A DNA stretch of 59,732 bases from a virus (lineage: Duplodnaviria > Caudoviricetes). The stretch spans positions 1-59,732 of IMG/VR virus record IMGVR_UViG_3300032893_000049; one strand, given 5' to 3'. The position numbers were made by a program, and so were the translations under genes. Each line of letters begins with the position of its first letter. Positions within the stretch are counted from its first letter, which is position 1. Positions 1 to 59,732 of the stretch are shown here, in pieces. The notes below the pieces were generated by a model. The model did no database searches and was not told the origin of the DNA. It saw only the letters and a list, made by a program, of their open reading frames with translations.

Positions 1-2
1 GG

Positions 3-1130
3 TCCCTCGGCCGGGTCGGCGGCCCCGCCTACCTGCATCACCTGACCGCGTCCGTCCCGGCCCTGTCCGCGGCCACCCACTACGCCCGGCAGATCCGGGA
101 GTGCGCGGCCCTGCGCCGCCTTGTCGAGGCCGGCACCCGCATCGCCCAGATGGGCCGCACCGCCGGCACGGACGACGTGAACGCCGTCCAGGCCGCGGCC
201 CTCACCGAGATCGAGGCCGCCATCGGCGGCGCCGCGGTCGCCGACCGGCTGCCCGCCTTCGACGAGGCGTTCGAGGAGGCCCTGGAGTCCCTGGAAGCCG
301 ACCAGGACGCTGTCGGCCTGCCCTGGCCGGGCCACGACCTGAACCGGTTGCTGCTGCCGATGACCCCCGGCCAACTCATCGTCATCGGTGCCCGCCCGAG
401 CGTCGGGAAGTCGACGGGCGCCCTGGACATCGTCCGTGAGCAGGTGATCCGCCACCGGGTGCCCACGATCGTGTTCTCCCTGGAGATGCAGCGCCGGGAG
501 TGGCTGCTGCGGATGCTGTCCGCGGAGGCCCGGGTGATCCTGTCCAGCCTCGTCAAGGGCCGCACCGACCTGACCGACGACGACTGGTGGCGCATCAACG
601 GCGCCCGCGGCCGGTTGACGGACCTGCCGCTGCTGATCGACGACACCGAGTCGGTGTCCAGCGCGCACATCCGCGCCGTGTGCAAGCGGGGCGTCCCCCT
701 CGACGGGGTCCTCGTCCCGCCCCGCCTGGTCGTCGTCGACTACCTGCAGCTGATGTCCGGGACGACACGCGCCGAGAACCGGCAGCAGGAGGTCGCCCGG
801 TTCTCCCGGGAACTCAAGGGCCTGGCGAAGTCCCTGCGCTGCAGCGTCCTCGCCCTGTCCCAGCTGAACCGGGCCGCGATGTCCCGCGCCGACAAGAAAC
901 CGAACATGGCCGACCTGCGCGAGTCCGGGCAGATCGAGCAGGACAGCGACGTGATCGTCCTGCTGTACCGGGAGGACCAGGACGAACCCGAGTCGCCCCG
1001 CGCCGGCGAGGCGGACTGGATCGTCGCCAAGCAGCGCAACGGACAGACCGGCACCGTGACCCTCGCCTTCCAAGGCCACTACGCCCGGTTCGTGGACATG
1101 TCCTACCGGGGTGACCCGTGGCGCGCCTGA
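3..1130 (+). CDS. dnaB: Replicative DNA helicase DnaB (5' end outside window)
   Basis: Frame open from window start (…VGGPAYLHHL…); Walker A GARPSVGKS, FSLEM, VVVDYLQL, LSQLNR, DLRESGQIEQDSD, KQRNG motifs. Confidence 0.95.
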   Translation, partial: SLGRVGGPAYLHHLTASVPALSAATHYARQIRECAALRRLVEAGTRIAQMGRTAGTDDVNAVQAAALTEIEAAIGGAAVADRLPAFDEAFEEALESLEADQDAVGLPWPGHDLNRLLLPMTPGQLIVIGARPSVGKSTGALDIVREQVIRHRVPTIVFSLEMQRREWLLRMLSAEARVILSSLVKGRTDLTDDDWWRINGARGRLTDLPLLIDDTESVSSAHIRAVCKRGVPLDGVLVPPRLVVVDYLQLMSGTTRAENRQQEVARFSRELKGLAKSLRCSVLALSQLNRAAMSRADKKPNMADLRESGQIEQDSDVIVLLYREDQDEPESPRAGEADWIVAKQRNGQTGTVTLAFQGHYARFVDMSYRGDPWRA

Positions 1131-1240
1131 GCGGCCTCAAGGTCGCGTTCTTCGCCGCAGTCGGCGCCGCGGTCGTGTCCGACCCGTGGCTGCTGTTCCC
1201 CCTCGCTGTCGCCGCGCTGATGGCGTGGGACCTGCTGTGA
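1118..1240 (+). CDS. Small membrane peptide (40 aa)
   Basis: GTG-start hydrophobic ORF ARLSGLKVAFFAAVGAAVVSDPWLLFPLAVAALMAWDLL; stop overlaps next start (GTGA). Confidence 0.5.
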   Translation: MARLSGLKVAFFAAVGAAVVSDPWLLFPLAVAALMAWDLL

Positions 1241-1455
1241 GGGCCGCCGACATCACCCTGGCGCACACCGGCGCCACCGTCACCGTCGCCGGGCGCACCG
1301 GCCGGCTCCTGGGCTTCGCCGACGGCGGCGGCACCAACTACCGGCAACCCCAGCCGTGGCGGGTGCTGGTTCTCCTCCCGGCCAGTGCACCCACGGCAGT
1401 CCGGGTCGTCGTGCCCCCAGACACCACCGTCGAGCTCGCCAAGGAGACGCCGTGA
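1237..1455 (+). CDS. Hypothetical protein
   Basis: GTGA-coupled at both ends, GC3-rich codons. Confidence 0.55.
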   Translation: MRAADITLAHTGATVTVAGRTGRLLGFADGGGTNYRQPQPWRVLVLLPASAPTAVRVVVPPDTTVELAKETP

Positions 1456-1952
1456 CCAGTCTCGGCCCGTTCACGCGGGTCATCTCCGGCGGCCAGACCG
1501 GCGCTGATCGGGCCGCCCTCGACTGGGCCATGGCCAACGGCGTCCCGGTCGGCGGCTGGTGCCCCCGCGGCCGCAAGGCCGAAGACGGGCCGATCCCCGA
1601 CCGGTACCCGCTGCGGGAAACCCCCTCCGACCGGTACCAGGAACGAACCCTGTGGAACGCCAGGGATTCCCACGCCACCGTCATCATCACCACCGGTCCG
1701 GCACGCACCGGCGGCACGTCCCTGACCGCGATGTTCCTGCAGGACCTGGGCCGCCCCTGGACCCACGTCCACAGCGACCCCGAGCAGGCCGGCCGCGACC
1801 TGGCCGCGTTCCTGCGGGAATGCCGCGCCGTCTACCCCGCGCACATCCGCAACCTCGTCCTGAACGTCGCCGGCCCCCGCCTGTCGAAGGACCCCACGAT
1901 CGTCGAGCAGGTCCACGCCGTCCTCGACGCGGCCCGCCGGGTGGCCTCGTGA
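1452..1952 (+). CDS. SLOG-superfamily protein (cpYpsA / 'putative molybdenum carrier')
   Basis: ISGGQTGADRAALD, GGWCPRGR, Y-x-ERT-x-WN-x-DS, LNVAGPR motifs. Confidence 0.85.
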   Translation: MTSLGPFTRVISGGQTGADRAALDWAMANGVPVGGWCPRGRKAEDGPIPDRYPLRETPSDRYQERTLWNARDSHATVIITTGPARTGGTSLTAMFLQDLGRPWTHVHSDPEQAGRDLAAFLRECRAVYPAHIRNLVLNVAGPRLSKDPTIVEQVHAVLDAARRVAS

Positions 1953-2206
1953 CCCGCCGGCCCGCCAACCCCACCAGCCACGGCAACCAGATGGTCGCCG
2001 CACAGACCCTGGACATCCTCCGCCTGGTGGTCGAGCGGCTGGAGCACCGCCAGAAACGGCAGGTGTGCGACGACTGCAAGGCCCTGCACCTGGCCGGCGG
2101 CTGCGACGTCTGCTACGCCCGCGAGCAGGCCCGGATCGCGGGCGAGGAACAGGAACGCCAGCGCCGCCTCGAGGCCGTTCGTCACATGAGGCGGGCCGCC
2201 CGGTGA
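1949..2206 (+). CDS. Hypothetical protein with CxxC…CxxC
   Basis: CDDC and CDVC pairs; GTGA coupling. Confidence 0.6.
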   Translation: MTRRPANPTSHGNQMVAAQTLDILRLVVERLEHRQKRQVCDDCKALHLAGGCDVCYAREQARIAGEEQERQRRLEAVRHMRRAAR

Positions 2207-2823
2207 CCGGCTGGCAGGACAAGGCCGCGAACCAGCGGGCCAAGGCGGAGACGATCGCCGCCTACGTGCGTCGCCTCAACTGGGACCTGAACACGTTCAA
2301 GCAGGTCGTCGGCGCGTTCCCGGAGCGGGGACACCCGAACCCCCGCACCCGCGCCGCCTTCGCCCGCCGCGCCTACCGGACCGCCGGCGTCCAGTTGCGG
2401 GAACCCGGCAGCCAGGAGACGTGGCTGCTGGTCATGCAGCTGCTGACCGAACCGTCCACCACCTCACCGGACCTGGCCCACGAGGCGGCCCTGTGGACCG
2501 ACGTGCCGGCCCAGGACCCGCCCCCGGCCGCGGACTGCGGGCCGGTGCGTGGCTGGCCCCTGGTGGCGGCCCTGCCGCCCGTCCCGGGCATGTTCTGCCG
2601 CTGCGGGCAACCGGCTGTCGTCCGGACCCCCACCAAGTCCGGCGCTCACCGGTGGCGCTGCCCCGGCCACCCACCGGAACCCGGCGAGTGGGGATACCCG
2701 CGCCCGGGATCCCGCTACCTGTCGGTCAACTTCGCCACCACCCCCGAGACCTGCACGTGCGCCACAACGTGGTGCCTGTGCGGACGCAGACCCACCACCT
2801 ACGAATCGGAGCAGTCAGCATGA
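2203..2823 (+). CDS. Hypothetical Cys-rich protein
   Basis: Coupled start and stop; C-terminal Cys clusters. Confidence 0.6.
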   Translation: MTGWQDKAANQRAKAETIAAYVRRLNWDLNTFKQVVGAFPERGHPNPRTRAAFARRAYRTAGVQLREPGSQETWLLVMQLLTEPSTTSPDLAHEAALWTDVPAQDPPPAADCGPVRGWPLVAALPPVPGMFCRCGQPAVVRTPTKSGAHRWRCPGHPPEPGEWGYPRPGSRYLSVNFATTPETCTCATTWCLCGRRPTTYESEQSA

Positions 2824-3002
2824 CCCGCACCCGCCTCGCCCTCGCCCTCGCCGGGGCCGCCGCCCTCACCCTGTGCGCCTGCTCGGGCAGCCACACGTCC
2901 GCCCCCGACCCCGGCGGCCAGCCCGGCACCCACGCCACCGTCATCCAGTTCCCGAACGGCTTCCGGAACCACCCCACCATGAAGGAGCACAACGCTTCGT
3001 GA
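2820..3002 (+). CDS. Small secreted/lipoprotein-like protein
   Basis: MTRTRLALALAGAAALTLCAC signal/lipobox-like N-terminus. Confidence 0.5.
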   Translation: MTRTRLALALAGAAALTLCACSGSHTSAPDPGGQPGTHATVIQFPNGFRNHPTMKEHNAS

Positions 3003-3985
3003 TCACTCTTCCCCGACGTCGCGAGGACCGCGGCGCCAGCAACGGCATGTTCGGGCTGGCCGCTGTCGTCGGCGTCATCGCGGCCTTCCTCGGCGTGTTC
3101 ACCTTCGCCAACGCCACCGACACCACCGACGCCGGCCAGGTCGCCGTCGTCCGCAACGGCGGCCTGGCCAACAACGACGTCCGCGCCATCCTGCAGCCCG
3201 CGTCGGGCCTGTCCTGGACCGGCTATTTCTCCAGCTCCCGCAAGTACCCCGCCCAGCAGAGGTACTACACCATCAGCGCAACCGGCGCGGCGGACAAGCA
3301 CACCATCGAGCAGGTGCCCACCGCTGACGGCGTCGAGGTTGGCGTCTCCGGGACGGTCTACTTCCAGCTGAACCTGGACCCGAAGGCCCTGGCCGAGTTC
3401 GACTCCCGCTACGGCACCCGCACCTACCCCGCCCCCGACGGGTCCGGCGACTACGTGTCGATCGACGACCCCGACCGGGGCTGGCAGGCGTTCCTCGACG
3501 CCGTGTTCCAGCCGGTCATCTCGAACGACCTGCGCCAGCAGATCGGCACCGTGCACTGCGCGGAGCTGCAGGCGTCGTGCGCTCTCATCGCGTCAGGGCA
3601 GAACTACCAGGCTGTGGCCGCCGCCGCCGGGCAGGGCAACCTGTCCATCGCCAAGGTGCAGACCGCGATCAACGCCAGCCTCGAGGACGACCTCACTGCA
3701 ACGCTCGGCGGCCGGTTCTTCACCGGCGTCCGGTTCAACCTGTCCGGGATCACCCTGCCCGACCAGGTGCAGACGTCGATCAACAACGCGCAGGCCGCGT
3801 TCGCGGGTGTCGCGCAGGCTGAGGCGAAGGTGCAGCAAGCCAAGGCCGAAGCGGACGCGAACGCCGCCCGCGAGAAGGGATACCTCGCGTGCCCGGCCTG
3901 CGCGCAGATCGACACGTTGAAGGCGATCCCGCCGAACGTGACGACGTTCGCGCCCGGCGCCGGGTTCGCGGTCACCGCGAAGTAG
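2999..3985 (+). CDS. SPFH (band 7/prohibitin) domain membrane protein
   Basis: N-terminal TM helix, GQVAVVRNGG, VPTADGVEV, C-terminal Ala/Gln coiled coil. Confidence 0.8.
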   Translation: MITLPRRREDRGASNGMFGLAAVVGVIAAFLGVFTFANATDTTDAGQVAVVRNGGLANNDVRAILQPASGLSWTGYFSSSRKYPAQQRYYTISATGAADKHTIEQVPTADGVEVGVSGTVYFQLNLDPKALAEFDSRYGTRTYPAPDGSGDYVSIDDPDRGWQAFLDAVFQPVISNDLRQQIGTVHCAELQASCALIASGQNYQAVAAAAGQGNLSIAKVQTAINASLEDDLTATLGGRFFTGVRFNLSGITLPDQVQTSINNAQAAFAGVAQAEAKVQQAKAEADANAAREKGYLACPACAQIDTLKAIPPNVTTFAPGAGFAVTAK

Positions 3986-4063
3986 CCCGTCACGTGCCCG
4001 GGGGTCACCCGGCCCCCGGGCACACCCTCCCCGTCAACTCACCGCGATCGGAGCCCCACAACC

Positions 4064-4666
4064 ATGACCGACCCGAACTACGCCCACGTCATCTTGATCG
4101 TCGACCGTTCCGGGTCGATGGCCGACATCCGCGCCGACGCCGAAGGCGGCGTGAACACGTTCCTGCGCGAGCAGGCGGCGCTGCCGGGCCGGATGACCGT
4201 CACCGTTGTCCAGTTCGACCACGAGGTGGAGACCGTCGTGAGCATGGTGCCCGTCGCCGACGTGCCGCCTTACCAGATGCGGCCTCGCGGCTGGACCGCC
4301 CTGTACGACGCGGTCGGCTACGCCATCACCGACACCGGGGAGCGGCTGGCGGCTCTCCCCGAGGACCAGCGGCCCGGGAAGGTGCTGGTCGCGATCGTCA
4401 CCGACGGCAAGGAGAACAAGTCGCAGGACTGGACCCTGGAGCGGGTGCGGGCCGCGATCGCCCACCAGCGGGACGCCTACGGGTGGGTGTTCTCGTTCCA
4501 GGGCGCCGAGGACTCCGCGTGGCAGGGCCGGGAGATGGGCGTCGGCAACGTCCAGTCGTTCGCGAACACCGGCGTCGGCACGGCGTCCGCGTACTCCAGC
4601 CTCAGCTACGGCACGCAGGTCCTGCGGGGCGGCGGCGGCTTCACGTACGGCCCCGACCCGCAGTGA
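4064..4666 (+). CDS. von Willebrand factor A domain protein
   Basis: MIDAS DRSGS, GWTALYDAVG, IVTDGKEN. Confidence 0.9.
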   Translation: MTDPNYAHVILIVDRSGSMADIRADAEGGVNTFLREQAALPGRMTVTVVQFDHEVETVVSMVPVADVPPYQMRPRGWTALYDAVGYAITDTGERLAALPEDQRPGKVLVAIVTDGKENKSQDWTLERVRAAIAHQRDAYGWVFSFQGAEDSAWQGREMGVGNVQSFANTGVGTASAYSSLSYGTQVLRGGGGFTYGPDPQ

Positions 4667-5109
4667 CCGCTGACCCGCTCGAACCGCCGCCGGAACGCCT
4701 CGAAGCCGCACAGGCAGTCCAGCGGCGGCTCGCCGACATGCTGCCCGCCCTGGCAGCCGCCGGGGCGGGCGACGACAAGGCCTTGGCCGTCGTCGCCCAG
4801 GTCGCCACCAGCGTCGTGTTCCGGCTCGCCTACCAGGCGGCCGCACGGAACACAGCGGTGGCGCCGCTGCCAGCGAACACGATCCGCGGCGAGCTGGTCC
4901 CGGCCGCCCCGGAGGTGCCCGTGCTCGCCGACGTCCAGCAGCTCGGCCCGCACACCTGGGAGGTCGTCGTCCCGGTCGTCAAGCGGGTCCGCGGCAGCGC
5001 ACGCCGCGCCGAGCGGGCGTCCGACAAGTGGATGCGCCGCTACGCCCGCCGCAAGGCGCAGCGGGCGAACCGATACACCCTCACCCTCGAAGGAGACAGC
5101 ACGACGTGA
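4663..5109 (+). CDS. Hypothetical protein
   Basis: GTGA coupling, codon bias. Confidence 0.6.
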   Translation: MTADPLEPPPERLEAAQAVQRRLADMLPALAAAGAGDDKALAVVAQVATSVVFRLAYQAAARNTAVAPLPANTIRGELVPAAPEVPVLADVQQLGPHTWEVVVPVVKRVRGSARRAERASDKWMRRYARRKAQRANRYTLTLEGDSTT

Positions 5110-5399
5110 CCGGCAAGATGCCCGCCCCGACGATCCTGGGGGAGGACCTGCGCGCCGGGGACCTGCTCGGGTCCGACCACTGGCCGATCAAGAAGATCTT
5201 CCCGGTGCTCAACGACCCGGACCTGCGCTCCCACTGCGCCTACCCGCCCGCGCCGCCGCCCGGGAACGGTCTGTGCGGCTGCTACAGCCCCGCCTCCCGG
5301 CTGGAGCAACTGCCCCGCTCCATCGCCGTCGGCCCCCACGGTGAGCGGACCATCCTGCTGCACCACCTGCCGCACATCGCCCACCACGCAACGAACTGA
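5106..5399 (+). CDS. Hypothetical protein
   Basis: RBS AAGGAG, coupled start, followed by terminator. Confidence 0.55.
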   Translation: MTGKMPAPTILGEDLRAGDLLGSDHWPIKKIFPVLNDPDLRSHCAYPPAPPPGNGLCGCYSPASRLEQLPRSIAVGPHGERTILLHHLPHIAHHATN

Positions 5400-5405
5400 G
5401 ACACA

Positions 5406-5456
5406 ACGAACGGGCGACCGACCCCCAAGGGAAGGGAGTCGGTCGCCCGTTCGTTC
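5406..5456. terminator. Bidirectional terminator hairpin between convergent genes
   Basis: aacgaacgggcgaccgac…gtcggtcgcccgttcgtt inverted repeat. Confidence 0.75.
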
Positions 5457-5463
5457 GGACCGG

Positions 5464-5655
5464 TCAGGCGGTGCGGGTGCGGGCAGGAACACCCTCCGCG
5501 CGCCGCCGCCAGTAGTCCCGGGCACTCTCAGTGGGGGCAACGCTGGCCAGGTGCAGGAACTGGGCCCGGGCCGGCTCGGGGACGATCACCCGCCGCTCGA
5601 CGGGCCCTTTCTTGGACGTGGATCTCGCGGCGGATGCCCTGACACGACGCGCCAT
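5464..5655 (-). CDS. Small basic hypothetical protein
   Basis: MARRVRASAARST… ending at the terminator. Confidence 0.45.
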   Translation of the reverse strand: MARRVRASAARSTSKKGPVERRVIVPEPARAQFLHLASVAPTESARDYWRRRAEGVPARTRTA

Positions 5656-5883
5656 CTGCAACCCCTTCCCGGTGGCCGACCCTTGCACGCGAGCGTGACA
5701 ATACCGCCGGGAACCGCCCACCGTCGACAACTTCCGGTAACTTCCAAGGTGGGGCGGCAGTCGTTGACGGGAGGGCCGGGGAGTCTCAGCCCTGCTCTGA
5801 GACCCCCCGACCCGTCCCCATCCCCCGCCGGCACGACGTCAACGCCCAGACCGCGATCGGCCACCGGGCGACGATCGGAGAGA

Positions 5884-6123
5884 TCACCGCGCCGCCTCCG
5901 CATCCTCCGCCGCCACCTGCTGCTGCGCCTCCCAGGCGCGCACATCCTGGTGGAGCGGCACCCACCGGTAGTTCAATGCGCCGCCAGCGGCTGGCTCCGG
6001 CACGTAGTTCCCGCCGTCCACGCCCAAGAACCGCGGCCCATGGCCGTTGATCAACTGGACGGTGACGGTCCTGCCAGCGGCGGGGCCGTCCAACAGCACG
6101 GCAATGGCTGTCGTCTCAGCCAT
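5884..6123 (-). CDS. Hypothetical protein
   Basis: RBS AGGAAGGA upstream; LLDGPAAG motif common in small phage proteins. Confidence 0.6.
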   Translation of the reverse strand: MAETTAIAVLLDGPAAGRTVTVQLINGHGPRFLGVDGGNYVPEPAAGGALNYRWVPLHQDVRAWEAQQQVAAEDAEAAR

Positions 6124-6273
6124 GACGGTGTCCTTCCTGGTGGCGGGTCCAGGCGACGCCCAAGATGCCGATCTGACGGCTACGGCGTCGTATCGACACT
6201 AACCCGAACGTGAACGCCATGTCACGCTTTCGGGCGGCAGCCACGCTGCTGATCCGGCACCTACCGTCCCCTC

Positions 6274-6522
6274 GTGGACGGTGTCGACCTGGGAGACGTG
6301 CTCGCCAACGCGGTACGCGCCGAACGGTCCCGCCGGCGCTGGACCCAGGAGGAGCTCGCCGAGCGGCTCGGCTGGTCGAAGACGATGATCCAGAAGGTGG
6401 AGGCCGGGAACCGGGCCCTGCAGGTGGCCGACATCCCCGTCATCTGCCGGGTGTTCGGCCTCACCCTGGCCCGGTTACTGCAGGACGCCGATCCTGACGA
6501 CCTGCGCGTGATGGGCCTGTAG
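6274..6522 (+). CDS. XRE-family HTH transcriptional regulator
   Basis: VRAERSRRRWTQEELAERLGWSKTMIQKVEAGNR. Confidence 0.9.
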   Translation: MDGVDLGDVLANAVRAERSRRRWTQEELAERLGWSKTMIQKVEAGNRALQVADIPVICRVFGLTLARLLQDADPDDLRVMGL

Positions 6523-6598
6523 TCCCCCCGGGCGGACTCGAACCGCCACCAGTCCCGATCTTGAATCGGGTGCCTCTACCGGGTTGGGCCACGGAGGG
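6523..6598 (-). tRNA. tRNA-Leu(CAA), short variable loop, no encoded CCA
   Basis: CCCTCCG/CGGGGGG acceptor, CCCGA-TTCAAGA-TCGGG anticodon arm, GGCGG-TTCGAGT-CCGCC, A73. Confidence 0.85.
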
Positions 6599-6602
6599 GT
6601 CG

Positions 6603-6676
6603 TGCCGTGGACGGGAGTCGAACCCGCACCGGTCAGGCTCTCGACCTGATGCCTCTGCCAGTTGGGCCACCACGGC
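6603..6676 (-). tRNA. tRNA-Leu(GAG), short variable loop, C33
   Basis: GCCGTGG/CCACGGC acceptor, TCAGG-TCGAGAG-CCTGA, GCGGG-TTCGACT-CCCGT, A73. Confidence 0.8.
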
Positions 6677-6677
6677 G

Positions 6678-6751
6678 TCCCCCCGGACGGAGTCGAACCG
6701 TCAACCTCTCCGCCCTGAACGGAGCGCCTCTGCCAGTTGGGCTACGAGGGG
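6678..6751 (-). tRNA. tRNA-Leu(CAG), short variable loop
   Basis: CCCCTCG/CGGGGGG acceptor, CTCCG-TTCAGGG-CGGAG, GACGG-TTCGACT-CCGTC, A73. Confidence 0.85.
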
Positions 6752-6759
6752 GTGCTGCG

Positions 6760-6841
6760 TGGGACGGGGCGGAATCGAACCGCCAGACCGCAAGGTCACT
6801 GGGTTACAGCCAGCTGGGCCCACCACCTGCCCGACCGTCCC
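6760..6841 (-). tRNA. tRNA-Tyr(GTA)
   Basis: GGGACGG/CCGTCCC acceptor, GCTGG-CTGTAAC-CCAGT, long variable arm, A73. Confidence 0.85.
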
Positions 6842-6949
6842 GGGAGTCGCACTCGACCAGGACGGGCACGCCGTGTCGGCCGAGTGCTACGGAAGCAGTC
6901 GGCGATACAAGCGGCGCGCGATCACGGGCAAGACGGTACCAGCTGACAG

Positions 6950-7034
6950 CGGAGGATGAAGGAGTCGAACCCTTGAGGCTCGCGCCTCACCACGGTTTTC
7001 GAGACCGCTTGCCCACCGACGGGCGGCACCCTCC
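6950..7034 (-). tRNA. tRNA-Ser(CGA) with 8/4 acceptor/T-stem geometry
   Basis: GGAGGGTG/CATCCTCC 8-bp acceptor, AGGG-TTCGACT-CCTT 4-bp T stem, GCGGT-CTCGAAA-ACCGT, long variable arm, G73. Confidence 0.8.
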
Positions 7035-7038
7035 CGAG

Positions 7039-7123
7039 CGGAGAGGGCGGGACTCGAACCCGCACCACCCAGTGGGTGACTGCCTTAGCAGGGCAGCGCC
7101 ATCACCAGTTCGGCCACCTCTCC
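7039..7123 (-). tRNA. tRNA-Ser(GCT)
   Basis: GGAGAGG/CCTCTCC, CTGCC-CTGCTAA-GGCAG, long variable arm, G73. Confidence 0.9.
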
Positions 7124-7197
7124 CGGAGTCGTCAACGTGACGACGAGGAAGATCGGGCACTGAATCGGGGCGCGGTCACATCCACCACGGTACCGGA

Positions 7198-7243
7198 AAC
7201 CACCGGCAGCCCCCGGGAACGTTCCCGGGGGCTGCCGGTGGTT
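7198..7243. repeat. Perfect 46-bp palindrome with no spacer
   Basis: aaccaccggcagcccccgggaac|gttcccgggggctgccggtggtt. Confidence 0.95.
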
Positions 7244-7349
7244 GGTGCGGCCCGACCCGACCTCGAGAAGCGACCCGGTGCGCCGGGTCCGTGCTGCGGC
7301 GCGCGTCGCAGGAGGTGAACTTCGCAGGGCCGGGCCGCGATCGAGGGGG

Positions 7350-7814
7350 TCAGTCCCGCACGGGCAGCGACTTGAACCCGTCCCACTCCCGCTGCCGGCG
7401 CACAGCGTAGAAGCCGGCCCCGACATGCAGGGTGTCGTGCTCGGCGTGCACGAACGTTGCCGCGCCGTCCGGGGGGACACACAGCAGCCCCAGGGTGGTC
7501 CCGCCGCCGGTCCACGGCGCCCACCCGATCCGGCCGTCGGCAGGCACCAGCCGGTGCGGGTGCACCCCGTCCAGGACGACGATCCCCGGCTGGCGCACCA
7601 CCACGGCCCGGCCAACCTCCTGGGCGCGCACGCCCGCCGCCAGGTCGTCCGGCCACGGGATCACCACCAGGTCGCCCTGCGCCTGCAGTTGGCACCGCCA
7701 GGACTCGGCGATCCCGACGAGCTGCTCCAACTGCTCCCCGGTGACAGGCAGGGCAGGCGGGGGCACCAACGGAGCCAGGTCCACCGGCGGCGCAACGGTC
7801 AACATCACGGTCAT
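7350..7814 (-). CDS. Conserved QGD…HxEH protein (usual partner of DUF6745-like genes)
   Basis: QAQGDLVVIP, HAEH, FYAVRRQRE motifs. Confidence 0.7.
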   Translation of the reverse strand: MTVMLTVAPPVDLAPLVPPPALPVTGEQLEQLVGIAESWRCQLQAQGDLVVIPWPDDLAAGVRAQEVGRAVVVRQPGIVVLDGVHPHRLVPADGRIGWAPWTGGGTTLGLLCVPPDGAATFVHAEHDTLHVGAGFYAVRRQREWDGFKSLPVRD

Positions 7815-7826
7815 CGTGGGGTCTCC

Positions 7827-8186
7827 TCAGGTTCGGTTCACGGTTGTGGCGATCACCTGGGCGGTGACCCGCACGGGGTGGGATTCGTCGTCGGCCAGCC
7901 ACGCGGCGGCCGCCAACGGGTGGGACACGCAGGCCGGGACAGGCAGAGCGACCAGGTCGTGGGCGCCGTCCGGGCTGGCGGTGCCGTTGACGCCGAGCAG
8001 GACCCGGCAGTCGCCGAGCCAACCCGTCGGGTCCTCGACCAGCAGCAGGAACCACGGCGGGTTGCCGGGGTCGGCGGCCGGCTCACCGACCAGCCGGATC
8101 CGGTCGTGGGTGAGGGCCCTCCACCACCCGGACCGCTCCAGGTCGGCCCACCGCTGCTGCGGGGTCGGGACACGCCGGGTCAACAC
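7827..8186 (-). CDS. DUF6745-like C-terminal domain protein
   Basis: DPGNP, VNGTASPDG, L-x-VP…AAAAW motifs; GGAGGA RBS. Confidence 0.6.
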   Translation of the reverse strand: MLTRRVPTPQQRWADLERSGWWRALTHDRIRLVGEPAADPGNPPWFLLLVEDPTGWLGDCRVLLGVNGTASPDGAHDLVALPVPACVSHPLAAAAWLADDESHPVRVTAQVIATTVNRT

Positions 8187-8191
8187 CGCGG

Positions 8192-9163
8192 TCAGTCCTC
8201 CAGCAGACCGAGGGACCGCAACGCCTGCCGGGTCCGGTCCGGGCTGGCCTGCAGGTACCGGCGGGTCGGTTCCACCTTCGGTCGCGGGTCCATCTGGCCG
8301 GACTGGATCGCCGCGGTGATCAGCGCCGCCAGGTCCTCGATCGTGCGGGCCGGCGGCCGAGTCGACCGGGTCGACCGCCGGCGCGGCTTGCGGGAGGTCG
8401 ATCGGGGCGACGGGACTGCCTCGATCGCCGGCCGCTGTGGCGCCTCGATCGCAGGGTCGATCCTGGACTCGACCGGCACCTCGATCGGGTGGTCGATCGT
8501 CGCCTCGACTGCGGGTGGCGTGGCGGTCGACCGATCGACCACCACGGGGCGCCGATCGTTGTACCGGGCGATCGCCTCCCCGGGGTCGATCGTGCCGTCC
8601 CACGTCGCCTGCCAGTGCGCCCCGAACGTGCGCCACGGGTGCCACACCCAGCGGGCGGCGGAGAACCGCACCGACCGCGGGTCGATCAACCCCTTCGCTC
8701 GCAGCTGCTCCCGGTGCATCGACCGGGACCGGATCGACCACAGCCACGGGGAGATCACCGAGAACAACGCGAACGTCAGCGCCTTCGCGTTCGGGGTCCA
8801 GTCCGGCGCCCAGTGGGTGTAGTTCAGGGCGGCGACCACCCCCGCCATCAGGTAGGACGAGAGGCGCAGCCGGAACGCGGCGTCCCCGGCCATCAGGGCG
8901 ACGTGCGCCTCCCACGCCAGGTACACCGCGATCGACTCCAGGGTGGCGGCGAACCCGACCGCGAGCACGACCGCCCGGGTCAGGTGGTCCAACGCCCACA
9001 TCGTCTGCCCGGCCACCGCAACCGCGTTCACCCCGACCAGGGGGGCAGCCAACGGCAGGGCAGCGACCCACGCCGCCGGTCGAGTCGATCCCCGCACCGT
9101 CGCCCGGGCCGCCTTGACCGCCTCGATCGGCGCCGTCCGCAGCGGCAGCTCCACCACCGTCAT
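8192..9163 (-). CDS. SpdB/DUF2637-like membrane spreading protein
   Basis: Four TM helices (LESIAVYLAWEAH, ALNYTH, FALFSVISPWLW), FSAARWVWHPWRT, Pro-rich linker, C-terminal helical domain. Confidence 0.7.
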   Translation of the reverse strand: MTVVELPLRTAPIEAVKAARATVRGSTRPAAWVAALPLAAPLVGVNAVAVAGQTMWALDHLTRAVVLAVGFAATLESIAVYLAWEAHVALMAGDAAFRLRLSSYLMAGVVAALNYTHWAPDWTPNAKALTFALFSVISPWLWSIRSRSMHREQLRAKGLIDPRSVRFSAARWVWHPWRTFGAHWQATWDGTIDPGEAIARYNDRRPVVVDRSTATPPAVEATIDHPIEVPVESRIDPAIEAPQRPAIEAVPSPRSTSRKPRRRSTRSTRPPARTIEDLAALITAAIQSGQMDPRPKVEPTRRYLQASPDRTRQALRSLGLLED

Positions 9164-9450
9164 CACCGCCTCCTTGCCTTCCCGTGTCGTCCCTTGGTTG
9201 AGGGGCGGGGCAGGCCCAGCAGGACCGCCCCGATCCGTCGTTGCTTGCCGGACCCGCCGCACCACCAGCAGTCCCCGTACGTCCGCTCCCCGATCGGGTT
9301 CGGTTTCTTCGCCGACCCCAGGCACCACCAGCAGGGCCGCCACGGGTAGCGGCGCACGTTGTGCACCCACACCACCCACCCGACCCGCCCGGCGACCAGC
9401 AGCACGAACCCGATCAGCAGGTCACGCAGGATGGTGTGCAGGAGGCCCAC
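9163..9450 (-). CDS. Membrane protein with DnaJ-like Zn finger (actinomycete transfer-region gene)
   Basis: TM helix then CWWCLGS and CWWCGGSG. Confidence 0.7.
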   Translation of the reverse strand: MGLLHTILRDLLIGFVLLVAGRVGWVVWVHNVRRYPWRPCWWCLGSAKKPNPIGERTYGDCWWCGGSGKQRRIGAVLLGLPRPSTKGRHGKARRR

Positions 9451-9457
9451 GATCCAC

Positions 9458-10009
9458 TCACTTCGTCGGGTCGAACTGGCCGGTGTCCTCCCGCAGCTGC
9501 GCGAGCACGTTGACCGCCGCCGACAACGCCTTCGCGGAGTCCTGGCAGCGGCCCGCGTTCTGCCGCAGGTGCCGCCCGACCCGGCGGGCCACCAGCAGCC
9601 TGTCCACCTTGAACGGCCACTTCCCGGTCCGCTTGATCCCCGCCTCGATCTGCTCGGCCCGGTACACCCACCAGTCGCCGAGCCGCAGCAGCTCCGAACG
9701 TGCCTCGTCGGCCCACTGCACGAACTCGCTGGTGGTGCGGAACGGGTCGGACCGCCCCAGCGCCTTGTGCCGGCCCCGGCCGCCACCACCGGCGGGGCCC
9801 CCACCGCCGCCGTCGTTGGTGTTGACGTGCACGTGCACGGCGGGTGCGGGGCCGGCGGCCGGGGCAGAGGGCCCGGGGACGTACTGCGGTTGCGGCTGGG
9901 GCGCCGGGGCCGGCTCCGCGGGGGGCGGGCTGGCCGCAGGCACAGGGGCGGGCGCCGGCGCGGCAGGCGGTGCCGCCGCCGGGGGAGCCTCGGTCGTGGC
10001 CTGGCTCAT
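9458..10009 (-). CDS. TraA-like plasmid transfer protein
   Basis: Pro/Gly-rich N-terminus, helical C-terminus with ARRVGRHL; position next to traB. Confidence 0.5.
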   Translation of the reverse strand: MSQATTEAPPAAAPPAAPAPAPVPAASPPPAEPAPAPQPQPQYVPGPSAPAAGPAPAVHVHVNTNDGGGGGPAGGGGRGRHKALGRSDPFRTTSEFVQWADEARSELLRLGDWWVYRAEQIEAGIKRTGKWPFKVDRLLVARRVGRHLRQNAGRCQDSAKALSAAVNVLAQLREDTGQFDPTK

Positions 10010-10023
10010 CGTCACTCTCCGTA

Positions 10024-10089
10024 CTTGTTCACGGGCCTGTTCAGGGCGTTGTTCACGCTTGTTCACCGGCTTGTTCAGGGCCTTGTTCA
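10024..10089 (-). repeat. clt-like array: six (C/G)TGAACA(A/G) direct repeats
   Basis: tgttca at 10026, 10038, 10050, 10060, 10072, 10084, just 3' of the traB stop. Confidence 0.8.
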
Positions 10090-10122
10090 GCAACCCCTCC
10101 CCCTACGGGGGCAGGGGGGCGT

Positions 10123-12297
10123 TCATGGCGTCGCCGCGTCGTCGTCGAAGAACTCCTCGTCGTCGTCACCCTCCGGCGTCGCCACAGCCCGGGTGCCCGC
10201 GCCGGGCAGCAGCCGGTACACGCCCCGCTCCCCGTCGACCCGCTCCACCTGCCCGTCGTCCATCAGGGTCTGCAGCCGCCGGTACAGGGCGGGGCGCTGC
10301 CCGTCGGTGATCCCCGGAATCGCGAACCAACGGGCCAGCAGGTCGCCCGTCTCGAACGTGACCCGCCCCTCAGCCACGAACCCGGCGATGATCACCCGCA
10401 GGTGCTCCTCCTGCTCCTGCCTGGACGGCACTGGGCCAGGCGTCCCGAGCGTGGCCAGCTCCAGGTCCGGCACGTCGGCCGTGATCGGGACCCGCGGGTT
10501 CAACCCGTCCAGCTCGGGGTCCAGGTCGTGCTCGTAGCCACCCAACGTCTCGTCCTCCTCCTGGTCGTTGTCCCCCGCGGGCGCGGAGGGACGGGTGCGG
10601 GTGGCGGGGGGCTCAAGGACGGCGACACGCCCCGTGGCGGTCGCCGTTGGTGCCGCCGGCGCGGGTGCCGGCGTCGGCGGGACGGGCGGCAGAACCTCGC
10701 CCCGCCCGGACGGGATCAGGTGGGACAGGTCCCGGTTCGCGTACGCCTCACCGAGGGCCTTCACCTGGGCGGGGTGCAGGGTCGCCCGCATCCCCGCGTA
10801 CGCCTCGACCGCGGCCCGGACCGGAGCCCAGTCCTCCCGGCCGTTCACCACCGGCAGGAACGCCCGGCAGTCCAGCGCCGCCTGCGCGAGGCTGATCCCG
10901 GGCCCGTGGATGTAGCAGCGGCCCCGGTCCTCATCCCCGAACAGGTCCGGGCGGATCCCGGTGGCCATCACCGAGTCCGGCATCCCGTACGCGGCGTCAT
11001 CCAGGTCGGTGACCCCGAACACGGTGTGCCCGGCGAACTGGGACCGCACGGTGGTGTTGATCCGGTCGTAGGTGGCCCGTTGCAACGAGAAGTAGACGAA
11101 GATCCCCGCCGACGCGGCCCGCTCCAGCACGGCGACCAGCTGGTCCATCTCGACCAGCCAGCCGGCCTCCTCGACCTTGACGACCAGCAGCGGGATCCGG
11201 TGCTTGGTCCAGCACTCCGGCTTCCACTCCGTGTAGCCAAGGTCGGCCAGCAGGTCGACCTGTGAGTCGATCAGCCGGAGCAAGGCGCGGATCATCGCCT
11301 TGACCTCCCGCTCGGTGCCGGCGAACCAGTCGATGCCCGACCGGACGGGCCCGAACGTCTGCCACTTCTTCACCGGGTCCGCGAGCCACACCACGACGTC
11401 GGTTCGGGTGAGCATGTCCGCGGTCTCCAGCACCGACTTGACGCCCTTGCCCATCCGGGACCGGCCGGTGGTCAGGTTGTGGCCCCGCCCGTGGATCTCC
11501 AGCACCGGTGACCCGTCGGAGCGGATCGCCGAGCAGGTGGGCAGGCTGATCGACCCGCCCGGGTGGGACGGGCCAGGCCACGGGATCGGCCCCTGCGCGA
11601 GGATGTCGACCTGCGTGAACGTCAGCCGCGACTGGTCCGCCGACCCCTCCGCGACAGCCCGCAGAGATCCGCGCCGCAACCCGGCCATCGACTCGAGCCC
11701 CCGCAGCGCCCCCTGCAGCTCCTCCGTGGACTGGCCGCCGGCGTGACGCACCCGCGACACCTTCGTCGTGTCGGTCGCCTCCACCAGGTGCCCGCGGGTC
11801 CCCGACGCCAGACCGAGAGCCTCCAGCGGCGACTGCTGCCCGTGGGAGTCGTTGCCGAGCCCCCGCACGACCGGCATCCGCGGCATCTGCACCCACACCG
11901 CCAACGCGACCGCACCGAACACTTGGGTCAGGAACCACGGCATCGGCGCGCCGACGACCACCGTGATCCCGAACGCCAGGAACGGCACCGCCACCACGCA
12001 CACCGCCCGGACCCGGTCCAGCCAGTGCCGGGCCTTCGCCTCATGCAGCGTCGTGATCACCCCGAGGGCCGTCGCGCACACCACCGACAGGATGGGCAGC
12101 CACGGCGCCCAGGACACGCGACCCCACACGAGGTAGTGGGCGATCGGGCCGCCCGCGAGGACCACGAAAGCGACGACCAGCGGCACGATCGCGGCCAAGT
12201 TGCGGTGCGACATGCGTCCCGCCAGGAACCCAGCCGCGATCGCCTCCCCGGGGGGGACGTCACCCCACCCGCGGGGGGTCTTGCCGCGCCGCCTCAT
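10123..12297 (-). CDS. traB: TraB-like FtsK/SpoIIIE conjugative DNA translocase
   Basis: N-terminal TM helices, GRSRMGKG Walker A variant, VVWLADPVK, VVKVEEA Walker B, RAASAGI…SLQRA, RGRCY, C-terminal winged helix. Confidence 0.85.
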   Translation of the reverse strand: MRRRGKTPRGWGDVPPGEAIAAGFLAGRMSHRNLAAIVPLVVAFVVLAGGPIAHYLVWGRVSWAPWLPILSVVCATALGVITTLHEAKARHWLDRVRAVCVVAVPFLAFGITVVVGAPMPWFLTQVFGAVALAVWVQMPRMPVVRGLGNDSHGQQSPLEALGLASGTRGHLVEATDTTKVSRVRHAGGQSTEELQGALRGLESMAGLRRGSLRAVAEGSADQSRLTFTQVDILAQGPIPWPGPSHPGGSISLPTCSAIRSDGSPVLEIHGRGHNLTTGRSRMGKGVKSVLETADMLTRTDVVVWLADPVKKWQTFGPVRSGIDWFAGTEREVKAMIRALLRLIDSQVDLLADLGYTEWKPECWTKHRIPLLVVKVEEAGWLVEMDQLVAVLERAASAGIFVYFSLQRATYDRINTTVRSQFAGHTVFGVTDLDDAAYGMPDSVMATGIRPDLFGDEDRGRCYIHGPGISLAQAALDCRAFLPVVNGREDWAPVRAAVEAYAGMRATLHPAQVKALGEAYANRDLSHLIPSGRGEVLPPVPPTPAPAPAAPTATATGRVAVLEPPATRTRPSAPAGDNDQEEDETLGGYEHDLDPELDGLNPRVPITADVPDLELATLGTPGPVPSRQEQEEHLRVIIAGFVAEGRVTFETGDLLARWFAIPGITDGQRPALYRRLQTLMDDGQVERVDGERGVYRLLPGAGTRAVATPEGDDDEEFFDDDAATP

Positions 12298-12503
12298 CGT
12301 GTCGCCCTCCTCTGGTTCCCCCACCGGCACCCGCACCCGACCGAGACCACCTCGCCGTAGTGGGCGACGTGCTGGCACTGCCCGTCCTCGTCGTGCCGGT
12401 GCTTGCCCGGGCACGTGCACTGCCCCTCGTTCTCGTCGGGTTCGTCGTCCACGTCGAGCTCGTCGAGGTCAGGGGTCGGCGCCCACCGGTTCCACAACCC
12501 CAC
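12294..12503 (-). CDS. Small acidic Cys/His protein
   Basis: CTC…H…H…C…CGC; stop overlaps traB start. Confidence 0.55.
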   Translation of the reverse strand: MGLWNRWAPTPDLDELDVDDEPDENEGQCTCPGKHRHDEDGQCQHVAHYGEVVSVGCGCRWGNQRRATR

Positions 12504-12595
12504 CGGTCACCTCCCCGGCCCGGGTCCCCACCCCGCCGCCCGGCGTCGCGGGCGGGGGATTACCGCTTCGCCACGGCCGACGGGGTGGGGACGTC

Positions 12596-12859
12596 TCACG
12601 CCGGCTGTCCGGCCGGCTCCACCTGCACCCGGACCGGCTCGTCGCGGCCCGCTTCCCACCCGTGCTGGGTCCCGTCGTCGGCGACCAACACGGCCGAGGG
12701 ACCCACGAGCTCCGGGGTCCGCATCCGCAGCACCGTCGCCGGATGCTCCACACCGACGTCGTGCGCGCCCGGGTACCGGCAGGCCCTGGTCGCCCGGCAC
12801 GGGATCAGCAAGGTCATCCCGGGGGTCACTTCGTCACCGAAGATCACGCGGCTGTCCAT
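12596..12859 (-). CDS. Hypothetical protein
   Basis: RBS GGAGG, coupled to whiB stop. Confidence 0.55.
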   Translation of the reverse strand: MDSRVIFGDEVTPGMTLLIPCRATRACRYPGAHDVGVEHPATVLRMRTPELVGPSAVLVADDGTQHGWEAGRDEPVRVQVEPAGQPA

Positions 12860-13137
12860 CACGCGGCCCTCCGCTTGAGCCGGCGCCGTTCCCGCTCGGA
12901 CAGGCCACCCCAGACCCCGAACCGTTCGTCGTGGGCCAGGGCGTACTCCAGGCACTCCACGCGCACCTCGCAGGCCAGGCACACCAGCTTCGCCGCCCGG
13001 GAAGACCCTCCCTTCTCGGGGAAGAACGCCTCCGGGTCGGTCTGGGCGCACAACGCCCGGTCCTGCCACTCCAGCTCGGCGGGCAGCTCGTCCCCGGCTG
13101 CACCGTGGACGACGATCGTCAGCTCGTGCACGGTCAC
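12859..13137 (-). CDS. whiB: WhiB-family regulator (WhiB/WhiB2-like)
   Basis: WQDRALCAQTDPEAFFPEKGGS…CLAC…C…GVWGGLSERER. Confidence 0.95.
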   Translation of the reverse strand: MTVHELTIVVHGAAGDELPAELEWQDRALCAQTDPEAFFPEKGGSSRAAKLVCLACEVRVECLEYALAHDERFGVWGGLSERERRRLKRRAA

Positions 13138-13412
13138 CGCCGCCGTCCCGACCTGGTGCCGGCACGCGGCTGGGACCGCTTCGCCTGCCGGTTCGCCCGG
13201 GTCACCTGCCGCGCCGCCGCCCTGGACCTCCTCTGGACGTGCGCCTGCAGCTTCCGCAGGTGGTAGTCGGCGGTCGGGTCCCCGGTGCTGATCCGGCCCT
13301 TGGCCTGCCCGCGCCCGGACCGCTTGCTGGAGCCGCCGAACAGGTACGCGCACACCAGCAGGACGCCGACGATCACGACACCCCACAGGGCCGGGTTCAT
13401 CTGCCCGCTCAC
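13134..13412 (-). CDS. Membrane-anchored basic protein
   Basis: Single TM helix plus Arg-rich tail; coupled genes. Confidence 0.6.
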   Translation of the reverse strand: MSGQMNPALWGVVIVGVLLVCAYLFGGSSKRSGRGQAKGRISTGDPTADYHLRKLQAHVQRRSRAAARQVTRANRQAKRSQPRAGTRSGRRR

Positions 13413-13630
13413 GGCGTCGCCCCGGTGCGGGCGCGCTGGGCCTCGCGGATGGCGCTGACGATGCACGCCGCGGTGATCACGGCAGCGGTGGTCGCGAGGA
13501 CCTCGTCGTCACGGAGGAGCAGGGCGACGCTGGCGATGGCCCAACCGATCGGCAGACCGAAGTGGAACTTGCGGCGGTGACGCCGCCACATGGACGGCCG
13601 GGTGGGCTGGGAGGGGACGGTGGCGGTCAT
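13409..13630 (-). CDS. Small two-TM membrane protein
   Basis: Two hydrophobic segments; GGAG RBS. Confidence 0.6.
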   Translation of the reverse strand: MTATVPSQPTRPSMWRRHRRKFHFGLPIGWAIASVALLLRDDEVLATTAAVITAACIVSAIREAQRARTGATP

Positions 13631-13656
13631 GGCGGGATCAACTCCAGGGGTCGTGG

Positions 13657-13863
13657 TCAGGACAGGTGCTCACGCACCGAGTCGGCGTAGATCCGCACGA
13701 GCCGGCCCACCCGGACACCGCGCAACGCCTGGGCGTGGACCAGCCGGTACACGGAGTTCCGGTCGATGCGCAGGACGGCTGCCACCTCGGCGGGGGTCAG
13801 CAGGTCCGGCCAGGACGGGGATGCTCCTGGTGCTCCTGTCGACTCTGAGGCTCGCGAGGTCAT
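13657..13863 (-). CDS. Excisionase-like (HTH_17) DNA-binding protein
   Basis: LLTPAEVAAVLRIDRNSVYRLV…GVRVGRLVRI. Confidence 0.85.
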   Translation of the reverse strand: MTSRASESTGAPGASPSWPDLLTPAEVAAVLRIDRNSVYRLVHAQALRGVRVGRLVRIYADSVREHLS

Positions 13864-13867
13864 GCCA

Positions 13868-13968
13868 ACCATGCTGAACCATGTAGGCCAGGTGCGCAAG
13901 GTCTCGGCGCGGCGCGTGACGGGATCCGTGCCGCAGCGGCGCCCCCGTGCGGCACCATGTGCACCATG
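13868..13968. promoter_or_regulatory. Paired ACCATG repeats in the divergent xis/gntR interval (candidate GntR operators)
   Basis: accatg at 13868, 13878, 13954, 13963. Confidence 0.45.
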
Positions 13969-13997
13969 TCCCGCACGGTGCCGCAGGTCAGCCGCTG

Positions 13998-14312
13998 ATG
14001 GCTCTCCCGTCCTGGCAGGAGATCGCCGAGACGCTGCGCGAGCGGGTGCGGGCCGGCGACTACCCCGTGGGGTCCCTGATCCCGTCCACGACGGGCCTGG
14101 CGGCGGAGTTCGGGGTGACGCGGGGGCCAGCTCGGGCCGCAGTGGAAGCACTCAAGCGGGAGGGCGTTCTGGAGGGGGAGCCGGGCCGGGGGGTCCGGGT
14201 GGCGGCGGTGCCGTCGGCGCGGTTGCGGCCGGTGCGGGATGTGCTGGCCGAGCACGAGGCGCAACTGCGGGAGATCCGGGAGCGGCTCGACCGGCTAGAG
14301 AACCAGGGTTGA
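13998..14312 (+). CDS. GntR-family regulator (KorSA/TraR-like)
   Basis: WQEIAETLRERVRAGDYPVGSLIPS…LAAEFGV…ALKREG…GRG; divergent from the tra operon. Confidence 0.9.
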   Translation: MALPSWQEIAETLRERVRAGDYPVGSLIPSTTGLAAEFGVTRGPARAAVEALKREGVLEGEPGRGVRVAAVPSARLRPVRDVLAEHEAQLREIRERLDRLENQG

Positions 14313-14347
14313 CAACCTAACCCGAGACAGGGTTTAATGGTCACATG
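14309..14347 (+). promoter_or_regulatory. Shared promoter motif copy 1 (leaderless)
   Basis: TTGACA-N18-TTTAAT-GGTCAC-ATG. Confidence 0.75.
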
Positions 14348-14638
14348 ACGACGCCGGTGATGCCCGCACCCGCAGCCCACGCACCCATCTCGATGCTCAA
14401 CCGCACGGGCAGCGGCATCCGCACCATCATCATCTGCTCCTGCGGATGGACCCCCAGCAAGGCACCCGAGCGGGGCTCCACCATGCACAACGCCCACGAC
14501 GCCCACCGGCGCGCCCACGGCCTGCGCAAGGACACCTGCCCCGCCGACGTCTACGGCGAGGGCCCCGCCAAGGGCCTCACCTGGGACCAGTGGTACGCCG
14601 CCAACCCCGGCCTTGACCCGTTCGGCGTCCGGGACTGA
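14345..14638 (+). CDS. Hypothetical protein (CxCGW…H…H)
   Basis: ATG directly at promoter motif. Confidence 0.65.
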   Translation: MTTPVMPAPAAHAPISMLNRTGSGIRTIIICSCGWTPSKAPERGSTMHNAHDAHRRAHGLRKDTCPADVYGEGPAKGLTWDQWYAANPGLDPFGVRD

Positions 14639-14712
14639 ACCAACCACAACCGTCGCATGGCCGCGGCATGATGGCCGTCAGGTGATCAACCGACTACAAG
14701 GAGCCCCCCGCC

Positions 14713-14994
14713 ATGACCACCACGACCCAGATCACAGATCTCACCGATCTGCTCGATCTCAGCGACACCTTCGGCATCTACGCCGACGACTACGACACCG
14801 ACGCGGTCCGCGACGACTTCATCGCCGCTCTCCAGGCGGCCGCCCAGCGGATTGCGCCAAGCGTCACTGTGCATCGCAACGGGATGGTCTTCGCCGCCGT
14901 CGAAGACGCCGCCTCCGCCCGCGAGATCGCGTGGACGACCCTCGCCGAGGGCATCGACATCACCCCGATGCTCGCCGCACACGAGAAGGGCTGA
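14713..14994 (+). CDS. Acidic hypothetical protein
   Basis: AAGGAG RBS; Asp-rich. Confidence 0.65.
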   Translation: MTTTTQITDLTDLLDLSDTFGIYADDYDTDAVRDDFIAALQAAAQRIAPSVTVHRNGMVFAAVEDAASAREIAWTTLAEGIDITPMLAAHEKG

Positions 14995-15000
14995 CCGACC

Positions 15001-15297
15001 GTGAGCATGACACCACTCGGCCCCAGAGGACCCCTCCGGATGATCGCCGTCGCCGAACTGTTCACCGAGCGTGTGAGTGTGAGCGTCGGCCCTGAGCGCA
15101 TCGAGGGCATGGAGGACGTCTACCGACCCGACGAGGCCATCGCCGCAACCGCCACAACCATCAACGGTGGACTCGCGCAGGCCAAGGAATGGCTTGAGGG
15201 GCAGGGCTGGAGCGTTGGGTCGTGGCACAAGATGGCATCAACCGACTACGACAAGTTTGCCCACCTCAAGCGCTGGGCGGTCGTCAACAAGCGTTGA
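15001..15297 (+). CDS. Hypothetical protein
   Basis: ORF in operon, codon bias. Confidence 0.55.
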   Translation: MSMTPLGPRGPLRMIAVAELFTERVSVSVGPERIEGMEDVYRPDEAIAATATTINGGLAQAKEWLEGQGWSVGSWHKMASTDYDKFAHLKRWAVVNKR

Positions 15298-15430
15298 CGA
15301 TCACCCCCGCCAACCCGCCCGGAGCCCGGCTGGTCCGGGTCGGTTGGACGTCGTCCCGACGGGTGCGCCCCGACGAGCACGCCTCCCTGATGATCGGGTC
15401 AAACCAGACAACCCCAAGGAGACGCCGACC

Positions 15431-15829
15431 ATGATCCTGACCATGCGGAACCCGATCGACATGACACGCCCGGCGGCCAGCCTCGTCGCAGCCCTCGACG
15501 ACGCCACCCGGCTGATGGTGGAGCAAGCGATCTACCGGGCCGTCGGCGACCTCTACGTCCTGGTGCGGGACAACTGCATCGGCTCCGGCGAGGTCGTCCG
15601 CGTCGACTGGGACGTACTGACCCTCGTGGGGCCCGTCGAGCAGAACGGCGCGCTGGCCGGCCAGCCGGGTCACATCGTCGTCAACGTCCTCCCCGCCGGG
15701 GCCGACCCCAAGCCCGAGTTCGAGCGGATCGCCCGGGACATCTGGGGCCCCTACTTGGAGGAGCTGCGCCGCGTCCGTCGGCCGGTGACAACGCCGCAAG
15801 TCACGGGGACCCGTCACCCCCTGCGGTGA
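15431..15829 (+). CDS. Hypothetical protein
   Basis: AAGGAG RBS; ends within a hairpin. Confidence 0.6.
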   Translation: MILTMRNPIDMTRPAASLVAALDDATRLMVEQAIYRAVGDLYVLVRDNCIGSGEVVRVDWDVLTLVGPVEQNGALAGQPGHIVVNVLPAGADPKPEFERIARDIWGPYLEELRRVRRPVTTPQVTGTRHPLR

Positions 15830-15838
15830 CGGGTCCCT
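15806..15838 (+). terminator. Hairpin terminator
   Basis: gggacccgtcacc-ccctgc-ggtgacgggtccc. Confidence 0.6.
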
Positions 15839-15854
15839 CTCTGTTCCGGCCGAT

Positions 15855-15892
15855 TGCCGGTTGTTGACGGATGGTGTCGTCAACAACCGGCA
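15855..15892. promoter_or_regulatory. 15-bp inverted repeat upstream of the deazaguanine operon
   Basis: tgccggttgttgacg-N8-cgtcaacaaccggca; left arm recurs at 25934 and 33882. Confidence 0.55.
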
Positions 15893-15906
15893 GTTGACGT
15901 GGCACT

Positions 15907-16560
15907 ATGTGGCTCGTGGCCGTCGTCCCCCTGCTGCGCGTCGAACACGGGTACCCCGTCGAGGGCCTCGTCGAGTGGCCCGGCAACCCCCGCAAGCACG
16001 ACGAGAACGTGCTGGACGAGTCGGTCGCCGACCACGGCCAGTTCCGCAACGTGCTGGCCCGGGAACTGCCCGACGGCCGCCTCCAGCTACTGGCCGGGCA
16101 CGGCACCCGCGAGGCCCTGATCCGCGCCGGCATCACCCACATTGACGTCGAGGTCCGCGCCGTCCCCGACGACGACCGGGCCCGCCGCATCGTCCTGATC
16201 GAGAACCGGTCCGGGGATCGCGCCCGCTACGACCACTCCAAGCTGCTCGACCTGCTCGACGAGGCCCGCGCCACCCCACACGGCCTGGACGGCACCGGCT
16301 GGGACGCCCAGGGGTACGACGACCTGCTGGCCGCCCACCAGGCCCCGGACCTGGACGACCTGGCCGGGCAGGTCGGCGACCCCACCGACGAGGACCGGAT
16401 GGTCGTCATCCGGGTCCTGGTCGACCCGTCCACGCGCGACCAGTTCAACCGGCTCATGTCCCTGGTCGAGGGGGCGGCCAGCGACGCCGAGAAGTTCTCC
16501 GGGGTGCTGGCCTGGGCCGCCGTGGGTGCCCGCGCAGACGGGCTGGACACGATGCCGTGA
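15907..16560 (+). CDS. ParB/Srx N-terminal domain protein
   Basis: PGNPRKH, SVADHGQ, LLAGHGT, ENR motifs; typical first gene of phage DNA-modification clusters. Confidence 0.85.
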   Translation: MWLVAVVPLLRVEHGYPVEGLVEWPGNPRKHDENVLDESVADHGQFRNVLARELPDGRLQLLAGHGTREALIRAGITHIDVEVRAVPDDDRARRIVLIENRSGDRARYDHSKLLDLLDEARATPHGLDGTGWDAQGYDDLLAAHQAPDLDDLAGQVGDPTDEDRMVVIRVLVDPSTRDQFNRLMSLVEGAASDAEKFSGVLAWAAVGARADGLDTMP

Positions 16561-17504
16561 CCGTCGAGCTCCGCTACCCCGTCAACGCCCTCACCTCGTT
16601 CCGCTACTTCAAGGACGTCGACCTGACCCCGTTGACAGCCGGCGGGCTGCGGTTGATCGCCGACTCCGGAGCGTTCTCCGCCGCCTCCCAGGGCACCCCG
16701 ATCGACCTGGACGAGTTCGCCGACTGGGCGACCCGGGTCCGGCACCTGGTGTCGTGGGTGGCATCCCTGGACGTCATCGGCGACGCCGACCGCACCTGGA
16801 CCAACTACCAGCGGTTGCGGTCCCTGCACGGCCTGGACGTCATCCCGACCGTCCACTACGGCGCCGACCCGTCCCTGCTGGACCGGTACGCCGGCGACGG
16901 CGTCGACTTCGTCGGCCTGGGCGGCATGGTCGGCCGCAAGTCCGAACCGCAGCGGCTGCTGCGCTGGACCCTGCACATGTTCCGGTACGCCAGGGACCAC
17001 CACCCGGGGATGCGGTTCCACGGCTGGGGGGTCACCCACCCCCAGCTGCTGGCGGCACTGCCCTGGTTCTCCGTCGACTCCTCCGGCGCCGGCTCCGCCT
17101 ACCGGTACGGGCGGGCGAGCCTGTTCAACCCCGACACCGCCCAACTGGTCACCGCCTCCATGAACGGCCGGGACATGCACCGCCACTCCGACCTGCTGCG
17201 CCGCTGGTACGGGGTCACCCCCGCGGAGGTGTCGACGTCCAGCAGCACCAACCGGTCCCTGCACGTGCGGATGGCGGCCCGGTCCCTGCAACTGCGGGAG
17301 GACTGGCTGCGGGCCCGCCACCGGGTCACCCCACCCACCTACGGCCTGACCGACGCACCCAGCAGCGGCCCGCACGTGCACATCTCCGACACCACCAGCA
17401 TCAACTACGTCCCGATCATGCGGCCCGCCGACGACGGCCCGCACATCCACTACGTGGACGCCGCCCCCGGGCACCTGGCTCGACTCACCGAGAGGACCCC
17501 ATGA
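16557..17504 (+). CDS. dpdA: DpdA-like (TGT-fold) 7-deazaguanine DNA transglycosylase
   Basis: IADSGAFS, LDVIGD, IPTVH, VGLGG, FHGWGVT, FSVDSS; context with que genes. Confidence 0.8.
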   Translation: MTVELRYPVNALTSFRYFKDVDLTPLTAGGLRLIADSGAFSAASQGTPIDLDEFADWATRVRHLVSWVASLDVIGDADRTWTNYQRLRSLHGLDVIPTVHYGADPSLLDRYAGDGVDFVGLGGMVGRKSEPQRLLRWTLHMFRYARDHHPGMRFHGWGVTHPQLLAALPWFSVDSSGAGSAYRYGRASLFNPDTAQLVTASMNGRDMHRHSDLLRRWYGVTPAEVSTSSSTNRSLHVRMAARSLQLREDWLRARHRVTPPTYGLTDAPSSGPHVHISDTTSINYVPIMRPADDGPHIHYVDAAPGHLARLTERTP

Positions 17505-18202
17505 CAAGCACCCTCGTCCTGCTGTCTGGTGGGCTGGACTCCACCACCCTCGCCGCCCACCTGCTCGACGCCGGCGACCACCTGGAGACCATCTCCATCC
17601 ACTACGGGCAGCGCCACGTCCGCGAGCTGCAGGCCGCCGCCGCCGTCGCCGCCCACCTCGGGCTCCGCCACGACGTCGTCGACCTGTCCGTGCTGCGCCA
17701 GCACCTCACCGGATCTGCCCTCACCGACGACGTGCCCGTCCCCCACGGCCACTACGCCGAGGACACCATGCGCGCCACCGTCGTCCCCAACCGCAACGCG
17801 ATCATGCTGTCGGTCGCGGTCGGCATCGCCGTGGCCCGCCACCTGAACCGGGTCGCCACCGCCGTGCACGCCGGTGACCACTTCGTGTACCCCGACTGCC
17901 GGCCCGCCTTCATCGACGCCATCGACGACGCGGCCCGCCTGGGCACCCAGGGGTTCGGCGACGTCATGGTGACCGCCCCGTTCGTCAACTGGACGAAAGC
18001 GGACATCGCCCGCCGCGCCCACCAGTTGGGCGCCCCCGCGCACCTGTCCTGGTCCTGCTACGAGGGCAACGACCAACACTGCGGCCGGTGCGGGACCTGT
18101 GTGGAGCGGGCCTCCGCGTTCTCACAAGCCGGGGTGCCCGACCCCACGGTCTACGCCGACCGTCAGTTCTGGACCGAGATGATCGAGCGGCACGGAGTCT
18201 GA
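17501..18202 (+). CDS. queC: 7-cyano-7-deazaguanine synthase
   Basis: LLSGGLDS, YGQRH, VPNRN, YPDCR, SWSCY…HCGRCGTC. Confidence 0.97.
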   Translation: MTSTLVLLSGGLDSTTLAAHLLDAGDHLETISIHYGQRHVRELQAAAAVAAHLGLRHDVVDLSVLRQHLTGSALTDDVPVPHGHYAEDTMRATVVPNRNAIMLSVAVGIAVARHLNRVATAVHAGDHFVYPDCRPAFIDAIDDAARLGTQGFGDVMVTAPFVNWTKADIARRAHQLGAPAHLSWSCYEGNDQHCGRCGTCVERASAFSQAGVPDPTVYADRQFWTEMIERHGV

Positions 18203-18263
18203 CGGTGGGAGTCCACGAAACCTGCTACGTCAAGGTGCACCGTCGTCTCCGTCAGGTCGCCCC

Positions 18264-18684
18264 ATGAACGGACTCGTCGTCACCCCCTGCGGCCGCCGCA
18301 AGGCCCCCGCGCCCACACAGGCAGCGGACCTGTACCGGGGCAGTTACTTCCGGGTCTGCCTGCGGTATGCCCGGCACCTGCAGCCGGACAACCGGATCCG
18401 GATCCTGTCCGCCCTGCACGGCCTTGTCTACCTTGACCAAGTGCTGGCCCCGTACAACGTGATGTTCGGGGGGCCCGGCACCATCCGGGTCGCCCAGATC
18501 CGGGAGCAGGCCGCACAGCAGGGCCTCCTGGACGCCAACCCCGTCATCATCCTTGGCGGCGTTGAGTACGCCTCCCGGGCCCTGCCGGTGTGGCCGCACG
18601 CCACCACCCCCCCTGATCACGGTCGAGGGCCGCATGGGCGACCAGCAGAACGCGATGCGTTGCTGGATGGGTGAGGTGTCGTGA
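18264..18684 (+). CDS. DUF6884-like protein, apparently frameshifted at a C7 run (18607-18613)
   Basis: VVTPCGRRK…AADLYRGSYF…ILSALHGL; as written stops at 18674, with one fewer C it reads PLITVEGRMGDQ… to a stop at 18684 coupled to next GTG. Confidence 0.7.
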
Positions 18685-18848
18685 CCGGGATCGTCGCCGC
18701 CCTCCTGCTGGGCGCCACTGTCGGGGCCGTGTTCGCGGTCGCCCGCTTGCCGGTCCCGGCCCCGAGCACCTGGGCGGGAGTCGCCGGGATCGTTGGCCTG
18801 CTCACGGGATGGCTGGCCGTCAACGCCCTGCTGGGAAGGAACCACTGA
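18681..18848 (+). CDS. XapX/DUF1427-like small membrane protein
   Basis: LLLGATVGAVFAVARLPVPAPSTWAGVAGIVG; coupled at both ends; not listed in the ORF track. Confidence 0.75.
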   Translation: MTGIVAALLLGATVGAVFAVARLPVPAPSTWAGVAGIVGLLTGWLAVNALLGRNH

Positions 18849-19213
18849 TGTACGAGATCACCAAGGACTTCGCGTTCTCCGCGGCGCACGTCCTGCACGG
18901 GCTGCGCCCCAACCACCCGTGCGGCCGGACCCACGGCCACAACTACACCGTGCGGGTCGCCTTGTCCGCCCACGACCTCAACACGGTCGGGTTCGTCGTC
19001 GACTACGGCGACCTCAAGCCGTTCGGGCTGTGGCTGGACACCAACCTCGACCACCAGCTCCTCAACAAGGTCCTGCCGATGCAGCCGTCGGCGGAGAACA
19101 TGGCCCAGTACCTGCACGCCGTCCTGCACGACGTCGTGCCCGTGCCCGACGGGGTGACCGTCGCGGTGGCCGTGTCCGAGACCCCGAAGACGTGGGCCTG
19201 GTACCGGCCGTGA
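18848..19213 (+). CDS. queD: 6-carboxytetrahydropterin synthase
   Basis: FSAAH, CGRTHGHNY, LDH, SAEN, SETP. Confidence 0.95.
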   Translation: MYEITKDFAFSAAHVLHGLRPNHPCGRTHGHNYTVRVALSAHDLNTVGFVVDYGDLKPFGLWLDTNLDHQLLNKVLPMQPSAENMAQYLHAVLHDVVPVPDGVTVAVAVSETPKTWAWYRP

Positions 19214-19926
19214 CCCTCGCCCATGACCGGCTCCTGGTCGCGGAGGTGTTCGGGCCCACCGTGCAGGGGGAGGGCCGGCGCCTCGGGCAGCGGTGCTCGT
19301 TCGTCCGGCTCGGCGCCTGCAACCTCGCCTGCACCTGGTGCGACACCCCGTACACGTGGGACCGGACCCGCTTCAACCTCACCCGGGAGCTGACCACCCG
19401 GTCCGCGTCCGACATCGCCGCCGAGGTGGCCGGGCACGGCACGAAGCTCACCGTCATCACCGGCGGGGAGCCGCTGCTGCAGCAGCACCGCATCGGGTGG
19501 CGGGCCCTGGTGGAGGACCTGCTCAGCTGCTACCGGTCGGTCGAGGTGGAGACCAACGGCACCCAGGTCCCCGCCATGAACCGGGCCGGCCTCACCTACA
19601 ACGTCAGCCCCAAGCTGGCCCACTCCGGGGACCCCGAGGACGCCCGCATCGTCCCGGCCGCGCTCCACGAGTTCGGGCACCTGGCCCGGGCCAACGTCGC
19701 CGACTGGAAGTTCGTCGTCGCCGACCGCGGCGACCTGGCCGAGGTCAACGCCCTCGTACAGCGGTTCAACGTGCCGGCGTCCCGGGTGTGGGTGATGCCG
19801 GAGGGCACCGACCAGGCCACCATCACGGGCCGCGCCGGCGACCTGGCCGACGTGGTGATCGGGCAGGGGTACAACCTCACCACCCGGCTGCACGTGCTGC
19901 TGTGGGGACAGGAGCGGAAGCGGTGA
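19210..19926 (+). CDS. queE: 7-carboxy-7-deazaguanine synthase (radical SAM)
   Basis: EVFGPTVQGEG, CNLACTWCD, TGGEP, ETNG, VSPK, RLH. Confidence 0.95.
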   Translation: MTLAHDRLLVAEVFGPTVQGEGRRLGQRCSFVRLGACNLACTWCDTPYTWDRTRFNLTRELTTRSASDIAAEVAGHGTKLTVITGGEPLLQQHRIGWRALVEDLLSCYRSVEVETNGTQVPAMNRAGLTYNVSPKLAHSGDPEDARIVPAALHEFGHLARANVADWKFVVADRGDLAEVNALVQRFNVPASRVWVMPEGTDQATITGRAGDLADVVIGQGYNLTTRLHVLLWGQERKR

Positions 19927-20510
19927 CCACCAGGGACCTCACGGGCACCGAGGCGGAGGAGCTGTTCGCGGTCGGCATGCGGGCCCTGCTGGGGCAGTTG
20001 GGCGTGGACCCCGACGGGCCGGACGTCGCCGACACCCCCGCCCGATGGGTGCGGGCGCTGCGAGAGATGACCGCCGGCTACGGGGAGGACCCGGCCGCGA
20101 TCCTGTCCCGCACGTTCGAGATGCCCCACGCCGACGAAATGATCGTGGTGACTGGGGTGCCGTTCACCAGCGTCTGCGCCCACCACCTGCTGCCGTTCTG
20201 GGGGACTGGCACCGTCGCCTACATCCCCGCCGAGGGCGCCCCCGTCGTGGGCCTGTCGAAGCTGGCCCGGGTCCTGGACGTCTACGCCAAGCGGCTGCAG
20301 TCCCAGGAGCAGATCACGGTCCAGGTCACCACCGCCCTGGACACCCACCTGCAGACCAGGGGCGCCGCGTGTGTCCTGCGCGCCCAGCACGGGTGCATGG
20401 CTCACCGCGGTGTCCGCAAGCCGGGCGCGGAGATGGTCACCTCCAGCCTGACCGGCGCGTTCCGGTCCGACCCGTCCGCCCGGGCGGAGTTCCTGGCCCT
20501 GGCACGGTAG
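19923..20510 (+). CDS. folE: GTP cyclohydrolase I
   Basis: DTPAR, SVCAHHLLPF, GLSKLAR, RLQSQE, HGCM-x-x-RG. Confidence 0.97.
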   Translation: MTTRDLTGTEAEELFAVGMRALLGQLGVDPDGPDVADTPARWVRALREMTAGYGEDPAAILSRTFEMPHADEMIVVTGVPFTSVCAHHLLPFWGTGTVAYIPAEGAPVVGLSKLARVLDVYAKRLQSQEQITVQVTTALDTHLQTRGAACVLRAQHGCMAHRGVRKPGAEMVTSSLTGAFRSDPSARAEFLALAR

Positions 20511-20525
20511 GTCGCCTCAGGCGTA

Positions 20526-20567
20526 GGCAAGGGCCCGCATCCGGGGAAGAGGATGCGGGCCCTTGCC
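20526..20567. terminator. Terminator hairpin after folE
   Basis: ggcaagggcccgcatcc…ggatgcgggcccttgcc. Confidence 0.75.
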
Positions 20568-20660
20568 GTTGGCCCCCGCCAGGGCCAGATCAGTGGGTTG
20601 TCAGTCGTGGGTCGGGAGGGGTGCGGCCCGCCCCGGCCGGGGCGGGCCGCTACGGGTGGG

Positions 20661-21263
20661 TCAGGGCTTGGCGGTCAGCAGGGTGTAGACCGCGTGCCGC
20701 TTGCCGGACACCGCCTTGAGGGGGGCCGCGGAGCCGGGCAGGGTGGGCCGCCACTTGCGGGCGCTGGTGTCCCACCGCAGGTCCCCGACGTGGACCCCGT
20801 CCTCGACCCGGGTGACCCGCAGGACCAGCGGGTCGCCGGTCTGCTCGGCCTTGACGGCGACCGCCTGGCCGTTCGGGTGCGCCTCAACCTCGAAGGGCTT
20901 GACGGCGGTCAGGGCCACGTTGGGGCGGGCCTCGCGGGACGCCTTGGCCGGGGCCTCGGTGTCGGGAACCTCGCCCGGCTCGGCGGCGGCTGCCATCTCC
21001 TGCTCCTGCTCGGCAGCGTCGAAGGGGGCCGGGACGTCGCTGGCGTCGCTGCCGCCCAGCCCGTCGGGGCCGGCGATGTCCACGATCTGCGGCTCGGCAG
21101 TGAACACGATCTTGCCGTCCTCGTCGTTGGTGACGGTGACGCTGGCGGTGGGGTCGGCCTCAAGGATGGTGGTGCGGGCGAACCGGATGGCGTCGCGGCC
21201 ACGGGTGCGGGTGAAGGTCTTGGTGTCGCCGTTGGTGTAGGTGACGGTGGTGGTGAACGACAT
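20661..21263 (-). CDS. Hypothetical protein
   Basis: AAGGAG RBS; downstream of shared promoter. Confidence 0.7.
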   Translation of the reverse strand: MSFTTTVTYTNGDTKTFTRTRGRDAIRFARTTILEADPTASVTVTNDEDGKIVFTAEPQIVDIAGPDGLGGSDASDVPAPFDAAEQEQEMAAAAEPGEVPDTEAPAKASREARPNVALTAVKPFEVEAHPNGQAVAVKAEQTGDPLVLRVTRVEDGVHVGDLRWDTSARKWRPTLPGSAAPLKAVSGKRHAVYTLLTAKP

Positions 21264-21301
21264 CGTGGTCTCCTTGGCGGGGGGACTTGGTACTTCCTGA
21301 C

Positions 21302-21337
21302 ATGACTATTAAACCCGATGCACGGGTAGTCTGTCAA
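21302..21337 (-). promoter_or_regulatory. Shared promoter motif copy 2
   Basis: TTGACA-N18-TTTAAT-AGTCAT. Confidence 0.75.
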
Positions 21338-21338
21338 G

Positions 21339-21917
21339 TCAGAACAGGTGCGAATCCTGCACCACGAACCGACATCCCAGCGCCGGCTCCCCGTGATGCA
21401 ACCCCTTGCACTCCACCTCACCCAGGACCCGCCACGGGTTCGCCCGACCGATCCGCGCCCGCGTCTCCGCCTCGAACGTGTCGATGGTCTGCCCCTCGAT
21501 CGCCTCGTAGTGACCCACCTGGTCCGCCCACACCGGATGCCCCGGGAACGCCCGCCCCCACATCCGCGCGTACAGCCCGGCGGCTGGCGTGTTCAACGGG
21601 GTCACAAGGCTGGCCTGACAGCAGGCGATGCACACCTCCGCCGCGGTCCCCGGCCGGGTGTCCTGCCCGGCCACGACCCGCGCCAGCAGCTCCCGCACGT
21701 GCCCCTCGAACACGAACCGGGTCTCCATCAGGTCGTGCGTCGGCTGGAGCAGCGAGAACGAATGCCACAGCAGGTCCCACGCCTGCGGGTGCTCCGCCTG
21801 CGCCTTGGCGATCTCGTCCTCGGCGATCTCCATCCGCTCGAACACACCCATCAGGTCGGACTTCAACCCCGACACGATCCCGTCAAGGGTGAGCGGCACA
21901 ACGGGCGCGTCGGTCAT
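21339..21917 (-). CDS. Hypothetical protein
   Basis: Globular-looking ORF (ELLARV…DTRPGTAAE); coupled start. Confidence 0.7.
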   Translation of the reverse strand: MTDAPVVPLTLDGIVSGLKSDLMGVFERMEIAEDEIAKAQAEHPQAWDLLWHSFSLLQPTHDLMETRFVFEGHVRELLARVVAGQDTRPGTAAEVCIACCQASLVTPLNTPAAGLYARMWGRAFPGHPVWADQVGHYEAIEGQTIDTFEAETRARIGRANPWRVLGEVECKGLHHGEPALGCRFVVQDSHLF

Positions 21918-22483
21918 GACCGCCACCCGCCCGTGCTGTACGCCTCACCGATCAACCGGGCGATCTCCACCGCAACGGCGGCCGGGACGTGGAGCCACTC
22001 GATCAGGACCGTCGCGGGGTCGTGGGTGCGGAACTCGCCGCCGCCGGCCCAGTACACCTGCGCAGTGGTCTTGGTGCCTTCACCGCCAGAGACCCGGCCG
22101 TCCGGCAGGTGCCCGGCGATCCGCTCAGCCACGCACCGCACGGCAGCTGCCTCATCACGCAACACGGCGAGCTTCGCCAGGACCCTCTGCAACTCCGCCA
22201 CGTATGGCGGCAGGAGTCGCCGCTCAATCTCCCGGGCGATGGCCTGCGCGCCACGGGACACGGCGACGGTGATCTCGAACCGCTTGTAGCCGACGCCGTC
22301 GGGGTACCCGCCACCCACCTCCACGCGGGACTCGTGGCTGCCCCACACCCACGCCAGGTGCAGTGCCCGCCCGTCGGCGTGCCGCAAGGCGACCCCCCAA
22401 GTGGGCCAGGCCGGGTCTCGGGTGAACCCGTCAAGGTGCCGGGCCACATCGTCGGCCAACCTGATCAGCGCCTGGTCGGTCAT
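21914..22483 (-). CDS. Hypothetical protein
   Basis: ATGA coupling; IAREIERRLLP. Confidence 0.65.
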   Translation of the reverse strand: MTDQALIRLADDVARHLDGFTRDPAWPTWGVALRHADGRALHLAWVWGSHESRVEVGGGYPDGVGYKRFEITVAVSRGAQAIAREIERRLLPPYVAELQRVLAKLAVLRDEAAAVRCVAERIAGHLPDGRVSGGEGTKTTAQVYWAGGGEFRTHDPATVLIEWLHVPAAVAVEIARLIGEAYSTGGWRS

Positions 22484-22791
22484 GACCACGCCGCCAGGTC
22501 GTGCTTCTCCACCAGCGCCTGCGCGGCACGGGCGAGGGCCGATTCGCCCTTGGCGGCCTGCTTGACCAACCGGACCAGGTCCTCCCACATCTCGTCGCGG
22601 TTCAGGTTGAGGTCGCCGTGCAGGATCACCGACGACGGGGTCACGTCGGCGTGCTCGATGTCGACAGGCCATTCCAGGCCGTCCACCTCCACCCACACGG
22701 GGGTCGAGGGGTCCGCCTCGCTCAGGGTCCGTTGGAGGTCCCCGGCCAGGGCGTGCGCGCCGGCCGACACGGGCCGGAAGGACCCGCTCAC
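22480..22791 (-). CDS. Hypothetical protein
   Basis: Coupled at both ends. Confidence 0.6.
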   Translation of the reverse strand: MSGSFRPVSAGAHALAGDLQRTLSEADPSTPVWVEVDGLEWPVDIEHADVTPSSVILHGDLNLNRDEMWEDLVRLVKQAAKGESALARAAQALVEKHDLAAWS

Positions 22792-22964
22792 AGCGTCGCC
22801 CCGGCGTGCGACAGGAGCGCCGGCCCGGCGATCACCAGGTAGGGGGCCATCCCCAGGACGGTGCCGACGAGGGCGAGTCGGGCGGCGGAGTTGTCGCGGT
22901 GCCGGGCCCGCCGCAACGGGTTCCGGCCGGTCAAGGCGCTGGTGACGAACCGGTGGAAGCTCAT
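22788..22964 (-). CDS. Small membrane protein
   Basis: MSFHRFV… with C-terminal hydrophobic helix; coupled. Confidence 0.5.
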   Translation of the reverse strand: MSFHRFVTSALTGRNPLRRARHRDNSAARLALVGTVLGMAPYLVIAGPALLSHAGATL

Positions 22965-23113
22965 CAGGCCACCTGCTCACGGACAGCGGCGCGAACGGCG
23001 GCGGACCGGGACCCGCGGCGGCGGGTTGCGCGGCCCCGGTGGGGGCCTGCGGCGCCGGACGAGCGGCGGTCGAGGGTGGCCTGCACGCGGGCAGGCACAG
23101 GACGGCGGTTCAT
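22964..23113 (-). CDS. Small basic protein
   Basis: MNRRPVP…RRSSGAAGPH; TGATG coupling. Confidence 0.5.
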   Translation of the reverse strand: MNRRPVPARVQATLDRRSSGAAGPHRGRATRRRGSRSAAVRAAVREQVA

Positions 23114-23164
23114 GGCGGGGGGCCCTTTCGTGGGTGGTGGTGGATGTGACTTGGGAATCGGGGT

Positions 23165-23710
23165 CTACGACGTCACCCGCTCGAGCAGGGTTTGCAGGTC
23201 CTTGCGGGACAGGCAGGGGTTGCCGAACTGGTCCCAGCGGACAGGGCCGATACCGGCGCGTTCGGCCAGGGCCTCAAGCTCGACCTTCTCGGCGGCCCGG
23301 AGGCGTTCCTGCCGGGCCGCCGCCCGCTCGGCCTGGGCGCGCCGCTCGTCACGGGCCTGCTGTGCGATCACGTACTCGGCCCAGCCGGAGTCGAGGCTGC
23401 GCAGCGTCACGAACTCGATGGCCAAGTTGCCGCCGTGGTAGGTCGTCGGTTCGCCGGTGTCCCTGTCAAGGACGAGCACGGCCACGAACTGGCCTGCGGT
23501 GTGCGTGGACGCGGTGTCCCGCACGTGGCTGGGCTTGTCCAACACGTGGCCACTGGCCAGCGTGACGGGCTTGTTCCAAGACCGGACCCGATCGCCCTTG
23601 TGGAACGGACCTACATCCAGCATCCGCACCCTCGCGGCGAAGCCGTTGCTGATGTGCCAGTCCCCGCCCTGCGCGTACTCCGCGCCCCGGACCAGATCGG
23701 TGCGCTTCAT
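23165..23710 (-). CDS. Hypothetical protein
   Basis: GGAGG RBS; C-terminal coiled coil. Confidence 0.65.
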   Translation of the reverse strand: MKRTDLVRGAEYAQGGDWHISNGFAARVRMLDVGPFHKGDRVRSWNKPVTLASGHVLDKPSHVRDTASTHTAGQFVAVLVLDRDTGEPTTYHGGNLAIEFVTLRSLDSGWAEYVIAQQARDERRAQAERAAARQERLRAAEKVELEALAERAGIGPVRWDQFGNPCLSRKDLQTLLERVTS

Positions 23711-23713
23711 CCG

Positions 23714-23995
23714 TCAGCCCTCCTGCTGGTTGGCGAAGTGAACGACGTAGGTGACGGCGGCGGCATGGCCGCGGATCGCTGCGGCCCGGTCGCGGTAGCC
23801 GTCCACGATCGAGTCGGGCACGTCCTGCCCGAACATCGCGCGGAGGTCGGCGCCGAACACGCAGGTCTCCCAGCGGGTCTCCGGCTGGTTATTGGCGCCG
23901 ACGCCCTGGACGGCGAGGGTCGAGACGATGATGCCGCCGGGCAGGATGGTCTGGGCGACGTCAATGGCCCGCAGGGGGCGGAGCTCGTCGGTCAC
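23714..23995 (-). CDS. Hypothetical protein
   Basis: VST…WETCVF…Y…A-x-x-GH pattern seen in small phage proteins. Confidence 0.65.
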   Translation of the reverse strand: MTDELRPLRAIDVAQTILPGGIIVSTLAVQGVGANNQPETRWETCVFGADLRAMFGQDVPDSIVDGYRDRAAAIRGHAAAVTYVVHFANQQEG

Positions 23996-23998
23996 AGT

Positions 23999-24211
23999 TC
24001 AGTCCTCCATGGCCTTGTCGAAGAAGGCGCGGGCTTCGGGGTCGTCGCGGTCGTCGCGAGCCGCGAGCTCGTCCACGACGCGGTTGATCTGGTCGCGGCG
24101 CTTGTCGTATCCGCCGTCCCGGCGGCCGCCGTTGTAGCGGCGGGCGGTCAGCTCCTCGTACCGGGCGATCAGCTCGGCGGTGGTGAGGCCCTGTAGCCGC
24201 TTCGTCGTCAT
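23999..24211 (-). CDS. Hypothetical protein (leaderless)
   Basis: ATG at shared promoter motif. Confidence 0.65.
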   Translation of the reverse strand: MTTKRLQGLTTAELIARYEELTARRYNGGRRDGGYDKRRDQINRVVDELAARDDRDDPEARAFFDKAMED

Positions 24212-24246
24212 GTGACCAGTAAACCGGATGTCCGGCCGAAAAGCAA
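24209..24246 (-). promoter_or_regulatory. Shared promoter motif copy 3 (leaderless)
   Basis: TTGCTT-N17-TTTACT-GGTCAC-ATG. Confidence 0.7.
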
Positions 24247-24270
24247 TCGGAATCTAACGGCCGTAACCGC

Positions 24271-24308
24271 TAGACAGAAGCGCGGAGGATGGGTTTAATA
24301 GTCACATG
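24271..24308 (+). promoter_or_regulatory. Shared promoter motif copy 4 (leaderless)
   Basis: TAGACA-N17-TTTAAT-AGTCAC-ATG. Confidence 0.7.
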
Positions 24309-24488
24309 ACGACGACCACCGCCCCCGCCCCCCGCACCGTCGAGGCGTTCATCGCCAGCCTGTTCACCGACCGGGACACCTACCCGGCCCCCTGCGGCGC
24401 CGACATCGACTTCACGACGGACGAGCAGGGCGACGAGGACTGGCGGGAGCACCTGCGCACCTGCACCAGTTGCGGGCGCGAGGACTGA
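24306..24488 (+). CDS. Small acidic Cys/His protein (leaderless)
   Basis: ATG at promoter motif; CG…H-x-x-x-C-x-x-C. Confidence 0.6.
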   Translation: MTTTTAPAPRTVEAFIASLFTDRDTYPAPCGADIDFTTDEQGDEDWREHLRTCTSCGRED

Positions 24489-24655
24489 GTCTCCCGGTCC
24501 CCGCCGTCGCCCCCGATACGGCGGCGGGGACTGGGCTCCAACCCCCGGGCTCACCTGGGCCCCGGTGAGGACCCCCACTCGACGGCCTCTCGTCGTCATG
24601 GCCCGGTGGGGGTCCTCTCCAGGACGCAGGAAACCGACGATCGGAGCCCCCCGCC

Positions 24656-24838
24656 ATGGCTGAGCACGTGGAGTACGCCCGCGCCGCCGAGTTGGTGTGC
24701 GAGTTGACCGACGAGGGTCTGTGCCTGAGCTGGGGTGGCGGCGGCCGGTTGGTCGTGACGGGTAGCCCGGACGAGGTGTGCGACCTGGGTGAGCTGGTGG
24801 TGGCCGCTGGCGTGGCCGCGGTGCTGGCCGCCGACTGA
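24656..24838 (+). CDS. Small acidic hypothetical protein
   Basis: GGAG RBS. Confidence 0.5.
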   Translation: MAEHVEYARAAELVCELTDEGLCLSWGGGGRLVVTGSPDEVCDLGELVVAAGVAAVLAAD

Positions 24839-24845
24839 CATCCTC

Positions 24846-24881
24846 TTGACTAATAGCCGAACATACGGTTTACTAGTCACG
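24846..24881 (+). promoter_or_regulatory. Shared promoter motif copy 5
   Basis: TTGACT-N17-TTTACT-AGTCAC. Confidence 0.75.
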
Positions 24882-24916
24882 TAAGCAAGTCAGGGCCCCC
24901 CGCCAAGGAGCACCCC

Positions 24917-25864
24917 GTGACCACCACCAGCCGCAAGACCACCAAGCGGACCATCAGCCCCGCCGAGCAGGCCCGCCGCGACGCCGACCGCCAAGCCAAG
25001 GTCGAAGCCGCCCACACCCTGCTCACCGAGGGCATCGCCAACCTCACCAACTCCACCCAGTGGACCGCGATGCTCACCACCGCCGCCCGCTTCCACCACT
25101 ACAGCTGGCGGAACTGCCTGATGATCCTCTCCCAGCGTGAGGACGCCACCCGCGTCGCGGGATACAAGACGTGGCAGGCCCTCGGCCGGCAGGTCCGCAA
25201 GGGCGAACCCGGCATCAAGATCTGGGCGCACATCACCGTGTGGCGGGACCCCAAGGACTCCGACCCCGCCGACACCATCGACCCCAAGACCGGCAAGGTC
25301 CGCCGCGACGGGTACCGCATCGAGCACGTGTGGGACATCGCCCAGACCGACGGTGACCCCCTCCCCGACACCGAACAGCCCAGGCCGACCCTGCTGACCG
25401 GCGACGCCCCCGACGGCTTGTGGGACGCCCTCGCCGCCCAGGTCACCGCCCTCGGTTACACCCTCCGCCGCGCGGCCCACCCGTCCAGCCCGGACGCGAA
25501 CGGCACCACCGACCCCCGTAACCGGACCGTCTACGTCCGCCCCGACCTGAACCCCGCGCAGGCCGTGAAGACCCTCGCCCACGAGATCGCCCACATCCGG
25601 TGCGGGCACACCGACCCCGGCCAGCACACCCCCCGCACCCGCGGCGAGGTCGAGGCCGAGTCCGTCGCCTTCGTGGTCGCCTCCTACTTCGGGTTGGACA
25701 CCAGCGACTACACCCTCGCCTACGTCGCCGGCTGGGCGGAGGACGGCAAGGAGACCGAGGCCGTCACCGAGACCGCCGACACGGTCATCCGGGTGGCCCG
25801 GCAGATCATCGACGACGCCGAGGAGCACATGACCCCCGACCTGCCGGTGGCGGTCGGCCAGTAA
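24917..25864 (+). CDS. ArdC-like ssDNA-binding domain plus HExxH metallopeptidase-like domain
   Basis: FHHYSWRN, VAGYKTWQALGRQVRKGE, VWDIAQTDG, KTLAHEIAH, EVEAESVA, YVAGW. Confidence 0.85.
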   Translation: MTTTSRKTTKRTISPAEQARRDADRQAKVEAAHTLLTEGIANLTNSTQWTAMLTTAARFHHYSWRNCLMILSQREDATRVAGYKTWQALGRQVRKGEPGIKIWAHITVWRDPKDSDPADTIDPKTGKVRRDGYRIEHVWDIAQTDGDPLPDTEQPRPTLLTGDAPDGLWDALAAQVTALGYTLRRAAHPSSPDANGTTDPRNRTVYVRPDLNPAQAVKTLAHEIAHIRCGHTDPGQHTPRTRGEVEAESVAFVVASYFGLDTSDYTLAYVAGWAEDGKETEAVTETADTVIRVARQIIDDAEEHMTPDLPVAVGQ

Positions 25865-26028
25865 CACCCCAAGCACTCGCCCCCGCCCGGCAGGGAAGGC
25901 CGGGCGGGGGCGGGCACCACACGACCACCATGTTGCCGGTTGTTACCAACAATGGCCGGTCGACGGCGGTACCATCCGATCCGACACGACCCCCAACACA
26001 CCCCCGCCAAGTACCCACAGGAGACCGC

Positions 26029-27255
26029 ATGAGCCACTACGTGGTCGTCGTCGTCACCGACAAACCCGACGACGTCGAATCGGCCCTCGCCCCCTACGAC
26101 GAGAACCTCGACGTCGACACCTACCCCAACTCCGCCGGGACGGTCGCCGACCACGCCCGCAACGCCCGCGACTGGTACGGCGAACACCCCCAGTACGCCC
26201 CGGAGGACCTGCTGCGCCACCGGATCCCCGCCGACCCGCAGGACGGCCACCCCGGCGACATCGTGCTGTTCGGGTCCCCGGACGGGGACGACACGCAGGT
26301 GTTCATCGAGTACGACCTCACCTTCACCACGCACACCACGACGTCGGACTTCGGCATGGAAGAGACCCACGGCACCTGGAACAACCCCGACGACGCCCGC
26401 GCGTTCCTCAAGGCCCTGCCCGAGGAGGTCCTGGCCCTCACCTACAGCCGCGACGACTACACGAACGTGCGGGTCGAAGGCGATCAGGTCATGTACGACT
26501 CCACCAGCAACCCGGACGGACTCTGGGACTGGTGGACCATCGGCGGCCGCTGGCGCGGGTACTTTCACCTCAAGCCAACCGACCCCGACTCCCCCGAACC
26601 GGGGGAACTCGGCGAGCCGGGCGTCCCCGAGATCATGCGGTTGCGTGACGGCCAGGCCGGCGAGGACTACACCGGCCGCGCCGACCAGGTCCAGTGGAAG
26701 AACGTTGACCGCGACGCCAGGCGCGAGGCTGCCCGGGCCAAGGCGAACCAGGAGTACGACGAGTTCGAGGCCGTGACCGCCGGGATCGACCCGCCCGAGC
26801 AGTCGTTCTCGGAGCTTGTTGACTCTGTGCTCACGGCCTCCGGTGTCCCCACCGACTGGTTCGAATACCTGGCCGCCACCGCCGAACGCCGGGAGGCCGG
26901 AGACAAGTCGTGGCGCGAACCGTGGGACAACGCCATCCAGCAGGCCCGCGAACGCTGGCACGCCCACCCGTGGGTGATGGCGTTCCGTGCGGCCCGCATC
27001 TGGGCGGACGACCCGATCAAGGACTACTGCGTGCACGCCGGCGGCCGGGACGAGTACGTGCGCCGCGCCGTCAACGCCGCTGGCGTCCCCTACGCCCTGA
27101 TCGTGGACGGTCAGTGGATCGCCAAGGGCCACATGGGTTGGTTCGGCATGTCGGACGACACCGTCACGCAGGACGACTGGAACGCCAAGGTCCAGGAGCT
27201 GTTCGACTCCCTCGACGGCGAGAAGTGGGTCACCGCCGTCGACTGCCACATCTGA
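26029..27255 (+). CDS. Conserved phage protein of unknown function
   Basis: MSHY…LAPYDEN, NPDGLWDWWTIGGRW, GHMGWFG, terminal VDCHI. Confidence 0.8.
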   Translation: MSHYVVVVVTDKPDDVESALAPYDENLDVDTYPNSAGTVADHARNARDWYGEHPQYAPEDLLRHRIPADPQDGHPGDIVLFGSPDGDDTQVFIEYDLTFTTHTTTSDFGMEETHGTWNNPDDARAFLKALPEEVLALTYSRDDYTNVRVEGDQVMYDSTSNPDGLWDWWTIGGRWRGYFHLKPTDPDSPEPGELGEPGVPEIMRLRDGQAGEDYTGRADQVQWKNVDRDARREAARAKANQEYDEFEAVTAGIDPPEQSFSELVDSVLTASGVPTDWFEYLAATAERREAGDKSWREPWDNAIQQARERWHAHPWVMAFRAARIWADDPIKDYCVHAGGRDEYVRRAVNAAGVPYALIVDGQWIAKGHMGWFGMSDDTVTQDDWNAKVQELFDSLDGEKWVTAVDCHI

Positions 27256-27330
27256 CCCCCCGTGACTGGGGGTGGGGGTCGGACCCCGTTGCGGACCCCA
27301 CCCCAGTCCATCCCTCCCGGGCGGACCCCG

Positions 27331-27543
27331 ATGAACCTGCAGATGTTCCAGGCCTTCGCCAGCGAGTACCCGATCCTCGCGGCGCTGCTGGTGTTCGCCA
27401 TCGTCTGGCAGGCGTGGGGCGTGGCCTGGGAGGTCATCGACTGGATCCGCGCGGTCCGCCACAACCGGCGCCGCACCGGGCACCAGCCCCAGCACGCGCA
27501 CGACCCCAGCGCCCCCGGCAACGGAAACGACGTCGCTGCCTGA
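27331..27543 (+). CDS. Small membrane protein
   Basis: One TM helix. Confidence 0.55.
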   Translation: MNLQMFQAFASEYPILAALLVFAIVWQAWGVAWEVIDWIRAVRHNRRRTGHQPQHAHDPSAPGNGNDVAA

Positions 27544-27567
27544 TCCCGCCACCCGGAAGGAACCCCC

Positions 27568-27987
27568 ATGCCCGACCCCACCCCACCCCCCAAGATCGGC
27601 GTCCTGGAGGCCTTGCAGCTGCTGCGCGCACAGCTCGCCAAGCGTGGCCCGGACTTCGTGTACCCCCACGCCGACGACATCTGCTCCAACTGGACCAGCG
27701 CCCCCGGCGGCCCCCACCTGCCGGACTGCATCGTCGGGCACGTCCTGTTCGACCTGGCCCAGCAGGGCCGCCTGGACTGGGGTGAGGTCCCGCAGTCCGC
27801 CGACATCTACGCCACGAACGTCGACCTGGGCCGCCCGTTCGACCCCGAAGCCGTCGAGGTCCTGGAGGTCGCCCAGGACCTGCAGGACCGCGGCCGCCCT
27901 TGGGGGTTCGCGGTCCGTGAGGCCGTCGAGCGGGCCCGGGACCTGGGTTACGACGTGCCCGACGAGACGGTGACCCCAGGTGCGTGA
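27568..27987 (+). CDS. Hypothetical phage protein
   Basis: GPDFVY…C…CIVG…QD…G-x-PWG pattern. Confidence 0.7.
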   Translation: MPDPTPPPKIGVLEALQLLRAQLAKRGPDFVYPHADDICSNWTSAPGGPHLPDCIVGHVLFDLAQQGRLDWGEVPQSADIYATNVDLGRPFDPEAVEVLEVAQDLQDRGRPWGFAVREAVERARDLGYDVPDETVTPGA

Positions 27988-28549
27988 CGTGCGGCCCTGG
28001 GTTGCTCGTCTGGGGCACCACGCGAAACCGCCCCTGACCGTGATCGTGGTGGCCTTCGCCGTCGCCCCGGACTTCCACGTCCACGGCTGGTGGCAGGTCC
28101 TGCGCCTGCTGCCGGCGGCCGTGGTTATCACCCTGCTGGCCGCCAGCTACGTCCACGACCGGGGGCTGTGCGGGCAGTGCATCGCCCGGTTCCCCCTGGA
28201 CGTGCAGGCGCAGGCCGACGCCAAGGTCGGCACCTTGCGACTCGCGCACCGACTGGACCACCCGCTGACCAATTCAGCCTTCTACGCGGTGCTCGGCGTC
28301 CTGGCCCTCTCGGAGTGGTACTGGCAGCCGCACATCGGCCGGTGGCAGTGGTCGCAGTTCTCGATCACGTTCGCCTTGTGGGTGATCGTCGTCCACCGCG
28401 CCGAGTCCATCCATTCCCGGCTGCAGGTGGCGTGCCCGTTCTGCCACTGGGGCCGCGGACACGGGGGCGACGACAGCGACGGCGCCCCGGAACCCCCCGA
28501 CCCCCACACCGTGACCGACCAGCCGCCCGCACCGACCACCCGACCCTGA
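27980..28549 (+). CDS. Membrane protein with H…CxxC motifs
   Basis: TM helices; HDRGLCGQC, HSRLQVACPFC. Confidence 0.7.
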   Translation: MRDVRPWVARLGHHAKPPLTVIVVAFAVAPDFHVHGWWQVLRLLPAAVVITLLAASYVHDRGLCGQCIARFPLDVQAQADAKVGTLRLAHRLDHPLTNSAFYAVLGVLALSEWYWQPHIGRWQWSQFSITFALWVIVVHRAESIHSRLQVACPFCHWGRGHGGDDSDGAPEPPDPHTVTDQPPAPTTRP

Positions 28550-28562
28550 GCGGAGAACCCCG

Positions 28563-29105
28563 ATGGCCAAGCCCGGAGACCGCGTGTTCGCGGTCAGCAA
28601 CGTCACCCCAGACACCGTCTACCTGTTCGGGTTCGGCACGTACGCCGGCCGGAAACTGGCGCCCGGCACGAAGCCGGAGGACCTGGTTCCGTCCGAGGCC
28701 GACATCGCCGAGTCCGCCCGGATGATCCAGGAGATGGACGCCGACGCCGCCAACCTCGACACGGTGTCCGACCGGATCGCCCGCGAGAACGGCGCCACCG
28801 AGGAGGAGATCGCCACCTATCAGGCGGAACGCGCCGCGTACCGGGCGCGACCCGTCAACGAACGGGCCGTGGAACTGTCCCGGCAGGTCGCCGAGTCGCT
28901 GGCCCGCAATCCCCGCATCGACCTCGACAACGGTGGCCACGCGTGGGGGTTCGAGTGCTGGTGGGGTCCCGAGGACCGGTTCGAGGAGATCCGGCAGGGC
29001 CGCGCCGTCGTCGAGATTGTCCCGCAGTTCAACGAGAAGGGCCCCAACGAGCCGGCAACGGCCGTGGAGCGGAGCCTCCAGGCGCTGATCAGAGAGATCG
29101 CATGA
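28563..29105 (+). CDS. Hypothetical phage protein
   Basis: FGFGTYAG, NPRIDLDNG…WGFECWW. Confidence 0.75.
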   Translation: MAKPGDRVFAVSNVTPDTVYLFGFGTYAGRKLAPGTKPEDLVPSEADIAESARMIQEMDADAANLDTVSDRIARENGATEEEIATYQAERAAYRARPVNERAVELSRQVAESLARNPRIDLDNGGHAWGFECWWGPEDRFEEIRQGRAVVEIVPQFNEKGPNEPATAVERSLQALIREIA

Positions 29106-29815
29106 TGGAGCCGCCATTCACTCCGGGCCTGTACCGGGTGACGTTCGACCGGATCGGCCGCGACCGCCCAGGCCCGCTCCTTGCCCCGGCCGGGACCGGC
29201 CCGGACCTGGCCGACGCCGTCTACCGGTACGCCGACCCGCACATCGGCTCCAGCGACCTGGAGGTGGACGTCAAGTTCGACGGCGGCGGTTTCCTCACCG
29301 TCGGCGGAATGCGCGACGCGGGCACATTCCGGTGGGAGCTGATCCGCGCACCGAAGCGGATCCAGTTGCGGCGCACGAAGGGCTGGCGGATGCCGGCCGG
29401 CGCCGTCAGCGTGGCCCGGCCCACACGGTGGGGCAACCCGTTCCGGTGGCACCACCCGACGATGGGCCTGGTCCACGAACCCGGGATCGGCGGCGACCGG
29501 CCCTGGGACTACGAGGGCCGCATCAGCCGGGCCGGCAACCGCCACGACTTCCATTTCGGAGGCGGTCGGGTCGTCGAGGCGCACGTCCGGTGGGCGACCC
29601 GCGCCGAACTGGTCGAGCTGTTCCGGTTGGCGCTTGTGCGTGAACCCACGGCGGGGATGCGGATGGCGTACCCGTCCGGGTCGTTCGTGAAGGTGACCGT
29701 TGAGGAGGTCCGTCGCGATCTCGCCGGCCGGGATCTGGCGTGCTGGTGCCCGGATGGTCAGCCGTGCCACGCCGACGTGCTGCTCGGCATCGCCAACAGC
29801 GAGGCACCGTCGTGA
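29102..29815 (+). CDS. DUF4326 protein with extra N-terminal domain
   Basis: RIQLRRTKGWRMP, RPTRWGNPF, LAGRDLACWC…CHADVL. Confidence 0.85.
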   Translation: MMEPPFTPGLYRVTFDRIGRDRPGPLLAPAGTGPDLADAVYRYADPHIGSSDLEVDVKFDGGGFLTVGGMRDAGTFRWELIRAPKRIQLRRTKGWRMPAGAVSVARPTRWGNPFRWHHPTMGLVHEPGIGGDRPWDYEGRISRAGNRHDFHFGGGRVVEAHVRWATRAELVELFRLALVREPTAGMRMAYPSGSFVKVTVEEVRRDLAGRDLACWCPDGQPCHADVLLGIANSEAPS

Positions 29816-30099
29816 CGGTCTACGTGGACGACATGCTCCGGCGCGCCCGTGTCGGCCGGCTCACTTCCCGGTGGTCGCACCTCCTCGCGGACACCAGCGA
29901 GGAACTGCACGAGTTCGCGGCCCGGCTCGGGCTGCGCCGAGAGTGGGTGCAGCACCCCGGGAGCGTGCTGGAGCACTACGACGTGACCGAGCAGAAGCGG
30001 GCACGCGCGATCAAGCTCGGCGCCATGCCGATCACCTACCACGAGTCCGGCGAGATCGTCCTCCGCAAGCGGGAAGCGCAGGAGGCCGGCCGTGGCTGA
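29812..30099 (+). CDS. DUF4031 protein
   Basis: VYVDD, WSHLLAD…ELHEFAARLGL, HYDV. Confidence 0.85.
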   Translation: MTVYVDDMLRRARVGRLTSRWSHLLADTSEELHEFAARLGLRREWVQHPGSVLEHYDVTEQKRARAIKLGAMPITYHESGEIVLRKREAQEAGRG

Positions 30100-30484
30100 G
30101 CAGAGCCGGGATCTCGCCCGGGAGCACGTGATCGAGGACCTGACCGACATCACCGGCTGGACGTTCTGGACCGAAAAGGCCGAGGCGTTCGGTCTCGACC
30201 CGACGGTCATCCCGGTGCTGCTCGGCATCGCCGCCGACCATCTCCGCAAGTACGGCCGGCTCCTGTCCGCGGACGCGCTCGCCCTGATCGCCCGCGTCCA
30301 GCCCGACCAGTGCGTGTGCCCCGTCCCCGACGAGCCACCCCACGGCGTGCCCTGCCGCGTCCACCCCGACGACCAGCTGCGCGCGGACGCCCTCCGCAAG
30401 GTGCTGCAGCGCGCCGTCGACCGCGGCCTGCTCAACCCCGACCGGGTCGAGGCCATCGTCGCCGCGGAGGTGCCGCGTGCCTGA
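30092..30484 (+). CDS. Hypothetical protein
   Basis: GGAGG RBS; overlaps neighbours. Confidence 0.6.
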   Translation: MAEQSRDLAREHVIEDLTDITGWTFWTEKAEAFGLDPTVIPVLLGIAADHLRKYGRLLSADALALIARVQPDQCVCPVPDEPPHGVPCRVHPDDQLRADALRKVLQRAVDRGLLNPDRVEAIVAAEVPRA

Positions 30485-31235
30485 CAACGCCCGCGACATC
30501 GCCGAGCCGAACACGATCCTGCGGGTCCTCGCTGGCTCCGAAGTCCACGGCACGAATCTGCCCGGCTCCTCCGACCACGACGAGCTCGGCGTGTGCATCC
30601 CACCGAAGACGCATGTCCTGGGGATCGCGACGTTCGAGCAGTGGGAGCACCGCACCGCGGCGCAGGGCACACGATCGGGTCCTGGCGACATCGACGTCAC
30701 CGTCTACGCCCTCGCCAAGTTCTGCCGGCTCGCCGCCGCCGGGAACCCGAGCATCCTGCTGCCCCTGTTCGTCCCCGACGAACACACCCTCGTCGTCACC
30801 GACGAGGGTCGCCTTCTGCGCGACCACGCGCACCTGTTCTGGTCCCGCGCCGCCGGCCACCGGTTCCTCGGCTACCTCACCTCCCAGCGGGACAAGATGC
30901 TGGGGGTGCGGGGGAACCGCACGAAGCGGCCCGAGCTGGTTGCCGAGCACGGCTACGACACGAAGTTCGCTGGGCACGCGGTCCGGCTCGGCTACCAGGG
31001 TGTGGAGTTCCTGGAGACCGGGCGCCTCACCCTGCCCATGGGACCCGTCGCCCGGGAGTCGATTCTGGCGGTCCGTCGCGGCCAGCACGAGCTTGCCGAC
31101 GTCATCGACCTCATCAACGCGTACACCGTCCGACTGCGGGTCCTCGTCAAGGACGAGTCGATCCCGTACGCGGCCGACCGTCAGGCGATCAGCGACCTCA
31201 TGATCCGGCTGTGCGAGTCGTGGTGGTCACGATGA
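30477..31235 (+). CDS. DNA pol beta-superfamily nucleotidyltransferase (RlaP/YcgL-like)
   Basis: GSEVHG…SDHD, GNPS, GYDTKFAGHAVRL. Confidence 0.85.
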   Translation: MPDNARDIAEPNTILRVLAGSEVHGTNLPGSSDHDELGVCIPPKTHVLGIATFEQWEHRTAAQGTRSGPGDIDVTVYALAKFCRLAAAGNPSILLPLFVPDEHTLVVTDEGRLLRDHAHLFWSRAAGHRFLGYLTSQRDKMLGVRGNRTKRPELVAEHGYDTKFAGHAVRLGYQGVEFLETGRLTLPMGPVARESILAVRRGQHELADVIDLINAYTVRLRVLVKDESIPYAADRQAISDLMIRLCESWWSR

Positions 31236-31825
31236 CCGACGTGTGGTTCACCGCCGACCTGCACCTGGGCCACGCCCGGATCTGCGAGCTGTCCGGCCGC
31301 CCGTTCGCGACCGTCGAGGACATGAACCAGGCGCTGATCGAACGGTGGAACGACACCGTCGGCACCCGCGACACGGTGTGGGTGCTCGGCGACTTCGCAA
31401 TGGGCACGATCGCGGACACGCTGCCGCTCGGGCAGCGCCTGCACGGGGAGAAGCACCTGATCCTCGGGAATCACGATCGGCCGTTCATGCGGCGCGGCAA
31501 GCCGGACGAGCAGGCGTGGCGGGACTGCTACCGCGACGTGGGCGGGTTCACGGAGATCCACTTCGGCGTCGACATCCTGCTGCCCACCGCGCCCGTGCCG
31601 CTGCGGGTCCTTCGGCTGTCCCACTTCCCCTACGTGGGTGACTCCCAGGACGTCGACCGGTACCCCGATCAGCGGCCGACCGACAGCGGGTGGTGGCTGC
31701 TGCACGGCCACGTCCACGAGAAGTGGAAGATCAACGGTAGGCAGATCAACGTCGGAGTGGACGTGTGGGACTTCGCGCCCGTTCACCTCGACGCGCTGCT
31801 GGCGTTGGCGGGAGGCGCGTCGTGA
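31232..31825 (+). CDS. Calcineurin-like metallophosphoesterase
   Basis: ADLHLGH, LGD, GNHD, HFP, HGHVH, NVGVD. Confidence 0.92.
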   Translation: MTDVWFTADLHLGHARICELSGRPFATVEDMNQALIERWNDTVGTRDTVWVLGDFAMGTIADTLPLGQRLHGEKHLILGNHDRPFMRRGKPDEQAWRDCYRDVGGFTEIHFGVDILLPTAPVPLRVLRLSHFPYVGDSQDVDRYPDQRPTDSGWWLLHGHVHEKWKINGRQINVGVDVWDFAPVHLDALLALAGGAS

Positions 31826-32103
31826 AGCCGTATCCGCTGCCGCATCGCCCGCCCCGCGCTTGGCTGACCCCGCCGGGGCAGTGGGACGGGCCGCTTCTGT
31901 CCCGGGGCGGCGACGAGTGGGGCCGGTACACCCTGGCGTTCCGGCTGCCCGGCCACCGCGCCTTGGTCGTCCCGTACCGGTGGTGCATGGACCCCGACTG
32001 CGAGGAGTGCCGCGACCGGTGCCGGGTGACCGGCCGGCTGCACTACTCGTGGACCGGCGACCGAACCAACTGCGACGACTGCGGGGGAGGTGACCGGCCG
32101 TGA
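31822..32103 (+). CDS. Hypothetical Cys-rich protein
   Basis: GGDEWGR, CxxC pairs; coupled. Confidence 0.55.
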   Translation: MKPYPLPHRPPRAWLTPPGQWDGPLLSRGGDEWGRYTLAFRLPGHRALVVPYRWCMDPDCEECRDRCRVTGRLHYSWTGDRTNCDDCGGGDRP

Positions 32104-32360
32104 GCCGGCCGAGGCTGCGGCTGGTGACGGACGCCGACACGCCAAGGCCCCGCCGGCGCCTGTCGTTCCTGCTTGACGCCGACGTCACCACCGGCCTGCG
32201 GATGATCGCGCTGCGGGACGGCGTGAAGGTCCCCGACCTGCTGCAGCGCCTGGCCCGCGACTACGTCGCCCGGCGTCTCGCCAGCGACGAACACCTGGCG
32301 GCCGCCGTTGACGCGGCCAACGACTACCAGCGGACCCACACCACGGGAGGCACGTCATGA
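32100..32360 (+). CDS. Ribbon-helix-helix-like DNA-binding protein
   Basis: RRLSFLLD…LRMIALRDG…DLLQRLARDYV. Confidence 0.55.
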   Translation: MSRPRLRLVTDADTPRPRRRLSFLLDADVTTGLRMIALRDGVKVPDLLQRLARDYVARRLASDEHLAAAVDAANDYQRTHTTGGTS

Positions 32361-32719
32361 CCGGCCACGAGGTCGTGCCCCGCTTGAACGGACCCACCTA
32401 CCGGGCCCGGAAGGCGCCGGCGGCGGAGCTGTTGAGCGCGGACTGGGACGACGTGCAGGTGATTGTGTGGCGCACCCAGGACGTGGACGTGGCTGTGCCG
32501 CTGGCGGCCCGGGCGTGGCGCAGGGAGCTGGACGGTCCGCTCCCGGGGTCCGTCCTAGTCGGGTGGTTCCGCAGCGTGCCGTGGGACACCGGCGCGGGCG
32601 GCGACTGGTCGGTGATCGACGCCGGACCGAACGAGCGGGGCGCGACTCCCGGTGTGTTGTTCCGAGAGCCGACGCGTTGGGAGCTCCAGCGTCTGCGGGA
32701 GTCGGGTGATCGGCTGTGA
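32357..32719 (+). CDS. Hypothetical protein
   Basis: GGAGG RBS; coupled. Confidence 0.65.
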   Translation: MTGHEVVPRLNGPTYRARKAPAAELLSADWDDVQVIVWRTQDVDVAVPLAARAWRRELDGPLPGSVLVGWFRSVPWDTGAGGDWSVIDAGPNERGATPGVLFREPTRWELQRLRESGDRL

Positions 32720-33219
32720 TGGGCCCCGAGCACCGGGTCGCCGCGGTCGCCGCGTGGCTGGGGGTCGCCCCGCACCTGGGTGTCACCCCGGGCCAGCTGG
32801 TGGTCGGGACGCTGTTCGCCGGTGCGGCCGGGCACGGCCGGTTGTCCCCGGATGCCGACCAGGAGGGGTGGCTGGCGAAGCTGATCCCGGGCGGGCACCG
32901 GGGCATCACCCACTGGTGGCCGGTCACCCTGGTCATGTTCCTGGCCGGCACCCGCCTGGGCACCTACGGGTGGCAGGTTGAGGCGGTCGCGGTGGCGTGG
33001 GCGTCGCACCTGGGCGGGGACGTGGTGTTCGGGGAGATCCCTGTCCTGCCCCGCCGCGGCGGCCGGTGGGTGCGGTTCGGTGTCGGCCTGGACACCGGCG
33101 GCTGGTCCGAACGGTGGGTGGCCCGCCCCCTGCTCCTGCTGACCGTCCTGGCGCTCGCCCTGGTCGACGCCGGGGTGATCCCGTCCGCCTGGTGGTTGCA
33201 CCCCCACCCTTCCATCTGA
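32716..33219 (+). CDS. Membrane metal-dependent hydrolase (YdjM-like)
   Basis: MMGPEH, PDAD, HRGITH, SHLGGD. Confidence 0.8.
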   Translation: MMGPEHRVAAVAAWLGVAPHLGVTPGQLVVGTLFAGAAGHGRLSPDADQEGWLAKLIPGGHRGITHWWPVTLVMFLAGTRLGTYGWQVEAVAVAWASHLGGDVVFGEIPVLPRRGGRWVRFGVGLDTGGWSERWVARPLLLLTVLALALVDAGVIPSAWWLHPHPSI

Positions 33220-33269
33220 AAGGATGACCGCATATGCTGGTTAGTAGTCCAATCGTGGAAGGCAGTGAC

Positions 33270-33788
33270 GTGGCGCGAGGCAAGGTCCCCGAACTGGTCA
33301 GCCTCAGGGAGGCCGCCCAGATGTGGGGTGTCCCCTACAGCTCGATGGTCGCCCTGCCGTCCCGCTACCCGCCCGGGCACAGGCGCGCCTTCCCCGCCTG
33401 GACGGGGAGCCTGAACGACCAGCGGGAGAAGCTGTACCCAGGCCCCGAGGTGAAGGCGTGGCTGGACGGCCGCCCGGGCAGGCAGGGCCGCCCCCAGATC
33501 AATCCCCCCGACTACCTGTCCGAGGGCGCCTGGACGACCCTGGTCCGCATCGCCGACCACGGCGCCCACCAGCAGCGCCCGGACCGGTGGCGCGGCAACC
33601 ACGACATCGTCACCGACGGCGGCGCCACCCTGGACATGCGGGTCGTGGGCCCGCTGGTCGCTGAGGGTCTGGTCCGGGCCGTCGGGAAGAGGGGCGGGAT
33701 CCGCTACGTGGTCACCGCGGACGGGCGGCGCCTACTCGACGACCCGGCGAACCAGGCGTGGCTGACCAAGGCCCGCGCGACCGCCTGA
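33270..33788 (+). CDS. Putative DNA-binding protein (N-terminal HTH, C-terminal winged helix)
   Basis: LVSLREAAQMWGV…FP…RPG; LVAEGLVR…YVVTADGRR. Confidence 0.6.
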   Translation: MARGKVPELVSLREAAQMWGVPYSSMVALPSRYPPGHRRAFPAWTGSLNDQREKLYPGPEVKAWLDGRPGRQGRPQINPPDYLSEGAWTTLVRIADHGAHQQRPDRWRGNHDIVTDGGATLDMRVVGPLVAEGLVRAVGKRGGIRYVVTADGRRLLDDPANQAWLTKARATA

Positions 33789-33816
33789 ACTGTCGGAGCG
33801 GTCCCGTACGCTCCCC

Positions 33817-33854
33817 GTGAAGCCCCCGCACAGCCTCGGTTGCGGGGGCTTCAC
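33817..33854 (+). terminator. Terminator hairpin
   Basis: gtgaagcccccgca…tgcgggggcttcac. Confidence 0.7.
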
Positions 33855-33931
33855 CACACCCTGACACCACGGGGGGAGTCCTGCCGGTTGTTGCCGCCAT
33901 AAACCGGCAGGTCAGGCGCTACATTCGGACC

Positions 33932-34111
33932 GTGCCCACCGACTCGTCCCTGCCCCCGATCGAGCCGCCCGCCGACCTCCGCACCGGCGCCCTGATCCAC
34001 CGGCAGATGTTCATCGCCTACACCGACGCCGGGTTCACCGAGGCCCAAGCGATGGACTTCATCAAGACGATGATCGTGGCGTCGTGGCGCCCGGGCACCG
34101 GTACGGCGTGA
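33932..34111 (+). CDS. Small conserved actinophage-type protein
   Basis: QMFIAYTDAGFTEAQAM; coupled to next gene. Confidence 0.65.
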   Translation: MPTDSSLPPIEPPADLRTGALIHRQMFIAYTDAGFTEAQAMDFIKTMIVASWRPGTGTA

Positions 34112-34914
34112 CCACCCCGGCCGCCCCCTGTGCGAGCGGCTGCACCCTGCGCGACCGCCACACCACACCCACCCCAGACAAGCACCCCGACGACTGCCCC
34201 GGCTGCCAGCCCCGCCCCACCGTGCCCGGCCTGGCCGTCTGCTGGCGCTGCTACTACCGGCTCGTGGACGCCCTCACCCGCGCCCCCGACCTCGTCGCGC
34301 ACATCCGCGACCACGTCACCCCCGGCTCGGCCGTCCGGCAGGAAGGCACCCGCGGGAAACGCCCCGCACCACCCGCCCCCCTCAACGTGACCGCCGTCGC
34401 CGACGCCGACGACCTGCACGCCCTGCTCGCCTCCTGGGCGGGCGTCATCCTCACCGACCACCCCGACCACCTGACCGGCCCGTCCTGGTCGGGGACGCGG
34501 CTCCTGCCGGCCCGCCGCCGGCCCAACACCCCCGTCTACCTGGACCCCGAACCGGCAGGCCTCACCACGACCGGCGACTGGCACGCCACCGCCGCAGTCA
34601 CCCGCTGGATCTACACCCACCACGAGTGGGCGCTCACCCAGGAGTGGGCCGGCGACCTCACCACCGAGGTCACCACCCTGGTTGCCACCCTCCGCGGCCG
34701 CTACCCCGTCGAGGAACGCCCCACCTACACCGGCGCCCCCTGCCCGAACTGCGGCCGCCCGTCCCTGATCCGGTACGCCCCCACCTGCTGGCAGGGCCCC
34801 GTCACGATCACCTGCGCCGACTGCGGCACCACCGTCCCCGAGAAGCTCTACGGCGCGTACGTGCGGGTCCTGCTCGCCGAACGCCGCGCCCAGGCCCGAG
34901 CGGCCACCCCATGA
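34108..34914 (+). CDS. Zn-finger putative late-gene regulator
   Basis: CWRC, PAPLN, CPNC…CADC; typical position before tRNA/terminase in actinophages. Confidence 0.6.
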   Translation: MTTPAAPCASGCTLRDRHTTPTPDKHPDDCPGCQPRPTVPGLAVCWRCYYRLVDALTRAPDLVAHIRDHVTPGSAVRQEGTRGKRPAPPAPLNVTAVADADDLHALLASWAGVILTDHPDHLTGPSWSGTRLLPARRRPNTPVYLDPEPAGLTTTGDWHATAAVTRWIYTHHEWALTQEWAGDLTTEVTTLVATLRGRYPVEERPTYTGAPCPNCGRPSLIRYAPTCWQGPVTITCADCGTTVPEKLYGAYVRVLLAERRAQARAATP

Positions 34915-35207
34915 TCTGGTACACGATCGAGCAGGCCGCCGAACGCGTCGGCCGACACCCGTCCACGATCCGCGCCTGGATCGCCTCCGGCCGGCTGCCC
35001 GTCATTCACCACGACCTCGTGCCCGGCGTCCGCTTCGTCGCCGAGGACGCGCTCCTAGCCGCCTTCGCGGCCGCCCGCCAGGCCCACGGCGGCCCGACAC
35101 GCTTCGGGACCAACAGTGCAGGTCAGCACGGTAACGCGTGCTACTCTCCCGATCGTCGGAGCAGTGCACCCACCGAACCCGAGACCGGTGCCCCCGACCC
35201 CCCATGA
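34911..35207 (+). CDS. HTH DNA-binding protein (MerR/xis-like)
   Basis: YTIEQAAERVGRHPSTIRAWIASGRL. Confidence 0.8.
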   Translation: MIWYTIEQAAERVGRHPSTIRAWIASGRLPVIHHDLVPGVRFVAEDALLAAFAAARQAHGGPTRFGTNSAGQHGNACYSPDRRSSAPTEPETGAPDPP

Positions 35208-35434
35208 TCACCATCACCCGGACCCACCGCGCCCGCCTGTCCTGGCCCTGGCTCCGCTGGTGCCTTCTCGACCGGCGCTGCCGCTCCCACAGTTGCCCGC
35301 CCGACCTCTACATCCACCCTCTCGGCCTGATCGTCCGGTTCAGGGACGACACCGACCCGTGGGGCATCAGCGGCGACCGGGCCACCGTCGTCACGATGCG
35401 CCCCGTCACCGAACCCGACGAGGAGGCGTGGTGA
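35204..35434 (+). CDS. Hypothetical protein
   Basis: ATGA coupling. Confidence 0.5.
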   Translation: MITITRTHRARLSWPWLRWCLLDRRCRSHSCPPDLYIHPLGLIVRFRDDTDPWGISGDRATVVTMRPVTEPDEEAW

Positions 35435-35568
35435 CCCGCGGGAAGCTCCTCGGCCGGGCCGCGGCCCGCACCCAGCGCGACCGGTGCCTCCGCCGTACCC
35501 GGGACTGCTGCGATCACCGACGTCAGCGGCGACGCGAGAACCGCCAGTGGCAGCGGGAGCCCTGGTGA
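35431..35568 (+). CDS. Small basic peptide
   Basis: GGAGG RBS; LLGR…CC…RE-x-R-x-W-x-RE, paralogous to next gene. Confidence 0.45.
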   Translation: MTRGKLLGRAAARTQRDRCLRRTRDCCDHRRQRRRENRQWQREPW

Positions 35569-35819
35569 GTCACGCCCGGATGCTCGGCCGGCTCGGCTGG
35601 CACGGCCAATGCGCCTGCTGCAACGGCCCCGCCTGCGACAAGCGCGCCGAGGACCGGGCCTGGCGACGCGAGTGGGACCGCGAACAGGACGAGCAGTACC
35701 GGGAGACGTGGAAGGCCCACATGTGGGAGTCCCGACACCTCCCCCCAGACGCCCCGCTAGCTCCGTCGGGTTGGGCATCGGCCAGCTCTCAAGGCTGGCT
35801 ACGGCGTGGCGGACCCTGA
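35565..35819 (+). CDS. Small Cys-rich protein
   Basis: MLGR…CACC…KRAEDRAWRRE. Confidence 0.5.
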   Translation: MSHARMLGRLGWHGQCACCNGPACDKRAEDRAWRREWDREQDEQYRETWKAHMWESRHLPPDAPLAPSGWASASSQGWLRRGGP

Positions 35820-35874
35820 AAACGGAGCACCAACGCGTAGTCTCGTCAACCGGCAGCCGCCGGGCAGGGTGTGG

Positions 35875-36351
35875 TCAGGACCCGACGGCCAGGCACGTCG
35901 AGCACCGGTACCACGACCGGCGACCTCTACCGCGCCGCTCACCCATCCGGATAGGGTCCGGCCCCGGGTGAGCGCCCACCACGGGGCAGGGACAGCCGCG
36001 GCGGGCACCGATGACCAGTCCCCGAGGGGCCGCCGGCGAGCTGGAGCCACCCGGCAGAGAAGGCGCCGACCCGGCGGCCCCTGCGCCACGGCTTCCAAGC
36101 TCAGGTGGGAGAGCGCCCCGCTGAAAACGGGGAGGGTCGCGGGAGGCCACCTCGTCCGGCACCCACACCAGCTCGTACCCGCGCCGGGCCAGCTCCCGCC
36201 ACACCTGCCGCGCGTCCCGCCCCAGCACACCCCACCGCCGCGCGTACGGCGCCACCTCGGACACCCGCCCGTCAGCCACGACCAGCCCCACCGTCGCCGA
36301 CGGCGTCCGGCACCAGATCAACCCCTCAGGGGACCCCACAGCCACCCCCAA
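35875..36351 (-). CDS. Hypothetical protein; only the first ~65 aa look genuine
   Basis: GGAGG RBS; GLVVADGRVSEVAPYARRW; remainder reads antisense through the tRNA-Phe fragment. Confidence 0.4.
   Translation of the reverse strand: MGVAVGSPEGLIWCRTPSATVGLVVADGRVSEVAPYARRWGVLGRDARQVWRELARRGYELVWVPDEVASRDPPRFQRGALPPELGSRGAGAAGSAPSLPGGSSSPAAPRGLVIGARRGCPCPVVGAHPGPDPIRMGERRGRGRRSWYRCSTCLAVGS
36090..36143 (+). pseudogene. 5' fragment of tRNA-Phe(GAA), truncated at the T loop
   Basis: GCTC-AGGTGGGA-GAGC D arm, CCCCG-CTGAAAA-CGGGG anticodon arm, GCGGG; no TTCG and no complement to GGCTTCC. Confidence 0.6.
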
Positions 36352-36468
36352 CCTCCGGCGCCCGGTTGCCTAGGACCGGGGCGCCGGCCAGCTGGGTGAC
36401 TTTCCGACCCAGGGCCCAAGACCAATGCCCCTGTGCACGAACCGGGTCACCACCGAGGCTACCCGCAG

Positions 36469-36543
36469 CTGGCCCAGCGGGACTCGAACCCGCCACCCCC
36501 GGTTCCGTAGACCGGTGCGCTGTCCAACTACGCCCATGGGCCA
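36469..36543 (-). tRNA. tRNA-Arg(ACG)
   Basis: TGGCCCA/TGGGCCA, CCGGT-CTACGGA-ACCGG, GCGGG-TTCGAGT-CCCGC. Confidence 0.85.
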
Positions 36544-36602
36544 AGGCCAGCCCCCGCAGCCACCCGCACGGCGGTACCACCACACGGACCACGAGAACCG
36601 GG

Positions 36603-36674
36603 TGGACCCACGGGGACTCGAACCCCGAACCCCCTGCTTGCAAGGCAGGCGCTCTCCCATTGAGCTACAGGCCC
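36603..36674 (-). tRNA. tRNA-Ala(TGC)
   Basis: G3:U70 pair, CCTGC-CTTGCAA-GCAGG, A73. Confidence 0.92.
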
Positions 36675-36678
36675 CAAG

Positions 36679-36752
36679 GGTGGGCGACGGGACTCGAACC
36701 CGCAGCCTCCGCTGCCACAGAGCGACGCTCCACCCACCGAGCTCCACCCACC
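36679..36752 (-). tRNA. tRNA-His(GTG)
   Basis: G-1:C73, TCGCT-CTGTGGC-AGCGG, GCGGG-TTCGAGT-CCCGT. Confidence 0.85.
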
Positions 36753-36857
36753 ACAAGCCAGCCTGCCACCCGCCACCGACAGCCCGCACCGCCATAACCC
36801 GCCCCCCGCGGGCACGACCCCCCATCTCATGACGGTCTCAGGCTCGGGGAGGGTGTC

Positions 36858-37520
36858 ATGGCGGTGGCGATCTGCGGCGCGAAGAAGCGGCAGGGTGACG
36901 GCACCTGCGGCCAGCCGGCCGGGTGGGGCACCGACCACCTCGGGATCGGGTCGTGCAAGCTGCACGGCGGGAACACCCCAGGTCAGCGGCAGAAGGCCCG
37001 GGAGGAGCAGACCCGGCAGTTGGCCCGCACGCTCGGGGTGCCGGTGGAGGGCCTGGACCCGAAGGAGTCGATCCTGCGGGAGATCGCCTGGTCGGCGGGG
37101 CACGTCGCCTGGTACCGGGCGCAGGTGCAGGCGCTGGACCCGGACGCCCTGGTCCGGGGGGTCCGGCGGGTCGAGGTGACGACCTACTCGGGGTTCCAGG
37201 TGGGGGAGGAGCGCACCCAGGAGGCCGGCCCGGACGTGCATCTGCTGCTGCGGCTCTACAACGAGGAACGGGACCGGCACACGAAGCTGTGCGTGGACGC
37301 GATCCGGTTGGGGATCGAGGAGCGCCGGGTGCAGCTGCAGTCCGAGCAGGGCGCGCGGCTGGTGGAGGGCCTGGGCTGGCTGGTGGCGCTGACGGCGTCC
37401 AAGCTGTCTCTGCAGGCGCAGGCGCTGGACGTGATGCGGGCCGCGGTGGGGGAGCTGCTGCGGGTGCTGGCGTCGGGTGCGCCGTTCCCGAGAGTGCCGG
37501 CCGCGCTCACCGCGGGCTGA
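36858..37520 (+). CDS. Probable terminase small subunit (HGG Zn-motif type)
   Basis: CGAKKR…C…AGWGTDH…CKLHGG, LYNEERDR…LGIEER. Confidence 0.65.
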   Translation: MAVAICGAKKRQGDGTCGQPAGWGTDHLGIGSCKLHGGNTPGQRQKAREEQTRQLARTLGVPVEGLDPKESILREIAWSAGHVAWYRAQVQALDPDALVRGVRRVEVTTYSGFQVGEERTQEAGPDVHLLLRLYNEERDRHTKLCVDAIRLGIEERRVQLQSEQGARLVEGLGWLVALTASKLSLQAQALDVMRAAVGELLRVLASGAPFPRVPAALTAG

Positions 37521-37569
37521 GTACCACCTGCGGAAACGTGACACTCGAACCGGTCGGTAACTTGCCGGG

Positions 37570-38097
37570 TCAGGCCTCCCGGGCGGTCACGCTGACGGTG
37601 GTGCCCTGCCAGGGCTGGCCCGGGAATCCCGCCGGGTCCTCTCGGTGCAACCTGGCGCGCTGCTGCGCACTGGCGCGGTCGCGGTCCTCACCGAACCCGC
37701 CATTGCCGCAGGAGCACACCCAGACGGTGTGGAACTCACGCCGGTAGCGCCCGCACGACCCGTTGCTCTTGGTGATGTACCGCTCCCCGTTGTCTACCTC
37801 GAATGTGCGGGTCCGGTGGCCGCCGGCGCGCCGGGCGACCTTGGCGTTGTACCCGTGCTCGGTGAGCACCATCGCCAGGGACGGCACGTCGGAGTCGAGC
37901 AGCACCCAGAACTTGCCGCTGAGGTGGGTCCGGGCGGGCCGCACCCGGTCCGGGGCGAACCCGGCGGCGCGAGCGGCCTTGACCGCCTCAGCCTTGGTCC
38001 GCCACCTCATCGACTCGTGGTGGACCACGAGCCAGCCCCGCTCGTCGGTGCGGATCGGGAAGCGCGCACCAGCGTGGTGCACCTGCGGCTCGGTCAC
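37570..38097 (-). CDS. Hypothetical protein
   Basis: AGGAGG RBS; C-terminal CSCG…H. Confidence 0.65.
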   Translation of the reverse strand: MTEPQVHHAGARFPIRTDERGWLVVHHESMRWRTKAEAVKAARAAGFAPDRVRPARTHLSGKFWVLLDSDVPSLAMVLTEHGYNAKVARRAGGHRTRTFEVDNGERYITKSNGSCGRYRREFHTVWVCSCGNGGFGEDRDRASAQQRARLHREDPAGFPGQPWQGTTVSVTAREA

Positions 38098-38112
38098 GGT
38101 CGGCTCCTCCTG

Positions 38113-38487
38113 TCAGCGGTAGTTGCGCCGGTACGCGGTGACGCCGCAGCGGCCGCAGATCTCCCAGTCGGGGGTCGGCTCGTCCACCCAGTCGTGGGCG
38201 CCGCCGGTCTCGTGGCACGGCTCGTCGGCCGGGTCCACCTCGTCGGCCTGGTCCTCGACCAGGGTGACGACGCGGTCGAGGCGGGCCCAGCGGCCGTCGG
38301 GGAAGACGACCCGCGGGTACCCCTGGTGGAACCCGTCGATGGTGCCGACCATCTCCTGGCCCTCCCAGGTGGTGAAGATCGCCTTGCGGCCGATCCACCA
38401 CGGGCGGGAGTCCTCGCCGGGCATGAACTGTCCGGTGATGGGGTGCTTGCCGTCGGCCCGGTAGGTGACGGTGCGGGTGGCCTGCAT
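38113..38487 (-). CDS. Hypothetical protein
   Basis: GAGGAG RBS; C…H…CxxC tail. Confidence 0.65.
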   Translation of the reverse strand: MQATRTVTYRADGKHPITGQFMPGEDSRPWWIGRKAIFTTWEGQEMVGTIDGFHQGYPRVVFPDGRWARLDRVVTLVEDQADEVDPADEPCHETGGAHDWVDEPTPDWEICGRCGVTAYRRNYR

Positions 38488-38496
38488 GTCTGCTCC

Positions 38497-38865
38497 TCAG
38501 GGGTTGAGGCCGTGGCGCCGCAGGGCGGCGAGGTCGATCTGGGCGTACCTGGCGTAGGCCTTGAGCTCGCCGAGGGCGCCCCGGTAGCCGGTGGCGCGGT
38601 CCCGGCCGGGCTGGCGGGAGGTGCCGCCGAGGCGCGGGTCGTAGTTGCCGCGGTAGATGGTGCCCCACAGGACCCGCCCGGACTTGGCGCCGACCTCGAT
38701 GACGCCGAACCCGGCGAACTCGCCGGTGCCGTTGAGGGCGATGCGGTACTTGCCGCGGTAGACGTCCTGGAGGACGGGCTGCAGGCCGAGCTTGGCGGCG
38801 AGGTTGATCAGCCGCTGGGCGGAGGTGGACGGGGCCGGCGCCGGGCGGGTGGTCTGGGTGGCCAT
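38497..38865 (-). CDS. Hypothetical protein
   Basis: AGGAGG RBS. Confidence 0.65.
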   Translation of the reverse strand: MATQTTRPAPAPSTSAQRLINLAAKLGLQPVLQDVYRGKYRIALNGTGEFAGFGVIEVGAKSGRVLWGTIYRGNYDPRLGGTSRQPGRDRATGYRGALGELKAYARYAQIDLAALRRHGLNP

Positions 38866-38999
38866 GTCGTCCTCCTGTGGTTGTGGTGGGTGCTCGGTCC
38901 GGCCCCCGGCTACTACTCCGGTGTGCTCCGCTCCCCGTCACGCCTGCGGCGTCGGCGGTGGCTGTCCGGCTGCTTCGCCGGGGGCCGTTCCTTGCTGAC

Positions 39000-39034
39000 A
39001 GGACTATTAAACCGTACATGCGGCTGCCAGTCAA
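39000..39034 (-). promoter_or_regulatory. Shared promoter motif copy 6
   Basis: TTGACT-N17-TTTAAT-AGTCCT. Confidence 0.75.
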
Positions 39035-39058
39035 GTCCTGACGAAATAGGGATCCGGC

Positions 39059-39096
39059 TTGACTGTAGACCTGATTTACGGTTTACTAGTCACATG
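39059..39096 (+). promoter_or_regulatory. Shared promoter motif copy 7 (leaderless)
   Basis: TTGACT-N17-TTTACT-AGTCAC-ATG. Confidence 0.75.
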
Positions 39097-39426
39097 ATGA
39101 CGCCGGACATCACCTGCACCCGGTGCGGGCGGCCCCTCACCAGCCCGGCCAGCGTCAAGGCCAGGATGGGCGCCACCTGCGCGAGGCGGGTCCGTCAGGC
39201 CCGCGAGGTCGCCGCCACGTTCAAGGCCCGGCAGGTGGAGAAGGCGCTGGAGGTGTTGGACCTGCACGCGATCGTGCTGGCCCGCAGGGGGCGCCGGGTG
39301 TTCCGGGTGGTGTCGTCGGACGGGTCGCGCCGCTACCTGACGACGGTGCGGGCGTGCACGTGCCCGGCTGGGGCGAAGGGGCGTCCGTGTTACCACCGGG
39401 CCGCCGCCGTCCTCCTCACTGCTTGA
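39094..39426 (+). CDS. DUF6011-like Zn finger plus SWIM Zn finger protein
   Basis: CTRCGRPLT…S…G-x-x-C; CTCPAG…CYH. Confidence 0.75.
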   Translation: MMTPDITCTRCGRPLTSPASVKARMGATCARRVRQAREVAATFKARQVEKALEVLDLHAIVLARRGRRVFRVVSSDGSRRYLTTVRACTCPAGAKGRPCYHRAAAVLLTA

Positions 39427-39460
39427 CAGATGACCGTATCTACGGTCTAATAGTCACATG
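39423..39460 (+). promoter_or_regulatory. Shared promoter motif copy 8 (leaderless)
   Basis: TTGACA-N17-TCTAAT-AGTCAC-ATG. Confidence 0.75.
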
Positions 39461-40378
39461 ATGAACGACGCCCCCCGCCACCGCCACTACCTCGGCTCCT
39501 GCCCCACCTGCGGGCACGGCCTCGCCAACACCGAAACCGCCACCGCCACCTGCACCAACTGCTCCACCACCGTCGTCCTCTCCCGCATCATCGCCGTCTA
39601 CGCCGAGCACGCCCCCTGCGACGCCTCCTGCATGTACGCCGCCGGCCCCAACTGCTCGTGCAACTGCGGCGGAGACAACCACGGCCGCGGCTACATCGCC
39701 CCCGTCGGTGAGCGCCCCGTCTGGGTGACCAAGCGGGACACCGACCGCCACGCCGCCAAGCTGGCCCGCGCCGAGGCCAAGGCCCGCGACGAGCGCACCG
39801 CCGCCCAGCGCGAGCAGGACCGCCTCCTCGCCCAGCACCCGCAGCTGGCCCGCCTCACCCACTGCCAGGACGGGTCGGACTTCATGGCCGACATGCTCAG
39901 CGCGTTCGAGGCCGGCAAGATGACCCCCCGCCAGGCCGACGCCGCCGCCCGCGCCGTCGACCGGCACGAAGTCCGGGAGGCCCGCCGCGCCGAGCAGGCC
40001 GCCCGCGTCCAGGCCGCCGTCGAAGCCGGCGTGACCCTCCCCACCGGCCGGGTCACCATCACCGGCGAGATCGTGTCGATCCGGGAGCAGGAGAACCCCT
40101 TCTCGTACAACAGCAGCACCTGGAAGATGGTCGTCGCCTCCCCGGAGGGCTGGCGGGTGTGGATGACCTGCCCGGACAACCTGGTGTCGCAGGCGATGGA
40201 CGAGCAGTACGCGGCGCAGACCAGCGCGGGGTCCAAGACGTTCGTGCCCTGGACGCAGTACCTGCTGGGCCGTGAGGTGACCGTCACCGTGACGATCAGC
40301 CCGTCGGACAAGGACCCGCTGTTCGGGTTCGGCAAGACCCCGAAGAAGGCGACGGTGGGGCAGCCCGTCGCGGCGTGA
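39458..40378 (+). CDS. Cys-rich N-terminus plus possible OB-fold C-terminus protein
   Basis: CDASC…CSCNCGGDNHG; FMADM…TPRQ; GRVTITGEIVS…FGFGK-x-P. Confidence 0.7.
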   Translation: MMNDAPRHRHYLGSCPTCGHGLANTETATATCTNCSTTVVLSRIIAVYAEHAPCDASCMYAAGPNCSCNCGGDNHGRGYIAPVGERPVWVTKRDTDRHAAKLARAEAKARDERTAAQREQDRLLAQHPQLARLTHCQDGSDFMADMLSAFEAGKMTPRQADAAARAVDRHEVREARRAEQAARVQAAVEAGVTLPTGRVTITGEIVSIREQENPFSYNSSTWKMVVASPEGWRVWMTCPDNLVSQAMDEQYAAQTSAGSKTFVPWTQYLLGREVTVTVTISPSDKDPLFGFGKTPKKATVGQPVAA

Positions 40379-40411
40379 GGGGACCGGGGCCGACTACCCC
40401 GCACCGCCTCG

Positions 40412-40447
40412 GAAGGCCCCCACCTGTGACCACGGGAGGGGGCCTTC
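40412..40447 (+). terminator. Terminator hairpin
   Basis: gaaggccccc…gggggccttc. Confidence 0.6.
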
Positions 40448-40450
40448 GTC

Positions 40451-40681
40451 GTGCGCAGGTTCCAACTCCACCGCCACGCCGACGTGAGTGGCGTGTCCGG
40501 GACGGGTGTGGTCGCTGAGGGCGTCGCCTTCACCGACGGCACCACCGTCATCCGGTGGCTGTCCGACACCCCCTCCACCGTCTTGTGGCCCTCCATTGAC
40601 GCCGCGATGCGCGTGCACGGCAACGGCGGCGCCACCGAACTGCGGTGGCTCGACCCCGACACACCCCGCCACCTCTGGTGA
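40451..40681 (+). CDS. Conserved small phage protein
   Basis: RRFQLHRHADVSGVSGTGVVAEGV-x-F-x-DG…VHG-x-GG-x-T. Confidence 0.8.
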   Translation: MRRFQLHRHADVSGVSGTGVVAEGVAFTDGTTVIRWLSDTPSTVLWPSIDAAMRVHGNGGATELRWLDPDTPRHLW

Positions 40682-40779
40682 CCCGAGGCCGCCACCGAGC
40701 AGGCCCGCCACCACCCCCAGCACCGCCCCGCGTCACGGGGCGGCACCTGCCGCGCCAACACCTGTCGAGGAGCTTCCCC

Positions 40780-41043
40780 GTGGCCGTCCAGATCACCGCG
40801 TTCACCGTCCCCGCCGCCGCCACCGCCGGCGTCCCCTTCCCCGCCACCGTCACCGCCGCCGGCGGCGCCTCCCGCACCATCACCCTCACCGCCACCGCCA
40901 CCGACCTCGCCGGCGGCACCGCCACCCAGGACGCCCAGGTCGTCGTCACCGACCCCGTCACCATCCGGCTCACCACCAACGACCCCAACACCGTGATCAC
41001 GCCCGGCGCGCAGCCCGGCGAGTTCACCGTCGTCGCCAACTGA
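40780..41043 (+). CDS. Thr-rich beta-strand protein (Ig-like, putative virion)
   Basis: GAGGAG RBS; RTITLTATATD. Confidence 0.6.
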   Translation: MAVQITAFTVPAAATAGVPFPATVTAAGGASRTITLTATATDLAGGTATQDAQVVVTDPVTIRLTTNDPNTVITPGAQPGEFTVVAN

Positions 41044-41045
41044 CC

Positions 41046-41216
41046 GTGCGGCTGCCGCTTCCCCCGCTGCACCGGCGCGCCCGCACCATCCGGCTCACCG
41101 CCACAGCTGTCGCAGCCGACGGCACCACCGCGACCCGCACCGTCCGGGTGCGGGTGAACCCCCGCCCGCCCCGACACCGCCACGAACCAGCCCGGCCCTG
41201 GCGGCACGTCCGCTGA
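41046..41216 (+). CDS. Small basic paralog of preceding gene
   Basis: RTIRLTATAVAADGTTAT. Confidence 0.5.
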   Translation: MRLPLPPLHRRARTIRLTATAVAADGTTATRTVRVRVNPRPPRHRHEPARPWRHVR

Positions 41217-41227
41217 GAGGAGCACCG

Positions 41228-41425
41228 ATGGCCCTCGACCCGTCCCAGGTGGACGAGGAGTCCCGCGCCAACGCCCACGACCTGCTCAACGAGCTGGAGG
41301 AGACGCTGACCGGCCGGTTCGGCGCGTCGAACCCGGCCCGCGTCGAGCAGCTCAAGGCGCACCTGCCCACCCTCCACATGATCGTCGACCACCTGCACGA
41401 GGAGACCCCGGGCGTCCCCGCCTGA
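41228..41425 (+). CDS. Small acidic protein
   Basis: GAGGAG RBS; followed by hairpin at ~41461-41493. Confidence 0.65.
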   Translation: MALDPSQVDEESRANAHDLLNELEETLTGRFGASNPARVEQLKAHLPTLHMIVDHLHEETPGVPA

Positions 41426-41513
41426 CACCCGGAGCACCACCCCACCGCACCCCACCCCGGAGCCCCGGACCGCCCTTGCGCGGCCGGGGCTTTCGCATGC
41501 CCGGAGGAGACAC

Positions 41514-42026
41514 ATGTCCCGCTTCGCCGCCGCCGTCGAGTCCCAGACCGCCCAGGCGGCGGGGGCCCCGTCCGGCACCACCTTCAACGGCTACTTCGCC
41601 GCCCTCGTCGCGGGCGCGTCCGCGAACTTCAAGATCCGCCGCGTGCAGCTCGGTGTCCGCGCCGGCGCCTCGGTCCCCACCTCCCAGCAGATGACCATCG
41701 CCGTCTACCGGCAGACCGTCCGCGTCGTCGGCACCGGCTTCTCCACCAGCACCGGCAACGCCCTGGACCCCCGTGGCGCCGCCACCGCCATCACCGGCAT
41801 CGACGTCACCACCGCCACGGCCGCCGGCACCACCGGCCCCACGATCGCCGCGAACCCCCTCTACCGGTGGTCGTTCAACACCCAGTCCACTCTCGACCTG
41901 CCGCACGAGCTGCTGGAGGAGCTGATCTGCGACCAGGGCACCGCCAACGGCATTGCTTTCGTCAACATCGGCAACGCCCTCCCGGCCGCGCACCTGTTCA
42001 GCTTGGGTCTGGAGTGGGAGGAATAG
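41514..42026 (+). CDS. Putative virion structural protein (beta-sandwich)
   Basis: GGAGG RBS; Ala/Thr/Gly-rich; terminal LEWEE. Confidence 0.65.
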   Translation: MSRFAAAVESQTAQAAGAPSGTTFNGYFAALVAGASANFKIRRVQLGVRAGASVPTSQQMTIAVYRQTVRVVGTGFSTSTGNALDPRGAATAITGIDVTTATAAGTTGPTIAANPLYRWSFNTQSTLDLPHELLEELICDQGTANGIAFVNIGNALPAAHLFSLGLEWEE

Positions 42027-42109
42027 ACCCCAGTCCGGAGAAGTAGCCGCGTGAACCCGTTGCGACCCAACGGGTTCACGCCTGGCCCCTGATGTGAGGA
42101 GAACCAGCC

Positions 42110-42382
42110 GTGGCCGTGCTCGCCGGCAACCAGGTCACCTACGTGATGGGCGACAGCCGCACCGACCTCATGGCGCTGTACGCCATCCGCAACGTCAACA
42201 CCGGCGACACCCTCGACGTGTCCGCCCAGTTCACCTCCGCCAAGCTCGCCGTGGTCCTGTGGACCACCACCGCGAAGTCCGACAAGCTCACCGCCCCCGT
42301 CAACAACGTCGTCACCCTGTCCACGGCCAACCTCGCCAACGACGCGGGCTGGCTGATGGTCTGGGGAGCCGGAGGCGTGTAA
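42110..42382 (+). CDS. Putative virion structural protein
   Basis: GAGGAG RBS; beta-rich. Confidence 0.6.
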   Translation: MAVLAGNQVTYVMGDSRTDLMALYAIRNVNTGDTLDVSAQFTSAKLAVVLWTTTAKSDKLTAPVNNVVTLSTANLANDAGWLMVWGAGGV

Positions 42383-42918
42383 TGAGCCGCGCCTACTGGG
42401 TGGCGCCGCTCCCGCCGATGCACACCGCGGACGGGACGGCCCTGGCCAACTCCACCACCCTCACCGACATCTCCCCAGCCCCGTCCATCACGATCCCCGC
42501 GAACCTGCTGGAGGCCGGGTCGGAGCTGGAACTGTGGGCGCAGGGCAACTTCTCCACCACCGGCACCCCCACCCTGCTGATCGGCTTCTACTACGGCGGT
42601 GTCGCCGGTGTCGCGCTCGGCGCGACCACCGCGGTCACCACCGGGTCCGGTGCCGCGTCGTGGCCGTTCATCGCCCACTACCGGGGCGTGGTCCGCGCCT
42701 CCGGTAGCTCCGGGTCGATCCTCGGGCAGGGGTACTGCGTGCTCGGCACCAGCCTCACCGCCGGGCAGGTGAACATGCTGCCCGCCACCGCCGCGGCCCG
42801 CACCGTCACGATCGACACGACCACCGCGAAGGCCATCACCGTTGGCGCGCAGTGGGGCACCGCATCGAGCTCCAACACGATCACCCTGAACGACATCTCG
42901 GTCAAGCTCGTGTCCTGA
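42382..42918 (+). CDS. Putative virion structural protein (beta-sandwich)
   Basis: TIPANLL, TVTIDTT…ITVGAQWGTAS. Confidence 0.7.
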   Translation: MSRAYWVAPLPPMHTADGTALANSTTLTDISPAPSITIPANLLEAGSELELWAQGNFSTTGTPTLLIGFYYGGVAGVALGATTAVTTGSGAASWPFIAHYRGVVRASGSSGSILGQGYCVLGTSLTAGQVNMLPATAAARTVTIDTTTAKAITVGAQWGTASSSNTITLNDISVKLVS

Positions 42919-42933
42919 GCGGGGTGGTCGGCC

Positions 42934-45900
42934 GTGCCGGACCCGTACTTCCCGGCGGACCCGTCCGTTCCCCCGTTCTTCCCGCCTGGGGCGCCGTTCC
43001 AGGCGTGGACGGGCACCGGCGTCACCACCACGGCCGGCGGCGGCGGGACGGTCACCGAGGACGCCTCGACCCCGACCGCGGTCACCGCCACCGGCACCAG
43101 CGTGACCACAGCCAGCTTCACCCCGCCCGCCGGGTCGCTGATGGTGGCGATCGTGTCGGTCGGCAACGCGTCCGGGTCCGGCACCCAGACCGGGTCCGTG
43201 ACGGACTCCCAGACCGGGACGTGGGCGCTGGTCAAGCGGCAGAGCGGGTCCGGCACCGCCTGCTCGGAGATCTGGACCCGCACCGCGACCGGCGGATCCC
43301 TGACCGTCACCCTCACCGGCACGTCGTCCGGTGTGCAGCTGGCGGTGCGGGTCACCAACGGCACCGGCACCGGCGCGATCGCCGGGTCCGCGCCGACCGC
43401 CTACCAGGCTGCGATCACCACCACCACGACCGGCAGCCTCGTCTACGGGGCGGTCGCCGACGAGGTCGGCGCGGTCACCCTCGCCGCCAACGGGTCGACC
43501 AGCAACATCAAGGCGACCTCCGACGGCACGAACGGGGAGACGTACGGCGCCTTCAAGGCGGCGGCCACGACGGGTACCCCCGGCAGCATCACCCTCGGCT
43601 ACTCCACGACCGCGTCGAACGCGGCGCAGATCGTGCTGGTGGAGATCAAGCCGCCCGCGGGTGGTGGCGGGACGGGCACGTGGCAGCCGGCCCCGCGTCT
43701 GATCCGCCGGCCTGCGGTCCCGCCGGTGCAGCGTCGTCCCCGCGGCGCGAAGCCAGTCCCCGCGCAGGTGAACCCCCCGTACCCGTTGGCGCCGGCCGCG
43801 TCCCGGCTGCGCGGTGTCCGGGTGCTGCTGGAGGAGCAGGCCCGCCGCCGCGGCACCGTCGCGTCTCCGGTGCCGGCGCAGCAGCCCCCGGCCGCCCCGG
43901 CGTGGGTGCCGGTGCTGCCGCAGTGGCGGGTTTCCCGCGCCTGGCAGGCGTTGCGGCGCAACCAGCGCGGCGACCTCTACACCCCGCCGCAGGCGGTGCG
44001 GGCGCTGATCCCCGCGTACTTCTACCCCACCCTCGGGGACTGGGCGACCCTGGTCACGTATCCGAACCAGCCCGCCGCGATGATCGTCGACATTGCGTCC
44101 GGGCCGGGCACGAGCGTGAACACCGACTACCAGACGTGGATCCCGAACGCCGTCCGCGCCGGCATCACGTGCATCGCCTACGTGGACCTCAACTACGGGA
44201 CCCGCCCGCTCGGCACCAGCTCCGACACCGCGTCGAGCAACACCGTGTTGGGCGACATCAACGGCTGGCTCACCCTGTACCCGAGCGCGGGGATCGGCGG
44301 GTTCTTCTTCGACCGGACCGCCTCGGACACCGCGAATCTGGCGTTCACCACCAGCGCCGTGAGCTACGCCCGCTCCAAGGTCCAGGGCGGGATGGTCGTG
44401 ACCAACCACGGCACCTACCCCACCGAGGCCGGGTACATCCCGCTGACCGACGTGGCCCTGGTGTTCGAGAACGACTACCAGGCCGGCTACCAAGGGGTCT
44501 CGATCCCCAGCTACGCGGCCAGCTACGTGGCGGTGAACCCGCCCGCGAAGTTCATGCACCTGATCTACAACGTTCCTACGGCCGAGGCGATGGAGGTCGC
44601 TCTCGGCATCGCCGTGCGCAGCAACGTGGGCTGGTTCTACGCGACCTCCTCCTCTGCGACCCTGAACCCGCTGTCGACGTATTGGGCCAGCCGGGAACGG
44701 TTCGACCTGTGGACCGTGACCACGAGGCAGGACGACGGCACGGCACGGAAGTCGTTCCGGCCCGCCGGTGGCCTGTGGCGTCCCGCCGCCCGGGCACCCC
44801 GAGGGCACGCGTCGTCGCCGGTCCCCGCCCAGCAGGCTGTCACGGCGCCGACGTGGCCGCCGCAACCCGTCGCCGCCCGGGCGGCCAGGGCGTGGACGAT
44901 GCTGCGCCGCTACCAGCGCGGCGACACCACCGCCCCGATCGACCAGACGGCAGCACCCGCAGGCCGGCCGGTTCGTCGTGTGCTGCCGTGGCAGCGGCGA
45001 CCCAAGACGCCCGGTGTCACGCCGCCGCAGTTCAACCCGCCGTACCCGGTGCAGCCTGCGACCGCGGACCGGCCCCGCCGTACCGTGGCGTTCCTGCGGC
45101 GGCCCCGGGTCTCGTCGGTCACGCCACCGCAGTTCAACCCGCCGTGGCTGCCTGTCCTGGTGCGGGGACGCCGCCCCACCCAACTGCTGGTGCGGCGCGG
45201 GTTCGGTGACACGGCACCACCGGTCGACCAGGCCTCGGCGCCGGCGCCACAGCGGGCCCGGCGCACGGTCCCGGCCCTGCCGCGGCGGGCGAAAACACCG
45301 GGCGTGACCCCACCGCAGTTCAACCCGCCGTGGGAGCCGGTCGTCCGATCCGTGCGGCGGGCCGTCCCCGCGTTGGCGCGCAGGGGCCGGGCCGTGTTCC
45401 CGGTGCAACCGCAGACCGTGTTCACCAACCCGCCGTGGCAGCCGGTCGTGCTGTCGGCGCGGCGGGCTGTCGGCCTGCTCAAGCGGTCCCGCACCGCGAG
45501 CCCGGTTCCCGCGCAGCAGACCGTCGTCCCGCCCGCGTGGGTGCCCGCCGTTGTCGCTGGTCGCCCCGCCAAGGCGTGGGGGATGCTGCGGCGCGGACAG
45601 CGGGGGGACACGCTCCCGCCGATCGACCAGACCAGCCCACCGCAGGGCCGGTCCCGACGGGTCGGGGTGTGGCAGCGTCGGCCCCGGCCGACTGGGGTGA
45701 CGCCACCGCAGTTCAACCCGCCGTACCCAGTCGCGCCCGTCCGGGCCCGGCGCCCGTTCGGGCCCGGACGGCGGGGACGAACGGCAGGGCCCGTCCCGGC
45801 GCAGCAGCCGCTCACCCCGAGCGTGTGGATGCCGCTGCCGGTGCAGGCCCGGATGTCGCGGGCCTGGTCGGTGCTGCGCCGATCCAAGCCGGTCACGGCA

Positions 45901-46464
45901 GCCCCGGCACAGGCGGTCCCACCGCCACCGGCCAAGACGCGTCGCCCAGTGGGGCAGCCTCGCCGGCCCGGCATCACCAAGCCGGTACCGGCGCAGGTGA
46001 ACCCGCCATGGAAGCCGATCGTGGCAGCACCCCGCCTTCTGGCGGGCCTGCTGCCGCGGCGCGGGAAGACCGCGACCCCGGCACCCGCCCAGCAGACGAT
46101 CGTGCCTGCCCGGGTGCCGGCGCCGGTGTCCCCGCGGCGTCCGATCGTTGCCCGGTCCCGGCCCAGGACGGTCACCCCACCACCCGCACAGGCGGCGCCA
46201 CCGCCGCGAACGAGCGTGGGACGACGCCTGGTCGGGTGGGTGCGGCGCACCTTGCTCCGGCAGCCGCCCGCACCCCGCACCGTCGCACCGATCAACGTGC
46301 GGTTCGCCGTCACCCCGGCACGGGACACGTGGACGGCCCGCACCGAGCAGGCCGCCTGGGACACCCGGCAGGCCCGCGACGACTGGACGGCACGGACCGA
46401 ACAGCCCGGTTGGGATGCCCGGCCGGCAGTAACCCCGTGGGTGACCCGTCCCGACCAGCAGTGA
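42934..46464 (+). CDS. Large multidomain protein: beta-rich N-terminus, spherulin-4/GH135-like domain (~44000-44690), long Pro/Arg repeat region
   Basis: IPAYFYP, ASGPG, YVDLNYG-x-R, GFFFD, VTNHGT, VFEN; repeats TPPQFNPP, PVPAQQ, RAW-x-x-LRR-x-QRGD. Confidence 0.7.
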   Translation: MPDPYFPADPSVPPFFPPGAPFQAWTGTGVTTTAGGGGTVTEDASTPTAVTATGTSVTTASFTPPAGSLMVAIVSVGNASGSGTQTGSVTDSQTGTWALVKRQSGSGTACSEIWTRTATGGSLTVTLTGTSSGVQLAVRVTNGTGTGAIAGSAPTAYQAAITTTTTGSLVYGAVADEVGAVTLAANGSTSNIKATSDGTNGETYGAFKAAATTGTPGSITLGYSTTASNAAQIVLVEIKPPAGGGGTGTWQPAPRLIRRPAVPPVQRRPRGAKPVPAQVNPPYPLAPAASRLRGVRVLLEEQARRRGTVASPVPAQQPPAAPAWVPVLPQWRVSRAWQALRRNQRGDLYTPPQAVRALIPAYFYPTLGDWATLVTYPNQPAAMIVDIASGPGTSVNTDYQTWIPNAVRAGITCIAYVDLNYGTRPLGTSSDTASSNTVLGDINGWLTLYPSAGIGGFFFDRTASDTANLAFTTSAVSYARSKVQGGMVVTNHGTYPTEAGYIPLTDVALVFENDYQAGYQGVSIPSYAASYVAVNPPAKFMHLIYNVPTAEAMEVALGIAVRSNVGWFYATSSSATLNPLSTYWASRERFDLWTVTTRQDDGTARKSFRPAGGLWRPAARAPRGHASSPVPAQQAVTAPTWPPQPVAARAARAWTMLRRYQRGDTTAPIDQTAAPAGRPVRRVLPWQRRPKTPGVTPPQFNPPYPVQPATADRPRRTVAFLRRPRVSSVTPPQFNPPWLPVLVRGRRPTQLLVRRGFGDTAPPVDQASAPAPQRARRTVPALPRRAKTPGVTPPQFNPPWEPVVRSVRRAVPALARRGRAVFPVQPQTVFTNPPWQPVVLSARRAVGLLKRSRTASPVPAQQTVVPPAWVPAVVAGRPAKAWGMLRRGQRGDTLPPIDQTSPPQGRSRRVGVWQRRPRPTGVTPPQFNPPYPVAPVRARRPFGPGRRGRTAGPVPAQQPLTPSVWMPLPVQARMSRAWSVLRRSKPVTAAPAQAVPPPPAKTRRPVGQPRRPGITKPVPAQVNPPWKPIVAAPRLLAGLLPRRGKTATPAPAQQTIVPARVPAPVSPRRPIVARSRPRTVTPPPAQAAPPPRTSVGRRLVGWVRRTLLRQPPAPRTVAPINVRFAVTPARDTWTARTEQAAWDTRQARDDWTARTEQPGWDARPAVTPWVTRPDQQ

Positions 46465-46468
46465 GGGG

Positions 46469-46798
46469 GTGGCCGGGATGCCGATGCGGCAGAGCGCCCT
46501 CTCCTTGCAGTTCGTGGGCGCGTACGTGACGGCGCTGGTCAACGGCGCCACGTACAACCCGACCTCGGACGCGGTGGCGTTCGCGTTCACCGCGTCCGGG
46601 GTCGACCCGCAGGTGTCCGACTGGGTGGCCGGCGCGTGGGAGACCGTCGCCGGCCCACCCACCCAGTACAAGGCGAAGTGCCTGGTCGGTCCCGGCGGCA
46701 CGATCACCCTCGGCAAGGGCCTCTACGACGTGTGGGTGAAGGTCACCGACAGCCCGGAGGTGCCGGTCCTGTCCGTGGACACCCTGCAGATCTTCTGA
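46469..46798 (+). CDS. Ig-like (BppU-like) virion protein
   Basis: PTSDAVAFAF…W-x-x-G-x-W…LVGP…YDVWVKVTDSPEVPV. Confidence 0.65.
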   Translation: MAGMPMRQSALSLQFVGAYVTALVNGATYNPTSDAVAFAFTASGVDPQVSDWVAGAWETVAGPPTQYKAKCLVGPGGTITLGKGLYDVWVKVTDSPEVPVLSVDTLQIF

Positions 46799-46823
46799 CC
46801 CTTCACCGCAAGGAGAACCCCTG

Positions 46824-47057
46824 ATGTCGTACGGATTCAACGTCCGCAAGGTCGGCGACGAGCTGGTGCTGGAGAACCACAAGGCCGCAGCGGCTCACAT
46901 CCCCGACGGCGCGGTGTTCACCGTCAGCGGCCACGAGCCGAAGCCGGACACGTCGAAGGTCGCCAGCCTCAACGTGAGCCTCGCCGTGCACGTCGAGGGC
47001 CAGCCGTACCCGCAGCACGTCGCGCAGGCCGCCGCCACGTACAACACCGCTCGCTGA
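46824..47057 (+). CDS. Hypothetical protein
   Basis: AAGGAG RBS. Confidence 0.6.
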   Translation: MSYGFNVRKVGDELVLENHKAAAAHIPDGAVFTVSGHEPKPDTSKVASLNVSLAVHVEGQPYPQHVAQAAATYNTAR

Positions 47058-47097
47058 GCGGTTCTCCCTTCTCACCACCCTTTCCCCGGGGGCGGCC

Positions 47098-48657
47098 ATG
47101 ACCACGATGTTCGAGGCCGCCCTGGAGCAGTGGCAGGCCAGGGAGAACCCGCAACCCGTCAAGCGGGACCCGGTGTGGGAGCCGTACCCGAAGCAGCAGC
47201 AGGTCATGTCGCTGGCCGACGAGGTGTTCGAGCTGCTGTACGGCGGCGCGGTCGGCGGCGGCAAGAGCATGCTGCTGCGCTCCTACGCGGTCGAGTTCGC
47301 CCTGGACCACGCCGGCGCGCACATCGCGCTGGTGCGGCGCACCCTGCCGATGCTCAAGCAGACCCACGGCCTGCACATGGCCGCGTTGACCGCCGGTCTG
47401 GCGCGGGAGAATCGCACCGAGTGGACGTGGACGTTCAAGAACGGCTCCGTCATCCGGTTCATCTCGTTGCCGAACGAGGGCGACGAGCAGAACTACAAGT
47501 CCACCGAGTTCGACCTGTTGCTGTTCGACGAGGTCACCGAGTTGGCGGAGACCCAGTACACGTTCATGCTGACCCGGTTGCGGTCCGCCCGCGGCCACCG
47601 CGTCCATGCGATCGCCACCGCGAACCCTGAGGGTGTCGGGTTCCGGTGGGTGAAACGCCGGTTCGTGAAGCCCCGCCCCGAGGACCTCGCGGCAGGGCAG
47701 CCGCAGCCGAAACCGTTCGAGGCGTGGACGCCGCCGCTGGTGGTGGACGGGGAGATCGTCGACCACCAGCTGCCCCGCGCGTACATCCCGGCGACCATCC
47801 GGGACAACCCGGGCCTGATGAAGTCCAACCCCGGGTACGTCAAGCAGATCCTCGCGATCCCCGACCCCCGCCGGCGGCGGGCGCTGCTGGACGGCGACTG
47901 GGACGCGATGGACAACGTGCCCGGCGCCCTGTGGCAGCAGACGGTCATCGACCACTTCCGGGTCAACCAGCACCCCGACCTGGTGCGTGTCGTTGTCGCC
48001 CTGGACCCGTCCGGGTCCGCGACCGACGGCTCGGACGAGTGCGGGATCGTCGCCGTCGGGAAGGGCACCGACGGCCGGTACTACGTGCTGCGGGACCGGT
48101 CCGGGAGGTTCCTGCCCGACGAGTGGGCTGCCCGGGTCGCGGCCCTGCACGGGGAGCTCGCCGCTGACGCTGTCGTCGCCGAGATCAACTTCGGTGGCGC
48201 GATGGTCGAGGCGGTCCTCAAGCACGCCCACCCCACCTGCAAGGTGATCGTGGTGACCGCGTCGCGGGGCAAGGCGATCCGCGCGGAACCCATCTCGTGG
48301 CTGTACGCGAAGGGGCACGTCTCCCACGTCGGCCTGTTCGACCCGCTGGAAGACGAACTCACGCAGTGGACGCAGTCGTCCGGGTGGTCCCCGGGCCGCC
48401 TGGACGCCCTCGTGTGGGCGATCACCGAGCTGGCCGGCGGGGCATCCGCGTTGGCGTTCCTCACCGCCCTGTCCGCGCCGTGCCCGCACTGCAAGACCCC
48501 GAACACGGTGGGCCGGCCGGTGTGCGTGCGCTGCGGCCGGGACCTGCCGGTCCCGCCGCCGGACTGGGAGCACCCACCCACCCCCGACGACATGCAGCCG
48601 GTCCCGGGGAAGCCGTTCGGGGGCCTGTTCCTGGGGGATCTGCTCCCACCCACCTGA
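47098..48657 (+). CDS. terL: Terminase large subunit with C-terminal Zn ribbon
   Basis: YGGAVGGGKS, LLFDE, TANP…WVKRRF, DNP, ALDPS, EINFGG, RGK-x-x-RAEP, RLDALVWA; CPHC…CVRC. Confidence 0.93.
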   Translation: MTTMFEAALEQWQARENPQPVKRDPVWEPYPKQQQVMSLADEVFELLYGGAVGGGKSMLLRSYAVEFALDHAGAHIALVRRTLPMLKQTHGLHMAALTAGLARENRTEWTWTFKNGSVIRFISLPNEGDEQNYKSTEFDLLLFDEVTELAETQYTFMLTRLRSARGHRVHAIATANPEGVGFRWVKRRFVKPRPEDLAAGQPQPKPFEAWTPPLVVDGEIVDHQLPRAYIPATIRDNPGLMKSNPGYVKQILAIPDPRRRRALLDGDWDAMDNVPGALWQQTVIDHFRVNQHPDLVRVVVALDPSGSATDGSDECGIVAVGKGTDGRYYVLRDRSGRFLPDEWAARVAALHGELAADAVVAEINFGGAMVEAVLKHAHPTCKVIVVTASRGKAIRAEPISWLYAKGHVSHVGLFDPLEDELTQWTQSSGWSPGRLDALVWAITELAGGASALAFLTALSAPCPHCKTPNTVGRPVCVRCGRDLPVPPPDWEHPPTPDDMQPVPGKPFGGLFLGDLLPPT

Positions 48658-48678
48658 CCCTTGAGGGGAGGCCCAGCC

Positions 48679-49113
48679 GTGCAGGTGCTCACCAACGCCG
48701 GCCAGTACGTCGAGGTCAGCCAGTTCAACCCGTTCCCGGTCGCGCCGGCGTCGACGTTCACGACGTTCCTGACCTACCCGTCGACCGCGCAGGCCGCCGC
48801 GAACACGGGGACGTCGTTCTCGACCAGCGCGGTGACGTCGCTGGCCGTGGACGTCAACGTGACCGTGTTCACCGGCGGCGCCAGCCCGTCGGTGACGTTC
48901 TTCGTGGACCGGTTCGGCGCCGACGGTGTCTGGTATCGAACGTGGACGTCCACGGCGATCTCCACGGCGTCCAGCACGTCGGTGGTGATCGGGCCGTACC
49001 CGACGGCGACCGGTGTGGTCACCGCGGCGTTGACGTCGCTGGCCCGGTTCGGGTGGTCGTTCGCGGGCGCCCCCACGTCGGTCACGTTCTCCGCGTCCGT
49101 GGTCGGCCGCTGA
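48679..49113 (+). CDS. Putative virion structural protein (Thr/Ser-rich beta-sandwich)
   Basis: GGAGG RBS; VNVT-x-x-TGG-x-x-PS-x-TF…DG-x-W. Confidence 0.65.
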   Translation: MQVLTNAGQYVEVSQFNPFPVAPASTFTTFLTYPSTAQAAANTGTSFSTSAVTSLAVDVNVTVFTGGASPSVTFFVDRFGADGVWYRTWTSTAISTASSTSVVIGPYPTATGVVTAALTSLARFGWSFAGAPTSVTFSASVVGR

Positions 49114-49114
49114 C

Positions 49115-49621
49115 GTGCCGCACCCTGCTGGGGCGATCGGCCTCACCCACATCGGCGGCCGGCTCGGCGCCGCGATCCGGGTCGGGCAGCTCCTCAACGG
49201 GGCCGCCCCCCGGCACGCCCGCTGGACCCACGCCCTGATCGCTGTCGGGGACGGCACGATCGTGCAGGCCGAACCGGGCGGCGCTCAACGTGTCACCGAG
49301 GCCGCGGCCTGCGCGGGCCGTGAGGTCCTCTGGTTCTTCCCCGACGGCACCACCCCCGGGCAGCGGCAGGTGGCGGCCCGGGCGGCGACTGACCTGACCG
49401 GCGCCCCGTACAGCTTCGCCGACTATGCGGCTCTCGCCGCGGTCCGCCTGCACCTGGACCTGGTCGCGCACGGCCTGCGCGACTACGTCGCCGCGTCAGG
49501 CCGGCTGATCTGCTCCCAACTGGTCGACGAGGCGTACCGGCGGGCCGGGGTGGACCTGATCCCCGGACGCCGCCCCGGTGACGTCACCCCAGCCGACCTG
49601 GCCCGCCTCGCCATTCCCTGA
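49115..49621 (+). CDS. Permuted papain-like NlpC/P60 (YiiX/YebB-like) enzyme
   Basis: WTHA…VQAEPGG, GAPY, LICSQLVD-x-AY, VTPADL (His before Cys). Confidence 0.8.
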   Translation: MPHPAGAIGLTHIGGRLGAAIRVGQLLNGAAPRHARWTHALIAVGDGTIVQAEPGGAQRVTEAAACAGREVLWFFPDGTTPGQRQVAARAATDLTGAPYSFADYAALAAVRLHLDLVAHGLRDYVAASGRLICSQLVDEAYRRAGVDLIPGRRPGDVTPADLARLAIP

Positions 49622-49643
49622 CCGCGAGAGGGGTGCCCACACC

Positions 49644-52109
49644 GTGGCTCGCCGCAACCGCCGCCCCTCCTACAGTCCGCCCACCCAGCGGGCCACCACC
49701 CCCGGCGAGCTGGCCGCCGCGCTCACCCCCGACCTGGTGCAGGCCGTCGCCGCGGAGGTCGTCAAGCAGCTGCGCCTCCCGGCCGGCGCGACAGCGACGC
49801 CCGTGAACCCGATGGCGTTGCAGCAGCTGGCGATGGGCGGGTACGGGACTGGCTTCACCCGGCCGCTGGCGCCCGGCGGGTGGACGGACCCGAACGTCGC
49901 GTTCGGCCCCGGCGTGCCGATCCGGCCGGCTTCCATCGACCCGCTGGAGCCCGCGACGGGCCGGCCCCTGCCGCGCCGGTGGGAGTACCCGGTCACGTTC
50001 AACCTGCCTGGTGCGGGGGAGCGGGTCGTCCCCTGGAGCGTGCTGCGGCAGCTCGCCGACAACGTCAGCATCATCCGGCGGTGCATCGAGATCCGGAAGG
50101 CCGAGATGGTCGGCCTGGACTGGGATTTCGTCGTCGCCGAGTCCGTGTTCGAGAAGGAGATGCTGGACCAGGCGGTGACCCGCGCGGACGTCGCTGCCGC
50201 GAAGGCGGCCGCCGCCGGCGACCCGGACGCGAAGAAGGATCGGGACAAGCGGTCCCCGGTGACCCGCCACTCCATCGAGACCGCCGCGCGGGCCCGTAAC
50301 GCGGGGAGCATCGCCGAGCTGCGCCGCTGGTGGACCAAGCCGGACCGGATCGCCGACTGGACGTTCGAGGAGTGGCTGACCGCCGCCCTGGAGGAGCACT
50401 TCGTCCTCGACGCCCTCACCCTGTTCCCGCACGCCACGCTGGGCGGGGACCTGCACTCCGTCGAGATCATCGCCGGGGACACCATCAAGCCGCTGCTGGA
50501 CCACCGTGGGGCGGTCCCGCAGCCACCGAACCCCGCCTACCAGCAGATCCTGCACGGGTTCCCCCGCGGCGAGTTCACCGCCACCCCCGGGGAGGGCGAC
50601 GAGTTCGCGCGGGACACCCTGATCTACCGGCCCCGCTACCGGCGCGCCAACTCCCCGTACGGGTACTCCAACGTGGAGCAGGCGATCCTCGACGCCGACC
50701 TCTACATGCGCCGCTACCAGTGGATGCGCGCCGAGTACACCGACGGCGTCATCCCCGAGCTGATCCTCAAGGCGAACGCCCCGCTGACCCCGGACCAGCT
50801 GTACGCCTACGAGCGGATCTTCAACGACTTCCTGTCCGGGAACACCGCGGAACGGCACCGGGCGAAGGTCATCCCCGACGGGTTCGACCCGACGGTCATG
50901 ACGTCGGTGGATGAAAGGTACAAGCCGGACTACGACGAGCACCTGATCCGGTTGATCGCGTTGGCGTTCGACGTGATGCCGACCGAGCTGGGGTTCCCGC
51001 CCCGGGGAGGGTTGGGCGGCAAGGGGTTCGCCGACTCGGAGGAGAACGTCACCTACCGGAAGGCGATCCGGCCGACCACGAAGTGGCTGACCGGCATCCT
51101 GAACGAGATCTCCTCGACGTGGCTGCGGATGCCGGAGGAGCTGACGTTCCAGTTCCTGGGCTTGGAGGCCGAGGACGAGGCTGCCGCCCTGACCAGCATG
51201 GAGACGCTGGCCAGGGTGGCGGGCATCACGATCAACGAGATCCGGGACGAGACGGGCCGGCCCCGTTACGACGTGGCGGAGGCGGACATCCCGCTGATCA
51301 TCACCCAGCGGGAGGTCATCCCGCTGGAGGGTGCGATCGACCGGGCGAACGCCGCCGCGACGGCCCCACCGCCCGGCATGGCACCCCAGCCCGGCCAGCA
51401 GGGTCAACAGCTCGGCCAGCAGGGACAGCCCGGCCAGCAGCCCGGGCAGCAGCAGGTCACGAAGGCCGACGTCGGGGTCAGCGTCGCCGGGCTCGCCGTC
51501 GTCGCAGCCGACACCGGTCGGGTCCTCATGCTGCAGCGGGGCCTGGACGGCGACGACCCGAACGGCGGCCGATGGGAGTTCCCCGGCGGCCACCTCGAGG
51601 CCGGGGAGGAACCCCTCGCCGCCGCGAAACGGGAGTGGCAGGAGGAGACCGGCACCGAGCTGCCCACCGGCCAGGTGATCGGCTCGTGGGTGTCCGGCCC
51701 CTACCAGGGGTTCACGTACCGGGTCGACTCCGAGGACCTGGTGCGGCTCAACCCGGGCATCACCCGTACCGTCCTCAACCCCGACGACCCCGACGGGGAC
51801 CTCGTCGAGGTCGCCGCCTGGTGGGCGCCGGACCAGCTCGCCGACAACACCGCGGTCCGGCCGGAGCTCGCCGCGTCGCTGCCGCTGGTGTTGCAGGCCC
51901 TGGCGCCGGTCACGACCGTCGCGAAGGCGGCGGAGGCGCGGGCGTTCAAGCGGTTCGTGGAGAACACCCGCCGCGGCGGGCGTGCCTGGCGGGACTTCCA
52001 GTTCCGGGCGCACCCGTCCTGGCTGGGGAAGGCCGCCAACGACCTGGGCGGTGACGGCATGTACGACGCTGCCGTCCTGGCGTTGGAGTTCACCCTCACC
52101 GCCGCCTGA
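49644..52109 (+). CDS. Portal protein with inserted C-terminal Nudix hydrolase domain
   Basis: DTIKPLLD…AYQQ, YGYS-x-VE, FDVMPTELG, TINEIR; Nudix box GGHLEAGEEPLAAAKREWQEETG. Confidence 0.9.
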   Translation: MARRNRRPSYSPPTQRATTPGELAAALTPDLVQAVAAEVVKQLRLPAGATATPVNPMALQQLAMGGYGTGFTRPLAPGGWTDPNVAFGPGVPIRPASIDPLEPATGRPLPRRWEYPVTFNLPGAGERVVPWSVLRQLADNVSIIRRCIEIRKAEMVGLDWDFVVAESVFEKEMLDQAVTRADVAAAKAAAAGDPDAKKDRDKRSPVTRHSIETAARARNAGSIAELRRWWTKPDRIADWTFEEWLTAALEEHFVLDALTLFPHATLGGDLHSVEIIAGDTIKPLLDHRGAVPQPPNPAYQQILHGFPRGEFTATPGEGDEFARDTLIYRPRYRRANSPYGYSNVEQAILDADLYMRRYQWMRAEYTDGVIPELILKANAPLTPDQLYAYERIFNDFLSGNTAERHRAKVIPDGFDPTVMTSVDERYKPDYDEHLIRLIALAFDVMPTELGFPPRGGLGGKGFADSEENVTYRKAIRPTTKWLTGILNEISSTWLRMPEELTFQFLGLEAEDEAAALTSMETLARVAGITINEIRDETGRPRYDVAEADIPLIITQREVIPLEGAIDRANAAATAPPPGMAPQPGQQGQQLGQQGQPGQQPGQQQVTKADVGVSVAGLAVVAADTGRVLMLQRGLDGDDPNGGRWEFPGGHLEAGEEPLAAAKREWQEETGTELPTGQVIGSWVSGPYQGFTYRVDSEDLVRLNPGITRTVLNPDDPDGDLVEVAAWWAPDQLADNTAVRPELAASLPLVLQALAPVTTVAKAAEARAFKRFVENTRRGGRAWRDFQFRAHPSWLGKAANDLGGDGMYDAAVLALEFTLTAA

Positions 52110-52196
52110 CCGGCGCCGGAACCTCCGGGAGAGGACAAGTTCCGGCGCCCGGTCGCCTCCAGAACCTCACCGACCCGTGAAGTTCTGGAGGCGACC

Positions 52197-53033
52197 GTGC
52201 CTGATCCCCGGACACTCGCCGTGGCCGCCGTCGCGAAGGCCGCCCGCCCCAGCAAGCGGTGGAAGGCGTGGGACCACGACCGGGAACTGATCGCCCGGCA
52301 CGCCGCCCAACTGCGGGTCGCGTGGCGGGCGCAGTGGCCCTCCGCGGAGTCCTTGACCCGCGCGTGGCGGCACGACCACCCACACACGAAAGCCACCCGC
52401 AAGGACCGCGACCAGGCGCTGATCGCCGCGTTGGTCGTGTTCCTGTGGCGGCACCTGCGGCCCGCCGACAGGACCCTCGCCGCGCTCACCGCAGCACTGA
52501 TGGAGGCCCGGCAGCTCGGGCAGACCTCGGCGCTGCAGGCGATCGCCGACGCCGGCCTGGCCACCCCCGCCGGCACACAGGCCCTCACCGCGATGGAGAC
52601 CGCCCGCGCCGCGACGGTCGCCGCGAACGCCGCCGGCCGGTTGCAGACCTCCACCGGCGTGCGGATCCAGCAGATGGCGGCCGGCCTGTCGGACGTCGCC
52701 GCGGCCGCCACCGACGACGAGCTGACCGCCGCGTTCGAGGCGCAGCTGAACAACGGCACCTGGATCGACGTGGTGCTGTCCGCGGAGGGCTGGCAGCAGG
52801 TCAACGACGCCGCCGCCGTCGCCTACGACTGGGCGGCGATCCCGTTCGTGGAGTGGGTCACCGCCACCGACGACGGCGTGTGCATCGAATGCCAGCAGTA
52901 CGCCGACTGGGACGTGATCCCCGCCGACCCGGGCTTCCCGCTGGACCCGCCGCTGCACCCGCGCTGCCGGTGCGCGGTGCTGCCGGCAACCCCACCCGAC
53001 TGGGCGCTGACCGGCGCCATCACCGACGTCTGA
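52197..53033 (+). CDS. Minor head protein (Mu gpF / SPP1 gp7-like)
   Basis: EWVT…CIEC…PPLHPRCRC. Confidence 0.8.
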   Translation: MPDPRTLAVAAVAKAARPSKRWKAWDHDRELIARHAAQLRVAWRAQWPSAESLTRAWRHDHPHTKATRKDRDQALIAALVVFLWRHLRPADRTLAALTAALMEARQLGQTSALQAIADAGLATPAGTQALTAMETARAATVAANAAGRLQTSTGVRIQQMAAGLSDVAAAATDDELTAAFEAQLNNGTWIDVVLSAEGWQQVNDAAAVAYDWAAIPFVEWVTATDDGVCIECQQYADWDVIPADPGFPLDPPLHPRCRCAVLPATPPDWALTGAITDV

Positions 53034-53100
53034 CCCGCCTCGCCCTTCCCCGGGGGCGCACCTGAACACACCCCGCAGCCCCCCACAGGAGGAGGGTCCG

Positions 53101-54855
53101 ATGGATCGCGCCGCTGTCTACGCGGAGATCACCAAGTCCGAGAAGCAGGACGACGGCACGCTGCTCGTCCAGGGCCGAGTCAGCGACGAGACCCTGGACG
53201 TCGACAAGCAGATCGCCGACGCCGCGTGGCTCAAGCGGGCCATCCCCGAGTGGTTTTCCACGGGCGGGAACCTGCGGGAGATGCACACCCCGAACGCCGT
53301 GGGTGTGGCCACCGAGTACGAGGAGAAGTCCGACGGCGGCCACCACATCGTCGCGAAGGTCGTCGACCCCCTGGCCGTCAAGAAGGTCGAGCACGGCGTC
53401 CTCCGCGGCTTCTCCATCGGGATCAAGGGCCCGCGGATCGTCACCGACACGAAGGCCGCCGGCGGGCGGATCGTGGACGGCAAGGTCGTCGAGGTGTCCC
53501 TGGTGGACCGGCCCGCGAACCCGTCGTGCACCCTCGTGATGGCCAAGGCCGCCGTCCCCGGCATGGAGGTCCGCGGCTCCGACCTGGACACCGAGCGGAT
53601 GCTCGTGCGGGTCGAGGAGCTCCACGAGACCGACACCGCCCCGGGCGCGGTTGCGCACTCCGGGACGACCTCCACGAACGGCCCGTCCTCGCAGATCAAG
53701 ACCGCCGAGCCCGACCCGGCGGCGGAGGCGACCCCCGCAACCCCCGCTGAGCCGGGCGAGGCTGCCGCTGGTGACACGAACGGGGCGGGCGGCGACGTGA
53801 GCGACGTCCCCGCCGTCCCGGCCGCTGTGGCGGCCCCTGAGACGTCCGAGGCGGTGGTCGACGGCACGGGGAAGGCCGCGGCCACCGCCCCGGACCCCAC
53901 CCCCGACGGGCTGGCCGACCTGGTCGCGAAGGCCGTCGCTGCCGCCCTGCCCGGCGCGCTCGCAGCCGAGCTGGAGAAGCGGGACTTCTCCGCCGGCGAC
54001 CGGAAGCGGCTCGCCAAGGAGGGCAAGGCGATGCCCGGCGGCGGCTTCCCGATCGCCACCGTCGGGGACCTCCGCAACGCCATCCAGGCGATCGGCCGGG
54101 CGAAGAACCCGGCCGCCGCCCGGGCCCACATCAAGGAGCGGGCCCGTGCGCTTGGCCGGGAGGACCTGATCCCCGACGAGTGGAAGGGCGCCGACCCCGA
54201 CCTGACGAAGGTTGGTGCGGCGGAGGAGATGGCCCACGACCCGGCGCTGCTGCAGCAGGTCCGGGACGGGCTGCTGAACCTGCTCATCGCGGAGGCGCAG
54301 GAGGCCCTGCAGGGGGAGCGGGAGGAGTACGACCTGCAGCAGTTGGTCGGCACCCTCGCCCGGTTCCTCGACTGGTGGGACCACGAGACCTGGGAGGGCG
54401 AGGCGCCCGCCCCGTCCGACGTCAAGGGCACCCAGCCGGACGTCACCAAGACCGCCGACGCCGACACGGCGCCGCACCCCCCCCCCGCGTCGGCGCCGCC
54501 ACCCGCGCCGGCCCCGACGCCCGACCAGACCCCCGCCGACGAGGCGGGCAAGGGCACCACCGCGGACACCGTGAAGGCCCAGATCGCAGAGGCCACGGCT
54601 GCTCTTCTCTCGGAGAACGAGCAGCTCAAGGCGCGACTGGAGCGGGTGGAGAAGGCGGCTGCCCCCGGCGGACCCGTCCGGGTCCAGACCCTGCAGCAGC
54701 GGCAGGTCTCGGCTGAGACCGACGCGCTGCGCGCCGAGGTCGTCAAGTTCGAGGCCCTGGAGCGGGCCTACGACGACCCGGCTCTTGCGGCGGAAGCACG
54801 CAAGCGCGCCACCGCGGCGCGGCAGAAGCTCGCCGCCGCCCAGGCCACGGCCTGA
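53101..54855 (+). CDS. Prohead protease / scaffold fusion with internal DUF6582-like domain
   Basis: NLREMH, GFSIG, EVSLVDRPANP; RKRLA…AMPGGGFPI…DLRNAIQAIGRA; C-terminal coiled coil. Confidence 0.88.
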   Translation: MDRAAVYAEITKSEKQDDGTLLVQGRVSDETLDVDKQIADAAWLKRAIPEWFSTGGNLREMHTPNAVGVATEYEEKSDGGHHIVAKVVDPLAVKKVEHGVLRGFSIGIKGPRIVTDTKAAGGRIVDGKVVEVSLVDRPANPSCTLVMAKAAVPGMEVRGSDLDTERMLVRVEELHETDTAPGAVAHSGTTSTNGPSSQIKTAEPDPAAEATPATPAEPGEAAAGDTNGAGGDVSDVPAVPAAVAAPETSEAVVDGTGKAAATAPDPTPDGLADLVAKAVAAALPGALAAELEKRDFSAGDRKRLAKEGKAMPGGGFPIATVGDLRNAIQAIGRAKNPAAARAHIKERARALGREDLIPDEWKGADPDLTKVGAAEEMAHDPALLQQVRDGLLNLLIAEAQEALQGEREEYDLQQLVGTLARFLDWWDHETWEGEAPAPSDVKGTQPDVTKTADADTAPHPPPASAPPPAPAPTPDQTPADEAGKGTTADTVKAQIAEATAALLSENEQLKARLERVEKAAAPGGPVRVQTLQQRQVSAETDALRAEVVKFEALERAYDDPALAAEARKRATAARQKLAAAQATA

Positions 54856-54934
54856 CCAACCCACCCCCCTTGCACCCGCGCCCGGCCCATCTGGGGCCGG
54901 GGGGTGCGTCACGCCTTCACGGAAGGAACACACG

Positions 54935-56665
54935 ATGGCCACCTCCGTCCCCCTGCGGGACGCGTTCGGGGTCGACACCGCCGCTGAGGTGATGGACCGG
55001 CAGGAGGCGCTCAAGGCAGCGCTGGACACCGTCCCCACCACCCAGAAGGGCTGGGCCCCCAACCTCCCGGGCTTCATCGCCCCCGAGCAGTCCGCGGCGC
55101 AGGCCGCCCTGGCTGCCCTGCAGAACCCCGACATCCAGAAGGCCGTCTCGGCGGAGACCCTCGCGTCGGTCACCGCCCAGCTCGGCGCGATGCCCGACGT
55201 CGTCAAGGACCTCACCCTGACGTCGCCGCTGTCCACGGGCTACGTGGCGTACGACCTGGAGGCGCCGGCGAAGCTGCTGACGCCGCGGCCGACGCCGCTG
55301 CGGAACCGGATCCCGCGCGGCAAGGGCATCGGCACCGCCCACCGCTACAAGCGGATCACGGGCTTCACCGGCACCGGCACCGGCGGTGTCGGCATCCAGC
55401 GGCCGGGCATCACCGACTCGCAGTCCACCGCGTTCGGGAACATCAACTACATCCGTGGCCCGAAGATCAGCTACGCGGGTGACGAGGCCGCGGTCCCGTA
55501 CCTGCAGTTCTCGCTGTCGGACCAGGTGCCGTGGTCGGCGCAGTTCTCCGGCCAGGGCTTCCAGGACATCCGCCAGCTGTCCCAGACCAGCCTGCTGTAC
55601 GCGTCCATGCTGATGGAGGAGCGGCTGCTGCTGGGCGGCCGCGGCACCGCGTCCGGGTTCGCTGGCGCCCTGTCCACCCCCGGCACCCCGACCCTGACCG
55701 TCCGCAACGCGGTCACCGGCGAGACCGGGAACACCGCCAACATCGCCACCCTGTACGTGTACGTCACCGCGGCGACCATCTTCGGTGAGACGGTCGCGGG
55801 ATCCGCGAACACCACCGGCATGTCCGCCGCGACCGGCAAGGTCGTGGACGTGCAGGTCGCCAACGTGCCCGGCGCCCTGGGCTACAAGGTGTACGCGGGC
55901 ACCGCCACCGGTGTCGCGAACGTGTTCGCGGCCACCCTGACCGTCGCTGGCGCGTCGAGCACGGTGCAGGCGACCGTGGCGGGCAACCAGGTGTCGACCC
56001 TGGCGATCGCTTCCGGCACCGCCGGCTCGGTGACGATCAACTTCACCGGTGGCGGCACCGGTGGCGCCCCGAACGCCGGCTCGAACCCGCCCGCGTCCGC
56101 GACCGACTCCTCGGCCCTGGACTACGACGGGATCCTGACGATCTGCGGCGGCGCCAACTCCGGGTACACCAAGGCCCTCAACAGCACGTTCTCCGCCAAC
56201 CCGGGCGACGAGTTCAACTCGGCGTTCGCGGCGCTGTACGACGCGGTGAAGGCCGACCCCGACGAGGTGCTGTTCAACGGCGCGGACCGCAAGCAGCTGT
56301 CCGACCAGATCAAGCTGAACAGCAACAGCTCCGCGTACCGGATCAGCCTGACCCGGGCGGAGGCGCACGACGCCACGATCGGGGCGATGGTGACCGGCCT
56401 GCAGAACGAGGTCACCGGCAAGATGGTCGACCTGACCGTCCACCCCTGGATGCCGCAGGGGAACTGCCCGATCCTCTCCTGGACGCTGCCGATCCCGGAC
56501 ACCGAGGTCTCCGACGTGTGGAAGGCCTGGAACGTGCAGGACTACATGGCGGTCCAGTGGCCGGTCACGCAGTTCGCCTACGAGGCGTCGACCTACTGGT
56601 ACGGCACCTTCGTCTGCTACGCCGCCGCCTGGAACGGCATGATCAGCAACGTCATCAAGAAGTGA
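54935..56665 (+). CDS. Major capsid protein with inserted beta domain
   Basis: Follows protease; YDLEAPAKLL-x-P-x-x-TPLRNRIPR, EERLLLG, VHPWMPQG; terminator after. Confidence 0.85.
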   Translation: MATSVPLRDAFGVDTAAEVMDRQEALKAALDTVPTTQKGWAPNLPGFIAPEQSAAQAALAALQNPDIQKAVSAETLASVTAQLGAMPDVVKDLTLTSPLSTGYVAYDLEAPAKLLTPRPTPLRNRIPRGKGIGTAHRYKRITGFTGTGTGGVGIQRPGITDSQSTAFGNINYIRGPKISYAGDEAAVPYLQFSLSDQVPWSAQFSGQGFQDIRQLSQTSLLYASMLMEERLLLGGRGTASGFAGALSTPGTPTLTVRNAVTGETGNTANIATLYVYVTAATIFGETVAGSANTTGMSAATGKVVDVQVANVPGALGYKVYAGTATGVANVFAATLTVAGASSTVQATVAGNQVSTLAIASGTAGSVTINFTGGGTGGAPNAGSNPPASATDSSALDYDGILTICGGANSGYTKALNSTFSANPGDEFNSAFAALYDAVKADPDEVLFNGADRKQLSDQIKLNSNSSAYRISLTRAEAHDATIGAMVTGLQNEVTGKMVDLTVHPWMPQGNCPILSWTLPIPDTEVSDVWKAWNVQDYMAVQWPVTQFAYEASTYWYGTFVCYAAAWNGMISNVIKK

Positions 56666-56670
56666 GCCGT

Positions 56671-56707
56671 GGCAGGGCCCGTCGCCTCCGGGTGACGGGC
56701 CCTGCCT
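56671..56707 (+). terminator. Terminator hairpin after capsid gene
   Basis: ggcagggcccgtcgcc…ggtgacgggccctgcc. Confidence 0.7.
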
Positions 56708-56725
56708 GCTCACGCGGACCACGCC

Positions 56726-56938
56726 ATGGCTGCCATCGACCCCGTCCACATCGGTGAGCTGCACCTGCCCGGCATCGAACCCGTTCCGCTGCTGGCGATC
56801 CCGCTCACCGCAACCCCAACCGGCGTCGTCGGCGGCACCTACACGGTGCGCCTGCAGTCCGGCGCGCCCCGACTCACACCCGCGGCAGCCGAGGCCCTGC
56901 GTTGGCTGCTGGACACCTTCCCCGAGGAGCCCTCGTGA
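56726..56938 (+). CDS. Hypothetical protein
   Basis: Coupled to next gene. Confidence 0.5.
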   Translation: MAAIDPVHIGELHLPGIEPVPLLAIPLTATPTGVVGGTYTVRLQSGAPRLTPAAAEALRWLLDTFPEEPS

Positions 56939-57174
56939 CCGAACCCACCACCGACGTCCCGGCCGAGGCTCCCGCACCGGCCCCTACCCGCCGCACCCGC
57001 CGCGCAGCGGCCACGGCCGCGCCCGCCGATCAGGCCGCGCACGCTGTCGCGGCCGACCCCAACGACCCGCGGATCGGCACCACCATCGCCGTCGGATCCG
57101 AGTTCGTGTCCTACCCGGACGGCGAGTACCAGGTCGACCCCTCGACCGGAACGATCCTCGCCCGCATCAACTGA
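56935..57174 (+). CDS. Hypothetical protein
   Basis: GAGGAG RBS. Confidence 0.6.
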   Translation: MTEPTTDVPAEAPAPAPTRRTRRAAATAAPADQAAHAVAADPNDPRIGTTIAVGSEFVSYPDGEYQVDPSTGTILARIN

Positions 57175-57195
57175 ACCCAGAACGGAGGCCGCCCG

Positions 57196-57378
57196 ATGGC
57201 CACGTCCGGTCACACCGCCGCACAGCGCACCGCCATGCAGACCACGTTCACCGCCCTCGGCACGACCGTGACCACCATGAAGTCCGCGGGCGTCAACTCC
57301 GCTTCCGCCGCTGCTGCCGCGGACCGGCAGGAGCTGCAGCTCGTGGTCACCCGAGAGCAGGGGGCCCCGCTGTCGTGA
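57196..57378 (+). CDS. Hypothetical protein
   Basis: GGAGG RBS. Confidence 0.6.
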   Translation: MATSGHTAAQRTAMQTTFTALGTTVTTMKSAGVNSASAAAAADRQELQLVVTREQGAPLS

Positions 57379-57554
57379 GCAACCCCGACAACACCCTGGA
57401 CCCCACCACGATCGCGGCGCTGCCCGCCGACTCCGCCTACGTCACCGACGAGGCCGCCGCGACGGCCGCCGGCAACGCAACCCTGTCCGCGACTGAGGCG
57501 CAGGACCAGCTGGACCGGGACCTCGCCACGTTCCGGGCCACCAACCTCACCTGA
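57375..57554 (+). CDS. Small acidic protein
   Basis: GTGA coupling. Confidence 0.55.
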   Translation: MSNPDNTLDPTTIAALPADSAYVTDEAAATAAGNATLSATEAQDQLDRDLATFRATNLT

Positions 57555-57587
57555 CCCTGCCGGAGACCTGGATCGGGGGGTGGGCCG

Positions 57588-57983
57588 GTGGTCCGACGCA
57601 CTGTGCGATGGGGCCGCCGGTCCACCCGCAAGACCGTCCGGTGGGGGCACCGCAGAGCGGGGAAGACGGCCCGGTGGGGTCGCCCCCTCAAGCCGTCCAA
57701 GGGCAAGAAGCCCGCGAAGGGCGGGAAGCGGGTGGCGGGGCCGAAGGGCCGCCACCCGACCAAGCGCCCCGCGAAGCGGACCGCGCATCACAAGGCCGCG
57801 GCTCACCACCGAAAGACGCCGGCGAAGGCGCGCGCCCGGATCTCCCGCGCCCCCAAGGGGCACCACCACCCTCACGCCGGCCACCGCAGATCCGCGGCCG
57901 CCCGCCGGAAGGTGCCGCGCACCCTGCACGCCCACCCCCACCGCGGCCGCCGCGTCGCCGGACACAGGAGGCGCAAGAAGTGA
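57588..57983 (+). CDS. Extremely basic protamine/histone-H1-like protein
   Basis: K/R/H-rich, no Asp or Glu; many AAG/CAC codons; stop overlaps next GTG. Confidence 0.65.
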   Translation: MVRRTVRWGRRSTRKTVRWGHRRAGKTARWGRPLKPSKGKKPAKGGKRVAGPKGRHPTKRPAKRTAHHKAAAHHRKTPAKARARISRAPKGHHHPHAGHRRSAAARRKVPRTLHAHPHRGRRVAGHRRRKK

Positions 57984-58216
57984 CCCGCATGGTTTCCCCG
58001 GACCAGGGCTGCATCCAGGTCGACGTCGGCCGCACCCGCTACTCCGGCCGCATCGTGGACGCCACCCCCGGCGACGCCCGGCTCCTCAAGGACGCCGGGT
58101 ACTTCCCTGCCGCCCTCGGCGGTGTCACCCGCGCCGCCGCATGGGTGTGCGGGTGCGGGTTCCGGTCCTACTTCCGGACCTGCTCCCGCTGCGGCGGGGA
58201 CTGCGTGCGGGAGTAG
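57980..58216 (+). CDS. Small Zn-ribbon protein
   Basis: AGGAGG RBS; CGCGF…CSRCG. Confidence 0.65.
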   Translation: MTRMVSPDQGCIQVDVGRTRYSGRIVDATPGDARLLKDAGYFPAALGGVTRAAAWVCGCGFRSYFRTCSRCGGDCVRE

Positions 58217-58219
58217 CCG

Positions 58220-59125
58220 ATGGCCACGACCGCCGCCCCCAGCATGATCCGGCCACTGTTCTCCACCCCGTACATCACCCCCGCCGAGTACAAGCAGGCC
58301 CCGACCGGGGTGGACGTGACGAACCTGGTGAAGGGCAACCAGTCCGCGTCGGACGCCGAGCTCGCCAACGTGATCGCCCGCTCCTGCTCCCTGATCGACA
58401 CATACTTCTGCGGGCAGACCCTCGCCGCGACCGTCGACCCGGACGCCGGCTACCAGTGGGTGGACCGGGACGGGTTCATCCACGTCCACCCGCGGCAGAC
58501 CCCGATCATCGAAGTCACCGCGTTCTCGTACGGGTCCACCCCGAACGACCTGATCGCCCTGTCGGACTTCTCCGCGGTCGCGGTGGAGACGTCCATGTTC
58601 CACGTGCCGCTCACCGGCGGGTACAGCTCGTCTGCGGGGCCACTGCAGTTCGGGATGCCCCGCCCCGGGACCCGGGCCTGGTGCCAGTGGACCGTCGTGT
58701 CCGGCTGGCCCGTCACCACCCTGGCCGCGACCGCCGCCGCTGGCGCCACCTCGATCACCGTGACGGACGCCACCGGCGTGCTCGCCGGGATCACCCCGTT
58801 GGGGATATACGACGGCGGCCAGTCGGAGTCCGTGACCGTCGCGTCCAGCTACGTGGCGGGGTCGGCCACGCTGCCGTTGACGGCGCCGTTGCGGTTCCCG
58901 CACAACCAGACCGGGGTGTCGGTGTCCGGGCTTCCGCCCGCGGTCAAGCAGGCGGCGATCCTCATCACCACCGCCCTGATCAAGACCCGCGGGGCGGCCG
59001 CGATCGTCGCGCCCGCTGCGGGCCAGTACCGGTCCCGGGTGCAGAGCGCCCAGCCGGGCGGTGTCGACTCGGAGGAGTTCTACATCGCCGAGGACCTGCT
59101 GCTGCCGTTCCGGCGGGTCCGGTGA
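58220..59125 (+). CDS. Head-tail adaptor/connector protein
   Basis: PYIT-x-x-EY, L-x-x-x-I-x-x-x-x-x-x-ID-x-Y, LPPAVKQAAI, LL-x-PFRR. Confidence 0.75.
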   Translation: MATTAAPSMIRPLFSTPYITPAEYKQAPTGVDVTNLVKGNQSASDAELANVIARSCSLIDTYFCGQTLAATVDPDAGYQWVDRDGFIHVHPRQTPIIEVTAFSYGSTPNDLIALSDFSAVAVETSMFHVPLTGGYSSSAGPLQFGMPRPGTRAWCQWTVVSGWPVTTLAATAAAGATSITVTDATGVLAGITPLGIYDGGQSESVTVASSYVAGSATLPLTAPLRFPHNQTGVSVSGLPPAVKQAAILITTALIKTRGAAAIVAPAAGQYRSRVQSAQPGGVDSEEFYIAEDLLLPFRRVR

Positions 59126-59625
59126 GCCGCAACACCGTCCGATACGCCGTCGCCCAGTTCTTCAACAGCCCGCCCGTGCCCGGTCTCGCCCAGGTGCGGA
59201 CGGCCCTGGAGAAGCAGGACCAGCTGGTCGCGCAGGGCACCGCCACTCCGGCGCAGTCGTTCGCGGTGATCTACATGCCGTCCGGGCAGGACGAGCGGGC
59301 GTCGGGGCCGGCCGCGAACGCCGGGGTCATCACCGCGTTCGCGGGGATCAAGCTGGTCCCCCACGAGGTGCACCTGCAGGTGTGCCACTTCTTCGACGGC
59401 ACCGGCGCCGACGCGATGGACGACCTGGACGCCCTGCTGGAGGCGGTGCTCACCCGGTTGCGGTCCGACGCCCGGATCGGCCAGACCCCGCAGACGATCT
59501 TCGAGGTGCGGCAGGGCACGGGCCAGATCCGCTGGCGGGTCGGCGAAACCGAGTTCTTGGAAGGCAACGAAGCCCTCACCTGGTTCGCGGTCATGTTCAC
59601 CGTCGTGGAGCAGATCCAGGCGTAA
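59122..59625 (+). CDS. Tail completion/terminator-like protein
   Basis: D-x-LLEAV-x-x-RLRSD; position after adaptor. Confidence 0.6.
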   Translation: MSRNTVRYAVAQFFNSPPVPGLAQVRTALEKQDQLVAQGTATPAQSFAVIYMPSGQDERASGPAANAGVITAFAGIKLVPHEVHLQVCHFFDGTGADAMDDLDALLEAVLTRLRSDARIGQTPQTIFEVRQGTGQIRWRVGETEFLEGNEALTWFAVMFTVVEQIQA

Positions 59626-59685
59626 CCCCTTCTCCCGCAACGCATCCCCACCACTCGAGCACGCCCCGAAGGGGGTTCCTGACGC

Positions 59686-59732
59686 ATGCCCGCCCGCTGG
59701 TTCCAGTACACCGACAGCGAGGTCCGCGACTA
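59686..59732 (+). CDS. Start of a gene running off the window
   Basis: MPARWFQYTDSEVRD…. Confidence 0.45.
   Translation, partial: MPARWFQYTDSEVRD

Follow-up and report, generated by a model that had tools for sequence, protein, structure and literature searches.

A stretch of viral DNA of 59,732 bp with 72% G+C (the whole of which is called the window here) carries six direct repeats of 8 bp immediately behind the translocase gene traB, and judging from the sequence this array is probably a clt/TRS array read by the adjacent TraB. The preliminary description of this DNA had taken the repeats for the cognate TRS of a clt locus, and we hold that assignment with moderate confidence, as it is supported by conservation of the array in a related metagenome locus (L001), by its clt-like position and by the architecture of TraB. 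The type of site is already known (clt/TRS after traB), and the repeat word is new; specialists would expect such arrays behind traB, and no new principle is involved. The features concerned all lie on the minus strand and are listed below in its 5' to 3' direction.

10123..12297, minus strand: traB, encoding a 724-aa membrane DNA translocase (P0002), assigned from an NF041214 match below the cut-off, an AlphaFold2 (AF2) model and Foldseek
10198..10440, minus strand: region of the C-terminal domain of TraB with the order H-b-H-H-b-b (AF2 model, residues 626-696, pLDDT 90-97)
10258-10305, minus strand: putative recognition helix H3, the third helix of the C-terminal domain (residues 665-680, DGQRPALYRRLQTLMD)
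10120..10125, minus strand: degenerate copy TGAACG over the traB stop
10094..10117, minus strand: GC-rich hairpin just 3' of traB (-20.1 kcal/mol, z -1.86)
10024..10090, minus strand: six direct repeats with the consensus (C/G)TGAACAAG, candidate clt site and TraB recognition sites, conserved as CGAACAA x6 in L001
10007..10020, minus strand: Shine-Dalgarno sequence GGAG (10017-10020) and ATG (10007-10009) of the downstream gene, conserved in L001
9458..10009, minus strand: TraA-like gene of 183 aa, the first after the array (weak NF041213 match, likeness to TraA of pSN22)
8192..9379, minus strand: ORF of a membrane protein of up to 395 aa after the traA-like gene (phrog_10376, E=1.5e-12)

Repeats downstream of traB

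The motif scan of the minus strand located TGAACA at 10026-10031, 10038-10043, 10050-10055, 10060-10065, 10072-10077 and 10084-10089, with start-to-start distances, read 5' to 3' on that strand, of 12, 12, 10, 12 and 12 bp, in exact agreement with the six (C/G)TGAACA(A/G) repeats that the preliminary description had placed in the gap between traB and the TraA-like gene. The pattern [CG]TGAACA[AG] fits all the copies, which read in order CTGAACAAGGCC, CTGAACAAGCCG, GTGAACAAGC, GTGAACAACGCC, CTGAACAGGCCC and GTGAACAAGTAC, and four of the six contain TGAACAAG; Tandem Repeats Finder reported a period of 12 at 10024-10089. The locus displays three features of clt-type sites, namely clustered direct repeats of ~7-9 bp in a non-coding stretch (here six 8-bp repeats in 67 bp), a location at or just past the point where the translocase gene ends (the array, at +34..+97 relative to the traB stop, begins 34 bp beyond it), and an accompanying inverted repeat, that is the hairpin at 10094-10117, the core of which is kept in L001. 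The space between this hairpin and the Shine-Dalgarno sequence of the next gene is wholly filled by the array, which ends 4 nt ahead of the latter. A hairpin by the traB stop had been noted previously, and it was recovered at approximately the same place as a GC-rich structure; of the partial repeat copy reported at the traB stop, the existence was verified, as TGAACG is indeed present there, but this copy is not conserved in L001.

Such clustering is far beyond the chance level. Throughout the 59,732 bp of the window, TGAACA alone among non-simple hexamers attains six copies within 80 bp, and six copies appeared in none of 200 dinucleotide-preserving shuffles, the maximum being five in 10 of them, four in 169 and three in 21. 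The Poisson probability of at least six copies in 64 bp, calculated from the 13 other minus-strand copies of TGAACA in the window, is ~1e-14. The G+C content of the array is 57% vs 72% for the window. A cluster of GATCGA with equal copy number (six in 110 bp, ~8390-8500, minus strand) was rejected as a cis site, being a coding repeat which encodes a repetitive P-A-I-E-A / I-D linker within the 395-aa membrane protein ORF. In the entire window TGAACA occurs 27 times against 9.25 expected; the 21 copies outside the array amount to about twice the expectation, and nine of these 21 are GTGAACAC, an excess which we attribute to codon context. Only five of the 21 fit the 8-mer, and with only these five other matches in 59.7 kb a dispersed, chromosome-type 'clc' role of TGAACA on the contig was rejected.

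Iterons and type-II centromeres are typically built of phased direct repeats about one helical turn long, and a ParB-N-like protein is encoded in the window at 15907-16560. A function of the array in replication or partition is nevertheless very improbable, as neither a replication initiator nor a partition ATPase is found next to it and the array is tied to traB and traA both in the window and in L001. Since the ParB-like gene abuts a queuine-tRNA-ribosyltransferase-like gene, it probably belongs to a DNA-modification cluster.

The TraB translocase and the element encoding it

The traB gene is an intact ORF, which starts with ATG at 12295-12297, preceded by GGAGG, and terminates with TGA at 10123-10125; an in-frame GTG upstream, at 12420, represents an alternative start that would extend the protein to 765 aa. 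The product matches the NCBIfam model NF041214 (plasmid_TraB) with E=9.9e-76 over profile positions 23-635 of 639, scoring 255.6 bits vs an equivalog cut-off of 800, as well as phrog_24831, a PHROG of unknown function (E=7e-54), while the Pfam search gave nothing at E<=0.01, FtsK_SpoIIIE included. Its relatives detected by HMMER among 1.84 billion representatives numbered 504 at E<=0.001, the closest one being 42% identical.

The AlphaFold2 model of TraB, built from a 36-sequence alignment (mean pLDDT 82), comprises an N-terminus of long helices (residues 31-140) including TM helices, a motor domain with pLDDT >90, a disordered linker (531-613) and a C-terminal domain; the model thus unites an N-terminal membrane anchor and a predicted C-terminal winged helix in one protein. 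In the Foldseek search the motor was closest to the motor domains of FtsK (2iut/2ius/6t8b, E ~1e-14), and it possesses the Walker A lysine, the Walker B motif and the Q-R pair of FtsK-like motors, deviating from them in GKG for GK[ST]. Residues G278, G283, K284, E376, E377 and Q406 are invariant across 36 sequences. The Walker A motif of the window TraB (residues 278-286) reads G-x4-G-K-G-V, likewise in TraB of L001 and in the TraB relative P0006, whereas the other nine sequences of a TraB alignment have GKT or GKS. The position of TraB far below the equivalog cut-off, its lack of a Pfam FtsK_SpoIIIE match and the GKG variant of Walker A count against the clt reading; GKG is not a recent defect, however, because it has been kept across 40% identity.

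The C-terminal domain consists of a helix (626-642), a short strand (647-649), two further helices (650-658 and 665-680) and two strands (684-686 and 693-696), and we read this modelled topology as that of a winged helix. Within its third helix, the octapeptide QRPALYRR is invariant in TraB of the window, TraB of L001 and P0006.

The element itself is phage-like in gene content: it encodes the large terminase (47098-48657), an 843-aa portal protein that carries a NUDIX hydrolase domain at its C-terminus as a fusion (49578-52109) and a head protease/major-head-like protein (53101-54855), as well as a DnaB-type helicase, a WhiB-like protein and a PTPS/QueD-like protein. The head and packaging block as a whole extends over 46469-59125 and comprises the terminase, portal-NUDIX, minor-head-like and protease/major-head-like proteins, with no tail genes in this block before the contig end. 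The ends of the window do not overlap, and this TraB has also been recorded on a contig of 78,409 bp, therefore the window is probably an incomplete genome. The genes at 15907-19213 code, in this order, for the ParB-N-like protein, the queuine-tRNA-ribosyltransferase-like protein (phrog_7068, E=8.5e-89), a DUF6884 protein and a 6-pyruvoyl-tetrahydropterin-synthase (QueD-like), and look like a 7-deazaguanine DNA-modification cluster. In one protein, encoded at 24917-25864, an N-terminal ArdC domain is joined to an IrrE/M78 peptidase domain. Anti-restriction proteins of this type are usually found on conjugative elements, and its presence would suit an element for which naked DNA is a further way into cells. 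Just upstream of traB lies the gene of a WhiB-domain protein (12859-13386, minus strand), separated from traB by a region with a 19-nt-arm hairpin (12524-12592).

A related locus and the genes behind the array

The metagenome scan yielded a sole locus, L001 (7,743 bp), the TraB of which (3843-5966) is 40% identical to that of the window and 74% identical to P0006. Its TraA-like protein occupies the same position as the window counterpart and is 37% identical to it, as determined by blastp of the called ORFs. After the traB stop the order in L001 is an inverted repeat copy, a hairpin with the core CCCCCGTAGGGGGAG, six CGAACAA, the block GAACAAGTAACGGAGAGTGAC and ATG. The hairpin block CCCCCGTAGGGGGAG is identical between the window and L001. 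The array of L001 (6028-6092, +62..+125 from the traB stop) is spaced 12, 11, 12, 11 and 12 bp, and the span from the first to the last repeat is 58 bp in both loci; calculated from the background of L001 itself, the probability of at least six GAACA in 64 bp is ~2e-12. One base of the repeat is T in all six window copies and C in all six L001 copies, and the core GAACA is retained in six of six copies in both. Such a uniform replacement, seen in a comparison of two sequences, is concerted in the way one would expect of a protein site present in multiple copies. In global comparison, the DNA of the two loci is 59-62% identical across the flanking coding regions and ~70% identical in the block from the hairpin to the Shine-Dalgarno sequence; synteny analysis by tblastx gave noise alone in this G+C-rich DNA. 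An additional observation in L001 is a seventh full repeat in inverted orientation (5976-5983), located 10 bp after the traB stop, with the hairpin between it and the six direct copies.

The post-traB hairpin may act like a terminator or supply the inverted repeat of the cis site. A simple scan called no T-run terminator at the locus in the window or in L001. Comparison of the two folds revealed one C-G pair replaced by U-A and one U-A pair lost, which, with two sequences, is anecdotal.

The ORF list placed the start of the gene downstream of the hairpin at TTG 10093, with the array translated, and the preliminary description had conceded that its proposal would fail if the repeats were translated as the beginning of the downstream gene and lacked conservation at the DNA level. 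This translation was rejected. The array is kept in L001, where an in-frame TGA stands one codon ahead of the conserved ATG; this stop, together with the spacings of 10 and 11 bp, which cannot keep a peptide repeat, argues that the array is untranslated. The Shine-Dalgarno and start block, GAACAAGTA(A)CGGAGAGTGAC..ATGAGC, is common to the window and L001, and on this sequence evidence the TraA-like gene starts at 10009. Its protein matches NF041213 (plasmid_TraA) below the cut-off (E=4.2e-4) and TraA of pSN22 with 28% identity over 108 aa (E=6e-4). For the membrane protein ORF behind it, which has no Pfam or NCBIfam match, a function as a spread (Spd-like) protein is possible.

The location of the array on the sense strand directly ahead of this Shine-Dalgarno sequence could also suit an RNA leader, in which the A/C-rich, weakly structured repeats would enhance translation of the traA-like gene or offer a standby site for it, and the 136-nt stretch, folding no better than its shuffles (z -1.0), is compatible with such an open leader. 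A leader, though, needs neither six phased copies, nor a conserved span of 58 bp, nor an identical substitution in every one of the six, and we regard this function as highly unlikely.

The main alternative is that the array represents an operator or promoter region, i.e., the sites of a Kor/TraR-like repressor or another regulator of the traA-like/spread operon, which begins 17 nt downstream, and that TraB reads the repeats not at all or only additionally. The array abuts the Shine-Dalgarno sequence of the traA-like gene exactly where an operator or promoter would sit, and should the hairpin terminate transcription, the promoter must lie inside the array. A candidate regulator is available as well: a GntR-type HTH protein of 121 aa, without an effector domain, is encoded further upstream of traB (13947-14312, plus strand). 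The operators of GntR-type proteins are usually palindromic, and six direct repeats of the same sense are unlike them. Moreover, TGAACA is absent from 10090-15059, a region that covers the upstream side of traB and the vicinity of the GntR gene, which argues against a motif of a TraR-type regulon. No sigma-70-like promoter was found in the window or in L001 by a scan whose consensus was that of E. coli only, and the position of the array is equivalent to that of the proven clt sites of pJV1 and pWTY27. Considering that, according to PMC3583192, clt of pIJ101 lies close to korB, a dual role would be possible, but on balance the operator explanation appears improbable.

Alternatively, the array may be a cis site of the transfer module that is read by a protein other than TraB, such as the TraA-like or the spread protein, for example in passing DNA on to the machinery for spreading. 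In the window and L001 the array is indeed conserved along with the traA-like gene, and, as stated in PMC4447253, spread proteins interact with TraB and SpdB2 is reported to bind dsDNA. However, the TraA-like protein showed no DNA-binding fold or family, and TraB is the sole neighbour with a confidently modelled winged helix, making this variant unlikely, even somewhat more so than the operator.

Further relatives of the locus were sought in several collections. Close relatives were found neither in plasmids (megablast), nor in phages (tblastn), nor in viral contigs (with TraB, P0006 and a 3-sequence alignment as queries), nor in genome contigs (alignment search). In the plasmid collection no DNA similarity was detected and the matches to TraB did not exceed 34% identity, and the C-terminal 110 aa of TraB gave only noise (E>=2) against plasmids in tblastn. 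Scans with a GAACAAG-array pattern matched at least 119 stretches in viral contigs and at least 123 in genome contigs; among the matches listed, which together with L001 make 243 loci, TraB was encoded only by L001 (tblastn), and the other GAACAAG arrays of high G+C content (e.g., L128, L130, L218 and L243) were rejected as unrelated to TraB. The more specific hairpin-to-Shine-Dalgarno pattern had no match in viral contigs.

Arrays and putative recognition helices among TraB loci and known clt systems

The comparison was extended to 13 TraB loci, i.e., the window, L001 and 11 PLSDB records picked from 51 with a TraB match, in which hexamer clusters were sought within -40..+320 of the traB stop with pJV1, pSN22 and pWTY27 as positive controls. 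At least four copies of a hexamer were present in this interval at 11 of the 13 loci, as compared with 17.5% of 1060 background 360-bp windows from the same loci (2.4% reached at least six copies); the 13 loci form ~7 related groups and are not independent, and nominal binomial values overstate their independence. A clear array after traB was missing in two of the 13, L249 (two copies) and L250 (three copies). Among the controls, the scan recovered eight CCGCACA at +6..+116 in pJV1, seven CGCACA at +8..+108 in pSN22 and four TGACAC at -12..+30 in pWTY27.

The last 110 residues of the 13 TraB proteins were aligned for the comparison of H3, with pFRL2 left out, as its annotated C-terminus does not align. 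Four loci with CGCACA (pJV1, pSN22, L248 and L254) have R-[DE]-R-S-W-V-S at the start of helix 3, while S-R-P-W-[VI]-S accompanies TGACA-type words in three (pWTY27, pCQ4 and an Amycolatopsis plasmid), and Q-R-P-A-L-Y-R-R accompanies GAACA in two, the window and L001. In L250 and L251 the helix contains K-R-P-W-M-Q and the word is CTGACA; L249 has the same helix and no array in the scanned range. As to covariation of the repeat with the recognition helix, proposed earlier as a check, H3 groups with the word in nine of the 13 loci, but the T/C difference that separates the window from L001 is unmatched in the helix core, QRPALYRR being unchanged there although the repeat differs. Any co-variation must consequently sit in the flanks of this core (DG/LS before it, LQT/ITR after it) or elsewhere. 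The grouping of helix and word is what a model with TraB reading the array would predict from these sequences, but it is confounded by common descent.

Returning to the interpretation of the array as a clt/TRS site, we propose the following mechanism. It would be the C-terminal winged helix of the neighbouring TraB, and no other protein, that reads the six 8-bp repeats (consensus TGAACAAG) on the traB coding strand; a TraB ring would assemble on the array as a double-stranded site and pump the unprocessed element into a neighbouring hyphal compartment or a mating partner. The conserved hairpin core would be the inverted-repeat component, as in known clt sites, possibly doubling as the traB terminator. 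The array would be needed in cis for transfer, and the transfer module would be active.

If TraB does read the array, the winged helix of the QRPALYRR type together with the TGAACAAG or CGAACAAG word would constitute a new specificity class among the few TraB/clt pairs. The arrays of the window and L001 would then provide a natural one-base variant present in every copy, making specificity swaps directly testable. A more speculative and rather doubtful extension is that a tailed phage or phage-plasmid of a mycelial actinomycete, equipped with a complete TraB/clt module of its own, spreads its genome from hypha to hypha free of a capsid, and that the six sites, with their 58-bp span in lineages 60% diverged in protein, provide one site per subunit of the TraB hexamer, a template for ring loading rather than a loose cluster. 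The literature search, which concerned clt on phages, returned no paper in the library searched that describes such a site.

Among the characterized systems, TraB of pSVH1 reads repeated 8-bp motifs via helix alpha3 of its C-terminal wHTH (Vogelmann et al. 2011, as cited in PMC4447253, PMC3583192 and PMC10191066). The window TraB has, according to its model, the same domain order as this hexameric FtsK-like membrane translocase with a C-terminal wHTH; the motif is different, and the sequence relationship is distant.

The clt of pJV1 comprises nine 9-bp repeats with inverted repeats (PMC3583192), and the repeats are reported to be essential for clt function (PMC3583192 and PMC4447253). As in the clt of pJV1 and pSN22 (CCGCACA[C/G][C/G]), the direct repeats of the window are on the coding strand of traB, begin within a short distance of its stop and end ahead of the next Shine-Dalgarno sequence, with an inverted repeat alongside. 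It differs from them in the word TGAACAAG, in having six copies vs 7-9, and in a spacing of 10-12 bp, wider and more regular than in arrays of the pJV1 type; besides, the hairpin precedes the array in the window, whereas the inverted repeat splits the array in pJV1 and pSN22. The window TraB is only ~25% identical to TraB of these two plasmids. Gene order differs as well, being traB-array-traA in the window and traA-traB-array in pJV1 and pSN22: traA precedes traB in pSN22, pJV1, pWTY27 and pCQ4, and the classical location of traA, upstream of traB behind a TraR-controlled promoter, is reversed in the window. This reversal and the wider spacing speak against the clt reading, as do L249 and L250 with their want of a clear array.

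In pWTY27, clt contains four TGACACC, extends over 16 bp of the tra gene and adjacent DNA, and was footprinted and bound in EMSA by Tra (PMC3583192). The window shares with it a cluster of short direct repeats at the 3' end of the translocase gene, along with inverted repeats, but contains six copies starting 34 bp past the stop, in contrast to the four overlapping the stop in pWTY27. The record of pWTY27 (L244) also has, shortly after clt, a gene annotated as 'phage major capsid protein' (5079-6185).

The C-terminal winged helices of FtsK (gamma, reading KOPS) and SpoIIIE (reading SRS) recognize short oriented words, which are dispersed and skewed chromosome-wide and steer the moving motor. 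The window TraB resembles these proteins in its FtsK-type motor and in the modelled C-terminal winged helix, and differs from the KOPS and SRS systems in that its words are clustered at one locus.

Finally, the Streptomyces plasmid-phage pZL12 carries genes for phage particles and a Streptomyces-type tra gene (Zhong et al. 2010, as cited in PMC4487206 and PMC3583192). The window element, likewise of an actinomycete, joins phage genes with a Streptomyces-type tra gene, and with the module situated on a contig that encodes terminase, portal and head proteins, it may, similarly to pZL12 as portrayed there, move both as a virion and by conjugation-like pumping.

Follow-up and report, generated by a model that had tools for sequence, protein, structure and literature searches.

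Conserved inverted repeats in phiC31 exemplify the dispersed repressor sites of temperate actinophages, and MerR-type promoters possess a spacer of 19-20 bp with an internal dyad to which a MerR-family activator binds. For primary sigma factors, the most conserved contact is with the adenine at the second position of the -10 element. In the description given by PMC3753650, the corresponding consensus is T-12 A-11. In the start-site map presented for M. tuberculosis, leaderless promoters place a TANNNT hexamer 6 nt before the start, with an unconserved -35 region and no Shine-Dalgarno sequence, and closely spaced divergent promoters are found (PMC3898074). Repeated regulatory sequences are described in several mobile elements. 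The stoperators of Cluster A mycobacteriophages are short, asymmetric, phage-specific sequences, present in many copies in a fixed orientation to transcription, some of which overlap early promoters, although most are reported to lie away from promoters and to stop elongation (PMC9283540). In T4-type phages, PeSL cassettes are outlined as repeated, near-identical strong promoters with canonical sigma-70 boxes and a stem-loop terminator, which precede many small, non-essential early genes and give rise to leadered messages (PMC2839356). Finally, the kil-kor systems of Streptomyces conjugative plasmids place a GntR-type gene (TraR/KorA) close to a TraB homologue, and TraR of pSVH1 is stated to bind 14-bp direct repeats before one operon (PMC4447253).

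In this work we describe a repeated promoter-like motif in a 59,732-nt stretch of DNA (72% GC; the window), a fragment of an uncultivated actinophage genome encoding 83 predicted proteins. These include terminase, portal and capsid proteins, a WhiB-family protein, a 7-deazaguanine DNA-modification cluster and a distant TraB homologue. The window is thus a piece of a phage genome and not of a conjugative element, and the "post-transfer" role proposed in the initial annotation is inapplicable despite the presence of the distant TraB and of a small GntR-family gene. The resemblance to kil-kor systems (PMC4447253), in which a GntR-family gene likewise lies close to a TraB homologue, is further limited by the GntR protein consisting only of a DNA-binding domain and short tail (104-121 aa) and by TraB not lying behind a motif site.

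Eight copies of TTGACW-N17/18-T(T/C)TA(A/C)T-RGTCAC, five forward and three reverse, are present in the window (Table 1). A core pattern, GGTYTAMTRGTC, recovers all eight while its reversed control recovers none, which upholds the copies that had been reported. The strict pattern proposed with them finds only P1, P5, P7 and P8, all on the forward strand, and nothing in 100 shuffled sequences. When up to 3 mismatches to GGTTTAMTRGTCAC are allowed, nine matches are obtained, comprising the eight sites (0-2 mismatches) and position 15001 (3 mismatches), at a looseness for which shuffled sequences yield a mean of 4.2 matches. Weight matrix scores range from 28.1 to 34.1 bits for the eight sites, although circularly so, as the matrix was trained on them, and the best scores elsewhere in the window are 8.6 (33238) and 8.5 (24768).

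Table 1. Motif sites, canonical leaderless genes and small regulatory genes in the window.
Feature	Position	Strand	Sequence arrangement	Genes and context
P1	14309-14344	+	TTGACA-N18-TTTAAT-GGTCAC, then ATG 14345	Heads unit 14345-20510: small genes, ParB-like, DpdA, QueC, DUF6884, QueD, QueE, FolE
P2	21302-21337	-	TTGACA-N18-TTTAAT-AGTCAT; leader ~32 nt, AAGGAG	Upstream of 21263-20661
P3	24212-24246	-	TTGCTT-N17-TTTACT-GGTCAC, then ATG 24211	Heads leftward unit 24211-21339
P4	24271-24305	+	TAGACA-N17-TTTAAT-AGTCAC, then ATG 24306	60-aa product, weak Zn-ribbon signal
P5	24846-24880	+	TTGACT-N17-TTTACT-AGTCAC; leadered, AAGGAG	Upstream of ArdC-N/M78 peptidase gene 24917-25864 and long rightward unit to about 33788
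P6	39000-39034	-	TTGACT-N17-TTTAAT-AGTCCT	Upstream of 38865-37570
P7	39059-39093	+	TTGACT-N17-TTTACT-AGTCAC, then ATG 39094	110-aa DUF6011 + SWIM Zn-finger protein
P8	39423-39457	+	TTGACA-N17-TCTAAT-AGTCAC, then ATG 39458	306-aa Cys-rich Zn-ribbon protein
Doubtful decayed copy	33217-33254	+	Gapless alignment to P8, common GATGACCG	Before GTG 33255
XRE-family HTH gene	6274-6522 (with promoter 6262-6522)	+	Canonical leaderless TACCGT-N6-GTG	
Canonical leaderless unit	33920-35207	+	TACATT-N6-GTG (33932)	59-aa gene, 276-aa protein with Lar-like Zn ribbon, HTH_17/MerR-like gene 34911-35207
HTH_17 gene	13657-13863	-		Divergent partner of GntR gene next to P1
Small GntR-family gene	13947 or 13998 to 14312	+		Adjoins P1
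WhiB-family gene	12859-13137	-		In leftward unit without the motif

Every one of the eight sites lies upstream of a gene and is directed into it. Two back-to-back pairs, P3/P4 and P6/P7, had been noted previously and are borne out; both share a 95-bp +1-to-+1 geometry around unrelated intervening DNA, and are reminiscent of the closely spaced divergent promoters mapped in M. tuberculosis (PMC3898074). The sites are best read as one phage-specific promoter class heading the central units for DNA modification, ArdC-like and Zn-finger genes, in agreement with the small unknown, Zn-finger and ArdC-like genes named in the initial annotation. The label "element-wide" given there is too broad, since the eight are confined to the stretch from 14.3 to 39.5 kb. 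No motif site is found in the left arm, among the structural genes, at the XRE gene or at the unit that begins at 33932, and a canonical leaderless TANNNT arrangement serves two genes. It is conceivable that the repeats are instead binding sites of a DNA-handling protein, serving partition, packaging, replication or as a modification target, given that the phage encodes ParB-like, TraB-like and DpdA proteins, each of which acts on specific DNA sites. We regard such a role as highly improbable, since chance placement fails to account for the presence of a -35 box at promoter spacing, the co-orientation of all eight copies and their fixed offset to five gene starts.

The anatomy of the sites combines a near-ideal -35 element with an aberrant -10 element. 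The -35 hexamer is TTGACW at six sites, with P4 and P3 matching five and three of the six consensus positions, respectively; only nine TTGACW hexamers occur on both strands of the whole window, and six of these are within motif sites. The hexamers are separated by 17 bp at six sites and 18 bp at two, within the 16-18 bp expected for a primary sigma factor. In the -10 element, the second position is T at seven sites and C at one but never A, as previously observed, so that the TANNNT pattern of primary sigma factors fails at this position even though the first (-12) and the sixth (-7) are T in all eight. G is found at -14. No TTGACW-N16-18-TANNNT arrangement occurs anywhere in the window, and a consensus promoter scan requiring the adenine returned none in the three stretches it covered, 1-14000, 12500-26000 and 33000-48000. 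Compared with the M. tuberculosis leaderless promoters as described in PMC3898074, the phage sites therefore differ in having both a consensus -35 and T or C at position 2. They also differ, through their -35 box, from the promoters of T7-like phage polymerases, which are contiguous over ~23 bp and lack one.

A CCG-N6-CGG sequence had been described as usual in the spacer. A dyad of this type, spanning -25 to -12, is present at six of the eight sites, although in its exact form at only four: P1 carries CCC-N6-GGG, with paired changes, and P2 CCCG-N5-CGGG, while P4 and P7 have no spacer dyad. A block from -18 to -1 is common to the sites, whereas spacer positions between the conserved parts vary from site to site, which indicates that the block is under selection. 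Its conserved 14 bp are asymmetric and form no palindrome. In this respect, as in being short, phage-specific, repeated, fixed in orientation to transcription and overlapping putative early promoters, the sites resemble stoperators as characterized in PMC9283540; unlike most of these, all eight comprise a complete -35/spacer/-10 arrangement.

These features also bear on a simpler account, in which the host primary holoenzyme reads the sites as plain early promoters without regulation, and their conservation reflects shared descent of a cassette spread by duplication or recombination, as for the promoter cassettes that are mobile in T4-type phages. The consensus -35, optimal spacing, G at -14 and invariant T at -12 and -7 are in keeping with this account, as is the fact that P2 and P5 have similar leaders, a hint that entire modules were copied, and repeated promoter cassettes before small early genes already have a precedent in the PeSLs described in PMC2839356. 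We nevertheless consider it quite unlikely, since the spacer positions have become random in sequence whereas -18 to -1 was kept and none of the eight copies has gained the adenine that should strengthen a primary-sigma promoter. Nor is a conserved stem-loop terminator found with the sites: no terminator-like sites were called in 12500-26000 or 33000-48000, and the flanks of the eight sites are not conserved. As a class they thus lack the terminator, canonical boxes and leadered messages attributed to PeSLs (PMC2839356).

An ATG directly abuts five of the sites (P1, P3, P4, P7 and P8), confirming the earlier count, and each opens a high-GC3 frame without a ribosome-binding site, while the leadered sites P2, P5 and P6 carry AAGGAG or AGGAGG. 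Two of these start codons are fixed by homology: DUF6011 matches residues 7-34 of the P7 product, and the N-termini of relatives align with that of the P8 product, where the first conserved Cys is residue 15. The distance from hexamer to ATG would suit the transcript start 6-8 nt after the hexamer that is expected of primary-sigma promoters. The hexamer-N6-start geometry is identical to that of the two genes of this phage with a canonical TANNNT-N6-GTG start, and is shared, together with the missing Shine-Dalgarno sequence, by the leaderless promoters of M. tuberculosis (PMC3898074). The start context at the sites (C at -1, purine at +1, T at +2) corresponds to that described as preferred in mycobacteria (PMC3898074).

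Taken together, we favor, with a probability of roughly 0.45, a phage-specific promoter class that starts the central, early-type units and is switched as a whole by one phage DNA-binding protein. A primary-type sigma holoenzyme would dock on the TTGACW -35 at the optimal 17/18-bp spacing, melt the AT-rich TTTAMT box and start 7 nt downstream, presumably on the A of the ATG at the five leaderless sites and on G at the three leadered ones. The -18 to -1 block and the dyad would form the docking site of a single phage-encoded protein, which, by covering the -10 box, could switch all eight units together; the most likely sign of such control is repression, in the form of immunity or early shut-off. 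Small DNA-binding regulators encoded in the window provide five candidates. The XRE-family protein is a candidate repressor, the HTH_17/MerR-like product of 34911-35207 a candidate regulator and the WhiB-family protein a candidate RNA-polymerase-associated factor, while the docking protein itself may be sought among the XRE (6274), GntR (13947) and the two HTH_17 (13657 and 34911) proteins. The HTH_17/MerR-like proteins are short and without an effector domain. The early type of the downstream genes (DpdA/QueCDE/FolE, ArdC-like and Zn-finger proteins) counts in favor of this reading. Against it counts the adenine missing from all eight sites: unaided recognition by a primary sigma factor should be weak, so that an activator or another sigma factor would be a better fit than a promoter that is simply repressed. 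Also counted against it were the absence of the dyad at P4 and P7, the lack of palindromy in the 14-bp block, the absence of the motif from related genomes, which leaves the regulators as candidates, and the fragmentary nature of the window, which bears on both the presumed temperate lifestyle and the regulator set.

The missing adenine supports a factor-dependent, middle-type class of the kind put forward in the initial annotation, silent with the unmodified host holoenzyme and read once a phage product (a divergent sigma-like protein, an appropriator or a MerR/HTH_17-type activator on the spacer dyad) redirects the polymerase. The two other leaderless genes retain TANNNT and could represent immediate-early units, one of which encodes an HTH_17/MerR-like protein, and the contiguous conservation from -18 to -1 exceeds the needs of a primary sigma factor. 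Only a reading of the box shifted two bases downstream (TAMTRG) yields a MerR-like spacer of 19/20 bp with the dyad inside, and in that register the start would fall within the coding frames fixed at P7 and P8. The -35 is moreover a perfect primary-sigma box, whereas activators usually make up for a poor -35 and not a poor -10, and one would expect ArdC-like genes to be among the earliest to be expressed. A six-frame search of the window revealed no sigma domain (PF04542 gave no match, PF04545 and PF08281 only sub-threshold HTH matches), and no phage RNA polymerase family was found among the 83 proteins of what is known only as a genome fragment. As the window is cut inside dnaB, a sigma-factor gene could lie outside it. 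On balance we view factor dependence as possible but somewhat unlikely. A bolder form, which we deem unlikely, is a new actinophage promoter class in which a phage factor lets the polymerase use TTTAMT-RGTCAC instead of TANNNT and leaves the -35 contact intact; that factor might be a sigma-like protein too divergent to recognize or a re-tuner of the -10 reading head of the host sigma factor. To our knowledge no such switch in -10 specificity is known from any actinophage, and a literature search likewise produced no example.

A motif scan of the window and its relatives had been suggested; in the window the eight sites stand out clearly, but none of the related genomes examined share the motif. 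Relatives instead possess cassettes of their own. An IMG/VR relative with a 66% identical capsid (G001) carries four copies with a TACCTT-type box, and the Kitasatospora genomic elements L146 and L149 carry six and eight copies with the box TGGTAGTCT, heading homologues of the P8 and P5 genes (Zn-ribbon protein and ArdC-like). As in our phage, there is one cassette per unit, in 4 to 8 copies, with homologous genes behind; unlike in our phage, the sequences are unrelated, the boxes canonical and the messages leadered. Actinomycete mobile elements have thus repeatedly set ArdC-like, Cys-rich Zn-ribbon and small unknown genes behind element-specific cassettes, and the recurrence of the same gene set behind differing cassettes singles these genes out as an early or establishment programme under common regulation.

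Repeated phage promoter control is of a familiar kind; what differs here is the missing -10 adenine. If starts map as predicted, the phage would offer eight natural, near-identical promoters with a perfect -35 and a -10 without the adenine that strand opening is considered to require. Such a set would provide a clean test bed for DNA melting by the actinobacterial polymerase, or by a phage factor on it, and possibly compact cassettes for leaderless expression in high-GC hosts.

A degenerate ninth copy reported at ~33217-33250 is doubtful: its score of 8.6 bits does not set it apart statistically from chance. HTH signals do exist in the gene behind it, as had been claimed, although they are weak (Pfam HTH_psq, E 0.096; atlas leads 0.78-0.83). 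Among the eight sites themselves, the genes upstream of P1 (the GntR gene) and of P8 have their stop codons inside the respective -35 elements, the 134-nt leader of P6 folds well, and the spacer of P8 holds a perfect dyad with 7-bp arms, GACCGTA-TC-TACGGTC.

The initial annotation described eight copies of a promoter-like motif (TTGACW, 17 or 18 bases, a T(T/C)TA(A/C)T or TTTAMT box, and RGTCAC), and this observation, here sites P1 to P8, was borne out in every detail. A strict pattern found 4 sites in the window against 0 in 100 shuffles, the 12-base core found 8 against 0 with a reversed control, and the 14-base core with up to 3 mismatches found the 8 sites and one 3-mismatch match against a shuffle mean of 4.2. 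A matrix built from the sites scored them at 28-34 bits and everything else in the window at 8.6 or less, a result that is circular for its own members and in which the gap to the next score is what counts. Six of the nine TTGACW hexamers in the window lie within the sites. Aligned on the core, the consensus reads cTTGACw-(N5)-(A/G)CCG-N6-CGG-TTTAMT-RGTCAC, with ATGAYGA directly after it in 5/8, while the bases between the conserved parts vary freely. All eight sites precede predicted genes and are oriented into them; at P1 and P8 the upstream gene's stop codon TGA falls within the -35 hexamer. The pairs P3/P4 and P6/P7 stand back to back, align without gaps and share a +1 to +1 distance of 95 bp, and the 24 bp separating their -35 boxes are unrelated between the pairs. 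Contigs near-identical to the window from three wetland runs cover seven sites with no changes, and are uninformative on variation; no RNA run carrying the phage was listed. We regard it as highly probable (roughly 85%) that the sites are real promoters forming one co-regulated class. A degenerate ninth copy proposed at 33217 does align without gaps and has eight spacer bases in common with P8, but its score does not exceed that of the best chance site. It could be the decayed remnant of a copy and is left out of the count.

An ATG abuts five of the sites (P1, P3, P4, P7 and P8), and in all five cases high-GC3 coding opens at this ATG. The P7 product matches the DUF6011 zinc finger from residue 7, and the Cys-rich P8 product has eleven relatives with N-termini of similar length and its first invariant Cys at residue 15, which pins both start codons since later starts would lose these domains. 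As no Shine-Dalgarno sequence precedes the five abutting ATGs, the messages would begin at the ATG or within 1-2 bases of it; the predicted transcripts at these sites would thus be leaderless. A start at the ATG fixes the -10 register, with TTTAMT ending 6 nt upstream, an offset also seen at TACCGT (XRE gene at 6274) and TACATT (gene 33932), both before GTG. Moving the register by 2 or 3 bases, which restores an A at the second position, was rejected because it gives spacers of 19-21 bp and a start inside the fixed frames. In the available sections of a Mycobacterium tuberculosis start-site map (PMC3898074), leaderless starts are ordinary in Actinobacteria, TANNNT lies 7-12 bp upstream of the start, and C at -1, a purine at +1 and T at +2 are preferred; the motif sites resemble the leaderless starts described there in box position and start context. 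The leaders that follow P2 and P5 are alike (GTxAGxAAGT...CCCCCCGCCAAGGAG), and whole promoter-leader modules seem, from this likeness, to have been copied. The P6 leader contains a long-range hairpin (GGCCCCCGG...CCGGGGGCC) and folds at -62.3 kcal/mol (z = -3.6 vs shuffles).

In the sole workable register the second position of the -10 box is T in 7/8 sites and C in the eighth, in keeping with the earlier claim that every copy lacks an A there (0/8). The A at -11 is nearly invariant among primary-sigma promoters and is flipped into a pocket of sigma. The primary-sigma consensus, as given in the consulted part of PMC3753650, is T-12 A-11 T-10 A-9 A-8 T-7. The remainder of the promoter is near ideal: the -35 follows the consensus, the spacing is 17/18 bp, position -14 is G, and positions -12, -10 and -7 are T. 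TTGACW-N16-18-TANNNT occurs 0 times in the entire window. Since the spacers have diverged between copies and none of the eight has gained the A, the T/C at -11 appears to be maintained rather than inherited by chance. This bears on the possibility that the sites are unregulated early promoters whose similarity reflects shared descent alone, which we consider improbable; the missing A counts against it. The same absence favours another explanation, in which the class stays silent until a phage factor or other sigma reads the sites; this is less improbable, though still unlikely. A flawless -35, genes of early type and the lack of a sigma gene in the window instead favour the host's primary-type holoenzyme acting with a common switch. 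We tentatively prefer this last arrangement, at somewhat under even odds, in which a phage protein, most likely a repressor, would bind the -25 to -1 block.

Conservation across -18 to -1 (tacGGTTTAMTRGTCAC) exceeds known sigma-factor need, and a dyad of the CCG-N6-CGG type lies at -25 to -12. The initial annotation held that the spacer usually carries this dyad; it is exact in P3, P5, P6 and P8 and varied in P1 (CCC-N6-GGG) and P2 (CCCG-N5-CGGG), both arms having altered together, but is absent from P4 and P7. One helical turn separates its half-sites, the spacing to be expected if a dimeric helix-turn-helix protein bound them, and a protein at this place would overlie the upstream border of the -10 box. 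Across the window ACCG-N6-CGGT has 9 matches against a shuffle mean of 3.7, just one of them within a site, and two further CCG-N6-CGGTCTA matches are both within coding sequence. Other readings of the block were rejected by eye against known motifs: a sigma-B/F-type -35 (GTTTAA) has no -10 downstream, and sigma-54, reverse-strand and T7/SP6-like readings were also discarded. The palindrome GTCA-CA-TGAC is not enriched (6 matches vs a shuffle mean of 4.6).

Searches of predicted proteins and of all six frames of the window found no sigma-factor domain, Sigma70_r2 had no match in the window, and no phage RNA polymerase was seen there. The weak region-4 matches are not sigma factors: r4_2 hits a 98-aa HTH_17/MerR-like gene at 34911-35207, which the gene prediction had not called, and r4 falls in the XRE gene. 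Five candidate regulators are tabulated; the protein first favoured for this role, encoded at 33255-33788, has only faint HTH signals. Four (A/C)CCATG(T/C) repeats, as in GCACCATGTGCACCATGT, lie between the HTH_17 and GntR genes and may be the operator of this pair. Furthermore, two long inverted repeats have GCCGGTTGTTG in common, one (14-bp arms) directly preceding the ParB-like gene at 15907 and the other the canonical leaderless promoter of gene 33932, and may represent operators or parS-like sites.

The regulon had been described as element-wide. The class does head the central early-type genes, but no copy was found in the structural genes or in the left arm (dnaB to XRE; TraB/WhiB unit). 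It is thus a feature of the genome's central, early-type stretch rather than of its full length. Two hairpins without a T-run follow units, and neither was called by a T-run-based terminator scan; the structural genes start past the second.

Coordinates of the promoter sites, the units behind them and other features of the window
Feature	Position	Strand	Content or remark
P1	14309-14344	+	Unit 14345-20510: small unknown genes, ParB-like gene, complete deazaguanine modification set
P2	21302-21337	-	Restarts P3 unit before its last gene
P3	24212-24246	-	Unit 24211-21339, leftward
P4	24271-24305	+	Two 60-aa genes
P5	24846-24880	+	ArdC-like gene to ~33.8 kb: DUF4326, DUF4031, RlaP-like nucleotidyltransferase, phosphoesterase
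P6	39000-39034	-	Leftward; three genes after 134-nt leader
P7	39059-39093	+	With P8: SWIM/DUF6011 protein, 306-aa Cys-rich protein, four small genes
P8	39423-39457	+	See P7
P2 leader	21264-21301	-	
P5 leader	24881-24916	+	
P6 leader	38866-38999	-	
First hairpin	~33817-33856		
Second hairpin	~42049-42081		
TraB-like gene	10123-12336	-	NF041214 match
Candidate regulator, XRE	6274-6522		Own promoter canonical leaderless
Candidate regulator, HTH_17	13657-13863		
Candidate regulator, small GntR gene	13947-14312		3' end runs into P1
Candidate regulator, HTH_17	34911-35207		In unit with other canonical promoter
Candidate regulator, WhiB (12859-13137)			
(A/C)CCATG(T/C) repeats	13860-13995		
Inverted repeat before ParB-like gene	15840-15885		
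Inverted repeat before gene 33932	33880-33915		
Stretch beside Arg/Ala/His tRNA genes	35435-36467		~1 kb

The window (59,732 bp, ~72% GC, a single IMG/VR virus record) encodes head and packaging functions (large terminase, NUDIX-fused portal, head proteins and a capsid protein with metagenomic relatives in the thousands), together with DnaB helicase, WhiB, nine tRNAs, an ArdC-N/M78 protein and a 7-deazaguanine DNA-modification set of DpdA-like transglycosylase, QueC, QueD, QueE and FolE. A 737-aa TraB-like protein matches plasmid TraB over its full length (NF041214, E 8.6e-76, under the curated cut-off) and shows ~26% identity to TraB of Streptomyces plasmids; this distant homologue could indicate that the phage is a hybrid with a plasmid, or that the translocase was borrowed. 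The gene lies near the small GntR and HTH_17 genes (13657-14312), which recalls the traR-traB kil-kor pair. The presence of WhiB and TraB places the host in Actinomycetota, and homologues of single genes were found in Micromonospora, Kitasatospora, Streptomyces and Pseudonocardia. Although CheckV estimates it as 100% complete, a doubtful label, the record is a fragment: its left end (1-1130) is cut inside dnaB, whose frame is open at base 3 (GC3 0.96) and matches the DnaB N-terminal domain at its final 32 positions only, a new frame opens ~60 bases before the right terminus (59626-59732), comparison of the two ends found no common repeat, and an identical capsid protein is recorded on a 78,409-bp contig. 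Statements on the whole element are therefore valid for these 59.7 kb alone. In the stretch that adjoins the tRNA genes for Arg, Ala and His, no frame has coding-type GC3 and, tRNAs apart, there is no Rfam match.

Repeated phage-specific promoter or operator sequences are well known, for instance the phiC31 repeats. Others, in the portions of the reports consulted, are the PeSL promoter cassettes (PMC2839356) and the operator-type stoperators (PMC9283540). Among the papers listed by literature searches, none relevant to a phage promoter class with TTGACA/TTTAAT boxes turned up. The novelty lies in the sequence itself, in the conserved discriminator and in the loss of A-11 at all eight sites from a promoter that is ideal in other respects.

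The motif is absent from all other collections searched; its organisation nevertheless recurs. Two scans of IMG/VR by pattern yielded single matches only (22 and 2), on contigs of 29-62% GC, none related. A metagenome scan gave 36 loci, of which 3 exceed 60% GC, each with a single match and without similarity to the window at the protein level; both collections may omit the window's own records. Close protein relatives were found neither in IMG/VR for the P8 gene, ArdC-like gene or TraB nor among cultured phages, none of five capsid relatives (G001-G005) carries the motif, and no common motif emerged when the upstream regions of P8-gene homologues from 12 actinobacterial genomes were footprinted. 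A simple k-mer search of four of these capsid relatives (G002-G005) gave no clear repeated cassette. The fifth, G001 (IMG/VR, 67 kb, 66% capsid identity), has a module of its own in 4 copies, at 50706, 55290, 56204 and 59560 (-), comprising an inverted repeat around TTGCGC, N17, then TACCTT, TACGGT or TACTGT, and, at the predicted start, a palindrome (GTCTAT-N6-ATAGAC) with a GGAG-containing leader behind it; its box is canonical TANNNT, whereas the window sites lack the second-position A.

The P8 gene, the ArdC-like gene and a 195-aa gene (21339-21926) have homologues that form clusters within genomic elements of Kitasatospora, Streptomyces, Kibdelosporangium and a Micromonosporaceae MAG. Two Kitasatospora loci carry a different cassette of ~70 bases, one per unit, in 6 copies (L146, 1700-14800) and 8 copies (L149, 1730-13700). 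It consists of CATGGTAGTCTTTCT-CTTGTCAGGCCGGGTGGCTCCC (also read CATGGTAGTCTTTCT-CTTGTCAGGCCGGGTGGCTCCCGGAAGGCAATCGAACC) and then a ribosome site, and holds TGGTAGTCT, which reads as an extended canonical -10. The units so headed encode ArdC-like proteins, PP2C phosphatase, DUF6409, DUF6573, a Cys-rich Zn-ribbon protein and small genes. As these cassettes head homologues of the P8 and ArdC-like genes, the gene set habitually lies behind element-specific repeated promoters, which supports the reading of one programme independently of the window.
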